A stretch of 55,499 nt of DNA from assembly GCA_036787005.1 (NCBI GenBank), contig DAIQQC010000001.1, positions 12,879 to 68,377 of the forward strand, read 5' to 3'. Positions 1 to 55,499 of the stretch are shown piece after piece. Made by a program: the position numbers and the translations under genes. Below the pieces are notes generated by a model. That model saw only the letters and a program-made list of their open reading frames with translations. It made no database searches and was not told the origin of the DNA. Origin of the DNA: Dehalococcoidales bacterium (GTDB taxonomy: Bacteria > Chloroflexota > Dehalococcoidia > Dehalococcoidales > RBG-16-60-22). How positions within the stretch are numbered: the stretch's first letter is position 1; each line of letters starts with the position of its first letter.

Positions 1-324
1 GCCACTGATAATCCGGAAAAATACGGCAATCAGATCGTAAAAAATCTCAGGAGCCGGGGTTATGAGGTTTATCCTGTAAACCCCAGGCTCAAAGAGCTGG
101 AGGGCCTAGATTGCTACCCCGCTATTACCGACGTCCCCGTCAGGGTGGATGTGGTGGATTTCGTCGTTCCCCCCAAGGCGACCGAGGAAATCCTCAAACA
201 GTGCCAGGCCCTTGGATTGGACCGCATCTGGCTCCAGCCCGGCTCGGAAAGTGAAGCCGCTATTGCTTATTGCCATGAGAACAACCTGAAAGTGGTCCAT
301 AGCGTATGCGTAATGTTAAGTTGA
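1..324 (+). CDS. CoA-binding domain protein (YccU/YneT-like), 5' end cut by window edge
   Basis: Frame 1 is open from nt 1 to TGA at 322-324. It is absent from the ORF track because no start lies in the window. Translation ...PEKYGNQIVKNLRSRGYEVYPVNP...VDFVVPPKATEEIL...IWLQPGSES... matches the CoA_binding_2 pattern. Confidence 0.7.
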   Translation, partial: ATDNPEKYGNQIVKNLRSRGYEVYPVNPRLKELEGLDCYPAITDVPVRVDVVDFVVPPKATEEILKQCQALGLDRIWLQPGSESEAAIAYCHENNLKVVHSVCVMLS

Positions 325-387
325 AAGAAAAATTGTTTTTTCTCTATATCTAGTTTAGATAAAAATATAATTTTACGGAGGCAGCTG

Positions 388-726
388 ATGAAATACGCGA
401 TACCGGTTAGCAGCGGGGTGATGTGCTCGCACTTTGGCCATTGCGAGCATTTTGCCCTGATCGATGTTGATGAGTCCAGGAAAGAAATAGTTCAGAAAGA
501 GCTTATCGCGGCGCCCCCGCACCAGCCTGGACTTCTCCCTCCCTGGCTGGCAGGGCAGGGAGTAAATTGCGTCATTGCCGGCGGTATGGGTATGAGCGCC
601 CGGGATTTATTTACCAGCCATGGCGTTAAGGTAATTATCGGTGCCATGGAAAGTGATCCGGAGAAAGCGGTGCTGAACCATATCAATGGCAGACTCACCA
701 CCGGCGGCAACACTTGTGATCATTAA
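388..726 (+). CDS. NifX/NifB-C-terminal-like (dinitrogenase FeMo-cofactor biosynthesis domain) protein
   Basis: 112 aa. MKYAIPV...HFGHCEHFALIDVD...LAGQGVNCVIAGGMG is typical of the small NifX-NifB family. GGAGG-like RBS (acggaggcagctg) lies before the ATG. Confidence 0.75.
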   Translation: MKYAIPVSSGVMCSHFGHCEHFALIDVDESRKEIVQKELIAAPPHQPGLLPPWLAGQGVNCVIAGGMGMSARDLFTSHGVKVIIGAMESDPEKAVLNHINGRLTTGGNTCDH

Positions 727-872
727 GATGTATAAAAGAAGCCGGAGGGATACAGACGGCGAAGGCTTGCCGGACTCCGTGACGAAGGAAAGATTGAAAG
801 ATATAACTCTGATATTGTGAATCTGTAATCAAAGAGCTGCCTGTTACATTGAAATAATCCGGGAGGCATACC

Positions 873-1319
873 GTGGCTTCTGCCTGGGATACATTACAGG
901 AACAAATTAAGGCTGAAATGAGGAAAATATACTCTGAAACTGTTATCGAGCACAATTTGAACCCCAGAAATCTGGGTAGTTTTGGAGATGCCGACGGCTA
1001 CGCCCGGATTACCGGTCCTTGCGGCGACACCATGGAGATGTGGCTGAAGGTGGCGGATAATAGAATTGTTAGAGCCGGTTTCGCCACTGACGGCTGCGGC
1101 ACCACGATAGCTTCGGGCAGCATGGTCACGGAGCTGGCAAAGGGCAGACAAATTAATGAGGCGTTGGGAATCGGGCAGCAGGATATTCTCCATGCCCTCG
1201 GGGGACTGCCTGAAGAGAGTGAACATTGCGCCCTCCTGGCTGCCAGTACGCTGAAAGCGGCCATAAAAGATTATATTGAAATAAAGAATAGCCCCTGGGA
1301 AAAGTTCTATCGTCAATAA
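873..1319 (+). CDS. NifU N-terminal / IscU-like Fe-S scaffold protein
   Basis: 148 aa with NPRNLG, GPCGDTM, TDGCGTTIASGS and HCALLAA Cys motifs. GTG start is preceded by GGGAGG. An alternative ATG lies at 918. Confidence 0.8.
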   Translation: MASAWDTLQEQIKAEMRKIYSETVIEHNLNPRNLGSFGDADGYARITGPCGDTMEMWLKVADNRIVRAGFATDGCGTTIASGSMVTELAKGRQINEALGIGQQDILHALGGLPEESEHCALLAASTLKAAIKDYIEIKNSPWEKFYRQ

Positions 1320-1426
1320 TAGCGGTAAAGAGATGGATTTTGTTGTCGGCGACCTGGCCTTGCGAAAATCATGGGGCTGCGGACGCCGTCGGGGCGGTCA
1401 ATGCCGCCGCCAGTGGAGGCAGGGGA

Positions 1427-2395
1427 TTGATTAGTTCCTCCGTTTACGGTCCGGTTCCGTCCCGGCGGTTGGGACGCAGCCTGGGTATAAATAACATCCC
1501 GCCTAAAATATGCTCCTACTCCTGCGTGTACTGCCAACTGGGAAAAACGGAGCGGAGGCAAATCAGGAGGCAGGCCCTCTACGAACCGCACTGCCTCGCC
1601 CGGAGCGTCAGGGAGAGAGCCAAACAACTCCGGGAGAAAGGCGAACTCATTGATTATCTTGCCTTTGTCCCTGACGGTGAGCCGACACTTGATATCAATC
1701 TCGGCAAAGAGATTGAGCTGCTGAAGACATCGGGTATTAAAATCGCGGTCATTACCAACGCCTCGCTTATCTGGTACGAAGACGTGCGGCGGGATTTACA
1801 GAAAGCCGACTGGGTCTGCCTGAAAGTAGACGCGGTTACTCCGGACGTCTGGAACAGGGTAAACCGGCCTCATCGACAACTGAAGCTGGACATCATCCTG
1901 GACGGTTTGCTTCACTTCGCCAGGTCGTTCCGGGGAGTGCTTACCACAGAGACGATGCTCATCATGGGTATTAACGATGACAGCCGTGAAGTGAGTAAAA
2001 CGGCTGATTTCCTGGCACACTTGAAACCGGCCAAAGCTTATTTGGCGGTACCGACGAGGCCTACCGCTGAACTGGTCAAACCTGCCACCGATCAGATGAT
2101 GAATAACGCCTTCCGGACCTTCCGTGAGAAGCTAAAAAGGGTGGAGTGTCTTACCGGTTATGAGGGAAACACCTTTGTTTCTACCGGTAATGTGGCTGAG
2201 GACCTGCTGAGCATAACCGCCGTGCATCCCATGAGAGAAGATGCCGTGAATGAATTACTGCACAAGAGTAATGAGGACTGGGGAGTTGTGCGGGGGTTGA
2301 TCAATAATGGCAGGCTGCTGGAAATAAGATATCAGGGAAAGAAATTCTATGCGCGTAAGTTGGCAGGCCGGGTTAGCGATAGCAATAATTCCTGA
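1427..2395 (+). CDS. radical SAM protein (COG0731-like)
   Basis: CSYSCVYCQLG is a CxxxCxxC motif, preceded by VYGPVPSRRLGRSLGIN. The stop is firm. The start is uncertain: TTG at 1427 follows GGAGG, while the ORF track starts at 1340. Confidence 0.75.
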   Translation: MISSSVYGPVPSRRLGRSLGINNIPPKICSYSCVYCQLGKTERRQIRRQALYEPHCLARSVRERAKQLREKGELIDYLAFVPDGEPTLDINLGKEIELLKTSGIKIAVITNASLIWYEDVRRDLQKADWVCLKVDAVTPDVWNRVNRPHRQLKLDIILDGLLHFARSFRGVLTTETMLIMGINDDSREVSKTADFLAHLKPAKAYLAVPTRPTAELVKPATDQMMNNAFRTFREKLKRVECLTGYEGNTFVSTGNVAEDLLSITAVHPMREDAVNELLHKSNEDWGVVRGLINNGRLLEIRYQGKKFYARKLAGRVSDSNNS

Positions 2396-2435
2396 CCGGG
2401 CTTTGAACATATTTATCCAACGATAAGGAGGAAAC

Positions 2436-3071
2436 ATGTCTGGAGATTTACCAAACCTTCTAGCTGACTTGAAAGATACGGAAGTACTGGAACTGGTTCA
2501 ACAAAGGCTTGAGGCTAAAGATGATCCCTTGAAAATATTGGAGGACGCACGGAAAGGTATGGAAATCGTCGGCAAGCGTTTTGCCACCAGTGAATATTTC
2601 CTGCCCGAGCTCGTCTTTTCCGGTGAGATTCTTACCGAGGTAACCAATCTGGTGAAACCTCACCTTGCGGGATCGGGCGCTAAAGTTAAGAAAATCGGTC
2701 AGGTCGTTATCGGTACCGTAGCCGGCGATATTCATGATATCGGCCTGAATATTGTTGAGTTTATGCTCGATGTTAACGGTTATGAAGTTACTAACCTTGG
2801 TGTGGATGTCCCCAAAGAGAAATTCGTCCAGGCTGTGAAGGATACCAAGGCGCCGGTACTTGGCTTGAGCGGCTTCCTTACCCCCGCCTTCGATGCCATG
2901 AAAGAAACCGTAGCGTCCGTAGAGGCCGCCGGCATCAGAAATAAAATCAAAATTATGATAGGCGGCGGCCAGATGAATGACGAAGTAAGGAAATACGTCA
3001 AAGCTGATGCCTACGGCAAGAATGCCATGGAGGCCGTAGCCCTGGCGAATAAATGGTTTGGCGTAAAGTAA
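2436..3071 (+). CDS. corrinoid (B12-binding) protein, MtaC/MtbC-type
   Basis: 211 aa with an N-terminal helical cap plus a Rossmann domain carrying the DxHxxG motif (GDIHDIG). It is a close paralog of 52936-53571. AGGAGG RBS present. Confidence 0.9.
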   Translation: MSGDLPNLLADLKDTEVLELVQQRLEAKDDPLKILEDARKGMEIVGKRFATSEYFLPELVFSGEILTEVTNLVKPHLAGSGAKVKKIGQVVIGTVAGDIHDIGLNIVEFMLDVNGYEVTNLGVDVPKEKFVQAVKDTKAPVLGLSGFLTPAFDAMKETVASVEAAGIRNKIKIMIGGGQMNDEVRKYVKADAYGKNAMEAVALANKWFGVK

Positions 3072-3104
3072 AACCAAAAATAGAGAAACTTGACCGGGTG
3101 TGCC

Positions 3105-3848
3105 ATGATTAAAAAGAAAAAAGAGATATCATCAACCGAATACTCTAACAAAGATACGGTAACAAGACAACGGGCCGGCAGTTTTTCCCCTTTTGATGAA
3201 TTGGCTGCGGAATATGACGCCTGGTTCGATGGACAGGGCAGCCGCATCTTTTTCAACGAGGTCCAGGCGTTCCGGGCAATACTGCCCTGCCTGCCGAAAC
3301 CATGGCTGGAAATAGGTGTCGGCAGCGGGCGGTTCGCCCAGGCTCTCGGCATCGATACCGGCATTGACCCCTCCGGCAAGCTGATCGAGATAGCCAGAAG
3401 CCGCGGGATAAACGCCTTTATCGGCCGGGGAGAGGAACGGATATTTGATGCGGAATCATTCGGCGCTGTATTTCTGATTGTCACCCTCTGTTTTTTAGAC
3501 TCACCGCTGGCTGTTTTGAAGGAAGTCAGGCGCATCCTCATTCCGGGGGGCAAACTGGTACTCGGCCTGGTCTTAAAAGACAACCCCTGGGGAAGGTTGT
3601 ACCAGCGAAAGAAAAATGAAGGGCATCGTTTCTACAGGTACGCCAGATTCTATAGCTGTAGTGAGGTGGTCAAGCTAATGTTCAGGGCGGGTTTTATGGG
3701 AGACGGCATGATTTCCACACTGATGCAAAAGCCCGGGGATGTCAGGCTGTTGGAAGAGCCGAAGGCAGGTTATTACCCTGAGGCCGGATTCACCATACTG
3801 ATCGGGGTCAGGAGAGAAAAGCACATTACTGTTGCACCGGAGAGGTAG
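3105..3848 (+). CDS. class I SAM-dependent methyltransferase
   Basis: Motif I LEIGVGSGRF with post-motif pattern ...FGAVFLIVTLCFL...PGGKLVLG. ATG at 3105 is preferred over TTG at 3090. Confidence 0.75.
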   Translation: MIKKKKEISSTEYSNKDTVTRQRAGSFSPFDELAAEYDAWFDGQGSRIFFNEVQAFRAILPCLPKPWLEIGVGSGRFAQALGIDTGIDPSGKLIEIARSRGINAFIGRGEERIFDAESFGAVFLIVTLCFLDSPLAVLKEVRRILIPGGKLVLGLVLKDNPWGRLYQRKKNEGHRFYRYARFYSCSEVVKLMFRAGFMGDGMISTLMQKPGDVRLLEEPKAGYYPEAGFTILIGVRREKHITVAPER

Positions 3849-3855
3849 GAAGCCA

Positions 3856-4335
3856 GTGGCAGTCCTGCGGATATGTAGATTACCCGTTGACAGCGTTTTA
3901 AGGCAAAAAGCCAGGAGGATTTCCAGCATCGATTCTTCCGTACGGCGTCTTATCAATAATATGATTGAAACGATGCAGTCCGCGCATGGGGTCGGGCTCG
4001 CAGCGCCGCAGGTCGGTAAGTCCTTACGGGTCATCGTCGTGCAGATGCCTGGTGAAGAACCGCAGGCGATTATCAACCCGGAAATAGTAAAGCGTTCCGG
4101 CGAACAACAGGTTACCGAAAGCTGCTTGAGCGTTCCCGGCTATTATGGCGAAATGCAACGTTCAGCTGAAGTCACCATTAAAGGGAAAGACCGCCGGGGG
4201 AAAGCGGTCAGAATCAAGGCTGCCGGACTGATGGCAGAAGCGCTGGAGCACGAAATCGACCATCTTAATGGTGTTTTATACATCGATAATATCGGGCAGG
4301 AAGGTAGCCTTTACAAATTAGAAAATACCGAATAA
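3856..4335 (+). CDS. def: peptide deformylase
   Basis: The three PDF motifs are present: GVGLAAPQVG, ESCLSVPG and HEIDHLNG. GTG at 3856 gives the typical N-terminus (M)AVLRICRLPVDSVLRQKA. The ORF-track start at 3832 overlaps the upstream gene. Confidence 0.9.
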   Translation: MAVLRICRLPVDSVLRQKARRISSIDSSVRRLINNMIETMQSAHGVGLAAPQVGKSLRVIVVQMPGEEPQAIINPEIVKRSGEQQVTESCLSVPGYYGEMQRSAEVTIKGKDRRGKAVRIKAAGLMAEALEHEIDHLNGVLYIDNIGQEGSLYKLENTE

Positions 4336-4361
4336 ACAAAACCGTATATCTGGTAAGTGGC

Positions 4362-4679
4362 ATGGGTGACGGTAGCGTGATAAAAACTAGATCATATTTG
4401 TGCGTCGGCTGCGGGCGTTGTGCTGAAGGCTGCCCGCAGCAGGCTATCTCCATGGTTGCCGGCCAGGCCCTGATTAGCCAAACATTATGCAACCATTGCC
4501 GTATATGTTTGGGATTGTGTCCCACGGGCGCCATCGTTGAACTTGAGCCGGTATCGAAAGAAGGCCTGGCAGTTACGGTCGACTCGTTAAAACAGGAAGC
4601 CGATGACCTCATCGGGCGAATCGAAAGACTCCGGCAGAGAAATACTGCCAGAGGGACCAATAACAGTGAACTTCAGTGA
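4362..4679 (+). CDS. 4Fe-4S dicluster ferredoxin-domain protein with C-terminal coiled-coil tail
   Basis: Two CxxCxxCxxxCP motifs: CVGCGRCAEGCP and CNHCRICLGLCP. Confidence 0.75.
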   Translation: MGDGSVIKTRSYLCVGCGRCAEGCPQQAISMVAGQALISQTLCNHCRICLGLCPTGAIVELEPVSKEGLAVTVDSLKQEADDLIGRIERLRQRNTARGTNNSELQ

Positions 4680-4956
4680 AATAGATAAGGCGCGAAATCT
4701 GCTGGGGCTTGGCGAGACGGCCACCCTTAAAGAAATAAAGGCGGCTTACAGGAGACTGGCCCACCTCCACCACCCGGATAAGCACAGCAGCGCCGATGCC
4801 ACTGAGACTGAAACAATGAAGAAGTTAAACAGGGCATATGAGCTTCTCACGGGTTATTGCGCTGAATATAGATACAGTTTCCACCAGGAGAATATCGCCA
4901 GGGTAAATTCGCAAGAAGAGGATTATAAAAGGTGGCACGATAACTGGTCTTTCTAA
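4666..4956 (+). CDS. small J-domain (DnaJ-like) protein
   Basis: LKEIKAAYRRLAHLHHPDK contains the HPD tripeptide. The probable GTG start at 4666 overlaps the ferredoxin gene end. The ORF-track start is 4603. Confidence 0.65.
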   Translation: MNFSEIDKARNLLGLGETATLKEIKAAYRRLAHLHHPDKHSSADATETETMKKLNRAYELLTGYCAEYRYSFHQENIARVNSQEEDYKRWHDNWSF

Positions 4957-4989
4957 TAATAAATAACGCTAAAATATTCGGATGATTTG

Positions 4990-5727
4990 ATGACATTATT
5001 TCAAATTCTGGTATCCACGGTTATCGTCAGCCTCATTGCCTTTGCGGGTGTCATTACGCTGTTTTTAAGGAAGGAGCTTTTAAACAATGTCCTGCTCGGG
5101 CTCGTAGCTTTATCTACGGGCGCGCTGCTCGGAGGTGCGTTCCTCCACCTGTTGCCTGAAGCAATATCCGAGAAGGGCGCTGATTTGGCTGTATTTTTAT
5201 ACCTGCTACTGGGTTTTTCCATTTTCTTCCTGCTGGAACAATTCCTGCAATGGCGTCACCAGCACACCGCCACACCGCAGGTAAAACCGTTCTCTTACCT
5301 GATACTGGTAAGCGATTCAGTACACAATTTCATCGATGGGCTGATTATCGCCGCCAGCTTCGTTACTAGCTTCCATCTTGGTGTTGCTACCACGCTGGCG
5401 GTAGCCCTGCACGAGATACCGCAGGAGCTGGGCGATTTTGCAGTGCTGGTCTATGGCGGCTTTGGCAGAAAACGGGCCCTGGTGTTCAACTTTGCCACGG
5501 CCATAACGGCGATTCTGGGTGGCATCGTAGGTTATCTGGCTTCTTCTATCATGGAGACTTCGATCATTTATCTCCTGCCTTTCGCCGCCGGGAATTTTAT
5601 TTACATCGCTGCTGCCGACCTGATTCCTGAAATTAAACATCACACCAGTTTTAAAAGGGCTGTAATTCACTTCATTATCTTCCTGATCGGTATCAGCATC
5701 ATGCTGGCAGTGAAATACATACATTAG
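4990..5727 (+). CDS. ZIP family divalent-metal transporter (ZupT-like)
   Basis: Multi-pass membrane protein with HNFIDGLIIAASF and HEIPQELGDFAVL signature helices. Confidence 0.85.
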   Translation: MTLFQILVSTVIVSLIAFAGVITLFLRKELLNNVLLGLVALSTGALLGGAFLHLLPEAISEKGADLAVFLYLLLGFSIFFLLEQFLQWRHQHTATPQVKPFSYLILVSDSVHNFIDGLIIAASFVTSFHLGVATTLAVALHEIPQELGDFAVLVYGGFGRKRALVFNFATAITAILGGIVGYLASSIMETSIIYLLPFAAGNFIYIAAADLIPEIKHHTSFKRAVIHFIIFLIGISIMLAVKYIH

Positions 5728-5740
5728 GAGGAAGAAAACA

Positions 5741-6571
5741 ATGCTGCGTATTACTACTTTAAGTGAAAATACCGCCGGAATGGGAGATTTCCTGGGAGAA
5801 TGGGGTTTGAGTATCCTGGTGGAAACCGGGGATATAACGGTTCTCTTTGACACCGGGAAAAGCACTTCCGCCGTTTACAACGCCGATTCACTTAAAATCG
5901 ACTTTTCCGCAATCGACAAGATAGTATTAAGCCACGGCCACTACGACCATACCGGCGGATTGCGTGCGGTATTGAGAAGGATAAACAAGGAAATTGAAAT
6001 AATTGCCCATCCGGATATCTGGCAGGCCAAGTACTCGCGGCGCAAGAACGAACCAGCCCGCTATATTGGCATCCCGTTCCAGCCAAAGGAATTGGAAAGC
6101 ATTGGCGCTCGTTTTCATTTAACCAAAGAGCCCGTCAAATTAACTGATAACATCATGACCACCGGTGAAGTGCCTATGGTAACCGATTACGAGCAAATAG
6201 ATGAAGGTTTATTCGTGCAGGAAGGGCCTGAATTACAGCCCGATAAACTTCTCGATGATTTATCCCTCATAATAAAGACGGAAGCGGGTTTGGTAGTAAT
6301 CCTGGGTTGCGCCCACCGGGGGATAATCAACACCATCCATCGTATCAGGCAACTAACAGGAGTAGAAAAAATCCATACCATCGTTGGAGGCTCGCACCTT
6401 ATGGGTGTCTCGGAAGAACGGCTATGGAAGACTATTGAAGCTTTACGAGAGCTATGCATTGAGAGAATGGGCCTGTGTCACTGTACGGACCTGCCTGCCG
6501 CCAGTATCCTGACCCAGGAATTCGGCAAGGTTTTCTTCTTCAACAAGGCAGGGACGGTTATCACCTCTTGA
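5741..6571 (+). CDS. MBL-fold metallo-hydrolase
   Basis: SHGHYDHTGG is an HxHxDH motif. 276 aa. It starts 13 nt after the ZIP gene. Confidence 0.8.
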   Translation: MLRITTLSENTAGMGDFLGEWGLSILVETGDITVLFDTGKSTSAVYNADSLKIDFSAIDKIVLSHGHYDHTGGLRAVLRRINKEIEIIAHPDIWQAKYSRRKNEPARYIGIPFQPKELESIGARFHLTKEPVKLTDNIMTTGEVPMVTDYEQIDEGLFVQEGPELQPDKLLDDLSLIIKTEAGLVVILGCAHRGIINTIHRIRQLTGVEKIHTIVGGSHLMGVSEERLWKTIEALRELCIERMGLCHCTDLPAASILTQEFGKVFFFNKAGTVITS

Positions 6572-6773
6572 GAGATTATATTTAAGAGGACATATATTAT
6601 CCCGCTGGAAAATCTTACCCTGTAATTATATTTCGTCAAGGAAATCAAGGTCACGGGATAACCTTCAACATACTATAGTCGGTTTGGTTCGAATCCCCTC
6701 AGGTGGAGTGTTCATCTTTAGGTACTGAATGTGGATAAGGAGTAGTTAAAAGACTACCGTGTATGCCCTGGTG

Positions 6774-6820
6774 TTGACAGAGACAGTTCCAATTGGTTAT
6801 TATTGCAACCAGGTGCAATA
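6774..6820 (+). promoter_or_regulatory. sigma70-like promoter with overlapping Fur-family operator palindrome
   Basis: TTGACA (6774-6779), 18 nt spacer, TATTAT (6798-6803). The imperfect palindrome TATTGCAACCAGGTGCAATA (6801-6820) overlaps the -10 and ends 3 nt before the regulator ATG. Confidence 0.55.
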
Positions 6821-6823
6821 ATA

Positions 6824-7240
6824 ATGAGTTGTTTCGCTACCCTGAAGAAAAAAGGGCTCAGACTCACCCGGCCGCGCAGGGCGATTTTGGAATACATCCA
6901 TGACAAGGGTGATCATCTCACGGCTGAAGAAATTATCGACTTTGTTCATGGAAATCTTCCCCGCGTAAACAAGTCAACCATCTACCGTACACTGGAGCTC
7001 CTTGAAAAGAACAACTGCGTATTCAGAAGCGAGTCTAATAATCGGACTATCTATCACCACACCGAGGAAGGTCATCACCACCACCTGGTATGTAGCAAAT
7101 GCGGTAAAACTGTAGATTGTGAAGAAAATATTTTCACGCCAGTGGAGAAGACATTGCGGGAGAATCATGGCTTTCAGATTGATTTTAAGCATGTGGTCAT
7201 GAATGGACTTTGTGAAAGCTGTCGCAACAAGTCCGGCTAA
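6824..7240 (+). CDS. Fur family transcriptional regulator (metal specificity unknown)
   Basis: A winged-helix N-terminus (TRPRRAILEYI) is followed by a His-rich stretch HTEEGHHHHLVCSKCGKTVDC and a second CxxC (CESC). Confidence 0.85.
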   Translation: MSCFATLKKKGLRLTRPRRAILEYIHDKGDHLTAEEIIDFVHGNLPRVNKSTIYRTLELLEKNNCVFRSESNNRTIYHHTEEGHHHHLVCSKCGKTVDCEENIFTPVEKTLRENHGFQIDFKHVVMNGLCESCRNKSG

Positions 7241-7264
7241 GAACCCTCTATTTTTTTTACCTTT

Positions 7265-7286
7265 TAATTGCAACTAGTTGCAATAA
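7265..7286. promoter_or_regulatory. second Fur-family operator (perfect 16-bp palindrome TTGCAACTAGTTGCAA)
   Basis: 7268-7283 is exactly self-complementary and shares the arms TTGCAAC/GTGCAA with the 6801-6820 site. It lies about 35 nt upstream of the FmdE-like start, next to an AT-rich -10-like TATAAA. Confidence 0.55.
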
Positions 7287-7318
7287 CTATAAATCGCCAC
7301 ACGTAACGGGAGGAAAGA

Positions 7319-8014
7319 ATGGACGTCAAAGATTTAAAGAACCCAAGGCAGGAAATCGAGGAAGCAATAGCTAATGGTGACCTGCCAAAACTGCTGCGAA
7401 TCAGCGGTTTGCTGCACGGTCATTATTGCCCGGGGTCCGCTATAGGCGTCAAGGCGGCAGCCAGGGCAGTGAGGGAACTGGGGGGTAAGTCAACAGGTAT
7501 GGAGGAAATTATTGCCATCGTAGAAACGAATAGCTGTTTCGCCGATGGCGTTCAGATGGTAACGGGTTGTTCCTTCGGCAATAATGCCCTTATTTACCGG
7601 GACTACGGAAAAACAGCTTTTACCCTGGCTAAAAGGACGGGCGAAGCGATTAGAATATCGGCCCTCTTTGATCGTGTAAACCAGGAACGTTCCCCTGAAG
7701 CTAACGAGCTTTGGCAAAAAGTGGTGGTGAAGCGAAGCGGTAGCGAGGACGAGAGCCGGCGGCTTACCGAACTGTGGAAAGAACTGTCTTTCAAAGTTCT
7801 GGAGATTCCCGACGAAGAAATTCTTAACATCAAGAAGGTAAATATTGACGTCCCCGCCTATGCCCGGATTTTCACCAGCGCCAAGTGCTCGGTATGCGGG
7901 GAGAGCATCATGGAGCCGCGTGCCCGGCTGAAAGACGGTAAGTTCGTCTGCCTGCCCTGCTCCGGTCAGGCGTATTACCAGCTTGCCGGCGATGGTATGG
8001 CGATCGTCAGCTAA
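7319..8014 (+). CDS. FmdE-family protein with C-terminal zinc ribbon
   Basis: HGHYCPGSAIGVKAA is the FmdE-domain hallmark. C-terminal CSVCGE...x...CLPC is present. GGGAGG RBS. Confidence 0.8.
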   Translation: MDVKDLKNPRQEIEEAIANGDLPKLLRISGLLHGHYCPGSAIGVKAAARAVRELGGKSTGMEEIIAIVETNSCFADGVQMVTGCSFGNNALIYRDYGKTAFTLAKRTGEAIRISALFDRVNQERSPEANELWQKVVVKRSGSEDESRRLTELWKELSFKVLEIPDEEILNIKKVNIDVPAYARIFTSAKCSVCGESIMEPRARLKDGKFVCLPCSGQAYYQLAGDGMAIVS

Positions 8015-8149
8015 TGAATTATCAGACCGAACCCGATCTTATATCGGAGGTGTCTAGTGACAAATTTATTCGGCAAGCGGATTACCGATAAAGCCATAGA
8101 ACTATTTAACAATAGAGCATGAAATGAATGTTCGGTAATTCGATAGAGA

Positions 8150-9253
8150 TTGATAATGATTAACAAGAAACAAGAAATGTTGGAGCATAACGATAAGCTT
8201 ATTTATTATGCGCAATACATAAAGCGTAAGTGGCTGATTTTACTTTTCTTAGTACTCGCGGTTTTTGCCATGTCCGTAATTTCCGTAAACGCTGGCTCTT
8301 CTTCTATTGACGTTTGGGAAGTCATAAAAACATTCTTTGGTCTGGGCAGTGAAAAAGCCTCTCTGGTGATATGGCAGATTCGTATGCCGAGGATAATTAT
8401 TGCCATTATTGTAGGTGCAGGCCTTTCCGTGGCCGGCTGCGTCATGCAGAATAATCTTAAAAACCCTCTGGCCTCTCCAGACACTCTAGGTGTATCCGCC
8501 GGGGCGGCTTTCGGAGCCAACCTTGCGATTATCGTGCTTGGAGCGGGTACCATTCTTTATACTGCTGGAGATGCAGTAGCAATTAACAATCCTTACATAG
8601 TAACAATTTGTGCCTTTGTCTGCTCTATGGGGGCCGCAATGATCATTTTAGCCCTGGGGAAAATCAGAGGATTTTCGCCCGAAGCGATTGTGCTGGCCGG
8701 TGTAGCTCTCGGGTCGTTGTTTACGGCAGGAACCACGCTCATTCAATATTTTGCGCCGGACGTAAAAATAGCGGCCGCCATTTTCTGGACTTTCGGGGAC
8801 CTGGGGAGAGTTAGCTGGCATGAGACATTCATCATAATCGCAGTTGTTGTCCTGGCGGCGATTTATTTTATCTTAAAGAGATGGGATTACAACGCCATGG
8901 ATAACGGTGAAGAGACCGCAAAAAGTTTAGGGGTTCGTACCGAACGAACTCGTTTTTTAGGTATGCTGATATCATCATTGGTTACGTCGGTAACCGTTTC
9001 CTTTGTAGGCATGATCGGATTTATTGGATTAATCGGCCCTCATATGATGAGACGAGTAATTGGCACTGACCATAGATTCCTGATTCCTGCATCCATGCTG
9101 GCTGGAGCCGCCGTGCTATTGATTTCTGATACTCTGGCCAGAACAATAATAAAACCGGTAGTTTTACCGGTCGGTGCCATAACATCCATACTCGGAGCAC
9201 CTCTATTCATATATCTCCTGATGAAAGGAATGAAGGAGAGTAGTAGAAGGTGA
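8150..9253 (+). CDS. FecCD/BtuC-family ABC importer permease
   Basis: 367-aa polytopic protein with the typical FecCD pattern (LGVSAGAAFG..., GPHMMRR). It overlaps the ATPase gene by GTGA. Confidence 0.85.
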   Translation: MIMINKKQEMLEHNDKLIYYAQYIKRKWLILLFLVLAVFAMSVISVNAGSSSIDVWEVIKTFFGLGSEKASLVIWQIRMPRIIIAIIVGAGLSVAGCVMQNNLKNPLASPDTLGVSAGAAFGANLAIIVLGAGTILYTAGDAVAINNPYIVTICAFVCSMGAAMIILALGKIRGFSPEAIVLAGVALGSLFTAGTTLIQYFAPDVKIAAAIFWTFGDLGRVSWHETFIIIAVVVLAAIYFILKRWDYNAMDNGEETAKSLGVRTERTRFLGMLISSLVTSVTVSFVGMIGFIGLIGPHMMRRVIGTDHRFLIPASMLAGAAVLLISDTLARTIIKPVVLPVGAITSILGAPLFIYLLMKGMKESSRR

Positions 9254-10002
9254 ACTTAATAATCGAAAATTTATCATTCCAATATCCGAGCCGTAAGGTA
9301 TTAAGCGATATTTCACTTTCCCTTAATAAAGGGGAATGTCTGTCCATACTTGGAACAAACGGAGTCGGCAAATCTACCTTACTAAAATGCATTAACCGGA
9401 TACTCCGGCAGCAAAACGGAAAAGTCATTGTTATGGGAGAAGATGTAAAAAGCTTGAGCGGAAATGACCTGGCAAAACACATCGGATATGTGTCTCAGCG
9501 TAATAACTTTTCAGTGAGCTCGGTATTTGACGCTGTTTTATTGGGCAGAAAGCCATATATCAAATGGGATGTAACCAAACGGGACCTGGAAATTGTGCAT
9601 AACGTCATGAAATCGCTTGGCCTGGAGGATTTTGCCCTGCGGAATGTGGACGAGCTAAGCGGAGGCGAAGCTCAGAAGGTAGCTATAGCCCGGGCGCTGG
9701 CACAGCAATCAGATGTGCTGATGTTTGATGAACCAACGAGTAACCTGGACTTAAAAAACCAGTTAGAGGTAATCAGTATTATTAAAAACATCGTCAAGGA
9801 ACGGCAAATTTCGGCAATCGTAACGATGCATGACCTGAATATGGCTCTCCGTTTTGCCGATAAGTTTTTGTTCTTGAAGGGAGGAAAAATCTTCGATGCA
9901 GGAGATATCCATATCGTCACCGAAGAGAACATCCTAGCTGTATACGGTGTCCCTGTTAAGATTCAGTTTCATCATGATATACCGGTAGTAATACCGGTTT
10001 GA
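9250..10002 (+). CDS. ABC importer ATP-binding protein (FepC/BtuD-like)
   Basis: Walker A GTNGVGKST, signature LSGGEAQ and Walker B LMFDEPTS. Confidence 0.9.
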   Translation: MNLIIENLSFQYPSRKVLSDISLSLNKGECLSILGTNGVGKSTLLKCINRILRQQNGKVIVMGEDVKSLSGNDLAKHIGYVSQRNNFSVSSVFDAVLLGRKPYIKWDVTKRDLEIVHNVMKSLGLEDFALRNVDELSGGEAQKVAIARALAQQSDVLMFDEPTSNLDLKNQLEVISIIKNIVKERQISAIVTMHDLNMALRFADKFLFLKGGKIFDAGDIHIVTEENILAVYGVPVKIQFHHDIPVVIPV

Positions 10003-10026
10003 TAAATAATGGGAGAGAAAATATAG

Positions 10027-11139
10027 ATGGAAAAGAGAATTAGCACGTTACTAGCCGTGTTAATATCGGTGTCTTTGTTACTTGTCGGTTGCAGCACAGG
10101 GGATAGCACTGCCACGAACAATACGGAAAAAGAAATAACAGTAACGGATACCCTCGGCAGAACAGTTACAGTTCCTTCGGACGCACAAAGATTTGTCGCC
10201 ATCGGACCCGGCTGTTTAAGGCTGTACTGCTATGTAGGTGATGTCTCCAAAATAGTCGGCGTCGAGCAGATGGAGGTCACCAGCGGAGTCACCGGAAGGC
10301 CTTATGCCCGGGCAAATGAGGAACTGCTACAACTACCGTTAATCGGACCGGGTGGACCGGGAAACGCACCGGACCCTGAAAAGATATTAGAAGTTAATCC
10401 GGATGTTATTTTTACTCTTTATAATTCGGACGTCGCATCCATAGACGAGCTACAAACTAAGACAAATATTCCCGTGGTTACTCTCTCCTATGGAGTTACC
10501 GCGGTCTTTGACCCTGAGTTAGATAAGTCTCTTGAACTAATTGGCACGATAACCGGGAATGAAGAACGGGCAGCGGAAGTTGTCCAATTTTTCGCTGCAT
10601 GTAAAGAAGACCTGATGAACAGGACAAAAGACATCACGGCTGATAAAAAACCGAGAGTATACCTCGGTGCGCAATCGTCCCGCGGGACGCATGGCATCGA
10701 AAGCACCAGCGGGAATTACGCACTTTTCACCGTGGTCAACGTCAGAAACGTTGTTGATGAGGCGGGAATCAACCAATATGTCATCCTGGATAAAGAAAAA
10801 CTGCTGGATATGGACCCGGAAATTATCTTTATTGATGCCGGCGGCCTGGCCAATGTGCAGGCTGACTACAAGTCCAATCCCCAGTTCTACCAGGGGCTTT
10901 CCGCTTTTAAGACCGGGAAATTGTACATGCAGCTTCCGTTTAATTACTATTCCACAAATATTGATATTGCGCTTTGCGATGCCTATTACATCGGGAGCGT
11001 TGTGTATCCCGAAAAGTTTAGTGATGTGGATATCGTGTTAAAATCAAATGAAATATTCAGAAAACTGCTGGGCAAAGAACTCTATGCCGGAGTTGCAGGA
11101 GAGTATTATGGCGGTTTCCAGCAGTTAAGCTTTGAATAA
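10027..11139 (+). CDS. ABC importer substrate-binding lipoprotein (class 8 PBP; siderophore/heme/cobalamin type)
   Basis: Signal peptide with lipobox LLVGC. The periplasmic-binding pattern (RFVAIGPG...) and the context next to the FecCD permease support the call. Confidence 0.8.
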   Translation: MEKRISTLLAVLISVSLLLVGCSTGDSTATNNTEKEITVTDTLGRTVTVPSDAQRFVAIGPGCLRLYCYVGDVSKIVGVEQMEVTSGVTGRPYARANEELLQLPLIGPGGPGNAPDPEKILEVNPDVIFTLYNSDVASIDELQTKTNIPVVTLSYGVTAVFDPELDKSLELIGTITGNEERAAEVVQFFAACKEDLMNRTKDITADKKPRVYLGAQSSRGTHGIESTSGNYALFTVVNVRNVVDEAGINQYVILDKEKLLDMDPEIIFIDAGGLANVQADYKSNPQFYQGLSAFKTGKLYMQLPFNYYSTNIDIALCDAYYIGSVVYPEKFSDVDIVLKSNEIFRKLLGKELYAGVAGEYYGGFQQLSFE

Positions 11140-11302
11140 ATGTATTCGTTTGCTAATAGAATCTCGGAACGAGGGGGATTTCCTGACTCCCCTTCACCTC
11201 TCTCTATCGCTTAAGAGTGTACACTGAAAACGGCATGATGTTAGGACAGAATAATCTTCCCTTTGGCATCTTTTCGGTAGTTATAAACAGGATGGTTATC
11301 AT

Positions 11303-11845
11303 ATGAAACAACCTGAAAAAAGTAGAGCAAAAAAGAAACCCGAAATTATAAAGTTAAGACCGGTGGGAGTGGTCAAGAACCAGTTTCAGGAGGCAAGCCG
11401 GGGTGACAGGTATCAGGCTTTAACATGGCAGGACAGGGCTACCAGGATGAAGGCGCAGAGCCAGTCTATATCTGAACTCATCATCGATCCTGACCTCAAA
11501 GGTATTCTCGATGGCATTGATGATTTCTCGCACTTAATGGTACTTTACTGGTCACATCTGATTCCGGAGGGAAAGCGCCGGGTGATGAAGGTACACCCAC
11601 TAGGAAGTAAAGCTTTTCCCCTGGTCGGTATTTTTGCCACACATAGCCCCGCACGGCCGAATAGCATCCTGGTCACCGTGGTGCATCTGATAAGCCGCGA
11701 GGGTAATATTATTAAGGTAACCGGTCTAGACGCTTTAAACGGTAGTCCTATATTGGATATTAAGCCCTACATCCCTGACCACCATGAATTAGAAGATGTC
11801 AGGATGCCCGACTGGATGAAGAAGATGCACGAAGTGTTCCAGTAA
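11303..11845 (+). CDS. TrmO/TsaA-like (YaeB family) domain protein
   Basis: FSHLMVLYW...HSPARPNSILVTVV...LDALNGSPILDIKPY is the UPF0066/TsaA-like signature. Confidence 0.75.
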   Translation: MKQPEKSRAKKKPEIIKLRPVGVVKNQFQEASRGDRYQALTWQDRATRMKAQSQSISELIIDPDLKGILDGIDDFSHLMVLYWSHLIPEGKRRVMKVHPLGSKAFPLVGIFATHSPARPNSILVTVVHLISREGNIIKVTGLDALNGSPILDIKPYIPDHHELEDVRMPDWMKKMHEVFQ

Positions 11846-11899
11846 TTCGGATTTAATGTGCCATCAAACATCTAATACGCGCCCAAGCGGCATAACCAG

Positions 11900-12345
11900 G
11901 GCAGTGTCTGGACTGGCAAAGAGAACAATCTCCTGGAAACGCTGTGATGAGAAGTATCTTTTAAAGCCGTTGCGCAGGCACAGGAGCTTTGCAAGGGAGG
12001 GATTCCTTTCTCTGAAATCGCCACAAAGCCAAACCGTACTCACGAATCGATTGTGTAGCGGGCGATATCTAAAAAGTGGTGTGTTCCATCTCAGGCTACG
12101 AAAAAGGAAAAGTCGGTTGTATGGAAAACTGTGGATCAGGACTTTAAGGTTTTCCAAGGAGACCCCTCTCCAAGACTATCCGTAGAAAACCTTGAAGTCA
12201 TGTTATGCCTTCTCGCGAAAACACTTCCATCGTTGCGGCTGCTTCAAGAACACTTGGGGCATGCCAGTTAAAACACGACAGTCAAGTATCGAAAGATAGC
12301 CGATGAAGAGCATTGCGAATGGTTCGAACACGCCTGTCGAGGAAA
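11900..12345 (+). pseudogene. degraded tyrosine recombinase/integrase
   Basis: Pieces resembling an integrase catalytic domain lie in different frames: ...VFHLRLRKRKSRLYGKLW... and LLQEHLGHAS*NTTVKYRKIADEE (box II LGH...Y). There is an in-frame TAA and at least one frameshift. Boundaries are approximate. Confidence 0.55.
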
Positions 12346-12552
12346 AACGCTCAGCAAACTGTTAGGTAACAATTCAAGCAATTGTGACTCAACAATATAC
12401 TTTTTTGTTACCTAATATACTCTCGGAAATACAGTACGCCGAGCGTCTTGACTTATGTAATCTCTGGTTATACACTAAAGCAGCATCTGGTGGGAGGTGC
12501 TTATGATGAAGTGCCGGAAATGCCAGACTGAGAATGCTGAGGGAGCCGAGAG

Positions 12553-12938
12553 GGGGATATCGTTGATATTGAGGTAACACCTAATGACCTAGGTATTCTG
12601 TACCCCAATCGGGGGTTCATCACCCACAGCAACCACTTCTATGCGGAGAGGTTCAAACCGCACGATATGATTAGCACCATCTACCCCGATTCCGTAATAC
12701 GCTCCCAGAGACTGGCTAACCTGATGGAAGAGCGTTGGGGCCGGCTCTCCGTGATGTCATGAAGGAGCTTTTGCAGCACAATAACCACCCCGAGTCCATC
12801 TGCCGGCATATCGACCCCGAGGTTCCTGAGGTGTTATAGATGAAGACCACCGCCAGCATCATCAGCCACCCCAAGGAGCAGAAGAGGTACATCGCTTGGG
12901 GTAATCCCTGCGAGAACGAGTACCTGGAGTACCAGATT
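12553..12938 (+). pseudogene. C-terminal fragment of a C45-family peptidase paralog (frameshift plus in-frame TAG; catalytic N-terminal two thirds missing)
   Basis: GDIVDIEVTPNDLGILYPNRGFITHSNHFYAERFK...DVMKELLQHNNHPESICRH...TTASIISHPKEQKRYIAWGNPCENEYLEYQI aligns block by block with the C-termini of 20517-21572 and 33593-34654. Confidence 0.7.
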
Positions 12939-12953
12939 ATAGGAGGGCGCACC

Positions 12954-13781
12954 ATGTTTAAGGAGTATGACCTCAAGGGCAAGGTAGCCATCGTCACGGG
13001 GGCAGGTAGTGGTGTCGGAAGGAGCATAGCCCTGACTTTCGCCGAGGCTGGTGTGGATGTCGCAGTAGCGGCCCGGACGAAAGAGAAACTGGATAAAACG
13101 GCCGAGGTAATACGTAGTCTGGGCCACAAGGCCCTGGTCATAACGGCGGATGTTACCAAGAAAACGGACGTGCAGAGCGTGGTCGCTCAGACCCTGAAGA
13201 CGTTCGGCAAGATTGATATAATGGTCAATAACGCCGGAATCGTTATCCTTAAGCCGATAGTCTACGTGCCGGGCATGAAGTTGGAAGGCTGGGGGGTGGC
13301 CGACAGCTGGGACACTCCCTTAAGCGAGAAGGAATGGCATCAGGTGCTGGACACGAATTTGACCAGCGCCTTCCTCTTCGCCCAGGCGATAGGACCCTAT
13401 ATGCTAGAGCGAAAGGAGGGTAGGATAATCAACATCAGCTCCAACAGCGCCGAGCTGTCCCCGCCTTATTTCTCCTCCTACTGCGTCAGCAAGGCCGCTT
13501 TAAGCATGTTTACTCGCTGTTTGGCCACTGAGTGGGGGGCCTACAATGTCACCGTCAACGCTATCGCGCCCGGCAGTGTGCTCACCGACCTCAGCGCCCC
13601 TGTACTCAAAGACGCCGAGAGAAAAGAGAGGATACTCAAGGCCGTGCCCCTGCAGCGGTTGGCGGAGCCCAGAGAAATAGGCCTGATGGCGGTTTATCTG
13701 GCCTCAGATGCTGCCGCCTACGTGACCGGCCAGACCTTTTTAATTGACGGCGGGCAGGTCACCCGGGGTAACGGCTTCTAG
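12954..13781 (+). CDS. SDR family oxidoreductase
   Basis: TGAGSGVGRS is the cofactor motif and YCVSKAA is the YxxxK motif. ATG at 12954 follows AGGAGGG. The ORF-track start at 12840 merely annexes the C45 pseudogene tail. Confidence 0.85.
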   Translation: MFKEYDLKGKVAIVTGAGSGVGRSIALTFAEAGVDVAVAARTKEKLDKTAEVIRSLGHKALVITADVTKKTDVQSVVAQTLKTFGKIDIMVNNAGIVILKPIVYVPGMKLEGWGVADSWDTPLSEKEWHQVLDTNLTSAFLFAQAIGPYMLERKEGRIINISSNSAELSPPYFSSYCVSKAALSMFTRCLATEWGAYNVTVNAIAPGSVLTDLSAPVLKDAERKERILKAVPLQRLAEPREIGLMAVYLASDAAAYVTGQTFLIDGGQVTRGNGF

Positions 13782-14105
13782 CTGCAGTACTGGCTAGAAC
13801 AACAACCTATTTATTGCCAGGCACCTACTTTACTGTATCGGAACTATCTCATCTTAGAGTACACGTTTTTTTTATTGTGAGCCTATGAGCTATAAAAGCG
13901 ACAAGCCTTATGGAGAATAGTCATCTGCATAGGATATAGTGCCAGAGCCTGCTATGTCCATAAATGCCGAGCACCTCTCTCTGACGGAGTCCCATAACCT
14001 AACTGAGTGTGTGGTTACGAGAGACTGGTTACCTACATCACTCAGTGTGCTACATACTACCTGCGCTCAAATGATACCCTGTGTTTGTCCGCAGAGTACG
14101 AAGGA

Positions 14106-15923
14106 TTAAAGCTTACTAGCATCATAGACAATTTTACCGCCAACGATAGTGATTAAATTTTGTATATCGCCTATATCCATCGTGTCAATGGTCAGTATAT
14201 TTATGTCCAGAATGCAGAAGTCAGCTAGCTTGCCTACCTCGATAGAGCCCTTAATATTCTCCATATGGTCTAGCCAGGCACCCTCAATGGTGTACATGCG
14301 GATGGCTTGCTCCACGCTAAGCCCTTGGAAAATAGCCCCCTGTATCCCCAGTTTCCAGTCTGGCCCGGCACAAGGAACATCAGAACTGCCGGCGACATGG
14401 ACCCCAGCATCAATCAGCCCTTTTAGCGGTGACGCCATTGGTTCTCCTAGCATGCCTGGCATACCTTGCTCATCCGACATATCGCCGCCGGTAAAGAATC
14501 GCATGAACTCAAGCATCATCCCCAGCTGTGGCGAGACGCCGACACCAAACTCAGCCATGCTTTTTGCCTTGCCCACTGATATAGAGCCGCCATGTATGAC
14601 ATAGTGGCGCAGGCCCTTGGGGTTATCACGCTCAGCCTTGATGAAGGCGTCGGCGCAGACGTCAGCAGCCCTGTCGCCGATAGCATGAATACCCACCCGC
14701 CAGCCGAGGTTGTGGGCATAGGCGATGATATCCGCTAGCGCCTGGATGCGTTCCTTATCGGTATTCCCGGGAGAATTCAGAGTCCCGTAGGTGCCGTCGG
14801 GGTACGGCTCATAGTTCCAGGAGGTCTGCATCATCGGGTTGCCGTCAGCGAAGAACTTGGTGCCGGCTATTCTCAGCCACTCGTTATCGGGGCCGCTATG
14901 CATATCGGCGGAGGCTAGGCTTTTTTGCATTTCGTCAATATTGCAGGTATTGTAAGGGGTAAAGACCATCAAAATGCCGACTCGCATCGTCAGCTTGCCC
15001 TCATTGTAGATTTCTTGGTAGGCGCGGATACACTCATCATCCCAGATCCCCTGATAGTCCCCGCGTGTGCCGGGCCCCAGGGCGCCGTCGGTAATGCTGG
15101 TTATCCCCAGTCTATTAAGGTCACGTATAGCGGCCAGAGCTGCTTGTTTTTTATCTTCTAAGTTGTAGGCAGGAAGTGCTTTTTTTACTACCAGATCCAT
15201 AGACATGCCTTTTAGTAGCCCGGTAGGTTCTCCAGTCTCCCAGTTTTTGACAATCTCTCCTATCGCAGGGAACGGAGTATCCTTGGTGATGCCAACAATC
15301 TCCATCGCCTTACTATTAAGTAAGTCAACTGGTGGTAAAAAGCTAAAGTAACCGACAGTTAGACAGACCGGATTATCCGGAGATACCGGATCTAGATCCC
15401 AACGTGTTGGGAGTCTGACTGGATATTGCTTGGATTCCTCAATAGTATTTAAATTTAGGCCTACACCAATGATCCACCTGCCTCGTTCAATTGTCTGAGC
15501 CTTGTTCTCTACAGCGCTCACGATATCCGCAATTGTCTTTATGTTTGGGTCGGTAAGGTCAATGACCAAGGGAGGTTTTTCACTGCCGAATAGAGTGCTG
15601 TGAACGTGGGTGTCATTGATACCCGGAAGCATCGTTTTCCCTTTGAGGTTCAGAACCTTCGTATTCTTGCCGACTAACGCTTCAATCTCCTCATCCGTAC
15701 CAACGGCGATAATTTTGTCGCCTTTCACCGCCACCGCCTGCGCGATAGAGAAGCTTTTGTCAACCGTGACTACCTTGCCATTGTAGATGACCAAATCAGC
15801 CGCTTGCTCTTCAGGAATATTCGCCGGTGACAGCCCTCTATCGCAGGATGTCATCAGGGGTAGAGAGATTAAAAGCAGGGCCATGAGAAGACCAAGGAAT
15901 GGTACAACCACTCTGTTTTTCAT
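14106..15923 (-). CDS. amidohydrolase-3 (YtcJ-like) metal-dependent hydrolase, exported lipoprotein
   Basis: DLVIYNGKVVTVD...PGINDTHVH is the metal motif, with HAIGD and HG.. further along. The N-terminus MKNRVVVPFLGLLMALLLISLPLMTSC is a signal peptide plus lipobox. ATG at 15923 follows AGGAGGGA. Confidence 0.85.
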   Translation of the reverse strand: MKNRVVVPFLGLLMALLLISLPLMTSCDRGLSPANIPEEQAADLVIYNGKVVTVDKSFSIAQAVAVKGDKIIAVGTDEEIEALVGKNTKVLNLKGKTMLPGINDTHVHSTLFGSEKPPLVIDLTDPNIKTIADIVSAVENKAQTIERGRWIIGVGLNLNTIEESKQYPVRLPTRWDLDPVSPDNPVCLTVGYFSFLPPVDLLNSKAMEIVGITKDTPFPAIGEIVKNWETGEPTGLLKGMSMDLVVKKALPAYNLEDKKQAALAAIRDLNRLGITSITDGALGPGTRGDYQGIWDDECIRAYQEIYNEGKLTMRVGILMVFTPYNTCNIDEMQKSLASADMHSGPDNEWLRIAGTKFFADGNPMMQTSWNYEPYPDGTYGTLNSPGNTDKERIQALADIIAYAHNLGWRVGIHAIGDRAADVCADAFIKAERDNPKGLRHYVIHGGSISVGKAKSMAEFGVGVSPQLGMMLEFMRFFTGGDMSDEQGMPGMLGEPMASPLKGLIDAGVHVAGSSDVPCAGPDWKLGIQGAIFQGLSVEQAIRMYTIEGAWLDHMENIKGSIEVGKLADFCILDINILTIDTMDIGDIQNLITIVGGKIVYDASKL

Positions 15924-16055
15924 CGCATCCCTCCTTCGGTTCAGTGAACGACGGTTTATTGGTGCATCGTCAGTATTTATAGCGAAACCCATGGGCAATT
16001 TAGTTAATTGAATCCTTTTTGTCAGGTCAAGTGGTTATATTATAGCTGTTATCGC

Positions 16056-16646
16056 TTAGTGGCCCTCATGGGGAACGTCATACCTCGGGGTGAGTGCAAT
16101 AATCACCATGGTGATGGTTTTGTCTACCTTCTTGAAGTTGAGGGGGCAATGCGACATGCCTTTGGGGAAGAAGAGCACCGTGGGGGAGGTGATAACGTAC
16201 TTTTCCTGATCCTTACCCTGGCCGATATAAATTTCAATCTCGGCATCGAAATCCGAGATGTCCTGTGGGTCAGAGCCGAAGAACATCATGAATTCCTCAA
16301 AGTCGTGTGAGTGTGGAAAGGGAACCATATACACGGGCTTGGTGATGAAGCGATATATGAAGCGGCAATTGGCATTTTCGTAGTTTTCCCCTTGCAGGTC
16401 TATCCACGGCCCGTGTATCGGCCCCGGCTCTATTGGTAGCGGGGTCACATACTTAGCGTACTTTCCGGCTGTCGTCACTCCGTTAGTCTCCTCATTGGCC
16501 GAGGCCGTAGGTGCCTTCACCGGCACTGCTGCCGGTTCTGTTGTCGGCACGGGGGTCGCGGTACAGCCAGTGAAGATGCTTACTGATAGCGCCAGTACCA
16601 GAACCCCTGCCAGCAAAATACTTACCAACTTCTTTTTATTTTTCAT
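16056..16646 (-). CDS. exported lipoprotein carrying the recurrent small-cupin domain (paralog 1 of 4)
   Basis: Signal peptide plus lipobox (IFTGC), then a Thr/Pro/Ala-rich linker, then the domain starting GKYAKYV... with PHSHDFEEFMMFFGS and FFPKGMSHCPLNF, which match cupin motifs 1 and 2. Confidence 0.75.
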   Translation of the reverse strand: MKNKKKLVSILLAGVLVLALSVSIFTGCTATPVPTTEPAAVPVKAPTASANEETNGVTTAGKYAKYVTPLPIEPGPIHGPWIDLQGENYENANCRFIYRFITKPVYMVPFPHSHDFEEFMMFFGSDPQDISDFDAEIEIYIGQGKDQEKYVITSPTVLFFPKGMSHCPLNFKKVDKTITMVIIALTPRYDVPHEGH

Positions 16647-16905
16647 TTGATTCCTCTATTTGCCCTATTCTACTACTGTCCAGGCCCGATTAACAGAGCC
16701 AACAACGGACGCTGCGATAATGGCGCCAGTGACGGGATAATGGTGGCACGGGGAGACCAACAAAGAAAAGAATTAGAGAAGAAGTCCGCTGTTATTATTC
16801 CCGAAAAAACTCTAAAAATGCTCGAAGGTCTCTGGAGTCTACTTAACAAGCTCGCCAAGGATGAAATCGATCTTACAAAAGGAATGCGCAACACTAATGA
16901 TGATG

Positions 16906-17967
16906 TCAAACTCCAATGAACTGACCCCTATCGAGATAATTCATGACGAGTGTCGTGACAAACACCGACATGCTCGCCATCAGCATCACCGCCTGGTCAT
17001 TTTCCATTTTTAGCTCAAGGAGTCGGACGCGCTCCAGAAGTTCATCGACCAAGGCAATCAGAGTCTGCCGTTCTACACCTGTCCAAAAGTGAAGATCTCG
17101 AACCAGTTTTTGGCGATTGGCTCGAAGTATATCTACCGCGAGTTTTCCCTCTACTGCCGGAAAAAGTCTTTTTAAATCTTCGTTCAGAATTGGATGAAGG
17201 ACGACCCGGCAGCGTTTCTTCTGTTTCCTATACCAGGCATCCAGGGTCATCGTCATCTCTTCTATGGGCATATCTAGCTTACCTCTGGTTACGACCGCCT
17301 GTTTATTTACATACCTCCCCACCGTCTTGTCAACGTATAACAGTTTGGTCAAAGCAGGAGTGCCTCCGTACCGTTTCCGCCAATCTGAACCGGGGGTGAG
17401 CCACACTGAAAAGGTTTCAGCGAAATCATCGTCGGGATGCTTCTGAACATACCATCCCGGCATATGACGCACAAATCGGGCGCTAAAAGGTATTACCTTA
17501 TACTGTTCTTTGTAGGGCAAGGAGAATCGACCGAAGAGCTTGCGCCACTTTAGACTTTTGTAAAGGCGGTAGGCGTAGTTGAAGGCGTGACCGGCCTCGT
17601 GCCGGAGTATCATCATCACTTCCGCATCGGCTTCGGGTTCGATACCTGTCAGCCGGCCTTTGAGGCTACGCAGCTTAGAATCGACCATGTAGAATGGTAT
17701 GCCAATTACAGGGACTCGATTAGGGCAACCCCACCCCTCCGATAGATAGGTTTCTGGCCTGATAGAAATTCCAGCGCTTGCCAACTCCTGGTAGAGCTGG
17801 AGGACCAGCCTTTCAACTGGAGTACCATCAATCTTGAGAGCAAGTTCGTTAATTCTCTTTGATAGTAGTCCTTGCTCCGGGGTGTCTGCCATACTCATAC
17901 GTACCGCATCTCTGAATAAATGACAGGTCTTCGCTTTCCTGGTTTCATTATAGTCCTCTTTATTCAT
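16906..17967 (-). CDS. putative zinc metallopeptidase (Peptidase_Mx-like)
   Basis: HEAGH is an HExxH motif in MMILRHEAGHAFNYAY. A downstream DDDFAETFSVWL block is present. Confidence 0.6.
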   Translation of the reverse strand: MNKEDYNETRKAKTCHLFRDAVRMSMADTPEQGLLSKRINELALKIDGTPVERLVLQLYQELASAGISIRPETYLSEGWGCPNRVPVIGIPFYMVDSKLRSLKGRLTGIEPEADAEVMMILRHEAGHAFNYAYRLYKSLKWRKLFGRFSLPYKEQYKVIPFSARFVRHMPGWYVQKHPDDDFAETFSVWLTPGSDWRKRYGGTPALTKLLYVDKTVGRYVNKQAVVTRGKLDMPIEEMTMTLDAWYRKQKKRCRVVLHPILNEDLKRLFPAVEGKLAVDILRANRQKLVRDLHFWTGVERQTLIALVDELLERVRLLELKMENDQAVMLMASMSVFVTTLVMNYLDRGQFIGV

Positions 17968-18125
17968 TCAGAGAAAGCAAACTAAGGAATGAATTCCTGA
18001 ATCTTCAGGTCTTTTCTATTTTGGCAGAAATCAGGATATTGATTTAAAAGTGTAGAGTAAAGTACAATAAATTACGACCGCAGGTTAGTAAGCACAAGAG
18101 GCGATAGAAGAGAAAGGTGCGAACC

Positions 18126-19196
18126 ATGTTAAAGGCGAAAAACTCTCCCAAGGCCCAGACGGTGCTGGGTCCAATCGATGCCAGCTCGCTGGGTATTACC
18201 CTTCCTCACGAGCATATTTTCGCCGATGGCAGGAATTTTTTCTTCTCCGAGCCAGCCGACCCAGCCGAAAAAGCATTAGTTTACGCTCCGGTCACACTTG
18301 AAAACCTCGCCTGGGTGCGTGCCCATGCCCTGAGCAACGCGGACTGCCTGCAAATGCCAGGCGAGACGGTGCTGGTTAAAGAACTCCTGGTGTACAAGCA
18401 GGCCGGGGGCAATACCATCGTCGATGTCAGCACCAAACCCTTCGGCGGCGTCAATCCCGTAGGGCTCAAGCGGCTCGCTCAAGCCACCGGCCTTAACATT
18501 ATCATGGGCACTGGCTACTACCGGGGGCTACTGTATGCGCCGGAGGTAACTGCCATGACCGAAGAACAACTCCGGCAAGAAATCGTTCGGGACCTGACGG
18601 TGGGCGTCGGTGATACGGTAGTGCGCGCCGGCATCATCGGCGAGATAGGATTGACACCCACTCTGCGCGAGGATGAGCGCCGTTTGTTGCGCGCCTGTGC
18701 CGAAGCCCAGCGCGAGACGGGGGCTCCCATTACCATACACCCTCCCAGCCCAGACGATAGGCTGATACAGGAGGTATTGCGCATCCTGCGGGAAAACGGC
18801 GGCCGACCAGAAAAGACGGTCATTTGCCATATCGATATCATGGGATTCACGCCGGATACGGTCCGCCGCATCGCTGATACCGGCTGCTTTATCGAGTTCG
18901 ATACCTTCGGACACCTGTTCCCGCCCTTCGTGCTCGGGGAGAGCGTGATGGGCTTCCCGAGCGAGATGCAACGCATCAGTGCCGTGAGACAGCTTATCAG
19001 CGATGGCTACCTGAATCACATTCTCCTCTCCCACGATACCTTTCTTAAGGTGCTGCTGACTTCCTGGGGTGGGTTTGGCTACGGGCATATCTTACGTAAC
19101 ATCGTACCGGTAATGCTTCGGCAGGGCATCACAAAGTCGCAAATTCGAAAAATGATGGTGGAAAATCCCAGCCGTCTTTTATCTTTTATAATATAA
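18126..19196 (+). CDS. phosphotriesterase-family (PTE/PHP-like) hydrolase
   Basis: LGITLPHEHIF is the N-terminal metal motif. TIM-barrel pattern with ...PITIHP..., ...CHID... and LLSHD. The start could also be GTG at 18117. Confidence 0.8.
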   Translation: MLKAKNSPKAQTVLGPIDASSLGITLPHEHIFADGRNFFFSEPADPAEKALVYAPVTLENLAWVRAHALSNADCLQMPGETVLVKELLVYKQAGGNTIVDVSTKPFGGVNPVGLKRLAQATGLNIIMGTGYYRGLLYAPEVTAMTEEQLRQEIVRDLTVGVGDTVVRAGIIGEIGLTPTLREDERRLLRACAEAQRETGAPITIHPPSPDDRLIQEVLRILRENGGRPEKTVICHIDIMGFTPDTVRRIADTGCFIEFDTFGHLFPPFVLGESVMGFPSEMQRISAVRQLISDGYLNHILLSHDTFLKVLLTSWGGFGYGHILRNIVPVMLRQGITKSQIRKMMVENPSRLLSFII

Positions 19197-19246
19197 GGCT
19201 GTTACCGGCAGGTTGCCGGAATCATATTTAAGGAGGAAAAACAGCA

Positions 19247-19678
19247 ATGGGCAAGTATGACAAATATTTCATGACCGAAGCAAATCTCCCAGCGAGCAAA
19301 CAGGAGACCGCCGCTAAGAATGCCGGGATATATACCCATGTAGCTTGGCTCGATACCAATAAGATTCCGGGAGCGTTTTATACAGAGTGTGTCTGGTATT
19401 ATAAGCCCCGTAAAAGCTCTGTTGGTGCCCACACGCATGATTTTGATGAAGTAATCGCGTTTTTCGGCTCCAACCCGGACAATATCCATGACCTAGGGGG
19501 AGAGGTGGAGCTATGGTTGGGTGGTGAAAAGCATATCATCACCAGGAGTTGCCTGGTCTTTGTCCCGAAAGGGATGGAGCACTGCCCTTTATCCTTCAAC
19601 AAGGTTGAACGTCCCATCTTCCACTTTACGGCGGGCACAGGCGGCAAATACATATCGTCAATAGAGAGAGAGGACTGA
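19247..19678 (+). CDS. small cupin-domain protein, uncharacterised family (paralog 2 of 4)
   Basis: MGKYDKYF...GAHTHDFDEVIAFFGSNPDNIHDLGGEVELW...VFVPKGMEHCPLSF. AAGGAGG RBS. Confidence 0.75.
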   Translation: MGKYDKYFMTEANLPASKQETAAKNAGIYTHVAWLDTNKIPGAFYTECVWYYKPRKSSVGAHTHDFDEVIAFFGSNPDNIHDLGGEVELWLGGEKHIITRSCLVFVPKGMEHCPLSFNKVERPIFHFTAGTGGKYISSIERED

Positions 19679-19847
19679 TTTTGTTATTCACCCGGAGATA
19701 ATCAACGGATTAAATTTAATGATTGAAACCGGCAACAAAAAAATACGGCTGATGCGGTCCGATTGCTATGGTTGAGGGAGTCGCTGACAAGTAAGTCCAG
19801 TATTGAAAATGCCGACTTAAACAGTAGCGCCGATACCCTTGGGTACC

Positions 19848-20288
19848 TCAATCAGAGCTACCAACCCCCTTGGCAATATTGGTGCAGATGAATGTTTCGT
19901 AACTCTTGACCCCTATTATGCTGGACAGGATTTTCTTTACTATTCTGTCTATCTCTGCAGTAGAATGGCACCAGATAATAATCATGACATTGAATCTACC
20001 AGCAGTGACAGAAACGAATATGCACTCCGGTATCTCATTGATGATTTTAAGGTTGTTATCCAGCTCCGTATTGTCAACGTTAATACCGATTATTGCCTGC
20101 ATAGGAAAGCCAACCTTGCTTGGCTCTGGCAGGGCAATAATATAAATAATGCCTTCCACGATGAGCCGATGCACTCGGCGCCTGATAGTGGAAGAATCTA
20201 CGTGGAGCTCTTTAGATAACTCCTTACTATTTTTACGGCCATCTTTGACGAGCTGCTCAATTATCTGGTAATCCAACGCATCTATCAT
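19848..20288 (-). CDS. Lrp/AsnC family transcriptional regulator
   Basis: HTH_AsnC N-terminus (LDYQIIEQLVKDGRKNSKELSKELHVDSSTIRRRV) plus an AsnC_trans_reg C-terminus. Confidence 0.9.
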   Translation of the reverse strand: MIDALDYQIIEQLVKDGRKNSKELSKELHVDSSTIRRRVHRLIVEGIIYIIALPEPSKVGFPMQAIIGINVDNTELDNNLKIINEIPECIFVSVTAGRFNVMIIIWCHSTAEIDRIVKKILSSIIGVKSYETFICTNIAKGVGSSD

Positions 20289-20516
20289 CGCTAATACCCT
20301 CTGAAAGAATCACCGTGGTTCCAGCTTAAAAACTGCCTTCTGAACTAGATGCCAACCATTGCAGTTTTATCCTATACTCTCTTATCGTCCAAGTCAATGC
20401 TTTCAAGGATATTGATGGAAAGGGGGCAGGTGGGGTACAATCAGGTACGTCTTAGTAGTTGGCTGGGCTGTCATAGATAAAAATAGTATTCCTAGATAAA
20501 CAATAAGGATAATAGA

Positions 20517-21572
20517 ATGAAAAAGAGAAAAAGACTTGAGATTATCGAATGCAGCTGTACGATGTACGAAATAGGCAAACAGTACGGCTCCGTTCGCCGT
20601 AATAGTCTTATTACTTCAATTAACTCACTTTTTAAAGAATACATTACATTAAATAAAACCAGCAGAGAAGAAATAATCACGACAATGCGGAATTATCTTT
20701 CACTTGTGAAGAGTTTTGACCCTGAGTTGGTGGAGATGCTCCAAGGACAAGCGGAGGGGGCGGGGGTCAGCCTTGAAGAGGTTTTCCTGCTAAGATGCAA
20801 CTTCGAGCTCAGTTTTTATTACCAGCAAATGAAAACCTTCTGTACCTCTTTTGCAGTCACCGGGCAAGCCACCAGAGACGGTAAAACCATCATCGGGCAA
20901 AATTTTGACGCTACCTGCGGCAGGTCAATAGATCTGGTGAAAACAACGCATGTGGATGGGCTGAAACAGCTGTCACTGGTTTTCTGGGGAGCCTGTGAGC
21001 TGGTCTTGAACTCAGCGGGCCTGGGGATGGTCTTAAACGTCATCGTGAGCCCACCGGAGGAACAGTTATTCACTTTACCCGCCTGCTGTGTCATACCCAA
21101 AGCGATGAGACAGAGGCGAATCGGCGATGCGCTAGGGGTTTTCTGCGTAGCCGGGCGTAGCATGATGAATTACTGCCTGGCGAGTAAAGAGGGCGATATT
21201 ATCGGTATCGAAACAAAACCCGATGATTTTAACGTGCTGCAACCCGAAAGGGGCATCCTGGTCCATGCCAACCATTATCACACCGAGCGGTTCAAGAAGG
21301 GTGAACTGGTGTACCTAGGAGCTCCGAGCACCTATATCCGCGAACCACAGATAAAAAGGCTCATTGAAAAGCACTACGGGAACATCACCCTGGAGCAGAT
21401 GATGGAAATCATGTCCAACCATAATAATCATCCCAGGGGTATCTGTAATCATGCCCTGGAGGGGTCTACGGCGGAGACACTGGCTTCCGTAATTATGGTA
21501 CCCGAGGATAATGCGATGTACGTAACGGCCGGGCATCCCTGCAAGTATGAGTATGAAGAATACATATTATAG
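20517..21572 (+). CDS. C45-family peptidase / acyl-CoA:6-APA acyltransferase-like Ntn hydrolase
   Basis: 351 aa. FCTSFAVTG...GQNFD is the Ntn Cys region. It is a paralog of 33593-34654. Confidence 0.75.
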   Translation: MKKRKRLEIIECSCTMYEIGKQYGSVRRNSLITSINSLFKEYITLNKTSREEIITTMRNYLSLVKSFDPELVEMLQGQAEGAGVSLEEVFLLRCNFELSFYYQQMKTFCTSFAVTGQATRDGKTIIGQNFDATCGRSIDLVKTTHVDGLKQLSLVFWGACELVLNSAGLGMVLNVIVSPPEEQLFTLPACCVIPKAMRQRRIGDALGVFCVAGRSMMNYCLASKEGDIIGIETKPDDFNVLQPERGILVHANHYHTERFKKGELVYLGAPSTYIREPQIKRLIEKHYGNITLEQMMEIMSNHNNHPRGICNHALEGSTAETLASVIMVPEDNAMYVTAGHPCKYEYEEYIL

Positions 21573-21699
21573 CAGCTATTCAGGGCGTAAAAACATATCG
21601 ATAACAGAGCGCCGAAGGATTGCACGAAAAGATAGCGCAAATCGGTGAGCGGTAACGGTGAGCAGTAAAAATAAAAAAACGATAGTTAAAATGTACGGA

Positions 21700-22200
21700 C
21701 TACCTGGGGACAGGGAGCGGATTGCGGGGCTTTTCTTCAATTTGAGAGAGGTAGATATAGTTAGCCTTAGGATTAATACTTTTAGCCATATTCATACAGA
21801 TAAACGTCTCGCAGTTTTTTAAGCCCTTCAAGTTGCAAGTAATCTTCTGGACCAGTACGTGAATTTCCGCAGTAGAATGGCACCACAGGATAATCATGAC
21901 ATTGAATCCCCCCACAGTGACCGAAACAAACTTGCATTCCGGGATGGCACAGATAGTCTGAAGGGCGCCATTTAAATCCTTCTTGTCAATATCCAAACCG
22001 ATTATCGCCTGCACGGGGAAACCTGCCTTGAAAAACTCCGGGAGAGCAATAATATGAATCGCCCCGTCTTTGATAAGGTGACTCACTCTCCGCCTTATGG
22101 TTGAAGAATTAACGTTGAGCTTATTAGCCATTACCTTACTGGTAAGGCGCCCATTCTTTATCATTAATGAGATTAATTGACTATCCAGCTCATCTATCAT
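21700..22200 (-). CDS. Lrp/AsnC family transcriptional regulator (paralog)
   Basis: LDSQLISLMIKNGRLTSKVMANKLNVNSSTIRRRV. It shares the FNVMII(I/L)WCHSTAEI block with 19848-20288. Confidence 0.9.
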   Translation of the reverse strand: MIDELDSQLISLMIKNGRLTSKVMANKLNVNSSTIRRRVSHLIKDGAIHIIALPEFFKAGFPVQAIIGLDIDKKDLNGALQTICAIPECKFVSVTVGGFNVMIILWCHSTAEIHVLVQKITCNLKGLKNCETFICMNMAKSINPKANYIYLSQIEEKPRNPLPVPR

Positions 22201-22380
22201 GATAATGACTCCATCTAACCGACAGCTTTAACTAACACCGCCACGAATAATTTCATGTTTAATATTCTGTGTTCGAGCGAGAATAATATATATCACTTTA
22301 AGCCCTTTGTCAACTCTCTTCCGAACTGAGGTTGCCGCATCTTTCCCGAAGCGGTCACCCGTTTTTATCGTCTTACCTCA

Positions 22381-22448
22381 CACATTATGTGCAATCTTGT
22401 TCCCATAATGTTCATTTTTATTGACACTGAAAACATAACTGTTATAAC
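22381..22448 (+). promoter_or_regulatory. operator CACATTATGTGCAAT, N25, TTGACA, N16, TATAAC promoter upstream of the peptide-type ABC operon
   Basis: The motif lies at 22381-22395, TTGACA at 22421-22426 and TATAAC at 22443-22448. The motif and its exact 25-nt spacing match the two promoters at 36.5-36.8 kb. Confidence 0.55.
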
Positions 22449-22654
22449 TTAAAGTAATTTCAATGGCTGGTAAGGCATCTTTGTATTTATAATCCTTTTT
22501 CAGACTCACAGGTAATGGTAAGAGCGAAAGTTTGAAAGGAGTTATATTATCCGGTGAAAGAACAAACAGCAGATAGAAAATCAGCGCGATACCGGTAAAA
22601 GTATTACACTAAAGATAATGTTAAAAGTAAATAAAAACTAAAGGAGGAGTAAAA

Positions 22655-24268
22655 ATGAAAAAACTATTTCTAATCTCGTTAATCTTGGTGATTGCAGTTG
22701 GTTTGATTCTTGGCAGCTGTGCCAAAGAAGCTGCGACGCCAACATCGCCATCCCTGACCCCCTCACCGACATCGAGTCCAACACCATCACCCACCGCTAA
22801 CCAGCCACAATATGGTAGCACGTGGGTCATGCTGTCAGATACAATCCCAGCCAATGTGAACCCCCCGGCCGATGGAGGCACTCTGTCGGCTAGGCATATG
22901 GTTCCCTGCCTAGAGCCATTACTCCGGCTGGACGTAGATGGAACTCTCAAGGGGCATCTGGCGGAATCCTTTGATATTGCCGCCGACGGTAAATCCGTCA
23001 CCTTCCATATACGCGAGGGTGTCCAGTTCCACGATGGTACCCCCTTAAATGCCGAAGCGGTCAAATACAACCTGGAAAAAACCGCGGCGTCAGACCTCTG
23101 GGGCGCTGGCGTTCTGAAAACGGCGGCATCTTACGACATCCTTGGAGAGTATACCCTCCGGGCGAATTTTAGCGCGTACAACTACAACTACATGACCGCG
23201 CTGGCTGGGCTTGTCGGCATGATTGCCTCACCAACAGCTCTACAGAAACCTGCTACAGCCGAAACCATATCCGAGCTCCACATGGTAGGCACCGGGCCTT
23301 TCCTCTACGATAGCTTCAAGGAGAATGACTATGTCAAATATACGAAGAACACGAATTACTGGCAACCCGGCAAGCCCTATCTTGACGCGATTATCATAAG
23401 GACGATCGCCGACCGCACCGTCGCGGCGATGTCCTTCATGGCGGGCGAGGTAGACGAGTTGGCGACAGGACTCCAGCTGGCTACGTCGAATATGCTGGAG
23501 GAACTAGGGTATACTATCAGTCAATACCCGCTGCGGTTCCATTTTGCCATGATGACGGACAGCGCGAACCCGAATTCGCCCTTTGCTGATAAAAGGGTAC
23601 GTGAAGCTCTTCAGTATGGCGTGGACAAGCAGACTCTGGTTGATGGTCTCGGCGGCGGCATCGAGAGAGGGTTTGTCGCTCTGTATCAGATGGCCGAACC
23701 AGGGGACCCGTGGTATTGCCCCGAACTACCCATCCGCGAATATGATCTGGTCAAAGCCAAGCAGCTGCTAACTGATGCTGGCTACCCCGATGGCTTCACG
23801 ACAGTACTTCATTCGGACACCTTTGCGGAGATGAACTTCTTAGAAGCGCTGCAAACCGAGCTTCAAAAGATGGGCATCATTGCCGAACTTGACATTGCGG
23901 ATATGGGGAGGGCATACTCCCTTTGGATGGGCGGTTGGGAAGGCCTGGAGCATCCGGGTTACCCGACCTATGATACCATCCCCGGTGTTAACTCCCGCTG
24001 GGGCGACCCGGCCTTTTGGCCTAGCATGTACGTGCCGGCCGGATGGTATGACATGTGGGCAGCGGTAATGGCCGAGGTTGACGATGCCAAGCGCGTAGAA
24101 CTGATGAAAGACATCGTCAGGCTTGACTATAATGAGTGTCTAACCTTTACCTGGAGAGGGGACGCGCCTTTCGGTGTTAACGACGGAACTTCTCATGGCT
24201 TCGTACTTCACGTCGGTGGTGCCATGGACATCTGGTGGCCGGAAGCCGTTTGGAAAGAAAAGGAATAA
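22655..24268 (+). CDS. ABC transporter substrate-binding lipoprotein, family 5 (peptide/nickel/opine type)
   Basis: Lipobox ILGSC followed by a Pro/Thr/Ser linker. 537-aa SBP_bac_5-like body. AAGGAGG RBS. Confidence 0.85.
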   Translation: MKKLFLISLILVIAVGLILGSCAKEAATPTSPSLTPSPTSSPTPSPTANQPQYGSTWVMLSDTIPANVNPPADGGTLSARHMVPCLEPLLRLDVDGTLKGHLAESFDIAADGKSVTFHIREGVQFHDGTPLNAEAVKYNLEKTAASDLWGAGVLKTAASYDILGEYTLRANFSAYNYNYMTALAGLVGMIASPTALQKPATAETISELHMVGTGPFLYDSFKENDYVKYTKNTNYWQPGKPYLDAIIIRTIADRTVAAMSFMAGEVDELATGLQLATSNMLEELGYTISQYPLRFHFAMMTDSANPNSPFADKRVREALQYGVDKQTLVDGLGGGIERGFVALYQMAEPGDPWYCPELPIREYDLVKAKQLLTDAGYPDGFTTVLHSDTFAEMNFLEALQTELQKMGIIAELDIADMGRAYSLWMGGWEGLEHPGYPTYDTIPGVNSRWGDPAFWPSMYVPAGWYDMWAAVMAEVDDAKRVELMKDIVRLDYNECLTFTWRGDAPFGVNDGTSHGFVLHVGGAMDIWWPEAVWKEKE

Positions 24269-24302
24269 ATAGAGATAGCAAAAGAAAAGGAATATATACA
24301 TA

Positions 24303-24340
24303 CCGGTGGAGGGGCTAAGTACCGGCTGGCTCCTCCACCG
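24303..24340 (+). other. stem-loop between the SBP and permease genes
   Basis: CCGGTGGAGG ... CCTCCACCG is a 9-10 bp GC-rich stem with no U-tract. This is the usual position of partial terminators or stabilisers in ABC operons. Confidence 0.35.
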
Positions 24341-24548
24341 AAGGGAAAGTTTGCAGGTTCGTTCGGATTATCGGCGGGAACGGGCTTTTAATAAAATATA
24401 AGAAATTTTACGGTTAATACAAGACTTGTTTTAGCAAACCAGCTAAAGCAAATCAGGGTTATTTCAGGTTGAGGAATGTAGGTCCCACGAGGGTTGACGA
24501 TACACTGCCTTTTTGAACATGCTGCTAATGACATGCTGGAGGCTTTGA

Positions 24549-25511
24549 ATGGCAGGGTACATGATTCGCCGGGTATTTATGGGTCTCATCGTCATCCTAA
24601 TAGTGACTATTCTGGTATTTCTGCTGATACGGCTTTTGCCGGGCGACCCGCTTTTAATGTATCTGACCCAGCAGCAATTTAGGGATACGCTTTACGACCC
24701 CGCCCAACTGGCACAATTGCAGGAAAGGTTCGGCCTGGACAAACCGCTGCCCATGCAATATATAGACTGGATAGCGGGTATGTTCCGCGGCGATTTTGGA
24801 GAATCAATTAGTCTTCAGGAGCCGGTATCGAAGCTGATTCTTGACCGTTTGCCGGTGACCATACACCTGAGCATCATCGGCGCTGTCTTCGCTACAGTTT
24901 TCGGCATAGGTATCGGGATAATCTGCGCTCTCAGGCGAGGCACATGGTTAGATAATGTGCTTACGTTCCTGGCCAATATCGGCATAACCATACCCAGCTT
25001 CTGGGCAGCCATTATACTCCTTTATATTTTTGGTCTCAAGCTGCACTGGGTGCCCATCGGGGGTTACACCTCACCATTCGAGGACTTCTGGTTAAACACC
25101 CGCCAGATAGTATTGCCTGTTTTTTGTTTGTCGCTCTTTGGCCTGGCGGCGAATGCGCGCCTGACGCGCTCCTGCATGCTCGATGTCATCGCCCAGGACT
25201 ACATTCGCACCGCCTGGGCTAAAGGTTTGAAAGAGCGGGTTATCGTCGTCAGGCATACGATTAAAAACGGCCTGATTCCGTTGATTGCTAATATGGGTTT
25301 CCTGGTCGCCGGCCTGTTTGGCGGCTCGGTGATTATCGAGACTTTGTTTAACATTAACGGCGTCGGCAGGTTACTGACAAGTGCCCTTCTCGGGCAGGAT
25401 TACATGATTGTGCAGGCCAGCACTCTGCTTTTCACCGCATTGATAACATTCTCTAACATCGTAGTGGACATTTCCTACGGCTGGCTTGACCCCAGGATAA
25501 GATATGATTAA
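24549..25511 (+). CDS. ABC transporter permease (DppB/OppB-like)
   Basis: 320-aa BPD_transp_1 protein with the N-terminal pattern (RRVFMGLIVILIVTILVFLLIRLLPGDP). Confidence 0.9.
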   Translation: MAGYMIRRVFMGLIVILIVTILVFLLIRLLPGDPLLMYLTQQQFRDTLYDPAQLAQLQERFGLDKPLPMQYIDWIAGMFRGDFGESISLQEPVSKLILDRLPVTIHLSIIGAVFATVFGIGIGIICALRRGTWLDNVLTFLANIGITIPSFWAAIILLYIFGLKLHWVPIGGYTSPFEDFWLNTRQIVLPVFCLSLFGLAANARLTRSCMLDVIAQDYIRTAWAKGLKERVIVVRHTIKNGLIPLIANMGFLVAGLFGGSVIIETLFNINGVGRLLTSALLGQDYMIVQASTLLFTALITFSNIVVDISYGWLDPRIRYD

Positions 25512-25522
25512 GGAGTTCTGGT

Positions 25523-26437
25523 ATGGCAGATAGTGCAGACTCTGGAACCCCTTTCGGTGACGATGTCGTATTGGAAGTGCCTTTAAAAAAGTACAGCGAA
25601 TTCAGGCGTACTGTCTCTGTATTCTTCGGGCGCCCGTTGCCCGTCGTTGGCCTGGTAATCATTGCTATCTTCATTATCATCATTATTTTCGGCCCCTGGA
25701 TTGCCCGCTATGACCCCCTTGAGACGGATGTCATGAATTCGTTAAGGCACCCCAGCCGCGAGCATCTCCTCGGTACCGACGAACTTGGCCGGGATACGTT
25801 AAGTCGATTGATTTATGGCGCGCGTACTTCGCTGTTCATCGGCATTGTGGTAATTAGTATATCTACAGCTATCGGTGTATTGCTGGGGCTTATTGCGGGG
25901 ACTACCAAGGGAGCAAAACACCATATAATCATGAGAATTACCGACGGACTGATGGCCTTCCCGAGTATCATACTGGCTCTGGTTGTCGCCGGATTGCTCG
26001 GCGGCGGCCTGCAGAATATCATTATAGCTCTGACCGTTGGTATGGTAGCACCAATTATCCGTATCACATGTGGGATGGCCCTTTCTATCAACGAAAATGA
26101 CTATGTTTTAGTCGCACGGGCTATTGGTACGAGTAAGATGCGCATAATGCTGAGTGAAATCTTACCCAACTGCTTTGCCCCAATACTGGTGATGATGACG
26201 ATGGGTATCGGGTCCACCATCTTGGCAGAGGCGGGTTTAAGCTTTCTGGGGGTAGGTATCACCCCACCGACACCGGTCTGGGGCCGCATGGTAAACGACG
26301 GCTATAAATTTCTTCTAACCAATCCCGAGTTGTCCATGGCGCCGGGGCTGGCAGTGATGCTGGTGGTCTTCGGTTTCAACATGATGGGGGATGGCCTTCG
26401 CGATGCACTTGATCCAAGGCTCAGAGGTGTAGTCTAG
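25523..26437 (+). CDS. ABC transporter permease (DppC/OppC-like)
   Basis: 304 aa. HLLGTDELGRDTLSRLIYGAR is the OppC N-terminal signature. Confidence 0.9.
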   Translation: MADSADSGTPFGDDVVLEVPLKKYSEFRRTVSVFFGRPLPVVGLVIIAIFIIIIIFGPWIARYDPLETDVMNSLRHPSREHLLGTDELGRDTLSRLIYGARTSLFIGIVVISISTAIGVLLGLIAGTTKGAKHHIIMRITDGLMAFPSIILALVVAGLLGGGLQNIIIALTVGMVAPIIRITCGMALSINENDYVLVARAIGTSKMRIMLSEILPNCFAPILVMMTMGIGSTILAEAGLSFLGVGITPPTPVWGRMVNDGYKFLLTNPELSMAPGLAVMLVVFGFNMMGDGLRDALDPRLRGVV

Positions 26438-26464
26438 GAAATCCGGATCAATAAGGAAAACGAT

Positions 26465-27457
26465 GTGAACACTCTGTTACAAGTTGAAAATCTCAAGACC
26501 TATTTCCGAACGTATCGGGGGATAGTCAAAGCGGTGGACAATGTTTCCTTTTACGTTAATGATAAAGAAATAATCGGGCTGGTGGGAGAAAGTGGCTGCG
26601 GCAAGTCCGTAACCATGCTCTCCGTGATGCAACTGATTCCCACACCGCCAGGCAAGATAGTCGGCGGGAAGGTTATCTTCGAGGGGCAGGACCTGCTCCA
26701 GTACAAAGCTAAAGGCGACCAGATGAGTTCCATCCGCGGCGGGAAGATAGCCATGGTATTCCAGGAGCCGATGACCTCGCTTAACCCGGTATTAACTATT
26801 TGCCGGCAGTTAACCGAGACGCTGGAACGCCATCTCAGCATGGACACCCATGCGGCGAGGATACGAGCCATCGAACTTCTGAAGCTGGTAGGCATCCCTG
26901 CGGCAGAAAACCGCATCGATGCCTATCCTCACCAGTTTAGCGGAGGCATGCGTCAGAGGGTGATGATTGCCATGGCGCTTTCCTGCAACCCCAGAATCAT
27001 TATCGCTGACGAGCCCACCACCGCCGTGGACGTCACTACACAAGCACAGTTGCTGGAACTTATGAAGGAAATGGTGGACCGATATAACACCTCACTCGTT
27101 ATTGTTACACATAATCTGGGCGTGGTCGCTCAATATGCTCAGAGAATTTATGTCATGTACGCCGGGCATATCGTGGAATCAGGCCTGTCTGATGATATAT
27201 TCGAAAATCCCCGCCACCCGTATACCATCTCCCTACTCAAATGCGTACCCCGGCTGGACGAAACAATAGAAAAAAGGAAACTGATACCTATCAAGGGTTT
27301 GCCCCCTAAGCTTATTGATATGCCGGAATACTGCCCCTTCTTGCCCCGATGCGCATACAAGATTGAAAAATGCAAGACGGGGCCGGTTTCTGTACTGCGA
27401 GAGGTGGGTAATCAGCATTATATATCTTGTTTCGTCGATAGCCAGGAGAAGATATGA
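26465..27457 (+). CDS. ABC transporter ATP-binding protein (DppD/OppD-like)
   Basis: Walker [17 protein letters not shown], and an oligopeptide C-terminal domain (HPYT...CPF..RC). Confidence 0.9.
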
Positions 27458-28440
27458 CAATAGAACAGAACGATTCCGTAGTGCAGGTAAAAAACTTAAA
27501 AATGTATTTTACGATTACCCGAGGGCTCTTACGCCGCAAGGTGGGTGAAATTAAAGCTGTGGACGATGTCAGTTTTATCATCAGGAAGAATGAGACCCTG
27601 GGGCTGGTGGGAGAAAGCGGCTGCGGCAAGACGACCGCAGGCCGCTGTATTTTACGGCTTTATACTCCTACCGCAGGTTCAATTATATTTCTCGGGCATG
27701 ATATATCTACTGTGCCGGAGCACCAAATAAGGCCATTACGTAGCCATATCGGTGTTATTTTTCAAGACCCTTATAGTTCTCTCAATCCCCGGCACTCAGC
27801 AGGCACGATTGCTGGCAGGCCTTTAATCATCCATCAAATGGTCAACAATAAAAGAGAATATGATGGTAGAGTTGCTGAGCTTTTTAAGCTGGTGGGACTT
27901 GACCCCAGCATGATGGACCGCGTTCCTCATGAATTCAGCGGCGGTCAGCGACAGCGCCTGAGCATAGCGCGCGCGCTTGCGTGCAGCCCTTCACTTGTTA
28001 TCTGTGACGAACCTATTTCCGCATTGGACGTATCGATTCAAGCCCAGATAATCAACCTACTTGAAGAGCTGCAGGAAAGACTAGGCTTGGCATACCTCTT
28101 TATCGCCCATGACCTGGCTGTCGTCCAGCATATCTCCGACCGTGTGGCGGTCATGTACCTCGGGCGTATCGTGGAGATATCTAATTCAAGGGAGCTTTAT
28201 AAAAACCCGCTGCATCCGTATACTAAAGCTTTGCTCTCGGCGATACCGATACCTAATCCGCGAATTGAGAGGACACGCCATCGTATTATACTTAAAGGCG
28301 AGGTCCCTAGTCCGGCCAATCCGCCGGGCGGTTGTCATTTCCATCCGCGTTGTGTTCTGGCAACATCCGAATGCGCTCAGGTAAACCCACCCCTTAGAGA
28401 TGTAGGCAACGGTCACGAGGTAGCCTGTACCAGGGTGTAA
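27454..28440 (+). CDS. ABC transporter ATP-binding protein (DppF/OppF-like)
   Basis: Walker [17 protein letters not shown] and a C-terminal HPYT...GCHFHPRC block. It overlaps the upstream gene by 4 nt. Confidence 0.9.
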
Positions 28441-28738
28441 TATTAAGAGCGAAAGGAGAAATTTCGTCGTCGAACGAAGGAGTGGTACTACTCGGAGGAT
28501 GGTTCATTATTGGCATAATAACCTCGGATAGGCGGGCTCTACCAGGGGAGAATCAGGTAAAGTCTGGTGTTAGCGCCCCTACCATTGGCAGTCTGATACA
28601 CAATTGGTTAAGTGGTATCCTGCCTGTCCATAATCCTTAATAAATCCGATTCGCGATGTTATTTCTACCCTGTTCTGTCCTATCCTGCTTACGGCGGTAT
28701 TACTGATATTAAAAAAATCTTGTTTAAAGGAGCAAACG

Positions 28739-30589
28739 ATGGCTGGAGGCTATATGGGAAGACTCCTGTGGGTAAATCTTTCCACGGGAGAAATAAAAGT
28801 TGAGCAACTTGATGAGAGTCTTTACCGGGATTTTATCGGTGGCTATGGCCTGGGCGCCAGAGTACTTTACAGTCGCCAGAAAGGCGGTGTGGATGCGCTG
28901 GGACCGGATAACATCCTGGGTCTGCTTACGGGGCCGCTTACCGGAACGCCGGCTATCAGCGGCACCAGGTATACAGTTGTGGGAAAGTCGCCGCTGACGG
29001 GGGGTTGGGGAGATGCTAACTCCGGAGGCCATTTCGGCCCCAAGCTCAAGTTCGCCGGCTATGACGGTGTGTTCTTTACCGGCATCGCGGATAAACCGGT
29101 CTACCTGCTTTTGAACAACGGTAAAGCCGAGATAAAAGATGCCAGGGAATATTGGGGTAAAGACACGTATTACACGGAGGACACCCTAAAGTCGGAATAT
29201 GGCAGCGCCGCTGAGGTTGCCTGTATTGGTCCGGCCGGAGAAAAGCTCTCCCGTGTCGCCTGCATTATCACCCGTAAAGGAGATGCCGCCGCACGCTCGG
29301 GGCTGGGAGCGGTGATGGGTTCGAAGAAACTGAAGGCGGTGGTTGCCATGGGCGACCAGAAAGTGCCCCTGGCCGATAGCGAAGCTGCCGACAGGCTGAG
29401 AAAAGAGCACTGGGAATATTTAAAGATGGGGATGGGTGGCGGAATGAACATGTACGGCACCTCCGGGCATGGAGATACATCAGCCCTGAGCGGTGATACC
29501 CCTATTAAAAACTGGGGAGGCATCGGGGTTATCGAACTGCCTGATGTCACCGGTCTCAACAAAGATAAGATGATTGCCAACCTGGACCACCGGACAGGCT
29601 GCTGGCAATGCCTGGCGGCCTGCAAGGCTGTCCTTAAAAACGGCATCCAGTATCCCTATCCAGCCGGGACTAAAAGACTGGAGTACGAAACTATTGGTGC
29701 TTTTGGGGCGAATTGTAAGAACACTAATGCCGAGTCCATAATTATGGCCAGTCATCTCTGCAACAGCTACGGCATGGATACCATATCCGCCGGAAGCATC
29801 ATCGCCTTCGCTCTGGAACTTTATGAGCACGGCATTATCACTAAAAAGGATACCGGTGGCATCAACCTCAAATGGGGCGATCCCGATGCCCTCGTCGCCA
29901 TGACGGAGAAGCTGGTAAAACGCGAAGCAATCGGAGATATCCTCGCCGAGGGAGTTAAAAACGCTGCTGAGAAAATCGGCAAAGGCGCCGAGCAATACGC
30001 CGTACATATCGGCGGGCAGGAGCTGGGCATGCACGACCCCAAGCTCGGCGGGCGCCCCTTTCAATTCCCCCGCCACCCGACGGGTACCGTGTACAAGATG
30101 GATGCCACACCGGGCCGCCATACCGGAGCATTCGGGCCTGACGGCTTTGAAAGGCACCTCAATAACTCCATGGGCACCTGTCTATTCTTGTTCCTTTCTC
30201 CTTTGCCTAAAGACCCAACAACACCCCTCCCCTTCGCCGCCAGCATGATGAAGGCCGTGACCGGCTGGGACCGTTCTCTGGATGAGTTGCTTGAAGCCGG
30301 TGAAAGGATTGGTACTATGCGGCATGTCTTTACCCTCCGCGAAGGCATCAATCCCCGGGAGCGCTTCGTGCATAACAGGATAATCGGGCGGCCACCGCAG
30401 AAAGATGGCCCGCTAGCCGGCGTATCGCTGGATATCGAGGAGGAAACTGCCTGGAACCTGGGTGCCCTGGACTGGGACCGGGTGACGACCAAACCCAGCC
30501 GGAAGAAACTGTTAAAACTAGGACTGGATGACGTGGCAGCAGAGCTCTGGCCGCCGCCAGTGGCTCCTGGGTTCGATCCGTCGAGATGA
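28739..30589 (+). CDS. aldehyde:ferredoxin oxidoreductase family (tungstopterin-type) enzyme
   Basis: 616 aa. The N-terminus GRLLWVNLSTGEIKVEQLDESLYRDFIGGYGLGARVLY and AOR_N/AOR_C blocks are typical of the AOR family. AGGAG RBS. Confidence 0.85.
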   Translation: MAGGYMGRLLWVNLSTGEIKVEQLDESLYRDFIGGYGLGARVLYSRQKGGVDALGPDNILGLLTGPLTGTPAISGTRYTVVGKSPLTGGWGDANSGGHFGPKLKFAGYDGVFFTGIADKPVYLLLNNGKAEIKDAREYWGKDTYYTEDTLKSEYGSAAEVACIGPAGEKLSRVACIITRKGDAAARSGLGAVMGSKKLKAVVAMGDQKVPLADSEAADRLRKEHWEYLKMGMGGGMNMYGTSGHGDTSALSGDTPIKNWGGIGVIELPDVTGLNKDKMIANLDHRTGCWQCLAACKAVLKNGIQYPYPAGTKRLEYETIGAFGANCKNTNAESIIMASHLCNSYGMDTISAGSIIAFALELYEHGIITKKDTGGINLKWGDPDALVAMTEKLVKREAIGDILAEGVKNAAEKIGKGAEQYAVHIGGQELGMHDPKLGGRPFQFPRHPTGTVYKMDATPGRHTGAFGPDGFERHLNNSMGTCLFLFLSPLPKDPTTPLPFAASMMKAVTGWDRSLDELLEAGERIGTMRHVFTLREGINPRERFVHNRIIGRPPQKDGPLAGVSLDIEEETAWNLGALDWDRVTTKPSRKKLLKLGLDDVAAELWPPPVAPGFDPSR

Positions 30590-30670
30590 TAAGAACCGAC
30601 TCGTAACATAAGCGGGTATCACCAGAGTTAAAAATACGGGGATATAGTCCATTGCCAAAAGGGGGTTAGC

Positions 30671-31594
30671 GTGCCAAAAGGGATAATTGTTTACCTCTCC
30701 TACACCGGAAACACCAGGCAGATTGCCCGGGCAATATACAGAGGTATGAATCCGCTCATGGACAGGTGCGGTATCGTCAAGCTGCGCCAGACCAACCCGG
30801 CGGACCTGGTGGGTTATGACCTGATAGGTATCGGCAGCCCGGTGCGGCTTGGCAAAATGCCCGTCGAGCTCAAGGATTTTATCGTAAAAATGGATTCGCT
30901 GCAAGGAACGCACTGCTTCGTTTTCAATACCCATGCGGCACTGCCGGTCGGTTTCATGAGAGAGTGCGTGACCGCTTTGAAAGATAAAGGACTGGTCGTT
31001 ATCGGTTTTAAAAACTGGTACAGCGCCGTATATCTCCCCTATGTTCCCAAGCCATATTTCACCGATGGTCATCCGGATGAAATCGACCTCAAAGAAGCCG
31101 AGCAATTCGGGCGGGAAATGGTGCTATACAGTCGCAAAATACATCAAGGCGAGAGCGACCTAATCCAGCGCCTGCCTGAAGGTAAAGAGTACGATAGGAT
31201 TTACGGCGCTCAAATGACGGGCGCCCTACCCGTGGATGTGATGAAAGCACGCGCCCAGGGATTCAGCATAAACATGGAAAAGTGCACCCGCTGCAACTAT
31301 TGCGTGGAACTCTGCCCCACGAACAGTATCGATTTCTCGGTAAACCCGCCAGTTTTTAAGAGATGCGACCAGTGCTGGATGTGCGAGCAGACCTGCCCGG
31401 AGGGCGCTATATCATTCAACTACCCGCCGCTCCTCAAATCCCACAACGTTATCGTGGAGCAGAGGTTTGTCCCGGCCCTCAAGCTCGCGGAAGAACTAGG
31501 CCGTTTCCGGCCGTTGGTGAAGCCTGAAGACATAGGGTGGGAGACACCTCTATTTATTACTAACAAGCCGCCGCGTTTTAAAATTATGCAATAA
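30671..31594 (+). CDS. flavodoxin-like domain fused to a 2x[4Fe-4S] ferredoxin domain (EFR1-type)
   Basis: IIVYLSYTGNTRQIA is a flavodoxin-type N-terminus. CTRCNYCVELCP and CDQCWMCEQTCP are the cluster motifs. GTG start follows AAGGGGG. Confidence 0.75.
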   Translation: MPKGIIVYLSYTGNTRQIARAIYRGMNPLMDRCGIVKLRQTNPADLVGYDLIGIGSPVRLGKMPVELKDFIVKMDSLQGTHCFVFNTHAALPVGFMRECVTALKDKGLVVIGFKNWYSAVYLPYVPKPYFTDGHPDEIDLKEAEQFGREMVLYSRKIHQGESDLIQRLPEGKEYDRIYGAQMTGALPVDVMKARAQGFSINMEKCTRCNYCVELCPTNSIDFSVNPPVFKRCDQCWMCEQTCPEGAISFNYPPLLKSHNVIVEQRFVPALKLAEELGRFRPLVKPEDIGWETPLFITNKPPRFKIMQ

Positions 31595-31669
31595 CCCGAG
31601 GGCTTTATTCACGTTGAACTAATGATATCGCCTTCAAAAAAATACCCAATAAGAGAAGGGAGATGTTAT

Positions 31670-32293
31670 ATGGCTAAAGAAAACTTGGAGCAGAAAGTTA
31701 AAGACCTGGAGGCAAAGCTTACGGCCGTAACCGATATACAGGAGATAGAAAAACTGCAGAGGATATACGGTTTTTACCTGGATAACCGTATGTGGGATGA
31801 CGTTGTGGATTTATTTTCCGATAATACCGAATCGCTGGAGATAAGCGATAGCGGCGTGTACCTGGGGAAAGCCGGGGTGAGGAGATTTTTCAAGGAATTC
31901 ATGGGGAGAGGCGGCTTGCCGCCCATGCCCGGAGCCCTAGGGACACACATGCAGCACCAGGGAGTAGTCAACCTAGACCCGGGGGGTGTTACCGCCAAGG
32001 GAAGATGGCAATGCGTCATCTGGCTGGCTACGTCCCTGAATAATAAGCTATCGGCAGGGCTGGGTCACGGCGTCTACGAGGATGAATACATTAAAGAAAA
32101 TAAAACATGGAAATTCAAAAAAATGCATTTCTACTTGGTGTTCCGGACCCTGCTGGATGAAGGATGGGTGAAGACACCGGTGGTGCTTTCCATGGCTAAG
32201 GGAAGCGCTGATTTACCCACTACCGTCTATAAACCTTACCCGTCCGGTTATGTTATCCCCTTCCACTTTAAGAACCCCGTAACCGGGAAGTAG
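31670..32293 (+). CDS. SnoaL-like / NTF2-family protein
   Basis: LEAKLTAVTDIQEIEKLQRIYGFYLDNRMWDDVVDLFSDN is the canonical SnoaL_4 opening. ATG at 31670 follows AGAAGGGAG. Confidence 0.7.
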   Translation: MAKENLEQKVKDLEAKLTAVTDIQEIEKLQRIYGFYLDNRMWDDVVDLFSDNTESLEISDSGVYLGKAGVRRFFKEFMGRGGLPPMPGALGTHMQHQGVVNLDPGGVTAKGRWQCVIWLATSLNNKLSAGLGHGVYEDEYIKENKTWKFKKMHFYLVFRTLLDEGWVKTPVVLSMAKGSADLPTTVYKPYPSGYVIPFHFKNPVTGK

Positions 32294-32307
32294 AGAGGAG
32301 AGAAAAA

Positions 32308-32757
32308 ATGACAGAGACCAAATATGGGAAGTATATTATTTCCAAACCTAAGATAGTAACACAGCTGGCGCATCACTCCAAGGAAGCCGCTTACCCCTGG
32401 AAGTTCCCGGCAGAAGTGTACCTGGATGGTGACATGGTGCCAGGATGCCCGGTATGGTTCGATATTAACTGGATTTTCGATACACACCTACCATCCGTTC
32501 CCGACTGGATTAAACCGCATAAACACGACCAGAATGAAATCCTTCTTTTTGTTGCCACAAACTCGGAAGGTAAACTGGGCGGAGAAATTGAGATATCAAT
32601 AGGCAAGGGAAAGGACAGGGAAAAGCACACTTTCAGCCACACAACCGCCGTTTTCATCCCGGCGGGAATAACACACTGCCCGATTGTCTATAAAAGCGTC
32701 GATAAGAAAAAACCGCAAATGATGATGGCTTTACTATTCAATCCGGATTACACTTAA
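32308..32757 (+). CDS. small cupin-domain protein, uncharacterised family (paralog 3 of 4)
   Basis: MTETKYGKYIISKPK...KPHKHDQNEILLFVATN...GGEIEISIG...VFIPAGITHCPIVY. It starts 14 nt after the SnoaL-like gene. Confidence 0.7.
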   Translation: MTETKYGKYIISKPKIVTQLAHHSKEAAYPWKFPAEVYLDGDMVPGCPVWFDINWIFDTHLPSVPDWIKPHKHDQNEILLFVATNSEGKLGGEIEISIGKGKDREKHTFSHTTAVFIPAGITHCPIVYKSVDKKKPQMMMALLFNPDYT

Positions 32758-32862
32758 CCGAGTTTCCTGGCTTAACCCGTGTGCCAAGTTTTAATAGCAG
32801 GGTACGAGGTTCTGTTTGCTTTTAGTTGTGCAAGAATACCTCGTAACCTCACTCCCTTTTGT

Positions 32863-32998
32863 AACCTCACCCCCTAACCTCCTCTCCAACCAGCTATATT
32901 GAACCAAGTCCATGAAGAACTGGTCGGAGTGGGGGAAACCAGAAGAGAGGGGGCTGCGCTCCCTCTAGCCGCGCACTCCCCTATTATAATGGGGAGAG
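32863..32998. repeat. REP/MITE-like palindromic intergenic repeat, copy 1
   Basis: AACCTCACCCCCTAACCTCCTCTCCAACCAG ... CTGGTCGGAGTGGGGG ... AGAAGAGAGGGGGCTGCGCTCCCTCT ... CTCCCCTATTATAATGGGGAG is a series of hairpins homologous to 53919-54099. Confidence 0.6.
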
Positions 32999-33138
32999 AG
33001 AAAATTTAACGAGACGGTTATATGCGGCGAGGGGTACGTTAGAATATCAGACAAATGCGAATAGCACCAGTTACGATAAGCAGATTTTAAAAAAGAGCCT
33101 GCTTGCCTATTCTAACTATAAAGTTATTCCTCCCGCCG

Positions 33139-33546
33139 TTAATCCGGGTAGGCGGCGATAGCGTCTACTTCAACCTTGAAATTTTTGGAGGCAAGCCCCT
33201 CTACGACAGCCAGGGTTCCGGTGCTGGGCTTTTCTTTTAAACCGGGCGCATATTTATAGCATTCATCATGGAACTTGCGAATCACCTTAACCGGGTCGGC
33301 GGCACCTTTTTTCATGTAAATGGTATGCTTTACCATGGCGCCGATATTTAAGCCAAGCTCTTCCAAGGCGGCGTTCATCTTACGCACCACAACCTCTATC
33401 TGGACAAAAATATCATCATCCACGTCACCACCCTTGCTGAAATCCATTGCCTCCGTGCCGGAAAGAAAGATAATTTTTCCTACCGATAAAGTCTTGCTGA
33501 TGTCCATCGACATCTCACCGTATAAAGTACGCTTAAAGTTATCCAT
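33139..33546 (-). CDS. RidA/YjgF/L-PSP family protein
   Basis: 135 aa with IFLSGT... and a C-terminal VEVDAIAA pattern typical of the family. Confidence 0.75.
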   Translation of the reverse strand: MDNFKRTLYGEMSMDISKTLSVGKIIFLSGTEAMDFSKGGDVDDDIFVQIEVVVRKMNAALEELGLNIGAMVKHTIYMKKGAADPVKVIRKFHDECYKYAPGLKEKPSTGTLAVVEGLASKNFKVEVDAIAAYPD

Positions 33547-33592
33547 GCTGTTCCTCCTTTATCTTAGTTATTCCGGGCTCCTGTATCTATTT

Positions 33593-34654
33593 TCATAGCT
33601 TGTATTCTTCAAATTCATACCGGCAAGGCTGTCCCCAGGCAACGTACATCACCTTATCCTCGGGGATCATAATTACCGAAGCCAGCGTCTCTCCCCGGGG
33701 CATCTGGGGGTTCATATGGGCACATATCGAGTTGGGGTAGTTATTATGGTCAGCCATGAACTCCATCATCAACTCAACGGTAAGGTCTCCATAGTGCCTT
33801 TCCATGAGTCTTTTTATCCGCTGCACCCGAATGTAGCTGTCACCTTCCATCAAACCAAAGGTGCCGTCACCCCTTTTCAGTCTTTCCGTGAGGTAATGGT
33901 TGGAGTGAACGAACATATCGGCTTCAGGCTGCAGCACGTTAAAGTCATCGGGCCTGGTCTCAATAGCGATAATGTCCCCTTCCGCGCTAGCGAAGGTATA
34001 ATTCAAGATACTACGCCCCGAGGCGCAAACGACCCCTAGGGCGTCGCCGATTCTCTTCTGCCGCATCGCCCGCAAGATGACACAGCAACAGGGCACGTTA
34101 AGGGCCTGGTCTTTAACCGGACTTAACATTACGTTCAGAGTCATTGCTACTCCCGCGGAGTTCAGCAACACCTCGCAGGCGCCGCCAAAGACAAGCGATA
34201 GCTGTTCCAGATTGTCATTGTACTTTTTCCTGACCAGATCTATCGACAAACCGGCATTGAGGTCGAAGTTCTGGCCGATGATTGTCTTACCGCCCCTTGT
34301 CACCTTACCCGTAGCGGCAAAAGACGTGCAAAGACAGGTTACACGCTGGTAATATATGCCTAACTCAAACCGGCACATCAGCATTAAAATCTCATCAAAC
34401 GGGACGCCGGCACCTTCCGCCTGTCCCTTCATCATCTCAATCAGCTCCGGGTCAAAACGCTCTACCGAGGGCAAATATTTACGGGCATTGGCCAAGATTT
34501 CCGCCTTGCTGACTTTCCGCACCATGCCGATGTTAACGATAAGCTCATTAATCGATTTGATAATATTATTCCGGCAAGCTACGCCGTACTGCTTCCCGAT
34601 TTCATAAGGAGTGCCACTGCACTCATGGACCGGTAACTTCCTGCTATCTTTCAT
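33593..34654 (-). CDS. C45-family peptidase / acyltransferase-like Ntn hydrolase (paralog)
   Basis: LCTSFAATG...GQNFD. It is collinear with 20517-21572 over its full length. ATG at 34654 is preferred over TTG at 34669. Confidence 0.75.
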   Translation of the reverse strand: MKDSRKLPVHECSGTPYEIGKQYGVACRNNIIKSINELIVNIGMVRKVSKAEILANARKYLPSVERFDPELIEMMKGQAEGAGVPFDEILMLMCRFELGIYYQRVTCLCTSFAATGKVTRGGKTIIGQNFDLNAGLSIDLVRKKYNDNLEQLSLVFGGACEVLLNSAGVAMTLNVMLSPVKDQALNVPCCCVILRAMRQKRIGDALGVVCASGRSILNYTFASAEGDIIAIETRPDDFNVLQPEADMFVHSNHYLTERLKRGDGTFGLMEGDSYIRVQRIKRLMERHYGDLTVELMMEFMADHNNYPNSICAHMNPQMPRGETLASVIMIPEDKVMYVAWGQPCRYEFEEYKL

Positions 34655-34696
34655 TTGCCTTCCCTTCAATGCCTGGCGTCTTGTTACTTGGCATCT

Positions 34697-36433
34697 TTAC
34701 ATGGCATCGTAGACAATTTTTCCGCCGGCAACAGTCATCAATGTCCGTATATCCGTTATTTTATGCGGCTCCACATTCAATATATCCTCGTCAAGAATAC
34801 AGAAATCAGCCACTTTACCGGGTTCTATAGAGCCTTTGACCTGTTCCATGTGGTCCTGCCAGGCTCCTTCTATGGTATACATCCGGATAGCCTGTTCGCG
34901 GCTAATACGCTGGCCAGAGTCAGCAGACAAGTCTCCTGGTATAGACTCCCTTAAAACGGCTGCCTGTATCCCCTGTTTCCAGTCCGGGATAGTCACAGGA
35001 GCATCAGAGCCGCCGGAAACATGTACGCCTGCCTCCATCAGTGTTTTTAAGGGCAGCAGCTTCGTGGCACGTTCTTTGCCAACGGAAAAAGCTATAGGAC
35101 CGGACATGACATTTGCCAGCACCGGCTGTACCGAAACACCGATATGATATTCGGCCATGCGTCTGGCGCTTTTCCCTGGAACGAAGTCACCATGAATGAT
35201 GTAATGGCGGAGGTCCTTTGGCTGCTCCTGCTCTGCCCTGACAAAACCATCAATACAGGCATCGATGGACCTATCGCCGGTAGCATGAACACCTATTTGA
35301 AAACCGAGTTTGTGGGCATGGGCGACAATATTCCTCAGCTCCTGGCAACGCTGCTCGTCCGTCTGCCCTGAAAAAATAAGAGCCCCGTTACCGCCACCCG
35401 TATAATCTTCATACATCCAGGCGGTTTTCATCGGCGGTATGCCGTCGGCAAAAAGCTTGATTCCGGCTATCCTCAGCCATTTATTGCCAAAACCAGTGTG
35501 TATCCCGATTTCCGGCAAACCCTTGAGCAGTTCCTCAGGATGGTAGCGGCCGTAGGGAGTAAAGAGCAGCAAGATGCTAACCCTTACCGTGAGTTTGCCC
35601 TCATTATTCAGGTCGTTATAGATGCTGATACATTCAGAATCCCATAGCCCCCCATAAACCAGAGCTCCAGCCGGGCCCAGACTCGGCTCGGTGATGCTGG
35701 TTATCCCCAGAGTATTAAGTTCACGCATGGCGGTGAGTAGCGCCTGTTTCTTTTGCTCCCTGGTCAAGAGAGGCACAACGCCGGTCACCAGATCGTCCGT
35801 GAGCATCCCCCGCACTAAACCGGTAAACTCGCCGGTGACCGGGTCTTTGACAACCTCACCACCACGGGCAAATGGGGTGTCTTTATGGATTCCTGCCAGG
35901 TTCCAGGCCCTGGTGTTAAATAGAACGATACGTTCGCCGCGAAAGGGAATAGCCCCGATGTAGACAGGGTTATCCGGAGATATCCGGTCTAAATCCCAGC
36001 GTGTGGGGTACCGGCCCGAGTTTTGCTGACACTCGTTAAGCAATACCGGGTCGAGTCCCATACCTCGTATCCACTCGCCGGGCTTGGCCGACTTTGCTTT
36101 CTCACCTATGGTATTAACAAGGTCGTCGATGGATTTTACCGCCGGGTAACTGACATCGAGCACTACCGGAGGTCTTGTACCACCAAAAAGAGAGGCATGT
36201 ATATGAGCATCGTTAATGCCCGGAAGCACGGTACTGCCTTGAAGGTCGATTTTTCGGGTCTTTTTGCCTGCCAGGGCTATAATCTCTTCATGGCTGCCAA
36301 CCGCCAGGATTATACCGTCTTTAACCGCTATGGCGCGGGCAATAGAAAAATTCTTATCTACCGTGACGACTTTTCCGTTGAAAACAATCAAATCCGCTAG
36401 CGCCGATTCTAGCGGCGACCTGTTTGACGCCAT
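34697..36433 (-). CDS. amidohydrolase-3 (YtcJ-like) metal-dependent hydrolase, cytoplasmic paralog
   Basis: DLIVFNGKVVTVD...PGINDAHIH...HATGD. ATG at 36433 follows GAGAGGTG. No signal peptide. Confidence 0.85.
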   Translation of the reverse strand: MASNRSPLESALADLIVFNGKVVTVDKNFSIARAIAVKDGIILAVGSHEEIIALAGKKTRKIDLQGSTVLPGINDAHIHASLFGGTRPPVVLDVSYPAVKSIDDLVNTIGEKAKSAKPGEWIRGMGLDPVLLNECQQNSGRYPTRWDLDRISPDNPVYIGAIPFRGERIVLFNTRAWNLAGIHKDTPFARGGEVVKDPVTGEFTGLVRGMLTDDLVTGVVPLLTREQKKQALLTAMRELNTLGITSITEPSLGPAGALVYGGLWDSECISIYNDLNNEGKLTVRVSILLLFTPYGRYHPEELLKGLPEIGIHTGFGNKWLRIAGIKLFADGIPPMKTAWMYEDYTGGGNGALIFSGQTDEQRCQELRNIVAHAHKLGFQIGVHATGDRSIDACIDGFVRAEQEQPKDLRHYIIHGDFVPGKSARRMAEYHIGVSVQPVLANVMSGPIAFSVGKERATKLLPLKTLMEAGVHVSGGSDAPVTIPDWKQGIQAAVLRESIPGDLSADSGQRISREQAIRMYTIEGAWQDHMEQVKGSIEPGKVADFCILDEDILNVEPHKITDIRTLMTVAGGKIVYDAM

Positions 36434-36508
36434 GAATATCACCTCTCAGGTTGGACCGAAAAGACCTGTTGTTTTCCAGAGATAACGCCCCATCAGATTC
36501 TAAAAATT

Positions 36509-36578
36509 AAATTACACTCACTCTCCGTTCATTGTCAATTGAAATAAGCATATTGGGGATAAAATTGCACATATTGTG
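36509..36578 (-). promoter_or_regulatory. operator CACAATATGTGCAATTT, N25, TTGACA, N18, TAATTT promoter for the 36433-start operon
   Basis: On the minus strand the motif is 36562-36578, TTGACA is 36533-36538 and the -10 is 36509-36514. Confidence 0.55.
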
Positions 36579-36699
36579 TTATTCAGGGAACGAGGCATAT
36601 ATTTCAGGTAACGCAAGTACGTATCACTATTCCACCCAAATTATTAGGATTTGCCTTCATTTACATGACCGGCGGACATACAAGTTCCATCGCCTGCTT

Positions 36700-36767
36700 C
36701 ACAATATGTGCAATTTGTCTAGCGTTACGCTCATTTTTCTTGACGGTAAGAAGACGATAATTATATT
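36700..36767 (+). promoter_or_regulatory. operator CACAATATGTGCAATTT, N25, TTGACG, N16, TATATT promoter for the 36842-start operon
   Basis: The motif at 36700-36716 is the exact reverse complement of 36562-36578. TTGACG is 36740-36745 and TATATT is 36762-36767. Confidence 0.55.
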
Positions 36768-36841
36768 TTATTAATTAACTCTTATCCTGCTGGAGATAGA
36801 TGTTCTCTTAATAAATACTCTAAGCACAGAGGCAATGTATC

Positions 36842-38560
36842 ATGAAGATAGACATGCGCTATGCCGACACCGTTTTCTTGAATGGGAAAGTCATTACAGT
36901 AGACGGGGATTTTTCAATCTGCCAGGCGGTAGCCACCAAGGACGGTATCATCGTAGCCACGGGCAGAAATAACAACGTCAGGTCTCTGACAGGTAAAAAC
37001 ACGCGGGTTATCGACCTTAAAGGCAAGACGATGCTCCCCGGTATTAACGACTGCCACACACATGCGGCTTTATTCGGTGGTACGAGGCCGCCGCTGATGC
37101 TTGACCTCACCTATCCGACGGTAAAATCAATCAAAGACATCGTCAAGTTAGTTGCGGAAAGAGTTAAAACGACCCACCCCGGGGATTGGATAAGAGGGTT
37201 CGGCTGGGACGAAGGGTATTTAGAGGAATGCCTGCAGGACAGGACACACCACCCCACGCGATGGGATCTGGATGTCATATCCCCGGACAACCCTGTCTGC
37301 CTGGGCGACTTTTCCGTGCACTCCCTCTGGCTGAACAACAAGGCGCTGGAACTGGCGGGTATCACCACGGACACGCCAGTCCCGGTGGGCGGAGACATTG
37401 TTAAAGACCCCGAGACAGGCAAGGTCACGGGGATAATCAACGAGCTTGCCGCCCAGGGAATGGTCATGAAGGTCATACCACCGTGGACCAGGGCGCAGAA
37501 GAGATCTGCGATAGTTACCGCCATTAAAATTTTCAACGAGCTGGGCATTACCAGTATTACCGAGGGCGCGCTGGGGCCTGGAGGCGTGGGCTACCAGGGG
37601 GGACTGCTCGACTCAGAGTGCATCGGGGTCTATAACGACCTCTATGATGAAGGCAAGCTAGACATCCGCGTGAATATATTCTATCTTTTCGGCGAGTACG
37701 GAGCTTGCTCCTATAAAGATTTCCAACAGATTATCCCCGCACTGGGCATACACTCTTGCTTTGGCAACGATTGGATAAAGATCGGCGGAGTGAAGATATT
37801 CGCCGACGGCATCCCTCCGAACAAGACCGCCTGGGTAAGTGAGGAGTACGCTGGAGGAGGGCGGGGCAGCCTGGTGGTGCCGGGTAACACGGAGCAGGAA
37901 CACCGTGAAGAACTTGACAGGATGATAAAGCTGGCTCATCATCATAACTTCCAGGTAGGCGTCCACGCCATCGGTGACATGGCGATAGCCGCCACCGTCG
38001 ACAGCTTCATCGAAGCTGAAAAGAATGAACCCAAAGGTTTGAGGCACTACATTGTACATGCCGACTTCATCTCGCCCGAATACGCTGATAAGGCGGCCAA
38101 AAACAATATCGCCATCTGTGCCCAGCCCGGTATCCAGTGGACCCTTGCCGACGCTAGCTCCTATCTAGTCGGCATCGAGCGGGCAGCCCAGCAGTGGCCG
38201 TACAAGACCATTCTTGATGCCGGCGCGCGTCTCACCGGCAGCTCCGATACGCCCTGCATCGCCCCCCACTGGCTGCAGGGTATTCAGTCTGCCCTATTAA
38301 GGGAGTCTAAAGCCACCGGCAAGGTAAACAATCCTGCCCAACGCATCAGCCGGGAACAGGTTATCCGCATGTACACGATATCTGCTGCCTGGCAGGACCA
38401 CATGGAAAACCGGAAGGGCTCTATCGAACCGGGGAAGCTGGCCGACCTGTGCGTCTTGGGAGAGGATATTCTAGGCGTGGAGGCGCACAGCATAAAGGAC
38501 ATTCCTATAATGATGACGGTGGTCGGCGGGCAGGTAGTCTATGAAAGTGATGATTTTTAG
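36842..38560 (+). CDS. amidohydrolase-3 (YtcJ-like) metal-dependent hydrolase, cytoplasmic paralog
   Basis: DTVFLNGKVITVD...PGINDCHTH...HAIGD. It is collinear with 34697-36433 and 14106-15923. Confidence 0.85.
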   Translation: MKIDMRYADTVFLNGKVITVDGDFSICQAVATKDGIIVATGRNNNVRSLTGKNTRVIDLKGKTMLPGINDCHTHAALFGGTRPPLMLDLTYPTVKSIKDIVKLVAERVKTTHPGDWIRGFGWDEGYLEECLQDRTHHPTRWDLDVISPDNPVCLGDFSVHSLWLNNKALELAGITTDTPVPVGGDIVKDPETGKVTGIINELAAQGMVMKVIPPWTRAQKRSAIVTAIKIFNELGITSITEGALGPGGVGYQGGLLDSECIGVYNDLYDEGKLDIRVNIFYLFGEYGACSYKDFQQIIPALGIHSCFGNDWIKIGGVKIFADGIPPNKTAWVSEEYAGGGRGSLVVPGNTEQEHREELDRMIKLAHHHNFQVGVHAIGDMAIAATVDSFIEAEKNEPKGLRHYIVHADFISPEYADKAAKNNIAICAQPGIQWTLADASSYLVGIERAAQQWPYKTILDAGARLTGSSDTPCIAPHWLQGIQSALLRESKATGKVNNPAQRISREQVIRMYTISAAWQDHMENRKGSIEPGKLADLCVLGEDILGVEAHSIKDIPIMMTVVGGQVVYESDDF

Positions 38561-38638
38561 GTCGGTGAGAGCCGGAGAGGCAGGCTAGCTCATCTCGTAG
38601 CGGTTAGACAGGCTACAACAAATAAAAAAGGGGCGAAT

Positions 38639-38986
38639 ATGGCAAAAGTAAAAATTACCGTGGTCAAGACATCAAATTATAACGAAATGTTCGGAAAAAA
38701 TCTTCCAGCGAACATCGACAAAGCCATGCTTAAGCCGCAATGCCACGTCTTCAAGACCGGGCAAGAGTTCATTTTAAGCACCGATAGTGACGCGCCTCCC
38801 TCGCAGAGCTGGGAAAACTGTCCGGCAGGCTTTTGTCCCTGGGCTTATGCTGATATCCAGAGGGATATCACCCATATACTCTTCGGCGGCTCTTATCCGT
38901 GGATAAAGGATAATGGAGTGACTATCTCATGCTGCACGGACGGTTTAAGACCGGTTATCTTTAAGATTGAGAGAATTGCCGATTGA
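38639..38986 (+). CDS. small Cys-containing protein, TIGR04076-like
   Basis: 115 aa. CPAGFCPWAYADIQ and a later CC pair resemble the TIGR04076 family. This assignment rests on memory of the family pattern only. Confidence 0.5.
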   Translation: MAKVKITVVKTSNYNEMFGKNLPANIDKAMLKPQCHVFKTGQEFILSTDSDAPPSQSWENCPAGFCPWAYADIQRDITHILFGGSYPWIKDNGVTISCCTDGLRPVIFKIERIAD

Positions 38987-39091
38987 CCACCGGAGGGGGA
39001 AGCGTCTCACGGGCCGATTACGGCATTTCCTGACTGATAATGTTGTCCGCGTTTTTCTGCAAAGTCGGATATACTAGAAAGGATTGAAAAT

Positions 39092-39538
39092 ATGAGTACA
39101 CGTAAATACAGCAAATACCTCATTTCTAATCCCAAGCTTGTTCGCGAACTGGTATATCATGACCTTAAAAACGTATCAGGCTTTACCTTTCCCGATGAAA
39201 TATACCTGGACAAAGATATCCTCGAGGAAGCCAACCACTGGCTGGATATCACCTGGATATGGGACAAGACCACTCCCCGGGAGCTGCCCGGCGCCCATTC
39301 CCATAAATTTGACGAGATTGTCCTCTTGGTTGGCTCCAACGCCAGGAACCTGAGAGATTTGGGCGGGGAGGTGGAGTGGGGTATGGGCGAAGGCAAAGAC
39401 GCAGAGACCTACCTGATTACCGCCACCACCCTGATTTACGTCCCCAAAGGGCTGGTTCATGGACCCCTTGTTTTCAAGAGGGTGGATAGACCCATATTGA
39501 ATATCGCTATCGGCATCAATACCGGAAAGTACGCCTGA
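39092..39538 (+). CDS. small cupin-domain protein, uncharacterised family (paralog 4 of 4)
   Basis: MSTRKYSKYLISNPK...GAHSHKFDEIVLLVGSNARNLRDLGGEVEW...IYVPKGLVHGPLVF. Confidence 0.75.
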   Translation: MSTRKYSKYLISNPKLVRELVYHDLKNVSGFTFPDEIYLDKDILEEANHWLDITWIWDKTTPRELPGAHSHKFDEIVLLVGSNARNLRDLGGEVEWGMGEGKDAETYLITATTLIYVPKGLVHGPLVFKRVDRPILNIAIGINTGKYA

Positions 39539-39672
39539 AGTCAGGATGATATTATTGATATAGGTGAAGAACTGTCACCGACAGCGGATACCCTCAATAT
39601 TGAGCAGCAAATATGCCTTCGACGGTTTTCAGGAGTTCAACATTTGCTCTAACTAATGCTACCTTCTCTTAA

Positions 39673-39822
39673 GTTTTAAAACTGGCGGACATGGGTTACA
39701 GGGAAGCACTGCGAACAGATGAAACACTGGGGAAAGGCCTTAAGGTGTACAAAGGCGAGCTGGTATATGCGCCCGTAGCTAGATCACTGGGTTTATATTA
39801 TACTTCTTTAGAGGCTTTTTAA
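39673..39822 (+). pseudogene. C-terminal remnant of an alanine dehydrogenase gene
   Basis: LADMGYREALRTDETLGKGLKVYKGELVYAPVARSLGLYYTSLEAF* matches the extreme C-terminus of Ald-type enzymes. A stop lies immediately upstream and the rest of the gene is absent. Confidence 0.55.
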
Positions 39823-39942
39823 TTTATTCTTCCAATACGGTACTCAAGAATTTGAATAAGCAGGCAATTATTAAATCGTGTAGAAATAACGGACGTATTA
39901 GTATTTTGTCTTAAAAAAAAGATGGAATTGGCAAGCCCATAG

Positions 39943-40206
39943 GTAGTAAAACGATATGTTGAAGACCTTCGTCAATTTCTCGATAGCAGAGAATTGATGG
40001 AACGAAGAGCATTTATAAAGAGTTACGTGAAGGAAATCAAAGTTGTTGGAAACGAGGGACACATCAGGTATACCTTCCCAATACCTCCGGATAATCACGA
40101 GGAAGAGGGGTTGGGAGTTCTGCCTATTGTACGGTATGGTGGAGCTGAGGTTACAATAGGTAGAACTCCAAAGACCTTTGACCTGTGTTTTACCCTTATA
40201 ATTTAA
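39943..40206 (+). pseudogene. C-terminal remnant of a large serine recombinase
   Basis: ...RELMERRAFIKSYVKEIKVVGNEGHIRYTFPIPP...VLPIVRYGGAEVTIGRT has the typical C-terminal tail pattern of large serine recombinases. No catalytic domain lies upstream. Confidence 0.5.
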
Positions 40207-40420
40207 ACGGTTTGTGTTGTTCCCAAAAAAGGACCGCCATATCGCAAGCCTAAAACCTAAGCGTAAACTCTATGTGCAATAAAGGAACCTTTTTATCCCA
40301 GTCACAAACCGCTATTCTGTTACCTTTGAGGGGGAAGAACACGTCACGGGATGGACTTCAGAAGTGGAGTGACTGGGTAAGGTTTGTTATAATGTGGGCT
40401 CGATGACGTTAGAAGAATAG

Positions 40421-40576
40421 TTTTTATCGATTAAGAAGACGCTTGAAGACGCATATCTCAGTCATGAGGAACCCTGGAGGCAATCTGGTATGTCCGGGCC
40501 TTTGGAACAGTGGGTTTCTTTGAGAAAACCTGTTGCCGATTGTATAGACAAATCAGGATCGTTCCTCGATAATTAA
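40421..40576 (+). pseudogene. N-terminal remnant of a SAM-dependent methyltransferase
   Basis: ...EEPWRQSGMSGPLEQWVSLRKPVADCIDKSGSFLDN* stops exactly where the GxGxG SAM motif would follow. Confidence 0.35.
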
Positions 40577-40591
40577 ACACACCCCCACATT

Positions 40592-40915
40592 CTAGTACCG
40601 ACTTATCTTTGGCTTTCCCAGAAATAAGACTCCCTCAGGCACTTGGTTGCGGCGAATTCTAAGCCTGGAAACGTAATTTGACCATTTGGAACAATTTTGG
40701 AGCTTCCTCTTCTTGTTTTCCAGATCGATCTGCCTGATTAAACGATATTCTCTTGCTTCTTTTATATACTTATCCTGTTTGTACTGAGCCTCAATGCCAG
40801 ATGGTGTAAAACCAAAAAGGTCATCCATATAAGTCCTCCCTACTTTAAAGTCTTCGAACGTGCGTTCTATATACGCAAGGTTTTCCATGGTTTTCCCTTT
40901 TGATATCCAATTCAT
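40592..40915 (-). CDS. hypothetical protein
   Basis: 107-aa ORF with no recognisable motif. It lies in the low-GC scar region and may itself be a fragment. Confidence 0.3.
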   Translation of the reverse strand: MNWISKGKTMENLAYIERTFEDFKVGRTYMDDLFGFTPSGIEAQYKQDKYIKEAREYRLIRQIDLENKKRKLQNCSKWSNYVSRLRIRRNQVPEGVLFLGKPKISRY

Positions 40916-41058
40916 TGGATTTTCCTCCCCGAAAAACGCTGCTCATTTGACAACATTTATTATTGCCGATGGCAATCAAACCTGCTATAATGCTTATGTT
41001 GGTTATATTATAAAGCAAATAATCTAACCTGTCAATAGTCTTTAGGGGGTTATTTTTG

Positions 41059-41703
41059 ATGAATGAAGAAATATTTGAAGCAAGATTTGTTACAAAGACC
41101 GGCTGGCTCTGTCTTGATTATGCTAACACAGTAGATTGGCATGCCAGTGCCAATCCTCAAGAAACGTTATCCACTTATCTTGACCTAGTCCAGTGGGCAA
41201 AAAACGTAGCAATTATATCTGCCGCCGATGCAGACTCTTTACTTGTTGCAAGTGAAAAAGAGCCAGAAGCTGCTCGAACGACTTTGAAATGTGCAATAGA
41301 ATTGCGGGAAGTCTTCTATCGCATCCTCTCAAACAAAGCCAGAGCTATCGACATTAGTGCGGACGATCTTACGATGCTGAATGAGGAGATAAAAAAAATG
41401 CTACCTAATCTTAGGCTGGCTCGGAACAATGAGTATTTCGCCTGGGATTGGACTGTTAGCGTTGAACGCTTAGATTCCATTCTATGGCCTGTGATCTGGT
41501 CAGCTGTCGAACTTCTAACCTCCAAGGCCTTAGAGAGAGTCGGGCAATGTGCGGACGAGAGAGGCTGCGGTTGGCTTTTCTGGGACAGCAGTCGCAATAG
41601 AACTAGGCGCTGGTGTGATATGCAGGACTGCGGTAACCGCGCTAAATCCCGTCGTCATTACAGGAGGTCCCGGATCTCAACAGAAAAATGGATAACACTA
41701 TGA
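41059..41703 (+). CDS. CGNR zinc-finger (ABATE domain) protein
   Basis: The C-terminal RRWCDMQDCGNRAKSRRHYRR carries the eponymous CGNR motif. AGGGGG RBS. Confidence 0.85.
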   Translation: MNEEIFEARFVTKTGWLCLDYANTVDWHASANPQETLSTYLDLVQWAKNVAIISAADADSLLVASEKEPEAARTTLKCAIELREVFYRILSNKARAIDISADDLTMLNEEIKKMLPNLRLARNNEYFAWDWTVSVERLDSILWPVIWSAVELLTSKALERVGQCADERGCGWLFWDSSRNRTRRWCDMQDCGNRAKSRRHYRRSRISTEKWITL

Positions 41704-41838
41704 CGTTGCCAACTTAATGAAGACTAAGGGGGCTTTCTTCTCTACGAATTCTCGATTTACGGTAAAATGAAAAATATTTAATACGTACCCTCGCTCACAC
41801 TCCCAGTAATAGGCATATTTGTTAGGAAAAAACGCAAT

Positions 41839-43426
<1,588 letters not shown>

Positions 43427-43442
43427 CCGAAGTGCAATCTTA

Positions 43443-43471
43443 AGTATATCGGTTGAAAGCACGCGTGTCAA
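43443..43471 (-). promoter_or_regulatory. TTGACA, 17 nt, TATACT promoter for tRNA-fMet
   Basis: On the minus strand TTGACA is 43466-43471 and TATACT is 43443-43448, with a 17-nt spacer. The tRNA 5' end lies 16 nt after the -10. Confidence 0.5.
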
Positions 43472-43534
43472 GCATGGGAAGAGAAGAGAAGAAGCGGTGG
43501 AGCCCCCTCTCTAACACCTGTAATGTAAACGTCT

Positions 43535-44395
43535 TTATGCCTTCGGCGGTAGCTCCGCGGCGCGCTTGCGGTAACCTTCCAGATAGCGGCGCGCGAAGCG
43601 ATCGCGGCCCAGAATAAGGTCGGCGGAGAGCACCGCGGGCATGACCTTGGCGGCGTCGGCAATCAGGGCGGTCCCGCCCGCCTCGATGACCATCGCCAAC
43701 CAGGCATTGTTCAGGATCTGGCGGTCGGGCATACCGAAAGAGATATTGCTGGCGCCCATCGTCATGTTCACGCCGATTTCAAGGCGTATCCGGCGCAGGG
43801 CGTCCAGGACGTCCCTGGCGGCCTTCGGTTCAGCGCCGATGGCGTAGGTCATAACGTCGATGACCAGGTCTTCCCTGGGGACTCCGGCCTTTTCACAGGC
43901 TTCGACGATTCGCTTGGTGATTTCTACCCGGCGCTCCGTGCTCTTGGGGATACCCGCCTCGTCCTGGGCCAGGCCGACCACCGCGGCGCCGTAGTGTTTG
44001 ATCAGGGGCAGGACGCGTTCCAGGCGGGCTTTCTCGCCGCTGATGGAGTTCACCAGCGGTTTGCCCTTGTAGACCTTCAGGCCGGCTTCCAGGGCAGCGG
44101 CGTTGGGGCTATCGATGCAGACAGGGACGTCGACAGTATCCTGGATGATCTTGATAGCTTCGGGGAGCAATTTAACATCATCGACGCCGGGGGCGTTGAC
44201 ATTGCAGTCGAGGATGGTAGCCCCGGCGGCAACCTGTTCGAGCGCTTCTTTCTTGATGATGGAAAGGTCGCCGGCTTTAAGCGCTTCCTGCAGCTTTTTC
44301 TTGCCGGTGGGGTTGATACGCTCGCCGATGATGACCGTCGGCCGGTCATAAGAAATGATCACTTCTTTGGTCGGGGTAGATACTTTCGTGTCCAT
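43535..44395 (-). CDS. pterin-binding methyltransferase (MtrH / methyl-H4folate:corrinoid MeTr-like; presumptive MT II)
   Basis: 286 aa. IIGERINPTGKKK..., ILDCNVN, VPVCIDS, LVNSISGE and MGASNISFGMP are the classic pterin-binding TIM-barrel blocks. AGGAGA RBS. Confidence 0.85.
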   Translation of the reverse strand: MDTKVSTPTKEVIISYDRPTVIIGERINPTGKKKLQEALKAGDLSIIKKEALEQVAAGATILDCNVNAPGVDDVKLLPEAIKIIQDTVDVPVCIDSPNAAALEAGLKVYKGKPLVNSISGEKARLERVLPLIKHYGAAVVGLAQDEAGIPKSTERRVEITKRIVEACEKAGVPREDLVIDVMTYAIGAEPKAARDVLDALRRIRLEIGVNMTMGASNISFGMPDRQILNNAWLAMVIEAGGTALIADAAKVMPAVLSADLILGRDRFARRYLEGYRKRAAELPPKA

Positions 44396-44520
44396 TTATT
44401 CTCCTGTTCCAGATACAAGAAATTCAAAGCTAAAAGCTCATGAGTATTATAGCATTTCTACGCCTGGGGATAAAGATTGAGTGACGACTTAAGATACCCA
44501 GTTTTATTCTTTGAACTGAA

Positions 44521-45855
44521 CTAATACACGCCGTACTCTCTGACGGCTTCCATCATTGCCCGCAGGTTATCGGGGTTGCCCTCGTTCATGCCGGCTGCGC
44601 CGGTCAGGATATAGCCGCCGCCGGGGGCACAGGTCTCGATGAGTTTACGGCAGTACTCCTTGACCTCTTTGGGCGACTTAGTATACAGATACGAAGACGG
44701 GACGTTGCCGGCGATGCAGGCAGAACTGCCGAGGACCTTCTTCGCACGGGCCATGTCAATGTCCTCAAAGAGCCACAAAGCGGATGACTTAGGTAGGTCC
44801 TTAATGACCTCGAGGCGGGCGCCGTACCTGCCCTCGGCGAAGGGGAAAGGCACCAGCCCCTCCTCGATCATCCCCATCAGCACGCGGCGGTAGGTAGGCC
44901 AGTAAAAGGTCTCGAACTGCTTCGGGGACATAAAGCTCTCGTCGCCTTTATGGAGGGGCATAAAAACCATCGGTGAGCCGGTAACGTCCGCCATCGCCAC
45001 GGCCGAAGCGATCGTTTGCGGGACGAGCCTCTCCATGGCTTCATGCAGCCTTTCCGGCTGGCGGTACATATCCATGACCATGCCCTGGGTGCCGCGCAGC
45101 ATATCGACGATATTATCGAACGGCGCGCCGCCCATCGCCCCCCCGCGCAGGTTCGGTATGCCGGCCGCCAGGCAGGCAAGATTGAGACCGGCGATAGCCC
45201 TCTGCCACTTAATGACCTCTTTGCCGGCCGCGATCATCGTGCGGAAAGCCCTGGAGACATCGGGATCGGCCATGGCGGCATAAAATGGCAGAGGCACGCT
45301 CATCGTGCCGGTCATCGGGGGCAGCTTGCGGAGCGGCTCCAGCGCCCCGACGACGCGCGGCAGGAATACGCGCCACCAGAAATCGGCGGGATTACCCAGG
45401 AAGGCGGGGTACTCGTCGGCCTTCATATATTCCTTCTCCACGAACTGGTAGAGGGAGGCGTTGTCCGGCAGGCCGTGGCCGGGCCACTTGTGCAGACGGT
45501 GGTCGGTCATCTCCAGGGCTTTACCGGGGAAGACCAGCGACGGGCCGGTGAAGGTGTCCATGTCAAACTCGGCGATGAACTTGAGGTAGGCCTTTTTCAG
45601 CTTCGTGAAGTCGTACATGACTTCCTTGAGGGTGTAGCCGGCATAGTGGACGGGAAAGACGCCGGAGGGCAGCATGCAGGGGACGCGGTCGGGCTCTTCC
45701 AGCTTGATGGCCTTGATAAAGCGGGTCGTCCGCTCTTTGTAAAGGCGTTCCGCTTTTTTGTTCTTGAACTTGATATCCGGAGAAAGCCAGCGCTTGAAGC
45801 GCTCCTCGCGCTTCTGCTGCCAGGTAAGCTTGTCCCAATTGGCGATGCCTTCCAT
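44521..45855 (-). CDS. URO-D-family corrinoid-dependent methyltransferase, paralog 6 (presumptive MT I)
   Basis: 444 aa with WDKLTWQQKREERFKRWLSP, KWPGHGLPD, RGTQGMVMDMYRQP, PLHKGDESFMSPKQFETFYWPT, ACIAGNVP and CAPGGGYIL. GGGAGG RBS. Confidence 0.8.
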   Translation of the reverse strand: MEGIANWDKLTWQQKREERFKRWLSPDIKFKNKKAERLYKERTTRFIKAIKLEEPDRVPCMLPSGVFPVHYAGYTLKEVMYDFTKLKKAYLKFIAEFDMDTFTGPSLVFPGKALEMTDHRLHKWPGHGLPDNASLYQFVEKEYMKADEYPAFLGNPADFWWRVFLPRVVGALEPLRKLPPMTGTMSVPLPFYAAMADPDVSRAFRTMIAAGKEVIKWQRAIAGLNLACLAAGIPNLRGGAMGGAPFDNIVDMLRGTQGMVMDMYRQPERLHEAMERLVPQTIASAVAMADVTGSPMVFMPLHKGDESFMSPKQFETFYWPTYRRVLMGMIEEGLVPFPFAEGRYGARLEVIKDLPKSSALWLFEDIDMARAKKVLGSSACIAGNVPSSYLYTKSPKEVKEYCRKLIETCAPGGGYILTGAAGMNEGNPDNLRAMMEAVREYGVY

Positions 45856-45896
45856 ACATTAGCCTCCCATATCATCGACTATTGCGGGTGATGGAG

Positions 45897-45936
45897 ATTG
45901 CCGCGTCGTCCCGATGTGATCGGGCCTCCTCGCAAT
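45897..45936. repeat. REP-like hairpin in the spacer between paralogs 5 and 6
   Basis: ATTGCCGCGTCGTCCCGATGTGATCGGGCCTCCTCGCAAT has an inner perfect stem CCCGAT/ATCGGG and outer arms ATTGC/GCAAT. Confidence 0.45.
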
Positions 45937-45948
45937 GACAGCGTATAT

Positions 45949-47289
45949 TTATTGCTTATATATGCCGTATTCTTTAGCGGCGGCCATCATGGCGCGGATA
46001 TTTTCCGGCCGGGCCATGTCGAAGGTGGAGCCGCCCGTCAGGATATAGCCGCCGCCCGGGGCGCAGGTCTCGATGAGCTGGCGGCAATATGCGGTCATTT
46101 CTTTTTCCGTGCCGGTGTAGGCGACGGAGACCGGGACATTGCCGGCGATGCAGGCTACACGGCCGACCGTTTTCTTGGCGTTGGCCATGTTCGTCTGGTC
46201 GAACATCCAGATGCAGGCCGACTTAGGCATATCGGAGATATAATCGAGCCGGCGGTTATAGGCGCCCTCGGCTACCGGCATGGGAATAAGCCCTTCCTCG
46301 ACCATGGCGAGGAGCAGCCGGCGGAAAGTAGGCCAGTAAAATACCTCGAACTGCTTATCGGACATGAAGGAATCGTCGCCTTTGTGCAGCGGCATCATGA
46401 TAACCGGGCAATCGGCGGCGTCCGCCATGGCGACCGCCCCGGAGAGCAGTCCGGGCAGGACGAACTCCATGCCCTGGTGGATCTTGTCCGGCTGGCGGTA
46501 CATGTCCATGACGATGCCGTGGGTGCCGCGGAGGTTATCAGCGAAGACGTCGAATGGGGCGACGGCCAGCCCGCCGCGGAAAACGGGAAAGCCCTTAGCT
46601 TTGGCCGCCTCGGTAGTCTCAGCGGCGGCTTTATTCCAGGCCGGCACATGCTTGCTGGCCTCGCCGATAGCCTTGAAGGTGGCCTGGAAATGGGGGTCGA
46701 GGCACATCGCCATCAGGCGCGCGGGCAGGCCCTGGTAGGACGAAAAGGGAGGCATGTCTTTAAAAGGCTCGAAGACGCCCATGGTGCGCGGCAGGAGCTT
46801 GCGCAGCTGGAAATCGAAGGGGTCTTTCATAAAGAGGTCGTACTCATCGGCCTGCATATAGACACCCTCCACGTACTGGTAGGAGTGGGCGTCGTCGGGC
46901 AGGCCGTGGCCGGGCCACTTCATCGTCCGGGCACCCAGGCACTCGTTGACCTGTGCCTGGAAGAACAGGGTGCCGTCGAACGTATCAGAGTCGTACTCGT
47001 CCACGAACCTGAGCCAGACCTTTTTCATGAGCGCGGGGTCGTACATGACCTGCTTGAGGGGGACGCCGGCGTTAAAGGCGGGGAACCAGCCGGTGGGAAT
47101 CATACAGGGGACACGGTCGGGGACCTCCATTTTAGCCGCCTTCGCCAGGCGGGTGGCGCGGGCCTTGTAGCCTTTCTCCGCCTCTTTACTGACGAACTTA
47201 ACGTCGGCGGGATTGATCCACTTATCGAGGCGGAGGTCGCGTTTCTGCTGCCAGGTCAATTTAGACCAATTTTCAGGTCTGGTAAACAC
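45949..47289 (-). CDS. URO-D-family corrinoid-dependent methyltransferase, paralog 5
   Basis: 446 aa with WSKLTWQQKRDLRLDKWINP, KWPGHGLPD, RGTHGIVMDMYRQP, PLHKGDDSFMSDKQFEVFYWPT, ACIAGNVP and CAPGGGYIL. Confidence 0.8.
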   Translation of the reverse strand: MFTRPENWSKLTWQQKRDLRLDKWINPADVKFVSKEAEKGYKARATRLAKAAKMEVPDRVPCMIPTGWFPAFNAGVPLKQVMYDPALMKKVWLRFVDEYDSDTFDGTLFFQAQVNECLGARTMKWPGHGLPDDAHSYQYVEGVYMQADEYDLFMKDPFDFQLRKLLPRTMGVFEPFKDMPPFSSYQGLPARLMAMCLDPHFQATFKAIGEASKHVPAWNKAAAETTEAAKAKGFPVFRGGLAVAPFDVFADNLRGTHGIVMDMYRQPDKIHQGMEFVLPGLLSGAVAMADAADCPVIMMPLHKGDDSFMSDKQFEVFYWPTFRRLLLAMVEEGLIPMPVAEGAYNRRLDYISDMPKSACIWMFDQTNMANAKKTVGRVACIAGNVPVSVAYTGTEKEMTAYCRQLIETCAPGGGYILTGGSTFDMARPENIRAMMAAAKEYGIYKQ

Positions 47290-47314
47290 TATTTATTCCT
47301 CCGATCATCAAGGT

Positions 47315-47393
47315 GTCATTCTGAGCACGGCGAAGAATCCGGCCCGTTCTCAAAGAAACGGATTCTTCAGTCGCGCCGCTCCTTCAGAATGAC
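47315..47393. repeat. REP-like long hairpin in the spacer between paralogs 4 and 5
   Basis: GTCATTCTGA...GAAGAATCCG // CGGATTCTTC...TCAGAATGAC forms two perfect 10-bp arm pairs. Confidence 0.55.
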
Positions 47394-47402
47394 AAAGGGA
47401 AG

Positions 47403-48809
47403 TTATTTTTTTACTTTGGTCGGTTTCTTTGGTTTTAAAGATTTTGTTTTTGGTTTAGCTTTATACGCGCCGTATTCGGCTGCAGCGTCCATCATGGCCT
47501 TGAGGTTTTCTATCTTGCCGTTATCGATGCTGGCGCCGCCGGCCAGGATAAAGCCGCCCCCGGGGGCGCAGTCGGCGATAAGCTTCTTACAATAGTCTTT
47601 CACCTGTTTAGCGGTGCCCTTGATAACGATGGAGGTTGGCACGTTGCCGGCGATGCAGCAGATGCCGCCCAGCAGCCGCTTGGCCTCTTTCATATCGGTC
47701 TGGTCGAAGTACCAGACGACGCCGCTCGGCGGGGTGTCCGTAATCTGTTTGAGCCGGTTGGTATAGCGCCCCTCGGCGAAGGGCATCGGCACCAGGCCTT
47801 CGTTGATCATCGCCAGGAAAAGGCGGCGCAGGGTGGGCCAGTAAAACTCGGCGAACTGCTTGTCGGACATGAAGGCGTCGTCGCCCTTGTGCAGGGGCAT
47901 CATGCAGATGGGGCTGGCCGATATCGGGAAGTTCTTGATATTGACCTCGATAGTCCATTGCAGATAGCGCTCCATCGCTTCGTGCAGTTTCTTCGGCTGG
48001 CGGAACAGGTCGCGCGAAATACCCTGGGTGCCGCGTAGAGCGTCGGCAAAATGGTCGAAGGGCGCCCCCGCCATCATGCCGCCACCCCACATCGAGGGAT
48101 AGCCGTGGGCCCGGATGTAGTTATTGATTTCCAGGCCAGCATCCATCCATTTTTTCTGTACGTCTACCAGACCCAGGAGCGTCTCGAAGGTCTGGCGGAT
48201 ATCCGGGTCGGTGAGGGCCATCAGCCAGAAATTGCCCATGATGGAACTGAAAGGCGGCAGTTTGCGGAAGGACTCGAAGAGGGGGGTGGTGCGGGGCATC
48301 ATTACGCGGAGGTTATAATCGGTGGGATCGAGCATGTACCGGTCGTACTCATCCGGCAGCATGTACTCGCCCTCGACGAACTGGTTCATGGTGGCGGTCT
48401 CGGGCAGGCCGAGGCCGGGGAGCTTGGTCTGCCTGGAGCGGACGACGGATGCAATCTGACCGCAGGGGATAAAGCTGGGCCCGCTGAAAATGTCCATGTC
48501 CCCGAAGGCCGTCATGTATTTCTTCCATATCGCATGGCCTTTTTTATAATCGTACATGAGCTCGTGGAAAGACGAGCCGCCCCAGTAGGCGGGGAAGTTG
48601 CCGGTGGGGAGCATCACGGGGACGCGGTCGGGCTCCTCCAGCTTGATGGCTTTCACAAAGCGGGTCACGCGCTGTTTGTAGAGCTCTTCCGCCTCCTTGC
48701 TGACGAACTTGACGTCGATAGGATTGAGCCAGCGGTTAAAGCGTTCCTCGCGTTTTTCCTGCCAGGTCATGTCCGCCCAGGCTTTTTTAGCTGCCGTTTT
48801 GACTGCCAT
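47403..48809 (-). CDS. URO-D-family corrinoid-dependent methyltransferase, paralog 4, with Lys-rich C-terminal tail
   Basis: 468 aa with the same conserved blocks (WADMTWQEKREERFNRWLNP, PLHKGDDAFMSDKQFAEFYWPT, CCIAGNVP, CAPGGGFIL). It adds the tail KAKPKTKSLKPKKPTKVKK. GGGAGG RBS 12 nt after the upstream stop. Confidence 0.8.
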   Translation of the reverse strand: MAVKTAAKKAWADMTWQEKREERFNRWLNPIDVKFVSKEAEELYKQRVTRFVKAIKLEEPDRVPVMLPTGNFPAYWGGSSFHELMYDYKKGHAIWKKYMTAFGDMDIFSGPSFIPCGQIASVVRSRQTKLPGLGLPETATMNQFVEGEYMLPDEYDRYMLDPTDYNLRVMMPRTTPLFESFRKLPPFSSIMGNFWLMALTDPDIRQTFETLLGLVDVQKKWMDAGLEINNYIRAHGYPSMWGGGMMAGAPFDHFADALRGTQGISRDLFRQPKKLHEAMERYLQWTIEVNIKNFPISASPICMMPLHKGDDAFMSDKQFAEFYWPTLRRLFLAMINEGLVPMPFAEGRYTNRLKQITDTPPSGVVWYFDQTDMKEAKRLLGGICCIAGNVPTSIVIKGTAKQVKDYCKKLIADCAPGGGFILAGGASIDNGKIENLKAMMDAAAEYGAYKAKPKTKSLKPKKPTKVKK

Positions 48810-48821
48810 TTTCGTACCTCC

Positions 48822-50147
48822 CTAATACTTGCCGAATTCCTTAGCCGCGGCCATCATGGCGCGCAGGTTGTCCGGGTTGCCGATATCCAGGTAGGCGCCG
48901 GCGGTGAGCATATAGCCGCTGCCCGGCGCGCAGGTCTCGATGAGGCGCCGGCAGCGCTCTTTTACCTCTGCAGGCGTCCCGGTGACCATCACGGAGACCG
49001 GCACGTTGCCGGCGATGCAGGTATGCCCGAGGACTTTTTTAGCTTTGGCCATGTCCATGTGCTCGAAGAACCAGATCACCGAGCTGCGGGGCATATCCTT
49101 GATAATATCCAGGCGAGGCTCGTAATCGCCTTCGGCGAAGGGCATCGGCACGAGGCCTTCGTTAACGAGGCCGATCATCAGCTCTCTTAAAGTAGGCCAG
49201 TAAAACTCCTCGAACTGCTTATTGGACATGAAACCGCCGGTGCCTTTGTGCAGGGGGATGAAGACAATCGGGCAGGCGGAGGCGTTGCCCGAAGCGATCC
49301 CCTCGCTGATGGCTACCGGCAATACCCTAGCCATCGCCTGGTGCAGCTTGTCCGGCCTCTTGAACATGTCCATCATGATGCCGCGCGTGCCCCGGAAAAA
49401 ATCGCCGATCATATCGAAAGGCGCCTGGGACATACCGCCCCAGACGCCAGGGAAACCGGCGGAAAGCGCCGCCTGGCTGACTTCTCCGACCGCCGCCGCC
49501 CATTTGCCGAGTTCCCCCGCGGCGGCGAACATGTTTTTATACGCCTTCTGTATCTCCGGGTCGGCGAACTGCGCTATGTAGCCGAGGGGTATGGCGACCA
49601 TGGGGGTCAGGGGCTTCATTTTACGGAACGCCGCCAGCGACCCCACCGAGCGGGGTAAGAAGTACCGCTGGAGGTAATCGGCCGGGTCGTTGATGAGGAT
49701 ATCGTATTCCTCGGGGGGCATATATTCGCCCTCGATATACTGGTGCGAGGTCGCGTTATCGGGCAGACCGTGGCCGGGCCACTTTTGTAGTGTGTAATCG
49801 ATCATATCCAGCACTTTAGCGGGAAAGACCAGGCTAGGAGGGAAATAGCAATCCATCTCGGGGAAATCGCGCAGGAACTTCAACCAGGCGCGTTTCAGTT
49901 CATCGTAATCGTTCATGACCTTTTTCATGCTGGAGCCGGCGTAAACGGCCGGGTAATACTGCACCGGCGTGATGACCGGCACGCGGTCGGGGTTCTCCAG
50001 CTTGATGGCTTTAATGAAGCGGGTCGTCCGCTCTTTATAAAGTCGCTCCGCTTCCCGGCTATCGAACTTAACGCCCGGAGAAAGCCATTTCTTGAAGCGC
50101 TCCTCGCGCTTTTCCTGCCAGGTCAACTTATCCCAGTTTTTATCCAT
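48822..50147 (-). CDS. URO-D-family corrinoid-dependent methyltransferase, paralog 3
   Basis: ATG at 50147 gives MDKNWDKLTWQEKREERFKKWLSP and follows GGGAG. The ORF-track start at 50243 overlaps the upstream gene. This is the only paralog with H-x-C (GHTCIAGNVP). Confidence 0.8.
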   Translation of the reverse strand: MDKNWDKLTWQEKREERFKKWLSPGVKFDSREAERLYKERTTRFIKAIKLENPDRVPVITPVQYYPAVYAGSSMKKVMNDYDELKRAWLKFLRDFPEMDCYFPPSLVFPAKVLDMIDYTLQKWPGHGLPDNATSHQYIEGEYMPPEEYDILINDPADYLQRYFLPRSVGSLAAFRKMKPLTPMVAIPLGYIAQFADPEIQKAYKNMFAAAGELGKWAAAVGEVSQAALSAGFPGVWGGMSQAPFDMIGDFFRGTRGIMMDMFKRPDKLHQAMARVLPVAISEGIASGNASACPIVFIPLHKGTGGFMSNKQFEEFYWPTLRELMIGLVNEGLVPMPFAEGDYEPRLDIIKDMPRSSVIWFFEHMDMAKAKKVLGHTCIAGNVPVSVMVTGTPAEVKERCRRLIETCAPGSGYMLTAGAYLDIGNPDNLRAMMAAAKEFGKY

Positions 50148-50175
50148 GAGATAGTCTCCCTTATGAGATTTTGAG

Positions 50176-51510
50176 CTAATAGACGCCGTATTCACGCGCG
50201 GCTTCAACGATGGCGCGGAGGTTGGCGGGGTCGCACTTATCAATGCCGGAGCCCAGCGACAGGATATAGCCGCCGCCCGGGGCGCAGCCCTCGATGAGCT
50301 TGCGGCAATATTCTTTGATCATCGGGGGGGTCTGGGTATAGAGCATGGCCGCGGTGACGTTGCCGGCGATGCAGGCGGAGTCGCCGAGGATCTTCTTGGC
50401 CTTGAACATATCCGTCTTTTCCATCGTCCAGACGACCGACGAGCGCGGCAGGTCGCTGATAATGTTAAGGCGGGCGTCGTTATAAGAGCCGTCGATGACC
50501 ATCATGGGGACGAAGCCCTCGTTGACACAGCCGAGGAGGAGCTTGCGGAACGTAGGCCAGTAGAATTTCTCGAACTGCTTGATGGACATGAAGGAATCGT
50601 CGCCCTTGTGCATGGGGACAAAGATAATGGGACTGCGGGACATAGAGGCCATATTGACCGTCGATTCCTTGGAGCGCTCGGTGATGACCTCCAGCGCTTC
50701 GAGGAGCTTTTCCGGCTGGCGGTACATGTCCATAACGGAGCCGTGAGTCCCGCGGAGCATGTCGGCGACGGTATCGAAGGGGGCGAGCATCGAGCCGCCC
50801 ATGAGCGGTGGATAGCCCGACTCCAGGGTGAGCCGGGCGCACTCCACGACCACTTTCTGTAGCTTGGCCTGCTCCTCGGCGGCTGCCGTGACAGCTTTGA
50901 ACATCTTCCGGAAGGCGGGGTCGAGGGCCATCATCATCAGGCGCTGGGGGAGGCCCTGGTAGGAGGAGAGGGAAGGCATATCGGCTAAAGGGGCAAAGGC
51001 GCCCCAGGTGCGGGGGGTAAACTTCCGCAGGCCGAAATCGAACTGGTCTTTCATAAAGAGGTCGTACTCGTCGGCCTGCATGTACTCTTTTTCCACGAAG
51101 TTCTGGAGGGTGGCAGTGTCCGGCAGGCCGTGGCCGGGCCACTTGGTTACCTTGTAATCAAGTATTTCATAGGCGCGGGCGGAGAAAAACATCGGGGCGT
51201 CGTTGGAGTCCTGGTCGTAGTCCTGGATCCACTTGAGCCAGGCGGGCTTGATCTTGGAGTAGTCGTAGAGCACGTCGTGGAGGGTGTAGCCGGCGTTATA
51301 GGCGACGATAGAGCCGCCGGGGATGTGCAGGGGAACGCGGTCGGGGACCTCCATCTTGATGGCCTTGATCATGCGGGTGGCGCGCTCCTTGTATTTCCTG
51401 GCCGCCGCCGGGCTGCTGAACTTAACGTCTTTAGGTGACAGCCATTTCTTGAAGCGCTCCTCGCGTTTTTCCTGCCAGGACATTTCCGACCATTCTTTTT
51501 CCGTTTTCAT
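50176..51510 (-). CDS. URO-D-family corrinoid-dependent methyltransferase, paralog 2
   Basis: 444 aa with WSEMSWQEKREERFKKWLSP, KWPGHGLPD, RGTHGSVMDMYRQP, PMHKGDDSFMSIKQFEKFYWPT, ACIAGNVT and CAPGGGYIL. Confidence 0.8.
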   Translation of the reverse strand: MKTEKEWSEMSWQEKREERFKKWLSPKDVKFSSPAAARKYKERATRMIKAIKMEVPDRVPLHIPGGSIVAYNAGYTLHDVLYDYSKIKPAWLKWIQDYDQDSNDAPMFFSARAYEILDYKVTKWPGHGLPDTATLQNFVEKEYMQADEYDLFMKDQFDFGLRKFTPRTWGAFAPLADMPSLSSYQGLPQRLMMMALDPAFRKMFKAVTAAAEEQAKLQKVVVECARLTLESGYPPLMGGSMLAPFDTVADMLRGTHGSVMDMYRQPEKLLEALEVITERSKESTVNMASMSRSPIIFVPMHKGDDSFMSIKQFEKFYWPTFRKLLLGCVNEGFVPMMVIDGSYNDARLNIISDLPRSSVVWTMEKTDMFKAKKILGDSACIAGNVTAAMLYTQTPPMIKEYCRKLIEGCAPGGGYILSLGSGIDKCDPANLRAIVEAAREYGVY

Positions 51511-51533
51511 AAGTACCTCTATTCTTAATAATC

Positions 51534-51600
51534 AATAACCAAGATACAAATTCCAAACGTTTGGCATTGTTTGGTTATTGGTTCTTGTATCTTGGTTATT
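51534..51600. repeat. AT-rich nested inverted-repeat element in the spacer between paralogs 1 and 2
   Basis: AATAACCAAGATACAA (51534-51549) is the exact reverse complement of TTGTATCTTGGTTATT (51585-51600). Inside lie the 12-bp palindrome CCAAACGTTTGG (51553-51564) and TTGGTTATTG (51571-51580), which could pair alternatively with 51532-51541. Confidence 0.6.
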
Positions 51601-51602
51601 AT

Positions 51603-52934
51603 TTAGTATTTACCGTATTCTTTAGCGGCTTCCATCATGGCGCGCATGTTTTCCGGGTTGCCTTCGTCGACGTTAGCGCCGCCGGCGAGGACATAGCCGC
51701 CGCCCTGGCCGCAGACCTCGATGAGCTTGCGGCAGTGCTCTTTGACCTGCTGGGGCGTACCCGTCATTATCAATGAGCTGGGCACGTTACCCATGATGCA
51801 GCACCGGTTGCCGATCTTCTTCTTGGCCTCGAAGATATCCGTCTGGTCGAAGTACCAGGCCACCGTCCCTTTGGGGAAGTCCCCGATAATGTCGAGCCGC
51901 TTGTTATAGGAGCCCTCGGCGAAGAGCACCGGTACGATGCCCTCGTTGACGAAGGCCATAACCACCTTTTTAAAAGTAGGCCAGTAGAAAGTCTCGTATT
52001 GTTTCACGGACATAAAGGAGTCCGCGCCTTTGTGGAGCGGCATCATGACGATGGGAGCCGCTGCCATGGCCACCGAGGATAGCGCGTTGTTGATGGCGAT
52101 TGGAGCTATCCGCTCCATGGCGGCGTGGACCTTTTCCGGCTGCCGGAAAATATCCGTCATGATTCCCTGGGTGCCGCGCAGCGTATCCCCGAGGGTATCG
52201 AACGGGGCCTTGGCGAGGGCGCTCATCACGCCGGGGAACCCCATCGCCAGGGCTTCCGCGGAGATCTCGCCCACTGCAGCGATCCATTTCAGGCTTTCCA
52301 TACCGGCTTTCGCCATGGCGTTAAAGCCGGCCTGCACTTCCGGGTTAGCGAAGGGGAGAAAATTGCCGGTAACGATTTCTTCAAATGACGTCCACGACGG
52401 CAGCTGGGTAAAGCCTTTGAGAGCGCCGAAGACCCGCGGCAGGTAGGTGCGCAGCCAGAAATCCGAGGGGTCGCGGATAAGGGCATCGTATTCATCGGCC
52501 TTCATGTATTCGCCCTCTACCGCCTGGTAGGAAAGAGTTGACCGGGTAAGACCGTGCCCCGGCCACTTGTAAAGCTTATAGTCCACCGCATCCAGCGACG
52601 GGCCGGGCGGCACCAGGACGGGGGGAACAAAGGTATCGGCATCGAACTCATGGAGCACTTTGCGCCAGGCGCGCTTCATCTCGTCGAAATCGTACATGAC
52701 GGTGGCGAGGTTGGTGCCGGCGTAATAGGCCGCGTACAGTCCCATCGACGGCAGGATGCAGGGCACCCTGTCCGGTTTCTGGAGGGTGAAGGCTTTGCTG
52801 AACCTGGTGACTCTCTCTTTATAGAGTTTTTCAGCCTGCGGGGAGGCAAAGGTCACGCCCGGCGGAGAGAGCCACCGCCGGAAGCGCTGTTCCCGCTTTT
52901 CATCCGGGGTTAACTCCGTCCACTTTTTCTCCAT
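51603..52934 (-). CDS. URO-D-family corrinoid-dependent methyltransferase, paralog 1
   Basis: ATG at 52934 lies 1 nt after the corrinoid-protein stop and gives MEKKWTELTPDEKREQRFRRWLSP. Also KWPGHGL, RGTQGIMTDIFRQP, PLHKGADSFMSVKQYETFYWPT, CCIMGNVP and CGQGGGYVL. An alternative GTG lies at 52946. Confidence 0.8.
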   Translation of the reverse strand: MEKKWTELTPDEKREQRFRRWLSPPGVTFASPQAEKLYKERVTRFSKAFTLQKPDRVPCILPSMGLYAAYYAGTNLATVMYDFDEMKRAWRKVLHEFDADTFVPPVLVPPGPSLDAVDYKLYKWPGHGLTRSTLSYQAVEGEYMKADEYDALIRDPSDFWLRTYLPRVFGALKGFTQLPSWTSFEEIVTGNFLPFANPEVQAGFNAMAKAGMESLKWIAAVGEISAEALAMGFPGVMSALAKAPFDTLGDTLRGTQGIMTDIFRQPEKVHAAMERIAPIAINNALSSVAMAAAPIVMMPLHKGADSFMSVKQYETFYWPTFKKVVMAFVNEGIVPVLFAEGSYNKRLDIIGDFPKGTVAWYFDQTDIFEAKKKIGNRCCIMGNVPSSLIMTGTPQQVKEHCRKLIEVCGQGGGYVLAGGANVDEGNPENMRAMMEAAKEYGKY

Positions 52935-52935
52935 G

Positions 52936-53571
52936 CTACTTGGCACCGATCCATTGCTTGGAGAGCGTCACAGCCGCCATGGCGTCCTTGCCGTAGGCGT
53001 CCGCCTTGGCATACTTCCTCACCTCGTCGTCCATCTGGCCGCCGCCGATCATGATCTTGAGGTTCTTTCTCAGGCCGGCTTTTTCCAGGGCTTCGACGGT
53101 CTCTTTCATGGCATCGAAGGCGGGGGTAAGGAATCCGCTCAGACCGAGCACGGGCGGATTGATGTCGTGGACGGCTTTAACGAACTTTTCCACGGGCACG
53201 TCGACGCCGAGGTTGGTGACCTCGAAGCCGTTGACGTCCAGCATGAACTCGACGATATTCAGGCCGATATCGTGAATGTCGCCGGCCACGGTGCCGATGA
53301 CGACCTTGCCGAGTTTCTTGGTTTTGGCGCTGGATTCTTTAAGGTGGGGGGTAACCAGGGCCATGACCTCTTTGAGAAGCTCACCGGAAAATACGAGTTC
53401 CGGCAGGAAATACTCGCCGCCGGCGAAACGCTTGCCGACGATCGCCATGGCCGCGGTGTTATCGGCCAGGATTTTGTTCGGGTCTTCCCCGGCTGCCAGT
53501 CTCTTCTTGGTCAGCGCGAGTACCTCTTCCTCTTTGAGGTCCGCCATCTTGTTTACGAAGTCTTCAGACAT
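52936..53571 (-). CDS. corrinoid (B12-binding) protein, MtaC-type, first gene of the methyltransferase operon
   Basis: 211 aa with GDIHDIG (DxHxxG). It shares long identical peptide runs with 2436-3071, for example VIGTVAGDIHDIGLNIVEFMLDVNG and VLGLSGFLTPAFDAMKETV. AAGGAGG RBS. Confidence 0.9.
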   Translation of the reverse strand: MSEDFVNKMADLKEEEVLALTKKRLAAGEDPNKILADNTAAMAIVGKRFAGGEYFLPELVFSGELLKEVMALVTPHLKESSAKTKKLGKVVIGTVAGDIHDIGLNIVEFMLDVNGFEVTNLGVDVPVEKFVKAVHDINPPVLGLSGFLTPAFDAMKETVEALEKAGLRKNLKIMIGGGQMDDEVRKYAKADAYGKDAMAAVTLSKQWIGAK

Positions 53572-53657
53572 ACCTTACTCCTCCTTAATTTTTTATGGTA
53601 CTTCTGAGAATACAGCTGGGTTAGCTTTTGAGGCTGTCAGCCCCACCTGTCGTAGGC

Positions 53658-53686
53658 AGTATATCAATGCTCCAAAAAAAAGTCAA
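53658..53686 (-). promoter_or_regulatory. TTGACT, 17 nt, TATACT promoter of the corrinoid-methyltransferase operon
   Basis: On the minus strand TTGACT is 53681-53686 and TATACT is 53658-53663, with a 17-nt spacer. This leaves a leader of about 80 nt before the AAGGAGG RBS. Confidence 0.55.
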
Positions 53687-53785
53687 CTATTTTATAACGA
53701 ATAAACATTAGAGGAAAAGGGCATCCAGATACTCCCTTTTTTCTTTACAACCATGGTCTTTTAGGATAAAATTATAGGGCTCCGA

Positions 53786-53860
53786 GCGGGAGTAATTCAG
53801 TGGTAGAATGTCTGCTTCCCAAGCAGAAAGTCGCGGGTTCGAATCCCGTCTCCCGCTCCA
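53786..53860 (+). tRNA. tRNA-Gly(CCC), CCA encoded
   Basis: GCGGGAG TA ATTC AGTGGTA GAAT G TCTGC TTCCCAA GCAGA AAGTC GCGGG TTCGAAT CCCGT CTCCCGC T CCA forms a clean cloverleaf with a U73 discriminator. Confidence 0.9.
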
Positions 53861-53918
53861 GATTCGTGCTTTGTAACTTGTTTTTCCATAATCATTCCAT
53901 GAGGGTGAATTTGATGGA

Positions 53919-54099
53919 ACCTCACCCCTTGCCCCTCTCCAGCCGGTTCTTACAAGTTAGACGATAGTTTTTTCTGGCTGGAGAGGGGAGTGAAGAAGAG
54001 AGGGGCTTCGCCCCCTCTCAAATGCTCTCCCCCTCTCAAACAAGGAATGATACTAATACTAATACACAGCTGTTTGAGAGGGGGATAAGGGGGTGAGTT
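53919..54099. repeat. REP/MITE-like palindromic intergenic repeat, copy 2 (three hairpins within terminal inverted repeats)
   Basis: Hairpin arms are CCCCTCTCCAGCC/GGCTGGAGAGGGG (13 bp), AGAGGGGC..GCCCCCTCT and CCCCCTCTCAAACA/TGTTTGAGAGGGGG (14 bp). The outer arms are AACCTCACCCCTT ... AAGGGGGTGAGTT. It is homologous to 32863-32998. Confidence 0.6.
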
Positions 54100-54165
54100 A
54101 AGAAGCTATCGTTTTTTGTTGGCCCCTGCTTTGACAAGCCAGTTTTCATAATATAGAATTGTCAC

Positions 54166-55047
54166 ATGAGCCAGCCGGAGCGGATAATCGTCGGAATGCC
54201 GGCGTATAACGAAGCTAAATACATCGGCAGCCTGGTCTTGCAGGCGAAACAATACGCCGGTGAAGTGGTGGTCGTCGACGACGGCAGCACCGACGAAACG
54301 GTGAACCTCGCGCAGCTGGCCGGGGCAACGGTTGTCAGGCACGAGAGCAATCGGGGCTACGGCAGCACCATACGGACCCTATTGGACGAGGCCAGGAAGC
54401 GGGACGCGTACGCGCTGGTGATACTGGACGCGGACGCCCAGCACGACCCGGCCGAAATCCCGCGGCTCATCGAGGGGATAAGGAGTGGAGCGGACATCGT
54501 CATCGGCTCGCGGCAGATGCAGAAAAACAAGATTGCCGGCTACCGCCGCCTGGGGCAGAAAGTCCTCTCCCGCATGACGCGCATCGCTTCCCGGACCAGG
54601 CTCTCGGATACGGAGTCGGGTTTCCGCGCCTACTCCCGCAAGGCACTAAACACACTGGAGCTAAAAGAGACCGGGATGGCGGTATCCTCGGAGATTATCT
54701 CCGCGGCGGCCGCGCGCGGCCTGGAAATAGTCGAAGTGCCCATTTCGGTAGACTATACCGGCGACGGCTCGACGCTGAACCCCGTGAAGCACGGCATGGG
54801 AGTGTTCCAGCGTATCATGGTAATGATTTCCGAAAGGCGCCCGCTGCTGTTCTTCAGCCTCTTCGGCGGCATCTCGCTGGCCATCGGGCTGGCCGCCGGG
54901 GCCTGGGTTATCTGGAGATTCTATTTCGAGACCAACGTGCTGGCTACCGGCCTGGCAATGGTCTCGATACTATTTGTCACTATCGGCGTGCTCACGGTGT
55001 TTACCGGGATCATACTCAACGTGCTGACCAAGCGGATCAATAAATAA
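54166..55047 (+). CDS. family 2 glycosyltransferase (polyprenyl-phosphate sugar synthase-like) with C-terminal TM helices
   Basis: VGMPAYNEAKYI, VVVDDGSTDET and ILDADAQHD (DxD) are present. Two hydrophobic C-terminal helices follow. Confidence 0.85.
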   Translation: MSQPERIIVGMPAYNEAKYIGSLVLQAKQYAGEVVVVDDGSTDETVNLAQLAGATVVRHESNRGYGSTIRTLLDEARKRDAYALVILDADAQHDPAEIPRLIEGIRSGADIVIGSRQMQKNKIAGYRRLGQKVLSRMTRIASRTRLSDTESGFRAYSRKALNTLELKETGMAVSSEIISAAAARGLEIVEVPISVDYTGDGSTLNPVKHGMGVFQRIMVMISERRPLLFFSLFGGISLAIGLAAGAWVIWRFYFETNVLATGLAMVSILFVTIGVLTVFTGIILNVLTKRINK

Positions 55048-55266
55048 GGTTCCGTTCGCTTTTAGATTGTTCATACTATCGTCACCCCTGTATCCCCGCT
55101 AAAATATTTGCCATCCATCTATTGCAAAATGCCCTCCCCCGATATATAATAACCACTGGTGGTTTTCAGTCTAGGTTGTCATATATGCAACGCGACCTCT
55201 TATTCCCGCCCCACGTTACGGATGACCTTAGCACTAACCAACTAACTTAAGAAAGGAGGTCATCCG

Positions 55267-55499
55267 TTGGCTTTTCAAGAAAAGACACTGACATGTGCCG
55301 ATTGCGGAGCTTCATTCACCTTCAGCGCCGCGGAGCAAGAGTTCTTCCAGTCCAAAGGCTACACCAATGAGCCCAAGCGCTGCCCGAACTGCCGGCAGGC
55401 CAGAAAAACCGAGCGTTACGGCTCCAGCGGCGGTGGCGGCGGCAAAGCCCGCCAGATGTACCCCGCGACCTGCGCCGAGTGCGGCAAGACAACCGAAGT
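55267..55499 (+). CDS. zinc-ribbon domain protein (CxxC...CxxC repeats), 3' end cut by window edge
   Basis: TTG start 7 nt after AAGGAGG. LTCADCGASFTFSAAEQEFFQSKGYTNEPKRCPNCR...ATCAECGKTTE. The frame is open to the window end. Confidence 0.6.
   Translation, partial: MAFQEKTLTCADCGASFTFSAAEQEFFQSKGYTNEPKRCPNCRQARKTERYGSSGGGGGKARQMYPATCAECGKTTE

Follow-up and report, generated by a model that had tools for sequence, protein, structure and literature searches.

What does a stretch of about 27 kb, packed with amide hydrolases, an importer and an aldehyde oxidoreductase, do for its host, and do its genes belong together? The stretch lies in a window of 55,499 nucleotides from the MAG of an uncultured sediment member of the Dehalococcoidia (Dehalococcoidales). 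Pfam, NCBIfam and PDB searches recover all listed genes at the places given in an initial annotation made from the letters alone, with one label, RidA, corrected (Table 1). As that annotation had remarked, the gene set matches no named pathway. We conclude with moderate confidence that its genes form a single co-regulated unit for the catabolism of a small organic compound with an amide linkage, or of a family of such compounds.

Table 1. Features of the locus, numbered from the first letter of the window
Feature	Position	Strand	Evidence or remark
Recombinase remnant 1	11891..12178	+	C-terminal (Myb-like) tail of large serine-recombinase-like gene; tblastn
C45' (dead third C45 paralog)	12535..12940	+	residues 226-359 only, 5'-truncated
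SDR oxidoreductase	12954..13781	+	Pfam adh_short_C2 1e-61
Amidohydrolase a (YtcJ-like)	14106..15998	-	predicted exported; Pfam Amidohydro_3 2e-79
Small cupin	16056..16646	-	lipobox IFTGC, Thr/Pro-rich tether
HEAGH-motif protein	16906..17967	-	weakly Peptidase_Mx-like; PF15887 E 0.0023, below cutoff
PTER-clade (phosphotriesterase-related) hydrolase	18117..19196	+	Pfam PTE 6e-62
Small cupin	19247..19678	+	143 aa
Lrp/AsnC regulator 1	19848..20288	-	
C45 Ntn hydrolase a	20517..21572	+	C45/AAT
Lrp/AsnC regulator 2	21700..22200	-	divergent from importer operon
Operator, 25 nt, TTGAC	22381..22425	+	importer/AOR operon promoter
Dpp/Opp-type ABC importer	22655..28440	+	five genes
Aldehyde:ferredoxin oxidoreductase (AOR)	28739..30589	+	tungsten-type, AOR clade; Pfam AFOR_N, AFOR_C
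EFR1-family flavodoxin-[4Fe-4S] ferredoxin	30671..31594	+	NCBIfam NF038196, 94 bits (cutoff 75)
SnoaL_4 / NTF2-like protein	31622..32293	+	
Small cupin	32308..32757	+	149 aa; last gene of importer/AOR operon
Rid-family protein	33139..33546	-	without catalytic Arg
C45 Ntn hydrolase b	33593..34669	-	C45/AAT
Amidohydrolase b (YtcJ-like)	34697..36442	-	cytoplasmic; Pfam Amidohydro_3
Operator, 25 nt, TTGAC	36534..36578	-	promoter of amidohydrolase b - C45b - Rid
Operator, 25 nt, TTGAC	36700..36744	+	promoter of amidohydrolase c - TIGR04076 - cupin
Amidohydrolase c (YtcJ-like)	36842..38560	+	cytoplasmic; Pfam Amidohydro_3
TIGR04076-family small protein	38639..38986	+	NCBIfam 70.7 bits (cutoff 33)
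Small cupin	39092..39538	+	148 aa
Probable alanine-dehydrogenase-type C-terminal remnant	39673..39822	+	weak; Pfam AlaDh_PNT_C E 0.13
Recombinase remnant 2	39943..40206	+	large serine recombinase tail; 79% identity to tail of 500-aa recombinase, G320
Large serine recombinase	41839..43395	+	full-length, 518 aa
tRNA-Met (CAT)	43352..43426	-	right end of ~51.6-kb insertion

The hydrolases support the proposed cleavage of C–N or amide bonds: all of their families have characterised members that cleave N-acyl amides, and the amidohydrolase metal ligands and the C45 nucleophile are intact. The three YtcJ-type amidohydrolases (Amidohydro_3 E-values 2e-79 to 3e-93; 45–51% mutual identity) each retain the ligand set HxH, K, H, H, D, and their nearest solved relatives are uncharacterised (PDB 3icj, 3e-29). 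YtcJ-like (PF07969) N-acyl amidases include the epsilon-lysine acylases of Streptomyces (PMC10699109); a further member is a metallo-bile-salt hydrolase that Bilophila secretes (PMC13081902). Paralog a is predicted to be exported because of its lipoprotein signal (LPLMTSC), and the lipobox-bearing cupin may be its exported partner. C45 hydrolases a and b are 58% identical, match the NCBIfam C45_proenzyme model at 194 bits (cutoff 85), and keep an invariant nucleophile Cys. The top PDB match of the PTER-clade protein, over its full length, is the phosphotriesterase-related protein 9efa (1e-67); PTER is an N-acetyltaurine and N-acetyl-beta-alanine hydrolase (PMC11374699, PMC13311154). The HEAGH-motif protein has a 79% identical ortholog in a genome of another genus (G310), there beside the PTER gene. 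None of the enzymes reaches an equivalog-level match, and so no substrate is assigned; the candidates we favor are small amides, either N-acyl or non-alpha-peptide.

The locus might instead be an ordinary peptide-fermentation system serving no special class of substrate, with an oligopeptide importer, assorted peptidases, and an AOR acting on aldehydes from amino-acid 2-oxoacids, as is the case in anaerobes that ferment peptides. The Dpp/Opp-type importer, the broad specificity of the AOR clade, and the typically amino-acid-responsive Lrp/AsnC regulators would suit such a role, in a genome with at least eight Dpp/Opp loci and at least eight AOR genes. However, no hydrolase of the cluster comes from a classical alpha-peptidase family; the characterised YtcJ-like, PTER, and C45 relatives have N-acyl or non-alpha amides as their substrates (PMC10699109, PMC13081902, PMC11374699); genes for 2-oxoacid:ferredoxin oxidoreductase or alpha-aminotransferase are missing from the cluster; and among 301 genomes of the class only 4 have it, a rarity not expected of a housekeeping peptide system. 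We consider peptide fermentation unlikely. Detoxification or signal degradation rather than nutrition, with beta-lactam-like or N-acyl-homoserine-lactone-like compounds as examples of targets, is suggested by C45 being the isopenicillin-N acyltransferase family, by the lactonases among PTE-like proteins, and by the closest Firmicutes C45 homologs, which lie beside TetR and ABC-2 exporter genes and once beside a class-C beta-lactamase-family gene. Yet an importer of high affinity, together with an AOR/ferredoxin pair that conserves energy, points to assimilation, and the cluster has no exporter or resistance-type gene; the probability of this role is slim.

The importer comprises a lipoprotein family-5 binding protein, two permeases, and two ATPases. 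Against binding-protein models the first of these scores 151 bits for GsiB (cutoff 594), 152 for NikA, and 120 for CntA, all far below the cutoffs; its PDB matches include GsiB/YliB (1uqw, 2e-39), and nickel binders are prominent among them. Comparable NikA, CntA, and GsiB scores, together with these nickel binders, could indicate a metal or metallophore importer supplying the neighboring metalloenzymes. That reading is highly improbable, given the weakness of every model score, an operator common to the importer and two hydrolase operons, and a cluster devoid of metal-responsive regulators. Tungsten for AOR is supplied by other transporter families.

The operator in question is a 15-bp element, CACATTATGTGCAAT, which is found at exactly three promoters, each time separated by 25 nt from the −35 box downstream of it, is absent elsewhere in the genome, and is conserved in G310. 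The left sub-block, from the SDR to C45a, does not carry it. The two Lrp/AsnC regulators are 58% identical, and pairing of such a regulator with this operator seems reasonable. A sister cluster lineage has a different common element at the equivalent three promoters, and a NarL-type two-component system, not Lrp. That three units share a genome-unique operator, and that the same three are controlled otherwise in a second lineage, supports one functional unit.

The genes also travel together: synteny is kept in at least eight Dehalococcoidia genomes of the two lineages, despite rearrangements and the change of regulator, and G310, JBGPRB, G312, G325, CAZPAS, CAYPDM, and CAYPYL all have this set of genes as a cluster. 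Most cluster proteins are 85–96% identical to those of G310, compared with 70–76% for housekeeping controls; the SDR (94%) lies downstream of C45' there too. At the nucleotide level identity to G310 reaches 93% over 3.9 kb and is mosaic, at 93%, 80%, and 75% in adjacent segments. The sister “type II” cluster, in Dehalococcoidaceae MAGs (G312/CAZCOB, G325, CAZPAS, CAYPDM, CAYPYL), has the same importer and AOR-EFR1-NTF2-cupin genes, as well as amidohydrolase b-Rid-C45b, SDR-cupin-amidohydrolase c, and cupin-C45a-PTER, with proteins 58–87% identical to those of the island; its extra genes encode a TRAP binding protein and also a class-III aminotransferase. Further afield, C45 and cupin genes are adjacent in four Bathyarchaeia genomes, beside M20, M19, CE4, Amidohydro_3, and TIGR04076 genes. 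The vocabulary of cupin, SDR, AOR, and Dpp genes is repeated on many contigs, so that their co-location here may in part follow from a habit of the genome at large; the cupin family, with 39 ORFs (51 domains) on 25 contigs genome-wide, is not island-specific.

The AOR (PDB matches 9mqx, 6e-95, and 1aor, 2e-88) plausibly oxidizes an aldehyde. No aminotransferase or other aldehyde-forming enzyme is encoded within the 27 kb; the sister type, however, is accompanied by a class-III aminotransferase, which lends indirect support to this step, and a 76% ortholog of that enzyme is found on contig C148 of G000, beside a fourth amidohydrolase.

How the unit came to lie here is seen from its surroundings. 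A block of foreign DNA of ~52 kb is inserted at tRNA-Met, and the 27 kb are its inner part, probably the middle-module cargo of a composite integrative island of ~51.6 kb in the tRNA-Met 3' end; the junctions were read from assembled contigs of the MAG. The 518-residue recombinase ORF extends into the tRNA-Met gene, and its last 44 nt are complementary to the 3' half of that gene. Beyond the window, the matching left junction (C63:4598-4662) repeats the final 13 nt of tRNA-Met; across 65 nt it shares 80% identity (E 6e-11) with the terminator flank that directly follows the 3' end of tRNA-Met in the congeneric genome G304. The tRNA-Met beside a methyltransferase operon is kept in G303, G304, and G306, but what follows it changes from one genome to the next and in G306 is a tyrosine-integrase and restriction-modification islet. 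Absence of the cluster from all six congeneric genomes, the tRNA-Met-linked insertion, a low GC content (0.50 against 0.571 ± 0.02 genome-wide, contigs of at least 5 kb), and the 85–96% identity to another genus support an accessory, horizontally mobile nature.

Recombinase remnants do flank the 27 kb on both sides, each matched to a longer recombinase ORF, but the stretch between them, previously taken for the island, is only the inner portion of the larger insertion. Remnant 1, internally deleted and interrupted by in-frame stops, corresponds to the C-terminal tail of a 584-residue serine-recombinase-like ORF (G311:C58; tblastn of the ORF onto the window) that resembles the intact recombinase (E 6e-7). 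Of 61 relatives, 19 carry multiple copies of segments of 11846–12540. Intact homologs of remnant 2 read into tRNA-Val, and at the remnant only ~6 nt of a tRNA end are left. Searches of the internal module junctions for tRNA-Met fragments or recognizable att repeats found none, so we can but infer tandem accretion. A passive pile-up of unrelated accessory genes in a recombination hot spot, with no common pathway, would account for content that differs per congener, for pseudogenes and remnants, and for the mosaic identity to G310. It would not explain a genome-unique operator at three promoters, or a gene set held together in at least eight genomes of two lineages through rearrangement and a change of regulator; in the G312 chromosome the cluster stands between tRNA-Ser and topA, in surroundings free of mobile genes. 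Passive accumulation is thus very unlikely.

Repeated duplication had been read as ongoing diversification toward related substrates, which the paralogs contradict. They are 45–58% identical, the second lineage has a separate ortholog for each of them, and the tree agrees; they are older than the divergence of the two cluster lineages, and the present copy, with its truncated C45 and remnants, is decaying. C45' contains a single frameshift and a single in-frame TAG. Its left end is joined to the initial ~12 codons of a Zn-ribbon gene, and it is the ortholog of an intact third paralog (G310:C23; 92% and 89% amino acid identity); nucleotide homology to G310 begins exactly at 12535. The “SDR ORF” opens with 33 codons of C45 tail, which places the SDR start near 12954. 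C45 hydrolases of the island type are present in 4 of the 301 genomes from the class, and in none of the six from the genus. The RidA label was likewise rejected: the island protein and its orthologs are Rid-family members without the catalytic Arg that imine hydrolysis requires (PMC4433059), which leaves the enamine- or imine-quenching step unsupported. The original interpretation is partly supported.

For the favored catabolic unit we infer the following order of steps. Outside the cell, the lipoprotein amidohydrolase and the tethered cupin would trim the substrate, and the product would enter through the family-5 binding protein and DppBCDF-type importer. Inside, two YtcJ-type amidohydrolases, two C45 Cys-Ntn hydrolases, and the PTER-type hydrolase may cut N-acyl or non-alpha-peptide C–N bonds, with the SDR, NTF2-like protein, and cupins processing the released moieties. 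AOR would then oxidize an aldehyde intermediate, with the EFR1 flavodoxin-ferredoxin as electron acceptor, and an Lrp/AsnC regulator could act at the three operators.

Genomic islands with serine recombinases that target tRNA or tmRNA genes (ssrA-linked) are known in Dehalococcoides. The present island resembles them in its terminal large serine recombinase reading into a small-RNA gene, the short repeat of that gene's 3' end at the far junction, atypical GC, patchy distribution, and a succession of recombinase genes or remnants. However, it targets tRNA-Met, carries an amide-hydrolase/importer/AOR regulon in place of reductive dehalogenases, and has internal junctions without recognizable att repeats. 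The iaaA-gsiABCD locus of Escherichia coli couples an Ntn-hydrolase gene to a glutathione importer, and the cluster is alike in its family-5 binding protein (closest to GsiB/YliB), DppBCDF-type partners, and linked Ntn-type amide hydrolases. In contrast to iaaA, the island enzymes are Cys-type C45 proteins, not of the Thr-type asparaginase family; the binding protein falls far below the GsiB cutoff; and the E. coli locus has no counterpart to the AOR, cupins, or YtcJ amidohydrolases. The Streptomyces acylases and the Bilophila hydrolase share a Pfam family and metal-ligand set with the island amidohydrolases, a likeness at the family level, and one island paralog is predicted to be exported like the secreted Bilophila enzyme. 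A phosphotriesterase-related protein is the best PDB match of the island PTE-like protein, which is a bacterial homolog in another genomic context.

The region is a horizontally acquired, co-regulated set of amide-catabolic genes, for which we infer the functional steps beyond family membership, and it lies within a composite island at a tRNA-Met gene of a 1.79-Mb MAG (149 contigs, GC 0.56). A 518-aa large serine recombinase overlaps this tRNA gene by 44 nt. The window is C63:12879-68377. At a distance of 51.6 kb on the same contig, left of the window, a 65-nt sequence matches the 3' flank of tRNA-Met in the congener G304 (80%, E 6e-11). The matched G304 sequence is the terminator hairpin and tRNA end directly following tRNA-Met, and the C63 copy includes 13 nt identical to the tRNA-Met 3' end. 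Because the far junction matches the ancestral flank, all DNA between the two points is an insertion relative to the ancestral state. The initial annotation had described a 27-kb island between recombinase remnants; the remnants on both sides are real, but the island is larger, at about 51.6 kb, and tRNA-Met-linked. The recombinase beside a tRNA gene, the repeat at the far end and the absence of the insertion from relatives that keep the flanks identify an integrative island.

In three congeners (G303, G304 and G306), tRNA-Met adjoins the same methyltransferase operon and the DNA beyond is unrelated in each. Within the genus this is a hot spot for integration, and no truly empty site was seen among these three flank-keeping congeners. 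The G306 site (L031:1121-9105) carries a restriction-modification pair, a tyrosine integrase, a TIR-like gene and other mobile-type genes, while that of G304 (L028) carries 19 kb without counterpart in the source genome, G000. GC content of the inserted stretch is 0.42-0.50, compared with 0.571 ± 0.02 in contigs of 5 kb or more, and C63 is the contig of lowest GC in the genome. The island carries its own set of DUF134, NifX-like and two MinD-type Fe-S ATPase genes, which is 59-70% identical to a chromosomal set just outside the left junction, with the order inverted; the two sets lie at C63:877-4422 and C63:8382-12776, left of the window.

All three recombinase genes or remnants share the + strand, and each marks the right end of a segment, a pattern that suggests that the island was built of successive modules. 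No internal copies of the tRNA-Met 3' end were found at the module junctions (up to 3 mismatches, and by blastn), so the argument for tandem accretion is carried entirely by these three genes and remnants. The intact ORF begins with a GTG that precedes the catalytic RVSS motif by only 4 residues (window positions 41740-41900), which makes its activity doubtful; sequence for the first β-strand lies upstream, in frame, and lacks a start codon. It may be that the recombinase is inactive and the island fixed.

Positions of features in the island and of related loci (window coordinates unless a contig is named)
Feature	Position	Strand	Remark
Left junction	C63:4598-4662		Left of window; tRNA-Met 3' flank match
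Repetitive segment	11846-12540		0.7 kb
Recombinase remnant 1	11891-12178	+	Left flank
C45', dead third paralog	12535-12940		Residues 226-359
Cargo	12553-39538		About 27 kb
Amidohydrolase a	14106-15998	-
C45a	20517-21572	+
Candidate operator	22381	+	Ahead of importer-AOR operon
C45b	33593-34669	-
Amidohydrolase b	34697-36442	-
Candidate operator	36534	-	Ahead of amidohydrolase b-C45b-Rid
Candidate operator	36700	+	Ahead of amidohydrolase c-TIGR04076-cupin
Amidohydrolase c	36842-38560	+
Probable gene remnant, alanine dehydrogenase C-terminus-like	39673-39822		Pfam E 0.13 only
Recombinase remnant 2	39943-40206	+	Right flank
Large serine recombinase	41839-43395	+	518 aa
tRNA-Met	43352-43426
Cupin family examples in G000	C16:1681-3917, C85:17690-19130, C146:9326-10291, C148:3010-5189
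Type II promoter element, G312	L044:7253-7326, 7548-7635, 12980-13067

Pfam searches of the two remnants at E ≤ 1 were uninformative, and their identification came through relatives' genomes alone. The left remnant, interrupted by stops, aligns to the C-terminal tail of a serine-recombinase-like ORF (584 aa) in the relative G311. The right remnant shares 79% identity with the tail of an ORF (500 aa) in G320, another relative, and that ORF in turn can be aligned to the intact recombinase of the window over some 480 residues. A plasmid collection gave no match to the right remnant. All intact homologs of the right remnant run into tRNA-Val genes. Here the homology (40100-40240) ends about 6 nt into the tRNA, and with only this much of the tRNA-Val end left, the module is no longer at tRNA-Val. 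The alanine dehydrogenase-like frame falls within the decay zone that separates this remnant from the last cupin.

At the left end, the dead C45 gene is the 3' third of a divergent third paralog and carries a single frameshift and a single in-frame TAG. Its ortholog in G310, a genome of another genus, is intact (about 90% aa identity) and lies directly upstream of the orthologous SDR gene on contig C23. Nucleotide homology to G310 starts at exactly 12535, where the fragment is joined to the start of a Zn-ribbon gene (promoter and ~12 codons). In the annotated SDR ORF, codons 1-33 are C45 tail, which places the SDR start near 12954. The repetitive segment at this end consists of short pieces that are multi-copy in 19 of 61 relatives, with as many as 7 locations in a single genome. 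Some of these pieces closely precede serine recombinase genes, and one closely precedes amidohydrolase c on G310 C23; the segment may be a junction-associated repeat.

Every gene listed in the initial annotation was recovered by Pfam, NCBIfam and PDB-sequence searches. The Peptidase_Mx-like protein (353 aa) has a HEAGH motif but matches Peptidase_Mx below threshold. The three Amidohydro_3 proteins (mutual identity 45-51%) each cover profile positions 1-472, retain the metal ligands (HxH, the Lys of the carbamylated position, His, His and Asp) and share the motifs DxHxH, KxFADG, GVHAxGD, HYxxH and GSSDxP; profile and ligands place them as predicted YtcJ-like, metal-dependent PF07969 members. 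C45a and C45b are 58% identical, and both pass the cutoff of NF040521 (NCBIfam C45_proenzyme; 194 bits, cutoff 85). The PDB match is 2x1d (2e-16), and acyl-CoA:isopenicillin-N acyltransferase is the sole solved relative. Cys114 of an LCTSF motif, at the expected N-terminal-nucleophile position, is invariant in all five C45 sequences aligned, and the proteins are predicted to be autoproteolytic C45 Ntn acyltransferases/hydrolases. The PTE-like protein is closer to phosphotriesterase-related protein (PTER; 9efa, 1e-67) than to phosphotriesterases and lactonases (3e-32 or weaker), and is assigned by this similarity to the PTER clade. The AOR has both AFOR domains and matches AOR structures (6e-95 and 2e-88) better than FOR (3e-68) or BamB (7e-49); it is a predicted tungsten aldehyde:ferredoxin oxidoreductase of the AOR clade proper, rather than FOR, GAPOR or BamB. 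An EFR1-family flavodoxin-ferredoxin gene adjoins it. A 115-aa ORF encodes a TIGR04076 protein.

Comparative genomics bore out the expectation that these genes travel together, as two cluster lineages keep blocks of them despite rearrangement. In type I (G000, G310 and JBGPRB), gene order is identical between the HEAGH gene and amidohydrolase c. Type II (G312, G325, CAZPAS, CAYPDM and CAYPYL; 58-87% identity) keeps, in rearranged form, the importer, AOR-EFR1-NTF2-cupin, amidohydrolase b-Rid-C45b, SDR-cupin-amidohydrolase c and cupin-C45a-PTER, and adds a histidine kinase, a NarL-type response regulator, a TRAP binding protein and a class-III aminotransferase. The G312 locus is flanked by tRNA-Ser genes and topA/xerC-like housekeeping genes, and its vicinity is free of mobile genes. 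Further afield, C45 genes (54-58% identity) adjoin a small cupin gene in four Bathyarchaeia genomes, with M20, M19, CE4, Amidohydro_3 and TIGR04076 genes as neighbors. In a deltaproteobacterial MAG, C45 is flanked by an amino-acid permease and a Rid-family gene, and in Firmicutes its neighbors are a TetR regulator and an ABC-2 exporter. In Desulfobacterales MAGs (L059:10001-11909 and L064), an EFR1-family flavodoxin-ferredoxin gene (101 bits) directly follows C45, so the ferredoxin may be linked to C45 and not to AOR alone.

The C45-type profile has matches in 4 of 301 sampled genomes of the class, in 12 of 61 relatives and in none of the six congeners, three of which have a completeness of 92% or more. 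Most genes of the G310 cluster are 85-96% identical at the protein level, with 93% nucleotide identity over 3.9 kb, while G000-G310 housekeeping controls reach 70-76% (pterin-binding methyltransferase 70%, GatB fragment 76%). RadA is 88-96% identical among congeners. As the cluster exceeds the housekeeping controls, it has moved recently between lineages. The G000 cargo might be a circularly permuted form of the order in G310, where the C45'-SDR pair comes after the cupin that sits at the right end in G000, but nucleotide identity to G310 is mosaic (93/80/75%) and the G310 contigs are ambiguous. Two of these, C67 and C23 (L040 end, L043/L084), both hold the amidohydrolase c promoter with different upstream DNA, amidohydrolase b in one and a broken Zn-ribbon kinase gene in the other, a discrepancy that points to duplication or strain variants in the G310 MAG. 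The literature on this gene combination in Dehalococcoidia yielded only a general mention of expanded amidohydrolases in marine members.

Three transcription units of the cargo share a candidate operator, in which the 15-mer CACAWTATGTGCAAT is followed by exactly 25 nt and TTGAC, with identical spacing in all three occurrences. The first precedes the importer-AOR operon, comprising the five-gene Dpp/Opp-type importer, AOR, EFR1 protein, a SnoaL_4/NTF2-like protein and a cupin. None of 100 shuffles reached three matches, or even one to the full pattern, no further copy was found in the G000 genome apart from one poor site with 2 mismatches, and the sites are kept in G310. The operator is missing from the left sub-block (SDR to C45a). 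It is also missing from type II clusters, where a different 44-88-nt element is common to the three equivalent promoter regions; in G312 this element occurs near the histidine kinase and NarL-type regulator genes. The strongest argument that the units work together is that two unrelated regulatory solutions apply to the same three. Control by the Lrp/AsnC proteins is a candidate reading, and any pairing of regulator and operator is putative.

Two parts of the earlier interpretation did not survive. The Rid protein had been taken for a RidA that quenches enamines and imines. Arg105 of Escherichia coli TdcF, conserved in RidA, is essential for imine hydrolysis (PMC4433059); at this position all four cluster-linked Rid sequences aligned (that of the window and three orthologs) have Thr or Gly, and PH0854 'KPAR' aligns with 'KPST' of the window's protein. 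The RidA subfamily model scores 29 bits against 106. Lacking the essential Arg, the protein should not be taken for a RidA-type deaminase; the deltaproteobacterial C45-linked Rid protein lacks it too. Nor are the paralogs a sign of ongoing diversification by duplication. In a maximum-likelihood tree, type I amidohydrolase b groups with its type II counterpart (support 98/94) and the split of the a, b and c lineages predates the divergence of the two cluster types. C45a and C45b are each closer to an ortholog in G312 (81% and 65-69% over aligned parts) than to each other (58%). The paralogs are old, and the local trend is loss. The in-frame TAGs reported for two C45b orthologs sit upstream of the real start, which excludes pseudogenes and recoding. 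The observation made at the outset is confirmed, and its interpretation is partly supported.

The four small cupins of the island are 27-41% identical to each other and belong to no family in Pfam or NCBIfam; the only match, to Cupin_2, is weak. The G000 genome holds 39 ORFs of this family with 51 domains (12 bicupins) on 25 contigs, several in tandem arrays and often adjoining SDR, AOR, Dpp-type and amidohydrolase genes; the island repeats a gene vocabulary used widely across this genome. Similar loci occur on other low-GC contigs (C106 and C148). Homologs in a collection of 5.8 billion proteins are mostly unnamed and without Pfam domains. For one cupin, the AlphaFold model (pLDDT 78) shows a generic metal-binding fold of this type, in which three His are invariant and a Glu is nearly so (at least 90%). 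The model has no close structural relative; its matches, among them HppE, vicilins, oxalate decarboxylase and archaeal PGI, reach TM scores of 0.4-0.5 and point to no particular function.

No cluster enzyme has an equivalog-level NCBIfam match, and the ORFs scanned include no Mo-hydroxylase, dihydropyrimidinase equivalog, DoeA/B or RutA/B, in agreement with the earlier remark that no named pathway fits. Nicotinate fermentation with enamidase, the reductive and Rut pyrimidine, ectoine Doe and hydantoin/creatinine pathways were rejected, as their signature enzymes are absent among these ORFs. At the family level, the signal for amide cleavage is coherent. Characterized YtcJ-like PF07969 proteins are N-acyl amidases, among them epsilon-lysine acylases (PMC10699109) and a secreted bile salt hydrolase acting on taurine conjugates (PMC13081902), and PTER substrates include N-acetyltaurine and N-acetyl-beta-alanine (PMC11374699, PMC13311154). 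Lipoprotein signals on amidohydrolase a, its neighboring cupin and the binding protein suggest that a first cut would be extracellular, followed by uptake. The binding protein (22655-24268) is equally close to the GsiB and NikA models, far below the cutoff of both. In type II, the class-III aminotransferase could convert a released omega-amine to an aldehyde for AOR. Its G000 ortholog (76%) lies outside the island on C148, divergent from a fourth amidohydrolase paralog (41-46% identity; C148:20606-23968). That contig also carries cupins, a SnoaL-like gene and a PTE-like gene, and the locus may be the native counterpart of the island cargo.

Cells of Dehalococcoidia and Bathyarchaeia count among the most abundant in anoxic sediments, and to our knowledge their diet is largely uncharacterized. 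It is tempting, though we consider it rather unlikely, to see in C45, small cupin, YtcJ, TIGR04076 and Arg-less Rid a conserved catabolic module for an unrecognized class of amide-linked sedimentary compounds, exchanged among sediment anaerobes, including between Dehalococcoidia and Bathyarchaeia, with the cupin as a new family of oxygen-independent enzymes for the released moiety. Were the substrate ordinary peptides, the finding would be routine. The cluster nonetheless offers an experimental handle on the substrate class, as a defined, regulon-bounded and horizontally shared set with one binding protein, six hydrolases and one operator. Serine-recombinase islands at tRNA genes move catabolic traits in this group, beyond dehalogenases. 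Two known kinds of system are represented here, the integrative catabolic island and the binding-protein-dependent amidase regulon.

Follow-up and report, generated by a model that had tools for sequence, protein, structure and literature searches.

Do small cupins encoded beside hydrolases serve those hydrolases, or do they belong to a family with a role of its own? The question is raised by a 55,499-nucleotide stretch of Dehalococcoidales DNA (the window), in which four cupin genes, here called c1–c4, each lie close to a hydrolase-type or NTF2-like gene. A sequence-only reading of the window had suggested that every cupin is dedicated to its neighbour, as an accessory or as the enzyme of a second step that acts on the neighbour’s product. 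The four open reading frames on which that proposal was built are all present:

16056–16646 (−): c1, 196 aa, cupin paralog and lipoprotein precursor with a signal peptide and lipobox (IFTGC), a PT-rich linker and a cupin domain at ~58–196
19247–19678 (+): c2, cupin paralog of 143 aa
32308–32757 (+): c3, cupin paralog of 149 aa, final gene of the AOR operon
39092–39538 (+): c4, cupin paralog of 148 aa

Sequence, metal site and fold of the four cupins

A family HMM search of the window retrieved exactly these four genes and no further member. Their products share 27–40% pairwise identity (BLASTP, with E between 9e-9 and 7e-30 for a database set to 1e9 residues), DNA-level similarity among them is almost nil, and each has a separate set of orthologues elsewhere, at 81–96% identity. 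The low DNA similarity and the orthologues proper to each copy therefore identify c1–c4 as old paralogs and not recent duplicates; by sequence, they diverged long ago within a large clade of the cupin superfamily that has no name.

KYxKY, HxHxxxE, PxGxxH(C/G)P and a terminal Y occur in all four copies, confirming the shared motifs described earlier, although three details of that description need correction. Motif 1 is followed by E-x4-F-G-S (or E-x5-G-S) instead of E-x5-F-G-S, the F-G-S position reading VGS in c4 and VAT in c3. The acidic turn DLGGEVE is exact in c2 and c4 only, with KLGGEIE in c3 and DFDAEIE in c1. The KYxKY of c1 lies at residues 61–65, after the lipoprotein signal peptide and Pro/Thr-rich linker, and is not N-terminal in the precursor. 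The variant motif 1 of c3, HKHDQNE, keeps the ligands H, H and E, and motif 2 of c4 has HGP in place of HCP.

Cupin motif 1 (G-x5-H-x-H-x3,4-E-x6-G) is found as GAHSHKFDEIVLLVGS in c4, with equivalents in c1–c3, and across 500 domains its H, H and E reach 88–94% conservation. Of cupin motif 2 (G-x5-P-x-G-x2-H-x3-N), all four copies have the P-x-G-x2-H core, with H-(C/G)-P-L in place of an ending in N; in the 500 domains the P of the core reaches 98% and its H 96%. The predicted metal site, made up of three His and a Glu (H69, H71, E75 and H123 in c4), is complete in all four copies, which bears out their description as small cupins with an intact site. The same HHEH set occurs in 154 of 164 single-domain members of the family and, among 168 bicupins, in 116 N-terminal and 131 C-terminal domains. 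Three acidic residues, E93, E95 and E105, are conserved at 82–85%. The AF2 model of c4 (mean pLDDT 84.4) is an eight-stranded cupin barrel, a small β-barrel of the jelly-roll type. Compared with the PDB by Foldseek, it gave 231 matches at E ≤ 1e-3; the 50 listed all have the cupin fold and are generic cupins only, at TM ~0.5 and 10–18% identity.

None of c1–c4 reached a cut-off in Pfam and NCBIfam profile searches. Only c2 matched Cupin_2 (PF07883), at 22.6 bits against a gathering threshold of 27.2 bits; c1, c3 and c4 gave no match to this profile at E ≤ 10. Weak Cupin_2 matches were obtained for 24 of 59 single-domain relatives and for most bicupin relatives, and database labels for relatives read ‘hypothetical’ or generic cupin. 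The family could not be named from sequence in the earlier reading, and profile searches likewise find no curated family for it; the structure-based comparison adds a generic barrel for c4 and a solved relative that is only borderline. We conclude that c1–c4 very probably belong to an uncharacterised family of metal-binding cupins.

Clusters of this family number 1,361 at 90% and 1,536 at 50% identity. Its members are either single cupins or bicupins of ~290 aa, and occur chiefly in metagenome-assembled genomes of uncultured Dehalococcoidales. At least two members are found in 45 of 98 loci, and tandem arrays reach six genes and adjoin housekeeping genes. The family is among the most duplicated small genes of the uncultured Dehalococcoidales, a group important in the carbon turnover of anoxic sediments, and its characterisation would give a name and a chemistry to more than 1,000 ‘hypothetical’ proteins.

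Gene neighbourhoods in the window and across the family

The neighbours had been identified correctly, with Amidohydro_3 genes beside c1 and upstream of c4, a PTE gene before c2 and SnoaL_4 before c3. The genes to which the text refers are:

4987–5727: ZIP zinc transporter
12535–13797 (+): C45/AAT 3′ fragment (one frameshift) and SDR, displaced former neighbours of c4, 82–87% identical to genes of locus L087
14106–15998 (−): YtcJ-type Amidohydro_3, downstream of c1; likely true start ATG 15926, lipoprotein signal LMTSC
18117–19196 (+): PTE-family (phosphotriesterase/lactonase-like) hydrolase, 50 bp upstream of c2
20517–21572 (+): C45/AAT Ntn-hydrolase, part of a cupin/MFS/AAT cluster conserved in L007–L009 and L093
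28739–30589 (+): AOR, upstream of c3
30671–31594 (+): flavodoxin/4Fe-4S fusion, upstream of c3
31622–32293 (+): SnoaL_4, immediately upstream of c3
33593–34669 (−): second C45/AAT gene, on the strand opposite to c3 and c4
34697–36442 (−): third Amidohydro_3 gene, on the strand opposite to c3 and c4
36842–38560 (+): Amidohydro_3, upstream of c4
38639–38986 (+): small Cys-rich TIGR04076 protein, between Amidohydro_3 and c4

Each cupin lies on the same strand as its hydrolase-type or NTF2-like neighbour, at gaps of 14 to ~130 bp, or with one small gene between in the case of c4. This arrangement speaks for a dedicated partnership. Cotranscription of each cupin with its neighbour is inferred from strand and spacing only; promoter and terminator consensus scans stayed at background level.

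How far these pairings extend beyond the window differs from copy to copy. The c1–Amidohydro_3 pair recurs in four other contigs (L086 and L090–L092) with differing flanking genes. The c1 product matches the bacterial lipobox pattern (LALSVSIFTGC), which is conserved in its orthologues, and the neighbouring amidohydrolase matches it as well (LLISLPLMTSC). The pairing of c1 with a YtcJ-type amidohydrolase looks real as a conserved two-gene module, and c1 would be exported as a lipoprotein along with its neighbour, making the pair compact and testable. The c1 orthologues are 93–96% identical and therefore represent effectively one lineage, which weakens what the pair can say for a family-wide partnership. 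The adjacency of PTE and c2 was found elsewhere in L006 only, and the c2 counterparts in L007–L009 and L093 are flanked by MFS genes; in these same four loci the AOR, flavodoxin–ferredoxin and SnoaL_4 context of c3 is kept. In L087, the c4 orthologue (81% identical) lies in the gene order Amidohydro_3/SBP/ABC/SDR/c4/AAT/SDR, and the AAT 3′ fragment and SDR that follow it there are located 25 kb from c4 in the window. Judged from gene order, the c4–amidohydrolase adjacency is secondary, the result of a rearrangement, although an Amidohydro_3 gene does occur 5–7 kb from the c4 orthologues in L087 and L094. More distant c4 orthologues adjoin MttB, ABC transporters or a PemK toxin. The PTE–c2 and amidohydrolase–c4 adjacencies are local.

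The family-wide sample leads to the same view. In the ±6 kb around family members, 70 loci drawn from species-representative genomes contained no Amidohydro_3 gene, an outcome that the sequence-only reading had itself named as speaking against it. The search patterns were derived from c2/c4 motifs, and because of this the 80 loci are biased toward the c2 subfamily. Among 75 non-redundant immediate neighbours on the same strand outside the window, SDRs (nine) and MFS transporters (eight) are the commonest. The hydrolase-type genes among the matches listed are one Amidohydro_3 and two C45/AAT, and the L006 PTE gene also belongs to the 75, so that hydrolases make up at most ~4 of 75 (~5%), all from near relatives of the window. 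The claim that the cupins ‘always’ accompany a hydrolase as its small partner does not survive these counts, and conserved adjacency to Amidohydro_3, PTE or C45, as expected of an obligate partner, was found in the narrow c1 lineage alone. An SDR directly adjoins a family member in 16 of 70 loci, and SDRs are more frequent close to family members than at a distance from them (odds ratio 6.6, p = 5e-6, for loci that are not phylogenetically independent). Other recurrent neighbours make or consume carbonyl compounds: AOR, Fe-ADH, Zn-ADH, class III aminotransferases and PEP-utilising kinases. Five- or six-copy arrays adjoin ribosomal and ComM genes, without a metabolic hint and without a hydrolase nearby. 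Dehydrogenases, transporters and further copies of the family are mostly what its members lie next to; the family is therefore not a dedicated helper of hydrolases, a conclusion that we regard as probable, and the model in which each cupin serves the product of an adjacent amidohydrolase, PTE or SnoaL-like protein is correspondingly improbable.

Candidate roles of the family

The best combined explanation, which we advance tentatively and rate as somewhat short of probable, is that of an unnamed clade of metal-binding cupins acting as stand-alone enzymes in varied catabolic clusters, with isomerase- or epimerase-like chemistry. Each protein would consist of a single ~15 kDa β-barrel holding one divalent metal through His-x-His-x3-Glu and the His of motif 2, and members would be recruited to many distinct catabolic gene clusters instead of being obligate hydrolase subunits. 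The reaction may be an O2-independent, metal-assisted proton transfer, with epimerisation, isomerisation or tautomerisation proceeding via a metal-stabilised enolate or enediolate, and the substrates may be small molecules with a carbonyl group, for example 2-oxo acids, hydroxy-ketones or aldehydes. In the window, the steps after the amide and lactone hydrolases would yield such intermediates, which would then pass to AOR or dehydrogenases. The borderline match to the epimerase MarH, the SDR adjacency and the carbonyl-related neighbours support carbonyl/enolate chemistry. Many chemistries would be consistent with a neighbouring SDR, and E93, E95 and E105 would suit a lyase, a hydrolase or a protein that binds cationic ligands just as well; isomerase/epimerase-type chemistry for the family, taken by itself, is possible but doubtful.

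Several other roles compete with this one. A 3His-1Glu metal site supports decarboxylase, lyase and aminohydrolase chemistries in known cupins, and the family could accordingly cleave bonds without redox chemistry, as do the DMSP-lyase cupins, ureidoglycine aminohydrolase or KdgF. The strongly conserved Glu near the motifs could serve as a general base, and the genes lie in catabolic contexts with transporters. This alternative is unlikely, given that no such family was matched in PDB profiles (to E = 10), Pfam or NCBIfam, and that the top Foldseek matches scatter across unrelated cupin functions. A non-catalytic role, as a metal buffer or chaperone for binuclear metallohydrolases or as a small-molecule partner of transporters, would explain the metal-dependent hydrolases and the ZIP transporter of the window, the predicted co-export of c1 with its amidohydrolase, the frequent MFS and ABC neighbours, and a copy number with arrays that is unusual for a single-pathway enzyme. 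Metallohydrolases are absent near most family members, however, His-rich tails are lacking except for the short C-terminus of c1, and the fully conserved catalytic-type site and conserved pocket are more enzyme-like; we consider such a role quite unlikely.

Highly unlikely, in our estimate, is an O2-dependent dioxygenase of the quercetinase, gentisate or Dke1 type. Some members carry the JGI label ‘quercetin dioxygenase-like cupin’, and Ni-quercetinase, oxalate oxidase and HppE appear among the Foldseek matches, but such labels are generic COG names and the structural likeness is at the level of the fold. The window encodes AOR, Fe-S proteins, corrinoid and radical-SAM proteins, which suggest an anaerobe, and the main hosts share this character (AOR, corrinoid methyltransferase systems). 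O2 chemistry could still occur somewhere in the family, since a few of its hosts (Acidobacteriota, Chloroflexia) are possibly aerobic.

The stand-alone reading can be extended, at the cost of becoming speculative and rather unlikely in its entirety, to a lineage-specific, heavily expanded family of O2-independent, metal-dependent epimerases or isomerases (or else lyases) of diversified specificity in anaerobic Dehalococcoidales. If true, amides, lactones and amines would give rise to carbonyl intermediates of diverse stereochemistry and structure, and these would be funnelled into the AOR- and SDR-linked fermentation of sediment bacteria, and the exported c1 branch would act extracellularly with the lipoprotein amidohydrolase. 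At present, the family is one further uncharacterised cupin subfamily, and obligatory wiring to hydrolases, its standout idea, fails family-wide.

Comparison with known cupins

The closest solved relative in a PDB profile search is the cupin epimerase MarH (6j4b), at a borderline E of 1e-3 to 8e-3; aligned with the family by hhalign, it reaches a probability of 96% over both cupin motifs. MarH shares a single small cupin domain (~125–150 aa), HxHxxDE and a P-x-G-x-E-H-C motif 2, and is among the top Foldseek matches of the c4 model. It differs in being without the family’s N-terminal KYxKY segment, GGEVE strand and C-terminal VDRP...Y motifs. The sequences give no clear membership in the MarH/StnK3 family, at these E values and with 17–26% identity over the core motifs only. 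The PDB entry 7eqk is presumably StnK3. MarH and StnK3 epimerise β-methyl-indolepyruvate, in the case of MarH next to a carbonyl and independently of O2, and their genes share a cassette with those for a SAM C-methyltransferase and a PLP aminotransferase (PMC4742848). The MarH context is Streptomyces secondary metabolism, and no methyltransferase/aminotransferase cassette of this type was found beside c1–c4 or in related loci.

Pfam Cupin_2 (PF07883) has the fold and the two-motif metal site in common with the family, as a label without functional meaning. Germin/oxalate oxidase provides the top Foldseek match (2ete, E = 1.5e-5, TM 0.50). Like bicupin oxalate decarboxylase, it shares the 3His-1Glu ligands, and single-domain and bicupin forms occur on both sides; the two differ from the family in their 13–15% identity without a sequence-level match, their O2-dependent Mn chemistry and their origin in plants, fungi or Bacillus. 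For the cupin DMSP lyases (DddK/L/Q/W), no Ddd chain appeared in PDB profile searches (E up to 10, and up to 1) or in the Foldseek top 50.

In KduI/KduD, RmlC/RmlD and the cupin-type sugar isomerases, a small cupin is encoded beside an SDR and acts on a keto intermediate. RmlC-type enzymes are metal-independent, in contrast to the full metal site of the family; no search gave a sequence relationship to KduI, RmlC or cupin-type sugar isomerases, and no sugar-nucleotide or uronate genes lie nearby. The likeness to KduI/KduD and RmlC/RmlD is one of analogy, SDRs being the commonest neighbours of the family here.

Identity, age and fold of the four cupins

The four small cupin paralogs (c1–c4) that a sequence-only reading had described are all present in the window, at exactly these positions:

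16056-16646, minus strand: c1, an ORF of 196 aa
19247-19678, plus strand: c2, an ORF of 143 aa
32308-32757, plus strand: c3, an ORF of 149 aa
39092-39538, plus strand: c4, an ORF of 148 aa

The proteins align across the entire domain at 27–40% mutual identity (E 9e-9 to 7e-30; pairwise BLASTP, database size 1e9 residues), and the alignment has K-Y-x-K-Y, H-x-H-x3-E, E-x-E and P-x-G-x2-H-x-P elements and a C-terminal Tyr as its invariant features. The motif strings first proposed were broadly right, with the spacing corrected from E-x5-FGS to E-x4-FGS; the DLGGEVE acidic turn is exact in c2 and c4 only, and the N-terminal KYxKY occurs in all four copies, in c1 behind a 57-residue leader. A family HMM matches c1–c4 in the window and no fifth member. 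c1–c4 are ancient paralogs from four subfamilies and not recent duplicates, because similarity at the DNA level is nearly absent and every one of the four is matched elsewhere by separate orthologues, at 81–96% identity. No repeats or mobile cassettes were found around the cupin genes, the sole similarity being between the paralogous coding sequences; a search for riboswitches and other RNAs upstream of them gave two tRNAs only, and promoter and terminator consensus scans stayed at background level.

c1–c4 are members of the cupin superfamily, by the presence of both canonical motifs and by fold. The AF2 model of c4 is an eight-stranded barrel (mean pLDDT 84, pTM 0.78), and the best 50 of its 231 Foldseek matches in the PDB are generic cupins only (TM ~0.5, 10–18% identity), including oxalate oxidase, archaeal phosphomannose and phosphoglucose isomerases, HppE, MarH and Ni-quercetinase. 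Of 164 single-domain members, 154 keep the His/His/Glu/His ligand set, as do 116 of 168 N-terminal and 131 of 168 C-terminal domains of the bicupins. The small barrel of the family, stand-alone or present as duplicated domains, has a mononuclear metal site that is conserved. The sequence-only reading could not give it a name, and neither do the curated libraries: Pfam yields a sub-threshold Cupin_2 match for c2 (22.6 vs 27.2 bits) and nothing for c1, c3 and c4, which by that threshold places all four outside Cupin_2, and NCBIfam yields nothing meaningful. Cupin_2 is weakly matched by 24 of 59 single-domain relatives, and no other family by any of the 59.

Within a very well known fold, the family makes up a sizeable subfamily without a name. 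A profile built from c1–c4 retrieved 1,361 clusters at 90% identity, and when 1.84 billion representatives were searched exhaustively with an HMM, 1,536 clusters (50% identity) matched at E <= 1e-3 and 976 at E <= 1e-10. Single cupins of 140–160 aa and bicupins of ~290 aa each account for about half of the retrieved proteins, which go in their sources by 'hypothetical protein' or generic COG labels. Domain fusions proved of no use as a functional clue, the longest members being merely bicupins with linkers and an 856-aa 'fusion' (locus L082) being a spurious high-GC ORF. Relatives are encoded at 271 loci (one genome per species), and the hosts of the best 80 are mostly uncultured Dehalococcoidales/Dehalococcoidaceae MAGs, with some Acidobacteriota, Thermodesulfobacteriota/Deltaproteobacteria, Chloroflexia and Anaerolineales; these 80 loci over-represent the c2 subfamily because the search alignment was centred on c2/c4. 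We found no paper tying cupins of this kind to Dehalococcoidia.

Gene neighbourhoods in the window and at orthologous loci

The immediate neighbours of the four copies in the window are as the sequence-only reading gave them: a YtcJ-type Amidohydro_3 gene comes after c1, a PTE-family gene precedes c2, c3 is the last gene of an AOR / flavodoxin-ferredoxin / SnoaL_4 operon, and Amidohydro_3 and TIGR04076 genes precede c4. The c1–Amidohydro_3 pair is found again at four loci on other contigs (L086, L090, L091 and L092), where the flanking genes differ. Both proteins match the lipobox pattern (IFTGC in c1, LMTSC in the amidohydrolase), which is kept in the orthologues, so that the pair looks like a genuine exported two-gene module. 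A metagenome scan with the c1 alignment returned three loci only; all known examples are 93–96% identical and so close that they count as a single narrow lineage.

c2 and c3 lie together in a conserved cluster, (Opp ABC) / AOR / Fld-Fer4 / SnoaL_4 / c3 / MFS / c2 / MFS / AAT, in L007-L009 and L093, where AAT is a C45/AAT Ntn-hydrolase gene. L093 has an extra unannotated 146-aa gene between the second MFS and AAT, probably another family member. PTE lies nearby on the opposite strand in L007-L009, its position being taken by DUF169 in L093, and direct PTE–c2 adjacency is common only to the window and L006, the closest locus (a Dehalococcoidaceae MAG), which has a 95% identical c2 orthologue and the local gene order of the window. 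By this resemblance the window, too, derives from an organism of that kind. A 352-aa protein encoded at 16906-17967 (minus strand), which also adjoins PTE in L006, has an HEAGH (HExxH-type) motif and no Pfam or NCBIfam match; from that motif it is possibly a zinc metallopeptidase.

The neighbourhood of c4 has a different history. Its 81% identical orthologue stands in the order Amidohydro_3 / SBP / ABC x4 / SDR / c4 / AAT / SDR, and the genes directly after the c4 orthologue in L087-L089 are 82–87% identical to a segment of the window distant from c4:

12535-13797: AAT 3' fragment (residues 221-354, one frameshift near 12753), then an SDR

Because this AAT fragment and the second SDR now lie there, the juxtaposition of amidohydrolase and c4 in the window is the product of rearrangement. 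The gene between the two (38639-38986, plus strand) encodes a small protein, rich in Cys, from the uncharacterised family TIGR04076. Remoter c4 orthologues adjoin branched-chain-type ABC transporters and MttB, a PemK toxin gene, or Fe-S/molybdopterin genes, and at one further locus c4 clusters with a permease, other cupins, an SDR and MoaF. The MttB-family methyltransferase gene directly 3' of the c4 orthologue in L002 (10503-11978) is split into 327 and 158 aa, which could reflect an in-frame amber (pyrrolysine) codon or a frameshift.

An anaerobic host agrees with the other genes of the window (AOR, Fe-S proteins, corrinoid and pterin methyltransferase components, radical SAM). Positions 1340-11845 encode radical SAM, B12-binding corrinoid, methyltransferase, ZIP zinc transporter, MBL-fold, FmdE and FecCD-type ABC importer proteins, a content that fits a corrinoid-dependent anaerobe. 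At 44521-52946, with 43535-44395 (both minus strand), six tandem paralogs of 444–473 aa (44–56% mutual identity) lie beside a pterin-binding (MtrH-like) gene. A Pfam scan of five of the six finds a URO-D/MtaA-like domain at the C-terminus of each; the sixth (45949-47289) is placed with these five by its 46–53% identity to them, and the ~240-aa N-terminal part of these proteins has no Pfam match. A plus-strand ORF at 45898-47595 is probably a spurious antisense ORF. The block has a GC content of 56–59%, vs 43–52% in the rest of the window, and exactly at this shift a large serine recombinase gene (41839-43395, plus strand) ends inside or against tRNA-Met(CAT) (43352-43426, minus strand); 41839-43426 resembles the edge of an integrated island.

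Neighbourhoods across the family

The sequence-only reading took the hydrolase neighbours as a sign of a dedicated accessory or second-step enzyme. Across the family as a whole no hydrolase enrichment is seen: Amidohydro_3 occurs within ±6 kb in 0 of 70 species-representative loci with a called member, and the count of immediate neighbours agrees.

Leading Pfam families among 75 non-redundant same-strand immediate neighbours outside the window
SDR: 9/75
MFS: 8/75
DUF169: 3/75
PEP-utilisers: 2/75
C45/AAT: 2/75, among the matches listed
Amidohydro_3: 1/75, among the matches listed

The hydrolase wiring holds locally in the window and is not a property of the family; the link survives as real only for the c1 branch, and more loosely for the catabolic island of this lineage. 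SDR genes are directly adjacent in 16 of the 70 loci and are enriched within two genes vs farther away (odds ratio 6.6, p = 5e-6, a statistic that ignores shared ancestry). One recurrent module, SDR / PPDK_N (346 aa) / PEP-utiliser (~571 aa) / cupin / SDR, is found in L024, L028, L037, L040, L049 and L051. Its PPDK_N and PEP-utiliser genes resemble split phenylphosphate-synthase-type dikinases, a likeness that would hint that a hydroxyl or enol group is phosphorylated.

Members also tend to accumulate. When genes were re-called with the family genes fixed first (the calls are crude), 98 loci held 184 members, with at least two in 45 loci and a maximum of six. Single-domain members form head-to-tail arrays in L055 (six), L054 and L066 (five each), L060 and L043, and no metabolic genes adjoin these five arrays. 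A conserved lipoprotein gene (166–171 aa) precedes arrays in L054, L055, L059, L060 and L062, a ComM-like gene is also upstream in L055, L060 and L062, and rplA lies at most three genes away in L043, L055 and L060.

Candidate chemistry and known cupin families

We tentatively favour, as a possibility, epimerase-, isomerase- or tautomerase-type chemistry, because the main hosts are probably anaerobes, the sole sequence-level relative of known function is an epimerase whose reaction takes place next to a carbonyl, and the commonest neighbours (among them SDRs, alcohol dehydrogenases, AOR, class III aminotransferases and PEP-utilising kinases) make or use carbonyls. The cupins would carry out metal-assisted proton transfer on small carbonyl intermediates, passing through an enolate or enediolate. 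In the window, amide and lactone hydrolysis would release these intermediates from imported compounds, through the enzymes of three Amidohydro_3, two C45 and one PTE genes, accompanied by Opp-type transport and Lrp regulators, and the products of the proton transfer would pass onward to AOR or SDRs.

Set against proton transfer are a non-redox bond-cleaving enzyme, a protein that binds a metal or ligand without catalysis, and a true hydrolase partner, the last having the c1 branch in its favour and the family-wide counts against it. O2-dependent chemistry, such as the dioxygenase that the sequence-only reading had listed, is unlikely because the main hosts are inferred to be anaerobes. As leads, the most useful observations are the exported pair of c1 and its amidohydrolase, the family's marked habit of forming arrays and bicupins, and the SDR association.

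Among characterised systems, the DMSP-lyase cupins gave no sequence match in PDB profile searches and are absent from the Foldseek top 50, and c1–c4 were not matched to the germin family. Dihydrophloroglucinol cyclohydrolase was considered since BKACE, 3HCDH and SDR genes lie near some members, and was rejected because it belongs to the isatin-hydrolase 'cyclase' family and not to the cupins. The only solved relatives at the sequence-profile level are 6j4b, identified as MarH from its Foldseek description, and its close homologue 7eqk (E 1e-3 to 1e-1). Both MarH and StnK3 are cupins that epimerise beta-methyl-indolepyruvate (PMC4742848). c1–c4 are not MarH/StnK3 enzymes, because the similarity is borderline and the MarH/StnK3 gene cassette is absent beside the four copies and at the related loci; profile comparison with the MarH core gives a 96% probability over 53 columns, which take in both motifs.

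Follow-up and report, generated by a model that had tools for sequence, protein, structure and literature searches.

Does the short sequence that recurs upstream of three gene clusters in this locus mark the operators of one regulator and, if so, which protein would bind it and with what effect on transcription? In the window (the whole stretch of DNA that was analysed, 55,499 nt), CACAWTATGTGCAAT is present three times, at 22381 (+), 36578 (-) and 36700 (+). A pattern search of the window allowing up to two mismatches returned these three sites and no more, and the shuffled window gave a mean of 0.15 matches, with three matches in 0 of 100 shuffles. Direct reading of the sequence bore out two observations of the first-pass annotation: an exact 17-bp inverted pair (100%), formed by CACAATATGTGCAATTT at 36700-36716 (+) and its reverse complement at 36562-36578, and a third copy upstream of the ABC importer, read as CACATTATGTGCAAT at 22381-22395 (+). 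As it had also claimed, all three copies are oriented toward the downstream gene, namely the SBP_bac_5/ABC operon (22655) and the Amidohydro_3 genes at 36442 (-) and 36842. A shared motif with fixed promoter geometry at three promoters is thus confirmed, and we consider it probable that the three sites are operators, as predicted, of a local effector-responsive Lrp/AsnC-type regulator coordinating three operons.

Architecture of the three promoters

At sites A, B and C exactly 25 nt separate ...GCAAT from TTGAC, and a -10-like hexamer follows 16 nt past the -35. Both distances agree with the first-pass annotation, which had given the 25-nt gap to TTGAC(A/G) and an AT-rich -10 at 16-18 nt; its estimate of the site centre, about 35-40 nt upstream of the -35, is corrected to about 33-35 nt from the -35 start, or about -69 counted from the inferred start site. 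It had described one motif per promoter, and to this a second box is now added. The elements are as follows.

22381-22395, plus strand: box 1 of site A, CACATTATGTGCAAT, putative distal high-information operator of the ABC-importer promoter, unchanged in 10 relatives while its flanks drift
36564-36578, minus strand: box 1 of site B, CACAATATGTGCAAT, 5' of the leftward amidohydrolase-C45-RidA operon
36700-36714, plus strand: box 1 of site C, CACAATATGTGCAAT, 5' of the rightward amidohydrolase operon
22402-22416, plus strand: box 2 of site A, CCCATAATGTTCATT, a weaker copy of box 1 in the same orientation, 21 bp further downstream and next to the -35
36543-36557, minus strand: box 2 of site B, CCCAATATGCTTATT, from the 10-promoter consensus and leave-one-out matrix
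36721-36735, plus strand: box 2 of site C, AGCGTTACGCTCATT, from the same consensus and matrix
22421-22448, plus strand: putative core promoter A (ABC operon), TTGACA 22421-22426, 16 nt, (TGt)TATAAC 22443-22448, kept in relatives
36511-36538, minus strand: putative core promoter B, TTGACA 36538-36533, 16 nt, TGTAAT 36516-36511, read directly from the sequence
36740-36767, plus strand: putative core promoter C, TTGACG 36740-36745, 16 nt, TATATT 36762-36767, from the promoter scan

Ten non-identical promoters, from the window and from loci L015, L016 and L022, gave the consensus CACA.TaTGTGCAA.-N25-TTGACA-N16-t.tAa., in which GTGC, C+23, G+29 and TTGAC never vary and the bases between them are randomised. 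Over the same 10 promoters box 2 reads CA.aatG.TCATTT and ends about 4-7 nt from the -35 hexamer. The leave-one-out box-1 matrix scored +1.4 bits at offset +21 versus about -13 elsewhere, the next best being -6.7 at offset -21; with this matrix no in-phase third box was detectable over the core promoter (-9.95 at offset +42). The -35 hexamer is the consensus TTGACA in 9 of the 10 aligned promoters, and 8 of them have a -10 hexamer in which a critical base is missing (A in position 2 or T in position 6), e.g., TATAAC, TGTAAT and TATACC. A simple promoter scanner called site C and not A or B, because the -10 hexamers of the latter two are of this kind.

The genes downstream form three putative operons.

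22655-32757, plus strand: operon 1, SBP_bac_5 binding protein, two permeases, two ATPases, tungsten-type aldehyde:ferredoxin oxidoreductase (AFOR), flavodoxin/4Fe-4S protein, SnoaL-like protein, hypothetical
33139-36442, minus strand: operon 2, Amidohydro_3, C45 (AAT-like) autoproteolytic hydrolase, RidA-family protein
36842-39538, plus strand: operon 3, Amidohydro_3 paralogue, TIGR04076-family protein, hypothetical

The gene order of operon 1 is kept in L012, L014 and L017; its internal gaps of 280 and 298 nt contain no motif, and its distal genes are presumably co-transcribed. In L015 the orthologue of operon 2 has the motif upstream. The sequence is best read as a local regulon of three operons and about 16 genes.

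Predicted regulator and sign of control

Two genes of the window encode full-length Lrp/AsnC proteins (HTH_AsnC and AsnC_trans_reg domains).

19848-20288, minus strand: 146-aa Lrp/AsnC regulator (Pfam), with an orthologue in every motif-bearing lineage
21700-22200, minus strand: 166-aa Lrp/AsnC paralogue, divergent from the ABC promoter and restricted to the window's closer relatives

The two proteins are 56% identical and have the recognition segment SSTIRRR in common; the gene of the 166-aa protein has a promoter-like site of its own, TTGACA-17-TATATT at 22313-22285. Since orthologues of the 146-aa protein accompany the motif in every lineage that bears it (69-86% identical in L014, L015, L016 and L022), this protein is the prime candidate for binding the box motif. 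The gene divergent from a motif-bearing promoter is the 146-aa gene in L016 and the 166-aa gene in the window, and a regulator divergent from its target promoter is the classical arrangement for local Lrp/AsnC regulators.

When the two paralogues and the other clade members are aligned to FL11, all of them have Ser at position 36, Thr at 37 and Arg at 39. In the Lrp-family contact code these residues relate to T(a), G(b) and C(c), as in Ss-LrpB (TTGCAA) (Yokoyama et al., 2009, Table 4; PMC2715240). The predicted T-G-C lies inside the invariant GTGC core, in a region containing TGCA. The proposal of the first-pass annotation that the Lrp/AsnC paralogs are the binders is supported, indirectly and as a prediction, both by this match and by the co-occurrence of motif and clade described below. 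The register relative to the code is ambiguous from sequence alone because TGCA is self-complementary, and CACA-N3-TGTG, the best palindrome, is itself at odds with the code. Archaeal sites of the family take the form abcdeWWWe'd'c'b'a', that of Ss-LrpB being TTGCAA[AAT/ATT]TTGCAA (PMC2715240). The layout found here, CACA-WWW-TGTG, has the same half-site, AT-rich 3-bp centre and half-site as the Ss-LrpB and FL11 sites, Ser36, Thr37 and Arg39 are identical to those of Ss-LrpB, and the motif core T-G-C-A matches its half-site. Unlike the archaeal sites, however, the motif is strongly asymmetric, with an invariant promoter-proximal GTGCAA and a distal half, CACA, that is not the symmetric TGCAC, and residues 24, 34 and 35 (Ser, Asp, Ser) match none of the proteins listed by Yokoyama et al.

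Each promoter carries two boxes. The stronger one, CACAWTATGTGCAA, is distal and has its centre near -69; the weaker one, CA..atG.TCATTT, repeats it in direct orientation exactly 21 bp (two helical turns) further downstream, with its centre near -48, next to the TTGACA -35. We propose that both boxes are filled, on the same DNA face, by two dimers belonging to a single oligomer of the 146-aa protein, and the 166-aa paralogue, given its identical recognition segment, may enter the oligomer. A small-molecule effector would govern binding; the probable candidate is an amino-acid-like compound formed from the imported amide or peptide. The oligomer would switch the three operons together, one comprising the ABC importer and the AFOR module and the others being the two divergent amidohydrolase operons.

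As to the sign of control, we lean tentatively toward effector-dependent activation, which is plausible for boxes at about -69 and -48 that are clear of the core promoter and for promoters most of whose -10 hexamers are defective at critical positions. Characterised bacterial local Lrp/AsnC regulators divergent from catabolic operons (BkdR, PutR, DadR, AsnC at asnA) are mostly activators. The consensus -35 counts against activation, being atypical for activator-dependent promoters, and keeps repression in play. As a repressor or anti-inducer, the same protein on the same operator would wrap or bend the DNA through an oligomer on boxes 1 and 2 and occlude the -35 until the effector released it, which is consistent with the consensus hexamer in 9 of 10 promoters, with the proximity of box 2 to it and with the closest solved relatives, which are archaeal and include PH0140/DARP, a proposed ligand-bound repressor (PMC13628549). 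We regard repression as possible but rather doubtful: both boxes leave the -35, the -10 and the inferred start site clear, no third box follows in phase, the defective -10 hexamers with their 16-nt spacers suggest weak promoters needing help, and the characterised bacterial regulators mostly activate.

Distribution of the motif and the regulator gene

The diverged loci were retrieved independently, L012-L046 having been fetched without using the motif; the window, L011, L014, L018-L024, L027 and L029 are close relatives. Two loci whose binding protein is 69% and 64% identical to that of the window (L015 and L016) have both the 146-aa Lrp gene and the motif. In L012, L013 and L017, with transporter genes and a binding protein 76-82% identical, neither the Lrp gene nor the motif was found; a two-component system and a different common 21-bp element are present instead. 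Among the loci fetched with the Lrp protein, the motif occurs in every one with a clade member and sufficient flank, and in none of the 22 without a clade member. The motif thus tracks the regulator gene rather than the target genes, across an effective number of about 4 independent Lrp-type lineages versus 3 of the two-component type.

An unlinked lineage-specific factor could produce the same pattern, and the Lrp/AsnC genes would then be bystanders; the GntR protein of L015 or the CGNR zinc-finger protein (41056-41703) might also be the binder. Lrp binding is here a prediction from sequence, the co-occurrence is confounded by the common ancestry of few lineages, and the two-site layout also resembles that of LysR-type and AraC-type promoters. 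We nevertheless judge another binder improbable: no locus has a LysR or AraC gene, GntR occurs in L015 only and CGNR only in the window and near-identical contigs with the same genes, the 146-aa Lrp gene is the sole regulator gene common to all motif-bearing lineages, and the TGC kept in every copy of the motif is the one predicted from the Lrp recognition residues.

Conservation around the boxes points to an operator as well. At site A the footprint, which starts about 15 nt 5' of box 1 and runs slightly past the -10, is near-invariant in 10 relatives, while the flanks and 5' leader have diverged or been exchanged (no leader is present in L021 and L024, and the upstream flank of L027 is a different one). 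Against this, box 1 of site B tolerates a change in the close-relative MAG, where it ends in ...GCGAT (GCAAT to GCGAT). One contig of the relative MAG, L010, has an A-like upstream flank joined to promoter C, a hint that recombination or misassembly took place at the motif. In diverged relatives (binding protein 64-78% identical) the architecture recurs 5' of transporter, amidohydrolase, RidA and AFOR genes, so that the common operator-promoter architecture of the first-pass annotation is not only upheld but extended to loci that keep motif-N25-TTGACA 5' of orthologous genes amid randomised bases. With up to two mismatches, all matches in the window and L012-L046 are intergenic with TTGAC at N25, and none lies in coding DNA. 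Whole-genome scans, which used the strict motif-N25-TTGAC pattern alone, matched the relative's genome at these loci only and otherwise gave two isolated chance-level matches in unrelated phyla.

It is very improbable that the 15-mer has no function and is alike at the three sites only because promoter segments were duplicated, or because it belongs to a dispersed repeat or to the remains of a mobile element: an inverted duplication could have copied the promoter between the head-to-head amidohydrolase paralogues, and the L010 junction would suit it, but the paralogues are 51% identical, their promoter flanks are unalignable and their spacers match at 10/23 positions, yet the boxes are 17/17 identical at a fixed -35 distance, and in diverged genomes the same box lies 5' of genes as unrelated as those for the binding protein, RidA and AFOR, always intergenic in the window and L012-L046 and, in the relative's genome, confined to these loci.

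Comparison with known systems

The tandem layout of the boxes is also seen elsewhere. LysR-type promoters pair a strong site far upstream, near -65/-70, with a weaker one beside the -35, and AraC/XylS proteins use direct repeats 21 bp apart. The sites described here are likewise a strong distal and a weaker -35-adjoining direct repeat, 21 bp apart on one helical face; unlike those systems, they have no T-N11-A box, and neither a LysR nor an AraC gene accompanies them.

The closest solved structures are PH0140/DARP of Pyrococcus horikoshii and the related 7fby protein (E ~1e-17). DARP, for which FL11 served as comparator, was proposed to repress a transporter/racemase cluster when L-Ile-bound and to be freed by D-amino acid, its DNA site not being defined to the base (PMC13628549). 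As is proposed here, it is a full-length Lrp-family protein of a small local cluster with a transporter and an amino-acid-converting enzyme, with a narrow, not global, regulon; its sequence match is distant and its promoter machinery is archaeal.

The other comparison is with local Lrp/AsnC (feast/famine) regulators whose genes diverge from operons for amino-acid catabolism or transport, such as BkdR-bkd, PutR-putA, DadR-dadAX and AsnC-asnA. As in these systems, a small Lrp/AsnC gene adjoins and partly diverges from candidate target catabolic and transport genes, and the predicted operator is intergenic, 5' of the target promoter, with several phased sites. The present protein differs in being the equivalog of no named family member (all NCBIfam scores fell far under the cut-offs), and its host is an uncultured Dehalococcoidia-like bacterium. 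Taken as a whole, the system appears to be a solid but ordinary local regulon, set apart from those systems by two paralogues with an identical recognition segment and by one predicted operator type serving three promoters, including an inverted pair.

Copies of the candidate operator and predicted promoter layout in the island

Direct reading of the DNA placed CACATTATGTGCAAT at 22381-22395, before the ABC importer operon (site A), and CACAATATGTGCAATTT at 36700-36716 (site C, plus strand), with its exact reverse complement at 36562-36578 (site B, minus strand), which confirmed the motif copies and the inverted pair described in the first-pass annotation. The importer is preceded by site A, and the two amidohydrolase genes flank sites B and C, which are placed back to back.

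Candidate regulators and regulon genes (window positions, strand, product; start sites and operon extents as predicted from the sequence)
19848-20288, minus: 146-aa Lrp/AsnC protein
21700-22200, minus: 166-aa Lrp/AsnC protein
22655-32757, plus: SBP_bac_5/Opp-type ABC importer, aldehyde:ferredoxin oxidoreductase (AFOR), flavodoxin/4Fe-4S protein, SnoaL-like protein, one hypothetical protein
36442-33139, minus: Amidohydro_3, C45/AAT-like hydrolase, RidA-like protein
36842-39538, plus: second Amidohydro_3, TIGR04076 protein, one hypothetical protein

When CACAWTATGTGCAAT was searched in the 55.5 kb with up to two mismatches, sites A, B and C were the only matches; the same search in dinucleotide-preserving shuffles gave a mean of 0.15 matches, and three were reached in 0 of 100. 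Relaxing the search to three mismatches added four matches in the window, against 2.4 expected, none of them with promoter geometry. The motif was absent from the intergenic region 5′ of the AFOR gene (28441-28738) and from that between the 146-aa Lrp gene and the adjacent AAT-like gene (20289-20516), and a megablast of the B/C region against E. coli genomes gave no match, the window being non-enterobacterial.

The operator-N25-TTGAC layout proposed earlier also held at each site: exactly 25 nt separate ...GCAAT from TTGAC(A/G), and -10-like hexamers (TATAAC, TATATT and TGTAAT) follow the -35 element after 16 nt. These elements lie 136-274 nt 5′ of the start codons and would fit a promoter of the sigma-70/sigma-A type. 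Site C alone passed a simple promoter scanner, sites A and B failing because their -10 has no T in the sixth or no A in the second position. A sigma-54 reading of ...TGTGCAAT was rejected by eye, the -24 position having no GG, and an 'ATCG(T/C)C' element 5′ of the motif at sites A and C was discarded, its spacing being 20 versus 17 nt and the element being missing in two related loci (L015, L016). A riboswitch or structured leader for the ABC operon was rejected: no Rfam match was found in the leader at E≤1, and its folding energy was no better than that of shuffles (z-score +0.5), with no stable fold found. This leader of about 200 nt (22456-22654) is kept in close relatives but entirely missing in two loci (L021, L024), where a ribosome-binding site lies within about 40 nt downstream of the promoter.

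The window is matched by the MAG GCA_964593785.1 and by several JGI metagenome contigs, and the closest species-level relative in the genome collection carries the label 'uncultured Dehalococcoidaceae bacterium'. Among NCBIfam models run on the regulon proteins, the C45 proenzyme and TIGR04076 family models alone exceeded their cut-offs, and there were no equivalogs. Further, probably related enzymes adjoin the 146-aa Lrp gene within 14106-21572; their promoters are without the motif, and the phosphotriesterase-cupin-Lrp order is kept in a relative (L014).

Enzyme genes adjoining the 146-aa Lrp gene (window positions, product)
14106-15998: third Amidohydro_3
18117-19196: phosphotriesterase-family protein
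19247-19678: cupin
20517-21572: second C45/AAT-like protein

A gene for a large serine recombinase (41839-43395) lies directly past the island, and behind it come several genes for URO-D-like methyltransferases and one for a pterin-binding protein; G+C in this stretch (41839-55499) is 56-59% versus about 50%, and the recombinase together with the rise in G+C may mark an island boundary.

Conservation of the proposed two-box operator

The genome-wide scan suggested with the motif was run as a single exact pattern, CACANTATGTGCAAT-N25-TTGAC, in 185,579 species genomes and returned only orthologous loci and two chance-level matches. The former are three contigs of one relative, corresponding to site A, to sites B/C and to a further copy of promoter C; the latter are isolated matches in unrelated phyla, in Roizmanbacteria (L007) and Fibrobacter (L008), which we treated as chance because about four matches were expected by our own arithmetic (19 fixed bases, 596 Gb) and no Lrp-clade gene lies nearby. 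In this relative, the site B orthologue reads CACAATATGTGCGAT (L009:3012-3026), with A changed to G in the CAAT tail, and site C, at a distance of about 120 bp, has kept its sequence; the altered copy suggests that the last bases of the 15-mer tolerate substitution. Its third contig (L010:4180-4400) contains promoter C together with the first part of an amidohydrolase gene whose reading frame is apparently disrupted, behind a site-A-like upstream flank (..ATCGTCTTATCGCA-CACAATATG..) adjoining fragments that resemble a protein kinase, an arrangement that could reflect either a recombination event at the operator or a chimeric assembly.

Other loci were gathered by homology to the transporter binding protein, the product of the first gene of the ABC operon, with no use of the motif. 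Site A is unchanged in L014, whose binding protein is 78% identical to that of the window. In L015 (69%), CACATTGTGTGCGAA-N25-TTGACA precedes the amidohydrolase operon and CACGTTATGTGCAAA-N25-TTGACA the binding protein gene; in L016 (64%), AACAATATGTGCAGT-N25-TTGACA stands 5′ of the RidA gene, CACAAAATGTGCAAG-N25-TTGACA 5′ of the binding protein gene and a weaker ..AACGTGCAAA-N25-TTGACA 5′ of the AFOR gene. An Lrp-alignment scan of metagenome contigs added L022, in which two motif sites flank the regulator gene. Ten non-identical promoters gave the consensus CACA.TaTGTGCAA. / ttt..t..CA.aatG.TCATTT..A / TTGACA / N16 / t.tAa, in which GTGC, C+23, G+29 and TTGAC are invariant in all ten and the bases between are essentially random.

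Among ten close relatives, the site A footprint is nearly invariant from about 15 nt 5′ of the motif to just past the -10, and its flanks drift, the upstream flank being replaced in one of them (L027). The amidohydrolase paralogues of the window are only 51% identical, yet their promoters share a box identical at 17/17 positions, with spacers that match at only 10 of 23. Together, these comparisons argue for selection on the box itself and against both a recent duplication and a dispersed repeat. A dispersed repeat of REP/MITE type, which had been named among the findings that would undo the regulon, was not borne out, the motif occurring in only 3 copies in 55 kb and all copies in the fetched DNA having promoter geometry.

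A leave-one-out weight matrix of the 15-mer (box 1) scored +1.4 bits at offset +21 and about -13 elsewhere, the next best offset being -21 with -6.7, a weak signal. Each promoter thus carries, besides the strong distal box, a degenerate copy in direct orientation (box 2) two helical turns downstream; the matrix gave no support for a third box in phase with these at offset +42, over the core promoter. Box 2 ends a few bases 5′ of the -35, and setting the -10 at -12 to -7 would centre the boxes near -69 and -48. The RidA and AFOR promoters of L016 diverge, and their back-to-back boxes are about 20-21 bp apart. Such helically phased sites would be compatible with cooperative binding of an oligomer.

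The Lrp/AsnC paralogues as candidate binders

By Pfam, both paralogues of the window have an AsnC-type HTH at the N-terminus and an AsnC_trans_reg (RAM) domain at the C-terminus, with FL11, LrpA, LrpC and AsnC among their PDB relatives. Their earlier nomination as candidate binders of the motif is supported indirectly, by the co-occurrence of motif and regulator and by the fit of the recognition residues. The motif was found in every fetched locus with a clade member (at least 55% identity) and enough flank, and in 0 of 22 fetched loci without one, a co-occurrence that rests on few independent lineages; wherever it matched in the fetched DNA with up to two mismatches, TTGAC followed at N25. 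The 22 include three loci with closer target-gene orthologues (L012, L013 and L017), whose transporter proteins are 76-82% identical to that of the window, closer than those of L015 and L016, and in which Lrp gene and motif are both absent in 15-21 kb. Loci with Lrp homologues 51-53% identical (L025, L026) or at most 36% identical (L030-L046) are likewise without the motif, outside the regulon family. The motif appears to track the regulator gene rather than the target genes. The 146-aa protein is common to all motif-bearing lineages, and the 166-aa paralogue is confined to the nearer relatives of the window.

As to the recognition residues, Lrp-family DNA sites are described as abcdeWWWe′d′c′b′a′, with residue 37 reading base a, residue 36 base b and Arg39 the G opposite base c, and Ss-LrpB prefers T-G-C-A-A (Yokoyama et al., 2009, PMC2715240). 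The segment SSTIRRR is invariant in both paralogues and in all clade members, and in the alignment with FL11, an archaeal reference of the family, its Ser, Thr and Arg occupy positions 36, 37 and 39. These residues are identical to Ser36, Thr37 and Arg39 of Ss-LrpB and predict T-G-C under the published table, which does not extend to residues 24, 34 and 35. The invariant core of box 1 is G-T-G-C-A-A, TGC(A) included, and the box holds CACA-WWW-TGTG; CACA-(ATA/TTA/TTG/AAA)-TGTG, with inverted half-sites of 4-5 bp around a 3-bp AT-rich centre, is kept in 8 of the 10 promoters. The CAA on the 3′ side of the palindrome is conserved as well and renders the site asymmetric, and the site can be read in another register: the code fits only when the centre is put at motif position 6 or 15, and the best palindrome (centre 5) disobeys it. 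As TGCA is self-complementary, the sequence does not fix the register. The residue-to-base fit is supportive of an Lrp/AsnC binder but not decisive.

The promoter of the 146-aa Lrp gene would be TTGACT-17-TAGGAT (20345-20400, minus strand), with AAACTGCAATGG, which includes a TGCAA half-site, a few bases downstream; CTGCAAT also occurs past the promoter predicted for the orthologous genes of L021 and L016, and not clearly in L015. This TGCAA may be an autoregulatory half-site. The homologues in L025 and L026 have the recognition segment ASTVRRR and lie in unrelated gene contexts. In the promoter regions of these homologue genes (L025:6290-6385, L026:7900-8000), another element, ATATTCTACC, occurs twice, alongside a box-2-like GAATATGCTATTT stretch.

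Probable sign of control and apparent replacement of the control layer

We propose that the 146-aa protein would bind boxes 1 and 2 cooperatively as an oligomer on one DNA face, which the 166-aa paralogue may join, and that an amino-acid-like effector would modulate this binding, by which the three operons would be switched in concert. Activation by this oligomer is the sign that we lean towards, by a modest preference: the boxes lie 5′ of the core promoter with no overlap, 8 of the 10 promoters have a -10 hexamer with a defect at position 2 or 6, and the spacers are of 16 nt. Characterised bacterial relatives in such divergent gene layouts are mostly activators. Repression by the same oligomer is rather unlikely, though two observations speak for it, namely the consensus TTGACA at the -35 in 9 of 10 promoters and the fact that PH0140/DARP, the closest solved relative, is a proposed repressor.

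In place of the Lrp/AsnC genes, the three sister loci L012, L013 and L017 carry a GerE-type response regulator and a HisKA_3 histidine kinase, and they share a 21-bp element of their own, TTCAAGATACYAATAGYCTCC, then aYCTTTYGGAC, at three promoters. Two copies stand as an inverted pair in the region that separates the amidohydrolase operon from the transporter operon, and the third lies between the TRAP (DctP) and response-regulator genes. The pattern suggests that one type of regulator has displaced the other at orthologous operons, with Lrp/AsnC proteins on one side and a NarL-type two-component system on the other.

Copies of the TTCAAGATACYAATAGYCTCC element in the sister loci (locus positions)
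L012: 3765-3785, 9197-9217, 9485-9505
L013: 2758-2778, 8284-8304, 8513-8533
L017: 483-503, 6081-6101, 6387-6407

The paralogues share an identical DNA-reading segment and have diverged ligand domains. In a joint reading that we hold to be quite improbable as a whole, their mixed oligomers on the 21-bp-phased two-box operator would integrate two signals and turn on an unknown anaerobic amide/peptide-to-aldehyde pathway (ABC importer, paired amidohydrolases, C45 hydrolase, RidA and tungsten AFOR), the control layer having been wholly replaced in the sister lineages by a two-component system with its own three-promoter operator. On that reading, the sister lineages would present a clean example from nature of one regulator displacing another while the regulatory logic is kept.

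If the proposed Lrp/AsnC control of the three operons is true, it would provide a defined operator, candidate regulators and a regulon of about 16 genes for a catabolic island of an uncultured sediment Dehalococcoidia-like lineage. We know of no experimental work on regulation in that lineage. Such control would also link an unusual enzyme set as a single functional unit, comprising the two large Amidohydro_3 paralogues, the C45 hydrolase, RidA, the tungsten-type aldehyde:ferredoxin oxidoreductase and the peptide/opine-type ABC importer, and the linkage would aid in guessing the substrate. The operator would offer a usable bacterial test case for the residue-to-base recognition code of the Lrp family. 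No existing concept is challenged, and the two-box 21-bp geometry, the identical reading head of the paralogues, the apparent replacement of the control layer and the enzyme linkage are of modest interest. By NCBIfam, the regulators are not equivalogs of any named family member, and the system as a whole would be a local Lrp/AsnC regulon of the classical kind, here with a newly defined operator and in an uncultured lineage.

Follow-up and report, generated by a model that had tools for sequence, protein, structure and literature searches.

Corrinoid-dependent methyl-harvesting systems that combine a substrate-activating methyltransferase (MT I), a corrinoid protein (CP) and a second methyltransferase (MT II) provide the framework for interpreting the locus described here. 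MtvABC, the vanillate/dicamba O-demethylase of Moorella thermoacetica (MtvB, WP_011391929.1), has the same three components, its MT II being a pterin-binding THF methyltransferase, and a long URO-D-type MT I that also carries the FYWP and C-terminal EYGVY motifs of our paralogs. The mto cluster of Methermicoccus shengliensis and Archaeoglobus fulgidus resembles our locus in placing several MT I on one CP and one MT II: MtoB1 and MtoB2, which are 57% similar and for which different affinities have been proposed, share both partners (PMC8630106). CdmBCA, the chloromethane dehalogenase/methyltransferase of Acetobacterium dehalogenans (PDB 9rui), follows the same MT I–CP–MT II logic with the same long-type UroD barrel bearing extensions, and its activase is likewise unlinked from cdmBCA; CdmB further demonstrates that near relatives of O-demethylases can take a completely different substrate class (PMC13222342). 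Genomes in which many MT I paralogs serve different methoxyaromatics are familiar, as in A. dehalogenans / D. hafniense with their 26 methyltransferase systems (PMC13222342). OdmB and VdmB, reported to contain zinc (PMC13222342), belong to the same system type but are ~320-aa proteins of a different URO-D clade from our paralogs. Our literature search found no papers on arrays of the kind described below in Dehalococcoidia.

The window analysed here, a 55.5-kb stretch of DNA from an uncultured member of the Dehalococcoidales, carries an array that is of this known type of anaerobic methyl-harvesting system and is unusually large and evolutionarily conserved (Table 1). The genes are intact and, as the first-pass annotation had described, lie on the minus strand behind a TTGACT-17-TATACT promoter, which matches the consensus at 10 of 12 positions and adds a TG extension. 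The promoter is kept as TTGACTTTT-N8-GCATTGnTATACT in 14 related loci, where both hexamers and a GCATTG spacer element are invariant while the flanks diverge, and we propose that this single promoter drives the entire operon. Within the 5' leader the ribosome-binding site is the only well-conserved part among the related loci compared, and a search of the leader against Rfam returned no family at the gathering threshold. The ATG of P6 follows the CP stop codon by 1 nt, and P4 truly starts at the ATG that opens MDKNW, which is preceded by the ribosome-binding site AAGGGAG; a longer TTG-start frame reaching 50243 overlaps P5. Two tRNA genes bound the locus. The tRNA-Gly(CCC) gene occupies the equivalent position in the related loci L001, L004, L010, L038 and L062, and the tRNA-Met gene, which has its own promoter (TTGACA-17-TATACT at 43471-43443), lies 3' of MT II in L001, L004, L038 and L062.

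Table 1. Features of the methyltransferase array and its boundaries (window coordinates).
Feature	Coordinates	Strand	Basis
Whole array: promoter, CP, six URO-D-superfamily paralogs, MT II	43535-53686	-	all intact ORFs
tRNA-Gly(CCC), conserved upstream locus boundary	53786..53860	+	
Sigma-70-type promoter, TTGACT-17-(TG)TATACT	53658..53686	-	consensus scan and direct reading of sequence
5' leader, ~85 nt, AAGGAGG ribosome-binding site	53572..53657	-	sequence reading, locus comparison
Corrinoid protein (CP), 211 aa	52936..53571	-	Pfam B12-binding_2 and B12-binding
MT I paralog P6, 443 aa, first after CP	51603..52934	-	Pfam URO-D
MT I paralog P5, 444 aa	50176..51510	-	Pfam URO-D
MT I paralog P4, 441 aa, ATG at 50147	48822..50147	-	Pfam URO-D
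MT I paralog P3, 468 aa, Lys-rich C-terminal tail	47403..48809	-	Pfam URO-D
MT I paralog P2, 446 aa, GTG start	45949..47289	-	Pfam URO-D
MT I paralog P1, 444 aa	44521..45855	-	Pfam URO-D
MT II, methylcorrinoid:tetrahydrofolate methyltransferase, MeTr/MtvA type, 286 aa	43535..44395	-	Pfam Pterin_bind
tRNA-Met, conserved downstream locus boundary	43352..43426	-	

The two partner proteins are identified by their domains and their nearest structures. The CP carries the DxHxxG motif read from the sequence earlier, as DIHDIG at residue 98, alongside its Pfam B12-binding and helical-cap domains; it scores 151.5 bits against TIGR02370 (methyltransferase cognate corrinoid protein), under the 215.3-bit cutoff, shares 38% identity with CdmC, and has the CP of a D. 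hafniense O-demethylase as its best PDB match (4jgi, E 2e-42). It is the only CP in the operon, as had been claimed, but not in the window, where a second CP that is 72% identical to it lies at 2436-3071. MT II matches Pterin_bind at 9.9e-31 and NCBIfam PRK07535 at 293.7 bits (cutoff 259), with MeTr (2yci) and the MT II of a D. hafniense O-demethylase (4o0q) as PDB matches. Acetogen MtaA (38% identity) and MtvA (36%) are its closest reference MT IIs and CdmA falls within 35–38%, whereas the MtrH-type MtoA reaches E 5e-7 only, so that of its earlier MtrH/MeTr-like label the MeTr half holds, as MeTr/MtvA-like, and the MtrH half does not. No RACo or RamA gene turned up in the window when almost every non-overlapping ORF of at least 90 aa was scanned against Pfam, and tblastn with an activase from A. 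dehalogenans reached E 0.27 at best, bearing out the earlier statement that no RACE/RamA-type activator is encoded there. RACo genes do lie inside or adjoining related arrays in L069, L065 and L063, and these arrays, together with the CP–MT I fusion protein P0139, speak for a probable partnership of this MT I family with a CP and an activase.

The six MT I paralogs are all intact and span 441–468 aa, the lower limit being that of P4 and not the 444 aa first given. They share 44–56% pairwise identity and 100 invariant columns, and the sequence blocks quoted for them earlier are found in the alignment along with further variants: KLPGLGL in P3, PMHKG in P5, CIMGNV in P6, and, in place of CxPGGGY, CAPGGGF (P3), CAPGSGY (P4) and CGQGGGY (P6). 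Pfam URO-D matches each of them only across profile positions ~140-346, the C-terminal half. An N-terminal extension of ~33–38 residues is present in all six and has no counterpart in any characterised MT I. The extra length had been attributed mainly to this extension, which in fact accounts for only about one third of the excess over MtaA; such length is typical of MT I of the MtvB/MtoB/CdmB type. An AlphaFold2 model of P1 (pLDDT 92.8) adopts a UroD-type TIM barrel, the fold type reported for CdmB (PMC13222342).

On sequence comparison the six paralogs belong to the long MtvB/MtoB/CdmB class of MT I enzymes. MtvB is the closest characterised enzyme to every one of them (29–37% identity over ~410 aa, 172–233 bits), with P6 giving the top value of 37%, and is followed by MtoB (24–33%) and CdmB (23–28%); alignments to these three enzymes cover ~400–445 aa at 117–233 bits, while OdmB, VdmB, CmuA, MecE and UroD give negligible scores of at most 57 bits. 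The KAPFDTLGDTLRG motif is identical in P6 and MtvB, APFDxxxDxLRG is common to the paralogs and MtvB, and MtvB alone shares with them the LH(K/R)G motif and its 2-residue indel. Among solved structures the best match of all six is CdmB (E 3e-58), against ~2e-3 for HemE and MtaA. At 92% bootstrap the long-type MT I clade stands apart from UroD, from MecE and from a single short paralog of A. dehalogenans, and within it the window family forms a separate subfamily with a mean identity of 28% to characterised members; the neighbour-joining branch that divides the window family from characterised long-type enzymes has weak support (37–38%), and P5 and P2 group at 98%. With MtvB as the closest MT I relative and CdmB, 4jgi and 2yci/4o0q as structural matches, the three-component logic first read from the gene order is well founded.

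Residues of the paralogs offer a suggestion as to substrate class. In P1 numbering, His302 and Asp251 are present in six of six paralogs, and Glu341 in all but P5, which has Asp there; MtvB and MtoB have His, Asp and Glu at these positions, where Trp, Ser and Gln are found in CdmB, a haloalkane enzyme. This O-demethylase-like set favours an aryl methyl ether type but, with few characterised sequences compared, is suggestive only. The invariant residues of the paralogs are largely polar or charged (D247, D251, R254, H302, K303, R347). CdmB-type enzymes are defined by at least 40% identity to CdmB together with the PVWYNSF/aromatic cavity motif (homolog set, Supplementary Data 2); the paralogs, at 23–28% identity and with PLHKGxxxF in place of PVWYNSF, fall outside this type.

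Some 20 further loci in Chloroflexota/Dehalococcoidales MAGs have arrays of the form CP-(MT I)3-7-MT II. Among the closer relatives the array lies between the same two tRNA genes and the paralogs form distinct orthogroups in unchanged order (P6-P5-P4-P3-P2-P1), each paralog being 65–96% identical to its positional counterpart in other MAGs and the P6 orthogroup occupying the first position in 17 arrays. Nineteen positions are constant within orthogroups and differ among them, and some of these flank the invariant motifs. Distinct orthogroups held in the same order between the same tRNAs argue for six maintained specificities, and their recurrence across species strengthens the multi-substrate battery proposed in the first-pass annotation.

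We consider it probable, at roughly 0.7, that the array is a multi-substrate, probably aryl-methyl-ether, demethylase battery of the MtvABC/MtoABC/CdmBCA type feeding methyl-tetrahydrofolate. Each paralog would be a substrate-specific MT I binding one methyl donor, most probably one of a range of differently substituted aryl methyl ethers from lignin or humic material, and would transfer the methyl group to Co(I) of the single CP, yielding CH3-Co(III)-CP and the demethylated product. The MeTr/MtvA-type MT II would then methylate tetrahydrofolate, which returns the CP to its Co(I) state and delivers CH3-H4F to C1 metabolism, and CP accidentally oxidised to Co(II) would be re-reduced by a RACo/RamA-type ATP-dependent activase presumably encoded elsewhere in the genome. 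Against this reading stand the identity of just 23–37% to characterised enzymes, the different substrate class of CdmB, the weak neighbour-joining split, the lack of metF in cultured Dehalococcoidia (PMC7005905), the N-terminal extension that sets the paralogs apart from every characterised MT I, and the gene neighbourhood, which links the operon to neither an activase nor a transporter for aromatic compounds nor a regulator.

The architecture and chemistry could be as just described while the donors of several or even all of the MT I are not aryl methyl ethers but, for example, methyl halides (as for CdmB), methylated amines, methylated compounds of sulfur or O-methyl compounds of another kind. 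That the best solved-structure match is a chloromethane enzyme lends weight to this idea, as do the low mean identity of the separate window family to characterised members, the placement of the host in an order known for organohalide metabolism, and the shifts of substrate class within a clade that still holds several uncharacterised lineages (PMC13222342). We nevertheless find it unlikely, since residues 302, 251 and 341 are as in MtvB/MtoB (with Asp341 in P5) and unlike CdmB, the mostly polar or charged invariant residues differ from the mainly aromatic, hydrophobic central cavity of CdmB, and MtvB is both the closest characterised sequence and the sole one with the same indel. In a bolder form of the idea, which we offer as a tentative conjecture, the window family may represent a large MT I subfamily, recognisable by its N-terminal extension, that has diversified onto substrate classes new to corrinoid methyltransferases, with at least some orthogroups acting on something other than simple methoxyaromatics. 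If this were true, the conserved array of 4–7 genes would be the core means by which widespread, uncultured Dehalococcoidales that do not respire organohalides gain energy or carbon in soil, peat and aquifers; core-MetE might in addition receive methyl groups directly from methyl-CP, and the N-terminal helix would provide the shared CP with a new element for docking or gating.

The system might also serve mainly something other than catabolic delivery of methyl groups to tetrahydrofolate. In a biosynthetic direction, methyl groups would run from CH3-H4F through MT II and CP to the URO-D paralogs and on to acceptors; alternatively, methyl-CP would directly supply core-MetE, the form of methionine synthase that Dehalococcoidia typically have. 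Methyl transfer by corrinoids can run both ways, and MtaA-type URO-D enzymes run from CP to acceptor; the Dehalococcoides core-MetE takes its methyl group from methylcobalamin, with a corrinoid protein as the proposed donor in the cell, and metF is missing in cultured Dehalococcoidia (PMC7005905). The nearest relatives of the paralogs are nonetheless MT I enzymes, the paralogs score at most 65 bits against MtaA/MtbA profiles with cutoffs of 244–600, the residues F-A-E-G align where the thiol-activating HxC zinc motif would lie, six folate-fed acceptor-specific methylases would be without precedent, and the Pfam scans, which covered almost every non-overlapping ORF of at least 90 aa, revealed no core-MetE gene in the window, all of which makes such a role quite improbable. 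The same MtaA/MtbA scores bear on the identity implied by automatic 'uroporphyrinogen-III decarboxylase' annotations, namely that the six are genuine HemE or MtaA/MtbA-type methylcobamide:thiol methyltransferases. Pfam URO-D matches, the JGI names of homologs and Foldseek top matches to UROD and MtaA point that way, the searched library being older than the CdmB entries. HemE identity was rejected, as TIGR01464 (hemE) scores reach at most 28 bits against a cutoff of 303, the RQAGR motif is absent, the HemE GHxFNLGHG region reads GGGYILTGxxG in the paralogs, and the 92% bootstrap separation keeps them from clustering with genuine HemE. MtaA/MtbA identity was rejected as well: HxC stands at the MtaA zinc position in none of the six, the M. 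mazei MtaA sequence LHICGN being matched there by LFAEGS. With the URO-D profile match confined to the C-terminal half, the far weaker E values to HemE and MtaA than to CdmB, and an operon shared with a CP and a pterin methyltransferase, either identity is barely credible.

A multi-substrate, probably aryl-methyl-ether, demethylase battery remains our preferred reading, and the known systems define what sets the locus apart. The two-MT I precedent of mto (PMC8630106) and the common three- to seven-fold arrays in the lineage make it a less singular case than the first-pass annotation implied. MtvABC has one MT I gene and an acetogen host in place of the six genes and uncultured Dehalococcoidales host found here, MtvB has no N-terminal extension, and the low identity to MtvB means that its substrate is not transferable to the paralogs. 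CdmB, the single MT I of its cluster, likewise lacks the extension and has Trp/Tyr, Ser and Gln where the paralogs and O-demethylases have His/Lys, Asp and Glu (Asp at 341 in P5). In mto there are two MT I genes against six and an MtrH-type, H4MPT-directed MtoA against a MeTr/MtvA-type MT II; mto further includes an activase (MtoD), a regulator and transporters of the MFS type, and our operon has no linked gene of these three kinds. In A. dehalogenans and D. hafniense the MT I paralogs are spread over many separate systems, whereas here they form one collinear six-gene operon served by a single CP and MT II.

The operon (window 43535-53686) comprises eight intact ORFs lying close together on the minus strand, in which a corrinoid protein (CP) is followed by six paralogous substrate-activating methyltransferases (MT I), numbered P6 next to CP through P1, and by a methylcorrinoid:tetrahydrofolate methyltransferase (MT II). 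Intergenic gaps measure 1 to 125 nt, and a Shine-Dalgarno sequence precedes every gene but P6. The promoter proposed in the first-pass annotation is present and additionally carries a TG extension; because it is kept as TTGACTTTT-N8-GCATTGnTATACT in 14 related loci whose flanks are otherwise divergent, comparison across loci gives good reason to regard it as functional. No riboswitch was detected in the operon leader, as Rfam at gathering thresholds matched just the two tRNAs. The DxHxxG-bearing corrinoid protein and the motif blocks shared by the six paralogs were also found as described, the latter with a few further variants, and profile searches for URO-D, B12-binding, B12-binding_2 and Pterin_bind all matched the expected genes.

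Features of the window and reductive activase (RACo) genes of homologous loci from other genomes (positions refer to the window unless a locus is named)
Feature	Position	Strand	Remarks
Radical-SAM protein	1340-2395	+	
Second CP	2436-3071	+	211 aa
Class I SAM methyltransferase	3090-3848	+	
Metal/cofactor uptake neighbourhood	4987-11139	+	
Amidohydro_3 paralogs, three	14106-15998, 34697-36442, 36842-38560		
Phosphotriesterase-family protein	18117-19196		
AAT/C45-type acyltransferase-like proteins, two	20517-21572, 33593-34669		
Opp-type ABC transporter	22655-28440		
Aldehyde:ferredoxin oxidoreductase with flavodoxin/4Fe-4S partner	28739-31594		
Large serine recombinase ORF	41839-43426 region		Resolvase + Recombinase + Zn_ribbon_recom, CcrB-like
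MT II	43535-44395	-	Pfam Pterin_bind
P1	44521-45855	-	Pfam URO-D
P2	45949-47289	-	Pfam URO-D
P3	47403-48809	-	Pfam URO-D
P4	48822-50147	-	Pfam URO-D
P5	50176-51510	-	Pfam URO-D
P6	51603-52934	-	Pfam URO-D; start 1 nt past CP stop codon
CP	52936-53571	-	Pfam B12-binding_2 + B12-binding; DIHDIG at residue 98
Promoter TTGACT-17-TATACT, with TG extension	53686-53658	-	Found in window sequence
RACo	L069 3574-5535		Within array
RACo	L065:7246-8595 region		Adjoins window-family members
RACo	L063:7304-9304 region (Bathyarchaeia)		Adjoins one window-family member

The best solved-structure match of CP is the corrinoid protein of a D. hafniense O-demethylase (4jgi), and MT II matches MeTr (2yci) and a D. 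hafniense O-demethylase MT II (4o0q). MT II also scores above the PRK07535 cutoff and shares 36-38% identity with MtvA and an acetogen MtaA, whereas the MtrH-type MtoA reaches only E 5e-7; because of these matches MT II is classed as folate-type and not MtrH-like. The earlier description of an MtrH/MeTr-like pterin methyltransferase thus stands as regards pterin binding and MeTr but not as regards MtrH, and that of a single corrinoid protein applies to the operon but not to the window, where an orphan second CP, 72% identical to the first, is flanked by a radical-SAM protein and a class I SAM methyltransferase. Speculatively, the pairing of a SAM methyltransferase with a CP recalls MetH-style reductive-methylation repair.

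P1-P6 share 44-56% pairwise identity and 100 invariant columns. Their Pfam URO-D match spans the C-terminal half of the profile only, the AlphaFold2 model (pLDDT 92.8) has a UroD-type barrel, and a Foldseek PDB search, with a library that predates the CdmB entries, returned only UROD and MtaA. A function as HemE or MtaA, to which such matches might point, can nevertheless be set aside almost entirely. The hemE equivalog model gives at most 28 bits against a cutoff of 303, the RQAGR motif is absent, and the GHxFNLGHG region of HemE reads GGGYILTGxxG, so the early concern that the six might be genuine HemE enzymes falls away. MtaA/MtbA-type models give at most 65 bits against cutoffs of 244-600, and profile alignment places the MtaA zinc motif H-x-C at F-A-E-G in the MT I subfamily of P1-P6 (hereafter the window family), for which reason His302 and Cys380 (P1 numbering) were dropped as candidate remnants of the MtaA zinc site. 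Sequence searching of the PDB was more informative than Foldseek on paralog identity: the window-family profile matches CdmB, to our knowledge the sole solved structure in the MT I class, at E 3e-58, and HemE and MtaA at only ~2e-3.

CdmB (PDB 9rui) serves Acetobacterium dehalogenans as its chloromethane-specific MT I and has been assigned to the UroD superfamily together with the O-demethylases MtvB, MtoB, OdmB and VdmB (PMC13222342). Among the reference sequences of that study (Supplementary Data 3 of PMC13222342), the Moorella thermoacetica enzyme MtvB is the nearest characterised one for each of the six (29-37% identity over ~410 residues, 172-233 bits); MtoB shares 24-33% and CdmB 23-28%, and similarity to the short-type OdmB and VdmB, CmuA, MecE and UroD is negligible. 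The phylogeny including characterised MT I enzymes, which the first-pass annotation had proposed, places the six in a long-type clade whose separation from UroD, MecE and one short paralog of A. dehalogenans has a bootstrap value of 92%. Mean identity is 49% within the window family and 28% to characterised long-type enzymes.

Residue patterns sharpen this placement. The LH(K/R)G motif and a two-residue indel are common to the window family and MtvB only, and KAPFDTLGDTLRG is the same in P6 and MtvB in the alignment. His302, Asp251 and Glu341 agree with the residues of the O-demethylases MtvB and MtoB, unlike the haloalkane enzyme CdmB, which has Trp, Ser and Gln at these positions. By analogy, aryl methyl ethers would be the substrates, and other classes of methyl donor, of which chloromethane is an example among long-type enzymes, seem unlikely. 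The first 33-38 residues (W..KREERFKRWL.P..VKF), helical at residues 12-24 in the AlphaFold2 model, are missing from every characterised MT I. Because many strong relatives without this extension in the representative library (P0133, P0140, P0143 and others; E 1e-132 to 1e-70) are ~412-420 aa long and match from query residues 33-40, it marks a subfamily inside a broader MtvB-like group. P3 ends in a Lys-rich tail of ~20 residues, KAKPKTKSLKPKKPTKVKK (window 47403-47470); a tail of this kind is otherwise confined to L001 and L010, its nearest relatives, and the rest of its orthogroup ends EYGxY(KK).

If the system works like MtvABC, MtoABCD and CdmBCA, the methyl donor of each MT I would be presented to Co(I)-CP, MT II would then demethylate CH3-Co(III)-CP to give CH3-H4F, and an unlinked RACo would repair Co(II). 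Methyl flow in reverse, or directed to core-MetE, appears quite improbable. As first claimed, the window encodes no RACo/RamA-type activator detectable by Pfam in nearly all non-overlapping ORFs of at least 90 aa or by tblastn (best E 0.27). Relatives do have RACo genes (Fer2, linker, middle and ASKHA domains) in the vicinity of window-family members, and L069:1-10600 has the gene order CP-B-B-RACo-B-B-B-MT II, a complete four-component cluster. A 692-aa protein of the representative library, P0139, fuses a CP (B12-binding_2 + B12-binding) to a window-family MT I beginning at the N-terminal extension; the fusion could be natural or possibly a frameshift artefact, because CP and the first MT I lie 1 nt apart in such operons. 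P0139 and the neighbouring RACo genes connect the window family in function with corrinoid proteins and with activases of the RACo type.

Homologs number more than 4,350 proteins in 90% clusters (best 94% identity, P0001 against P1), with 764 clusters at the 50% level at E <= 1e-30 and at least 563 matching stretches in GTDB species representatives. P1 itself has no exact match in the assembly index, and P0001 took its place there. Almost all sources with a name are Dehalococcoidales or other Chloroflexota MAGs, recovered from soil, peat (SPRUCE), Rifle aquifer sediment and comparable places, the Microflora Danica sites among them; L004 and L038 derive from CAVSFE01 and CAVUAO01. Single copies occur in Acidobacteriota, Desulfatiglandales, Spirochaetes and Bathyarchaeia. 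Among the fetched loci, CP-(MT I)n-MT II with n = 3-7 recurs in ~20 from Chloroflexota/Dehalococcoidales (including L001, L004, L006-L008, L010, L016, L021, L038, L039, L062 and L069), and outside Chloroflexota a window-family gene usually stands alone. Each window paralog defines one orthogroup, with 65-96% identity to its positional counterpart in other MAGs, and the order P6-P5-P4-P3-P2-P1 is kept with occasional losses or extra copies. Nineteen alignment positions are constant within orthogroups and different among them; some lie beside invariant motifs, for example 242, 243 and 248 next to APFD, and 343, 345, 350 and 354 next to G342, Y344 and R347. If every paralog had a substrate of its own, six diverged copies would be expected to persist in collinear order over long times, as they do. 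Separately, L002 and L054, on one 1,996,400-bp contig (MFD03726.bin.1.62), form a longer array in which at least 10 pieces of MT I ORFs were counted, some of them fragments of 138-323 aa that may be pseudogenes or long-read frameshift errors.

Higher GC, an adjacent serine recombinase and tRNAs had suggested a genomic island, which was rejected for the operon itself. Because the same tRNA-Gly(CCC) and tRNA-Met bound the locus in at least four other genomes, it is an old chromosomal trait of the lineage and not a recent island, and the recombinase lies beyond tRNA-Met. The operon is consistently slightly richer in GC than its surroundings: 56-59% (44000-54000) against 43-53% in the remaining 44 kb of the window, 56-59% against ~54-56% in the close relative L001, and ~49% against 44-46% in L062. 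The recombinase ORF, on the strand opposite to tRNA-Met, extends into the 3' end of that gene and adjoins both an ABATE/CGNR regulator and a stretch of 43-48% GC. The region resembles an element that has inserted at tRNA-Met and that L001 lacks at the corresponding position; a search of the window for att-like repeats of the tRNA-Met 3' end found none.

Elsewhere in the window, the uptake neighbourhood encodes a zinc transporter of the ZIP type, a regulator of the Fur family, an FmdE-like protein that carries a DksA-type zinc finger, and a BtuCDF-type FecCD/ABC/periplasmic-binding-protein transporter that could import cobalamin. The stretch 14106-38560 is a hydrolytic/heterotrophic gene neighbourhood.

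Soils, peat, aquifers and sediments harbour abundant uncultured Dehalococcoidales, about whose sources of nutrition little is known. A conserved operon encoding as many as six or seven distinct MtvB-like demethylases points to methyl harvesting as a core trait, probably from lignin- or humus-derived methoxy compounds, and links these bacteria to anaerobic methoxy-group turnover in competition with methoxydotrophic methanogens and acetogens. The six orthogroups provide a natural series for mapping specificity determinants, and the compact operon lends itself to direct testing, as established spectrophotometric assays allow its CP and MT II to be paired with each of the six MT I.

The six-fold expansion had been put forward as the difference from known systems, but clusters with more than one MT I have a precedent in MtoB1 and MtoB2, which share MtoC and MtoA (PMC8630106), and arrays of three to seven recur among the relatives. 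A. dehalogenans has 26 methyltransferase systems (PMC13222342), and peat bacterial MAGs of 19 phyla have been reported with methoxy-type MT I genes (PMC10805028); the Bathyarchaeia-specific lignin MT I MtgB is an unrelated protein of ~300 aa (PMC10989822). No published description of the Dehalococcoidales arrays was found in the literature on Dehalococcoidia O-demethylases, MtvB and MtoB. What is new relative to these systems is an uncharacterised MT I subfamily with a hallmark N-terminal extension, the collinear arrangement of six of its members with a single CP and a single MT II behind a single conserved promoter, and the array as a conserved trait of uncultured Dehalococcoidales.
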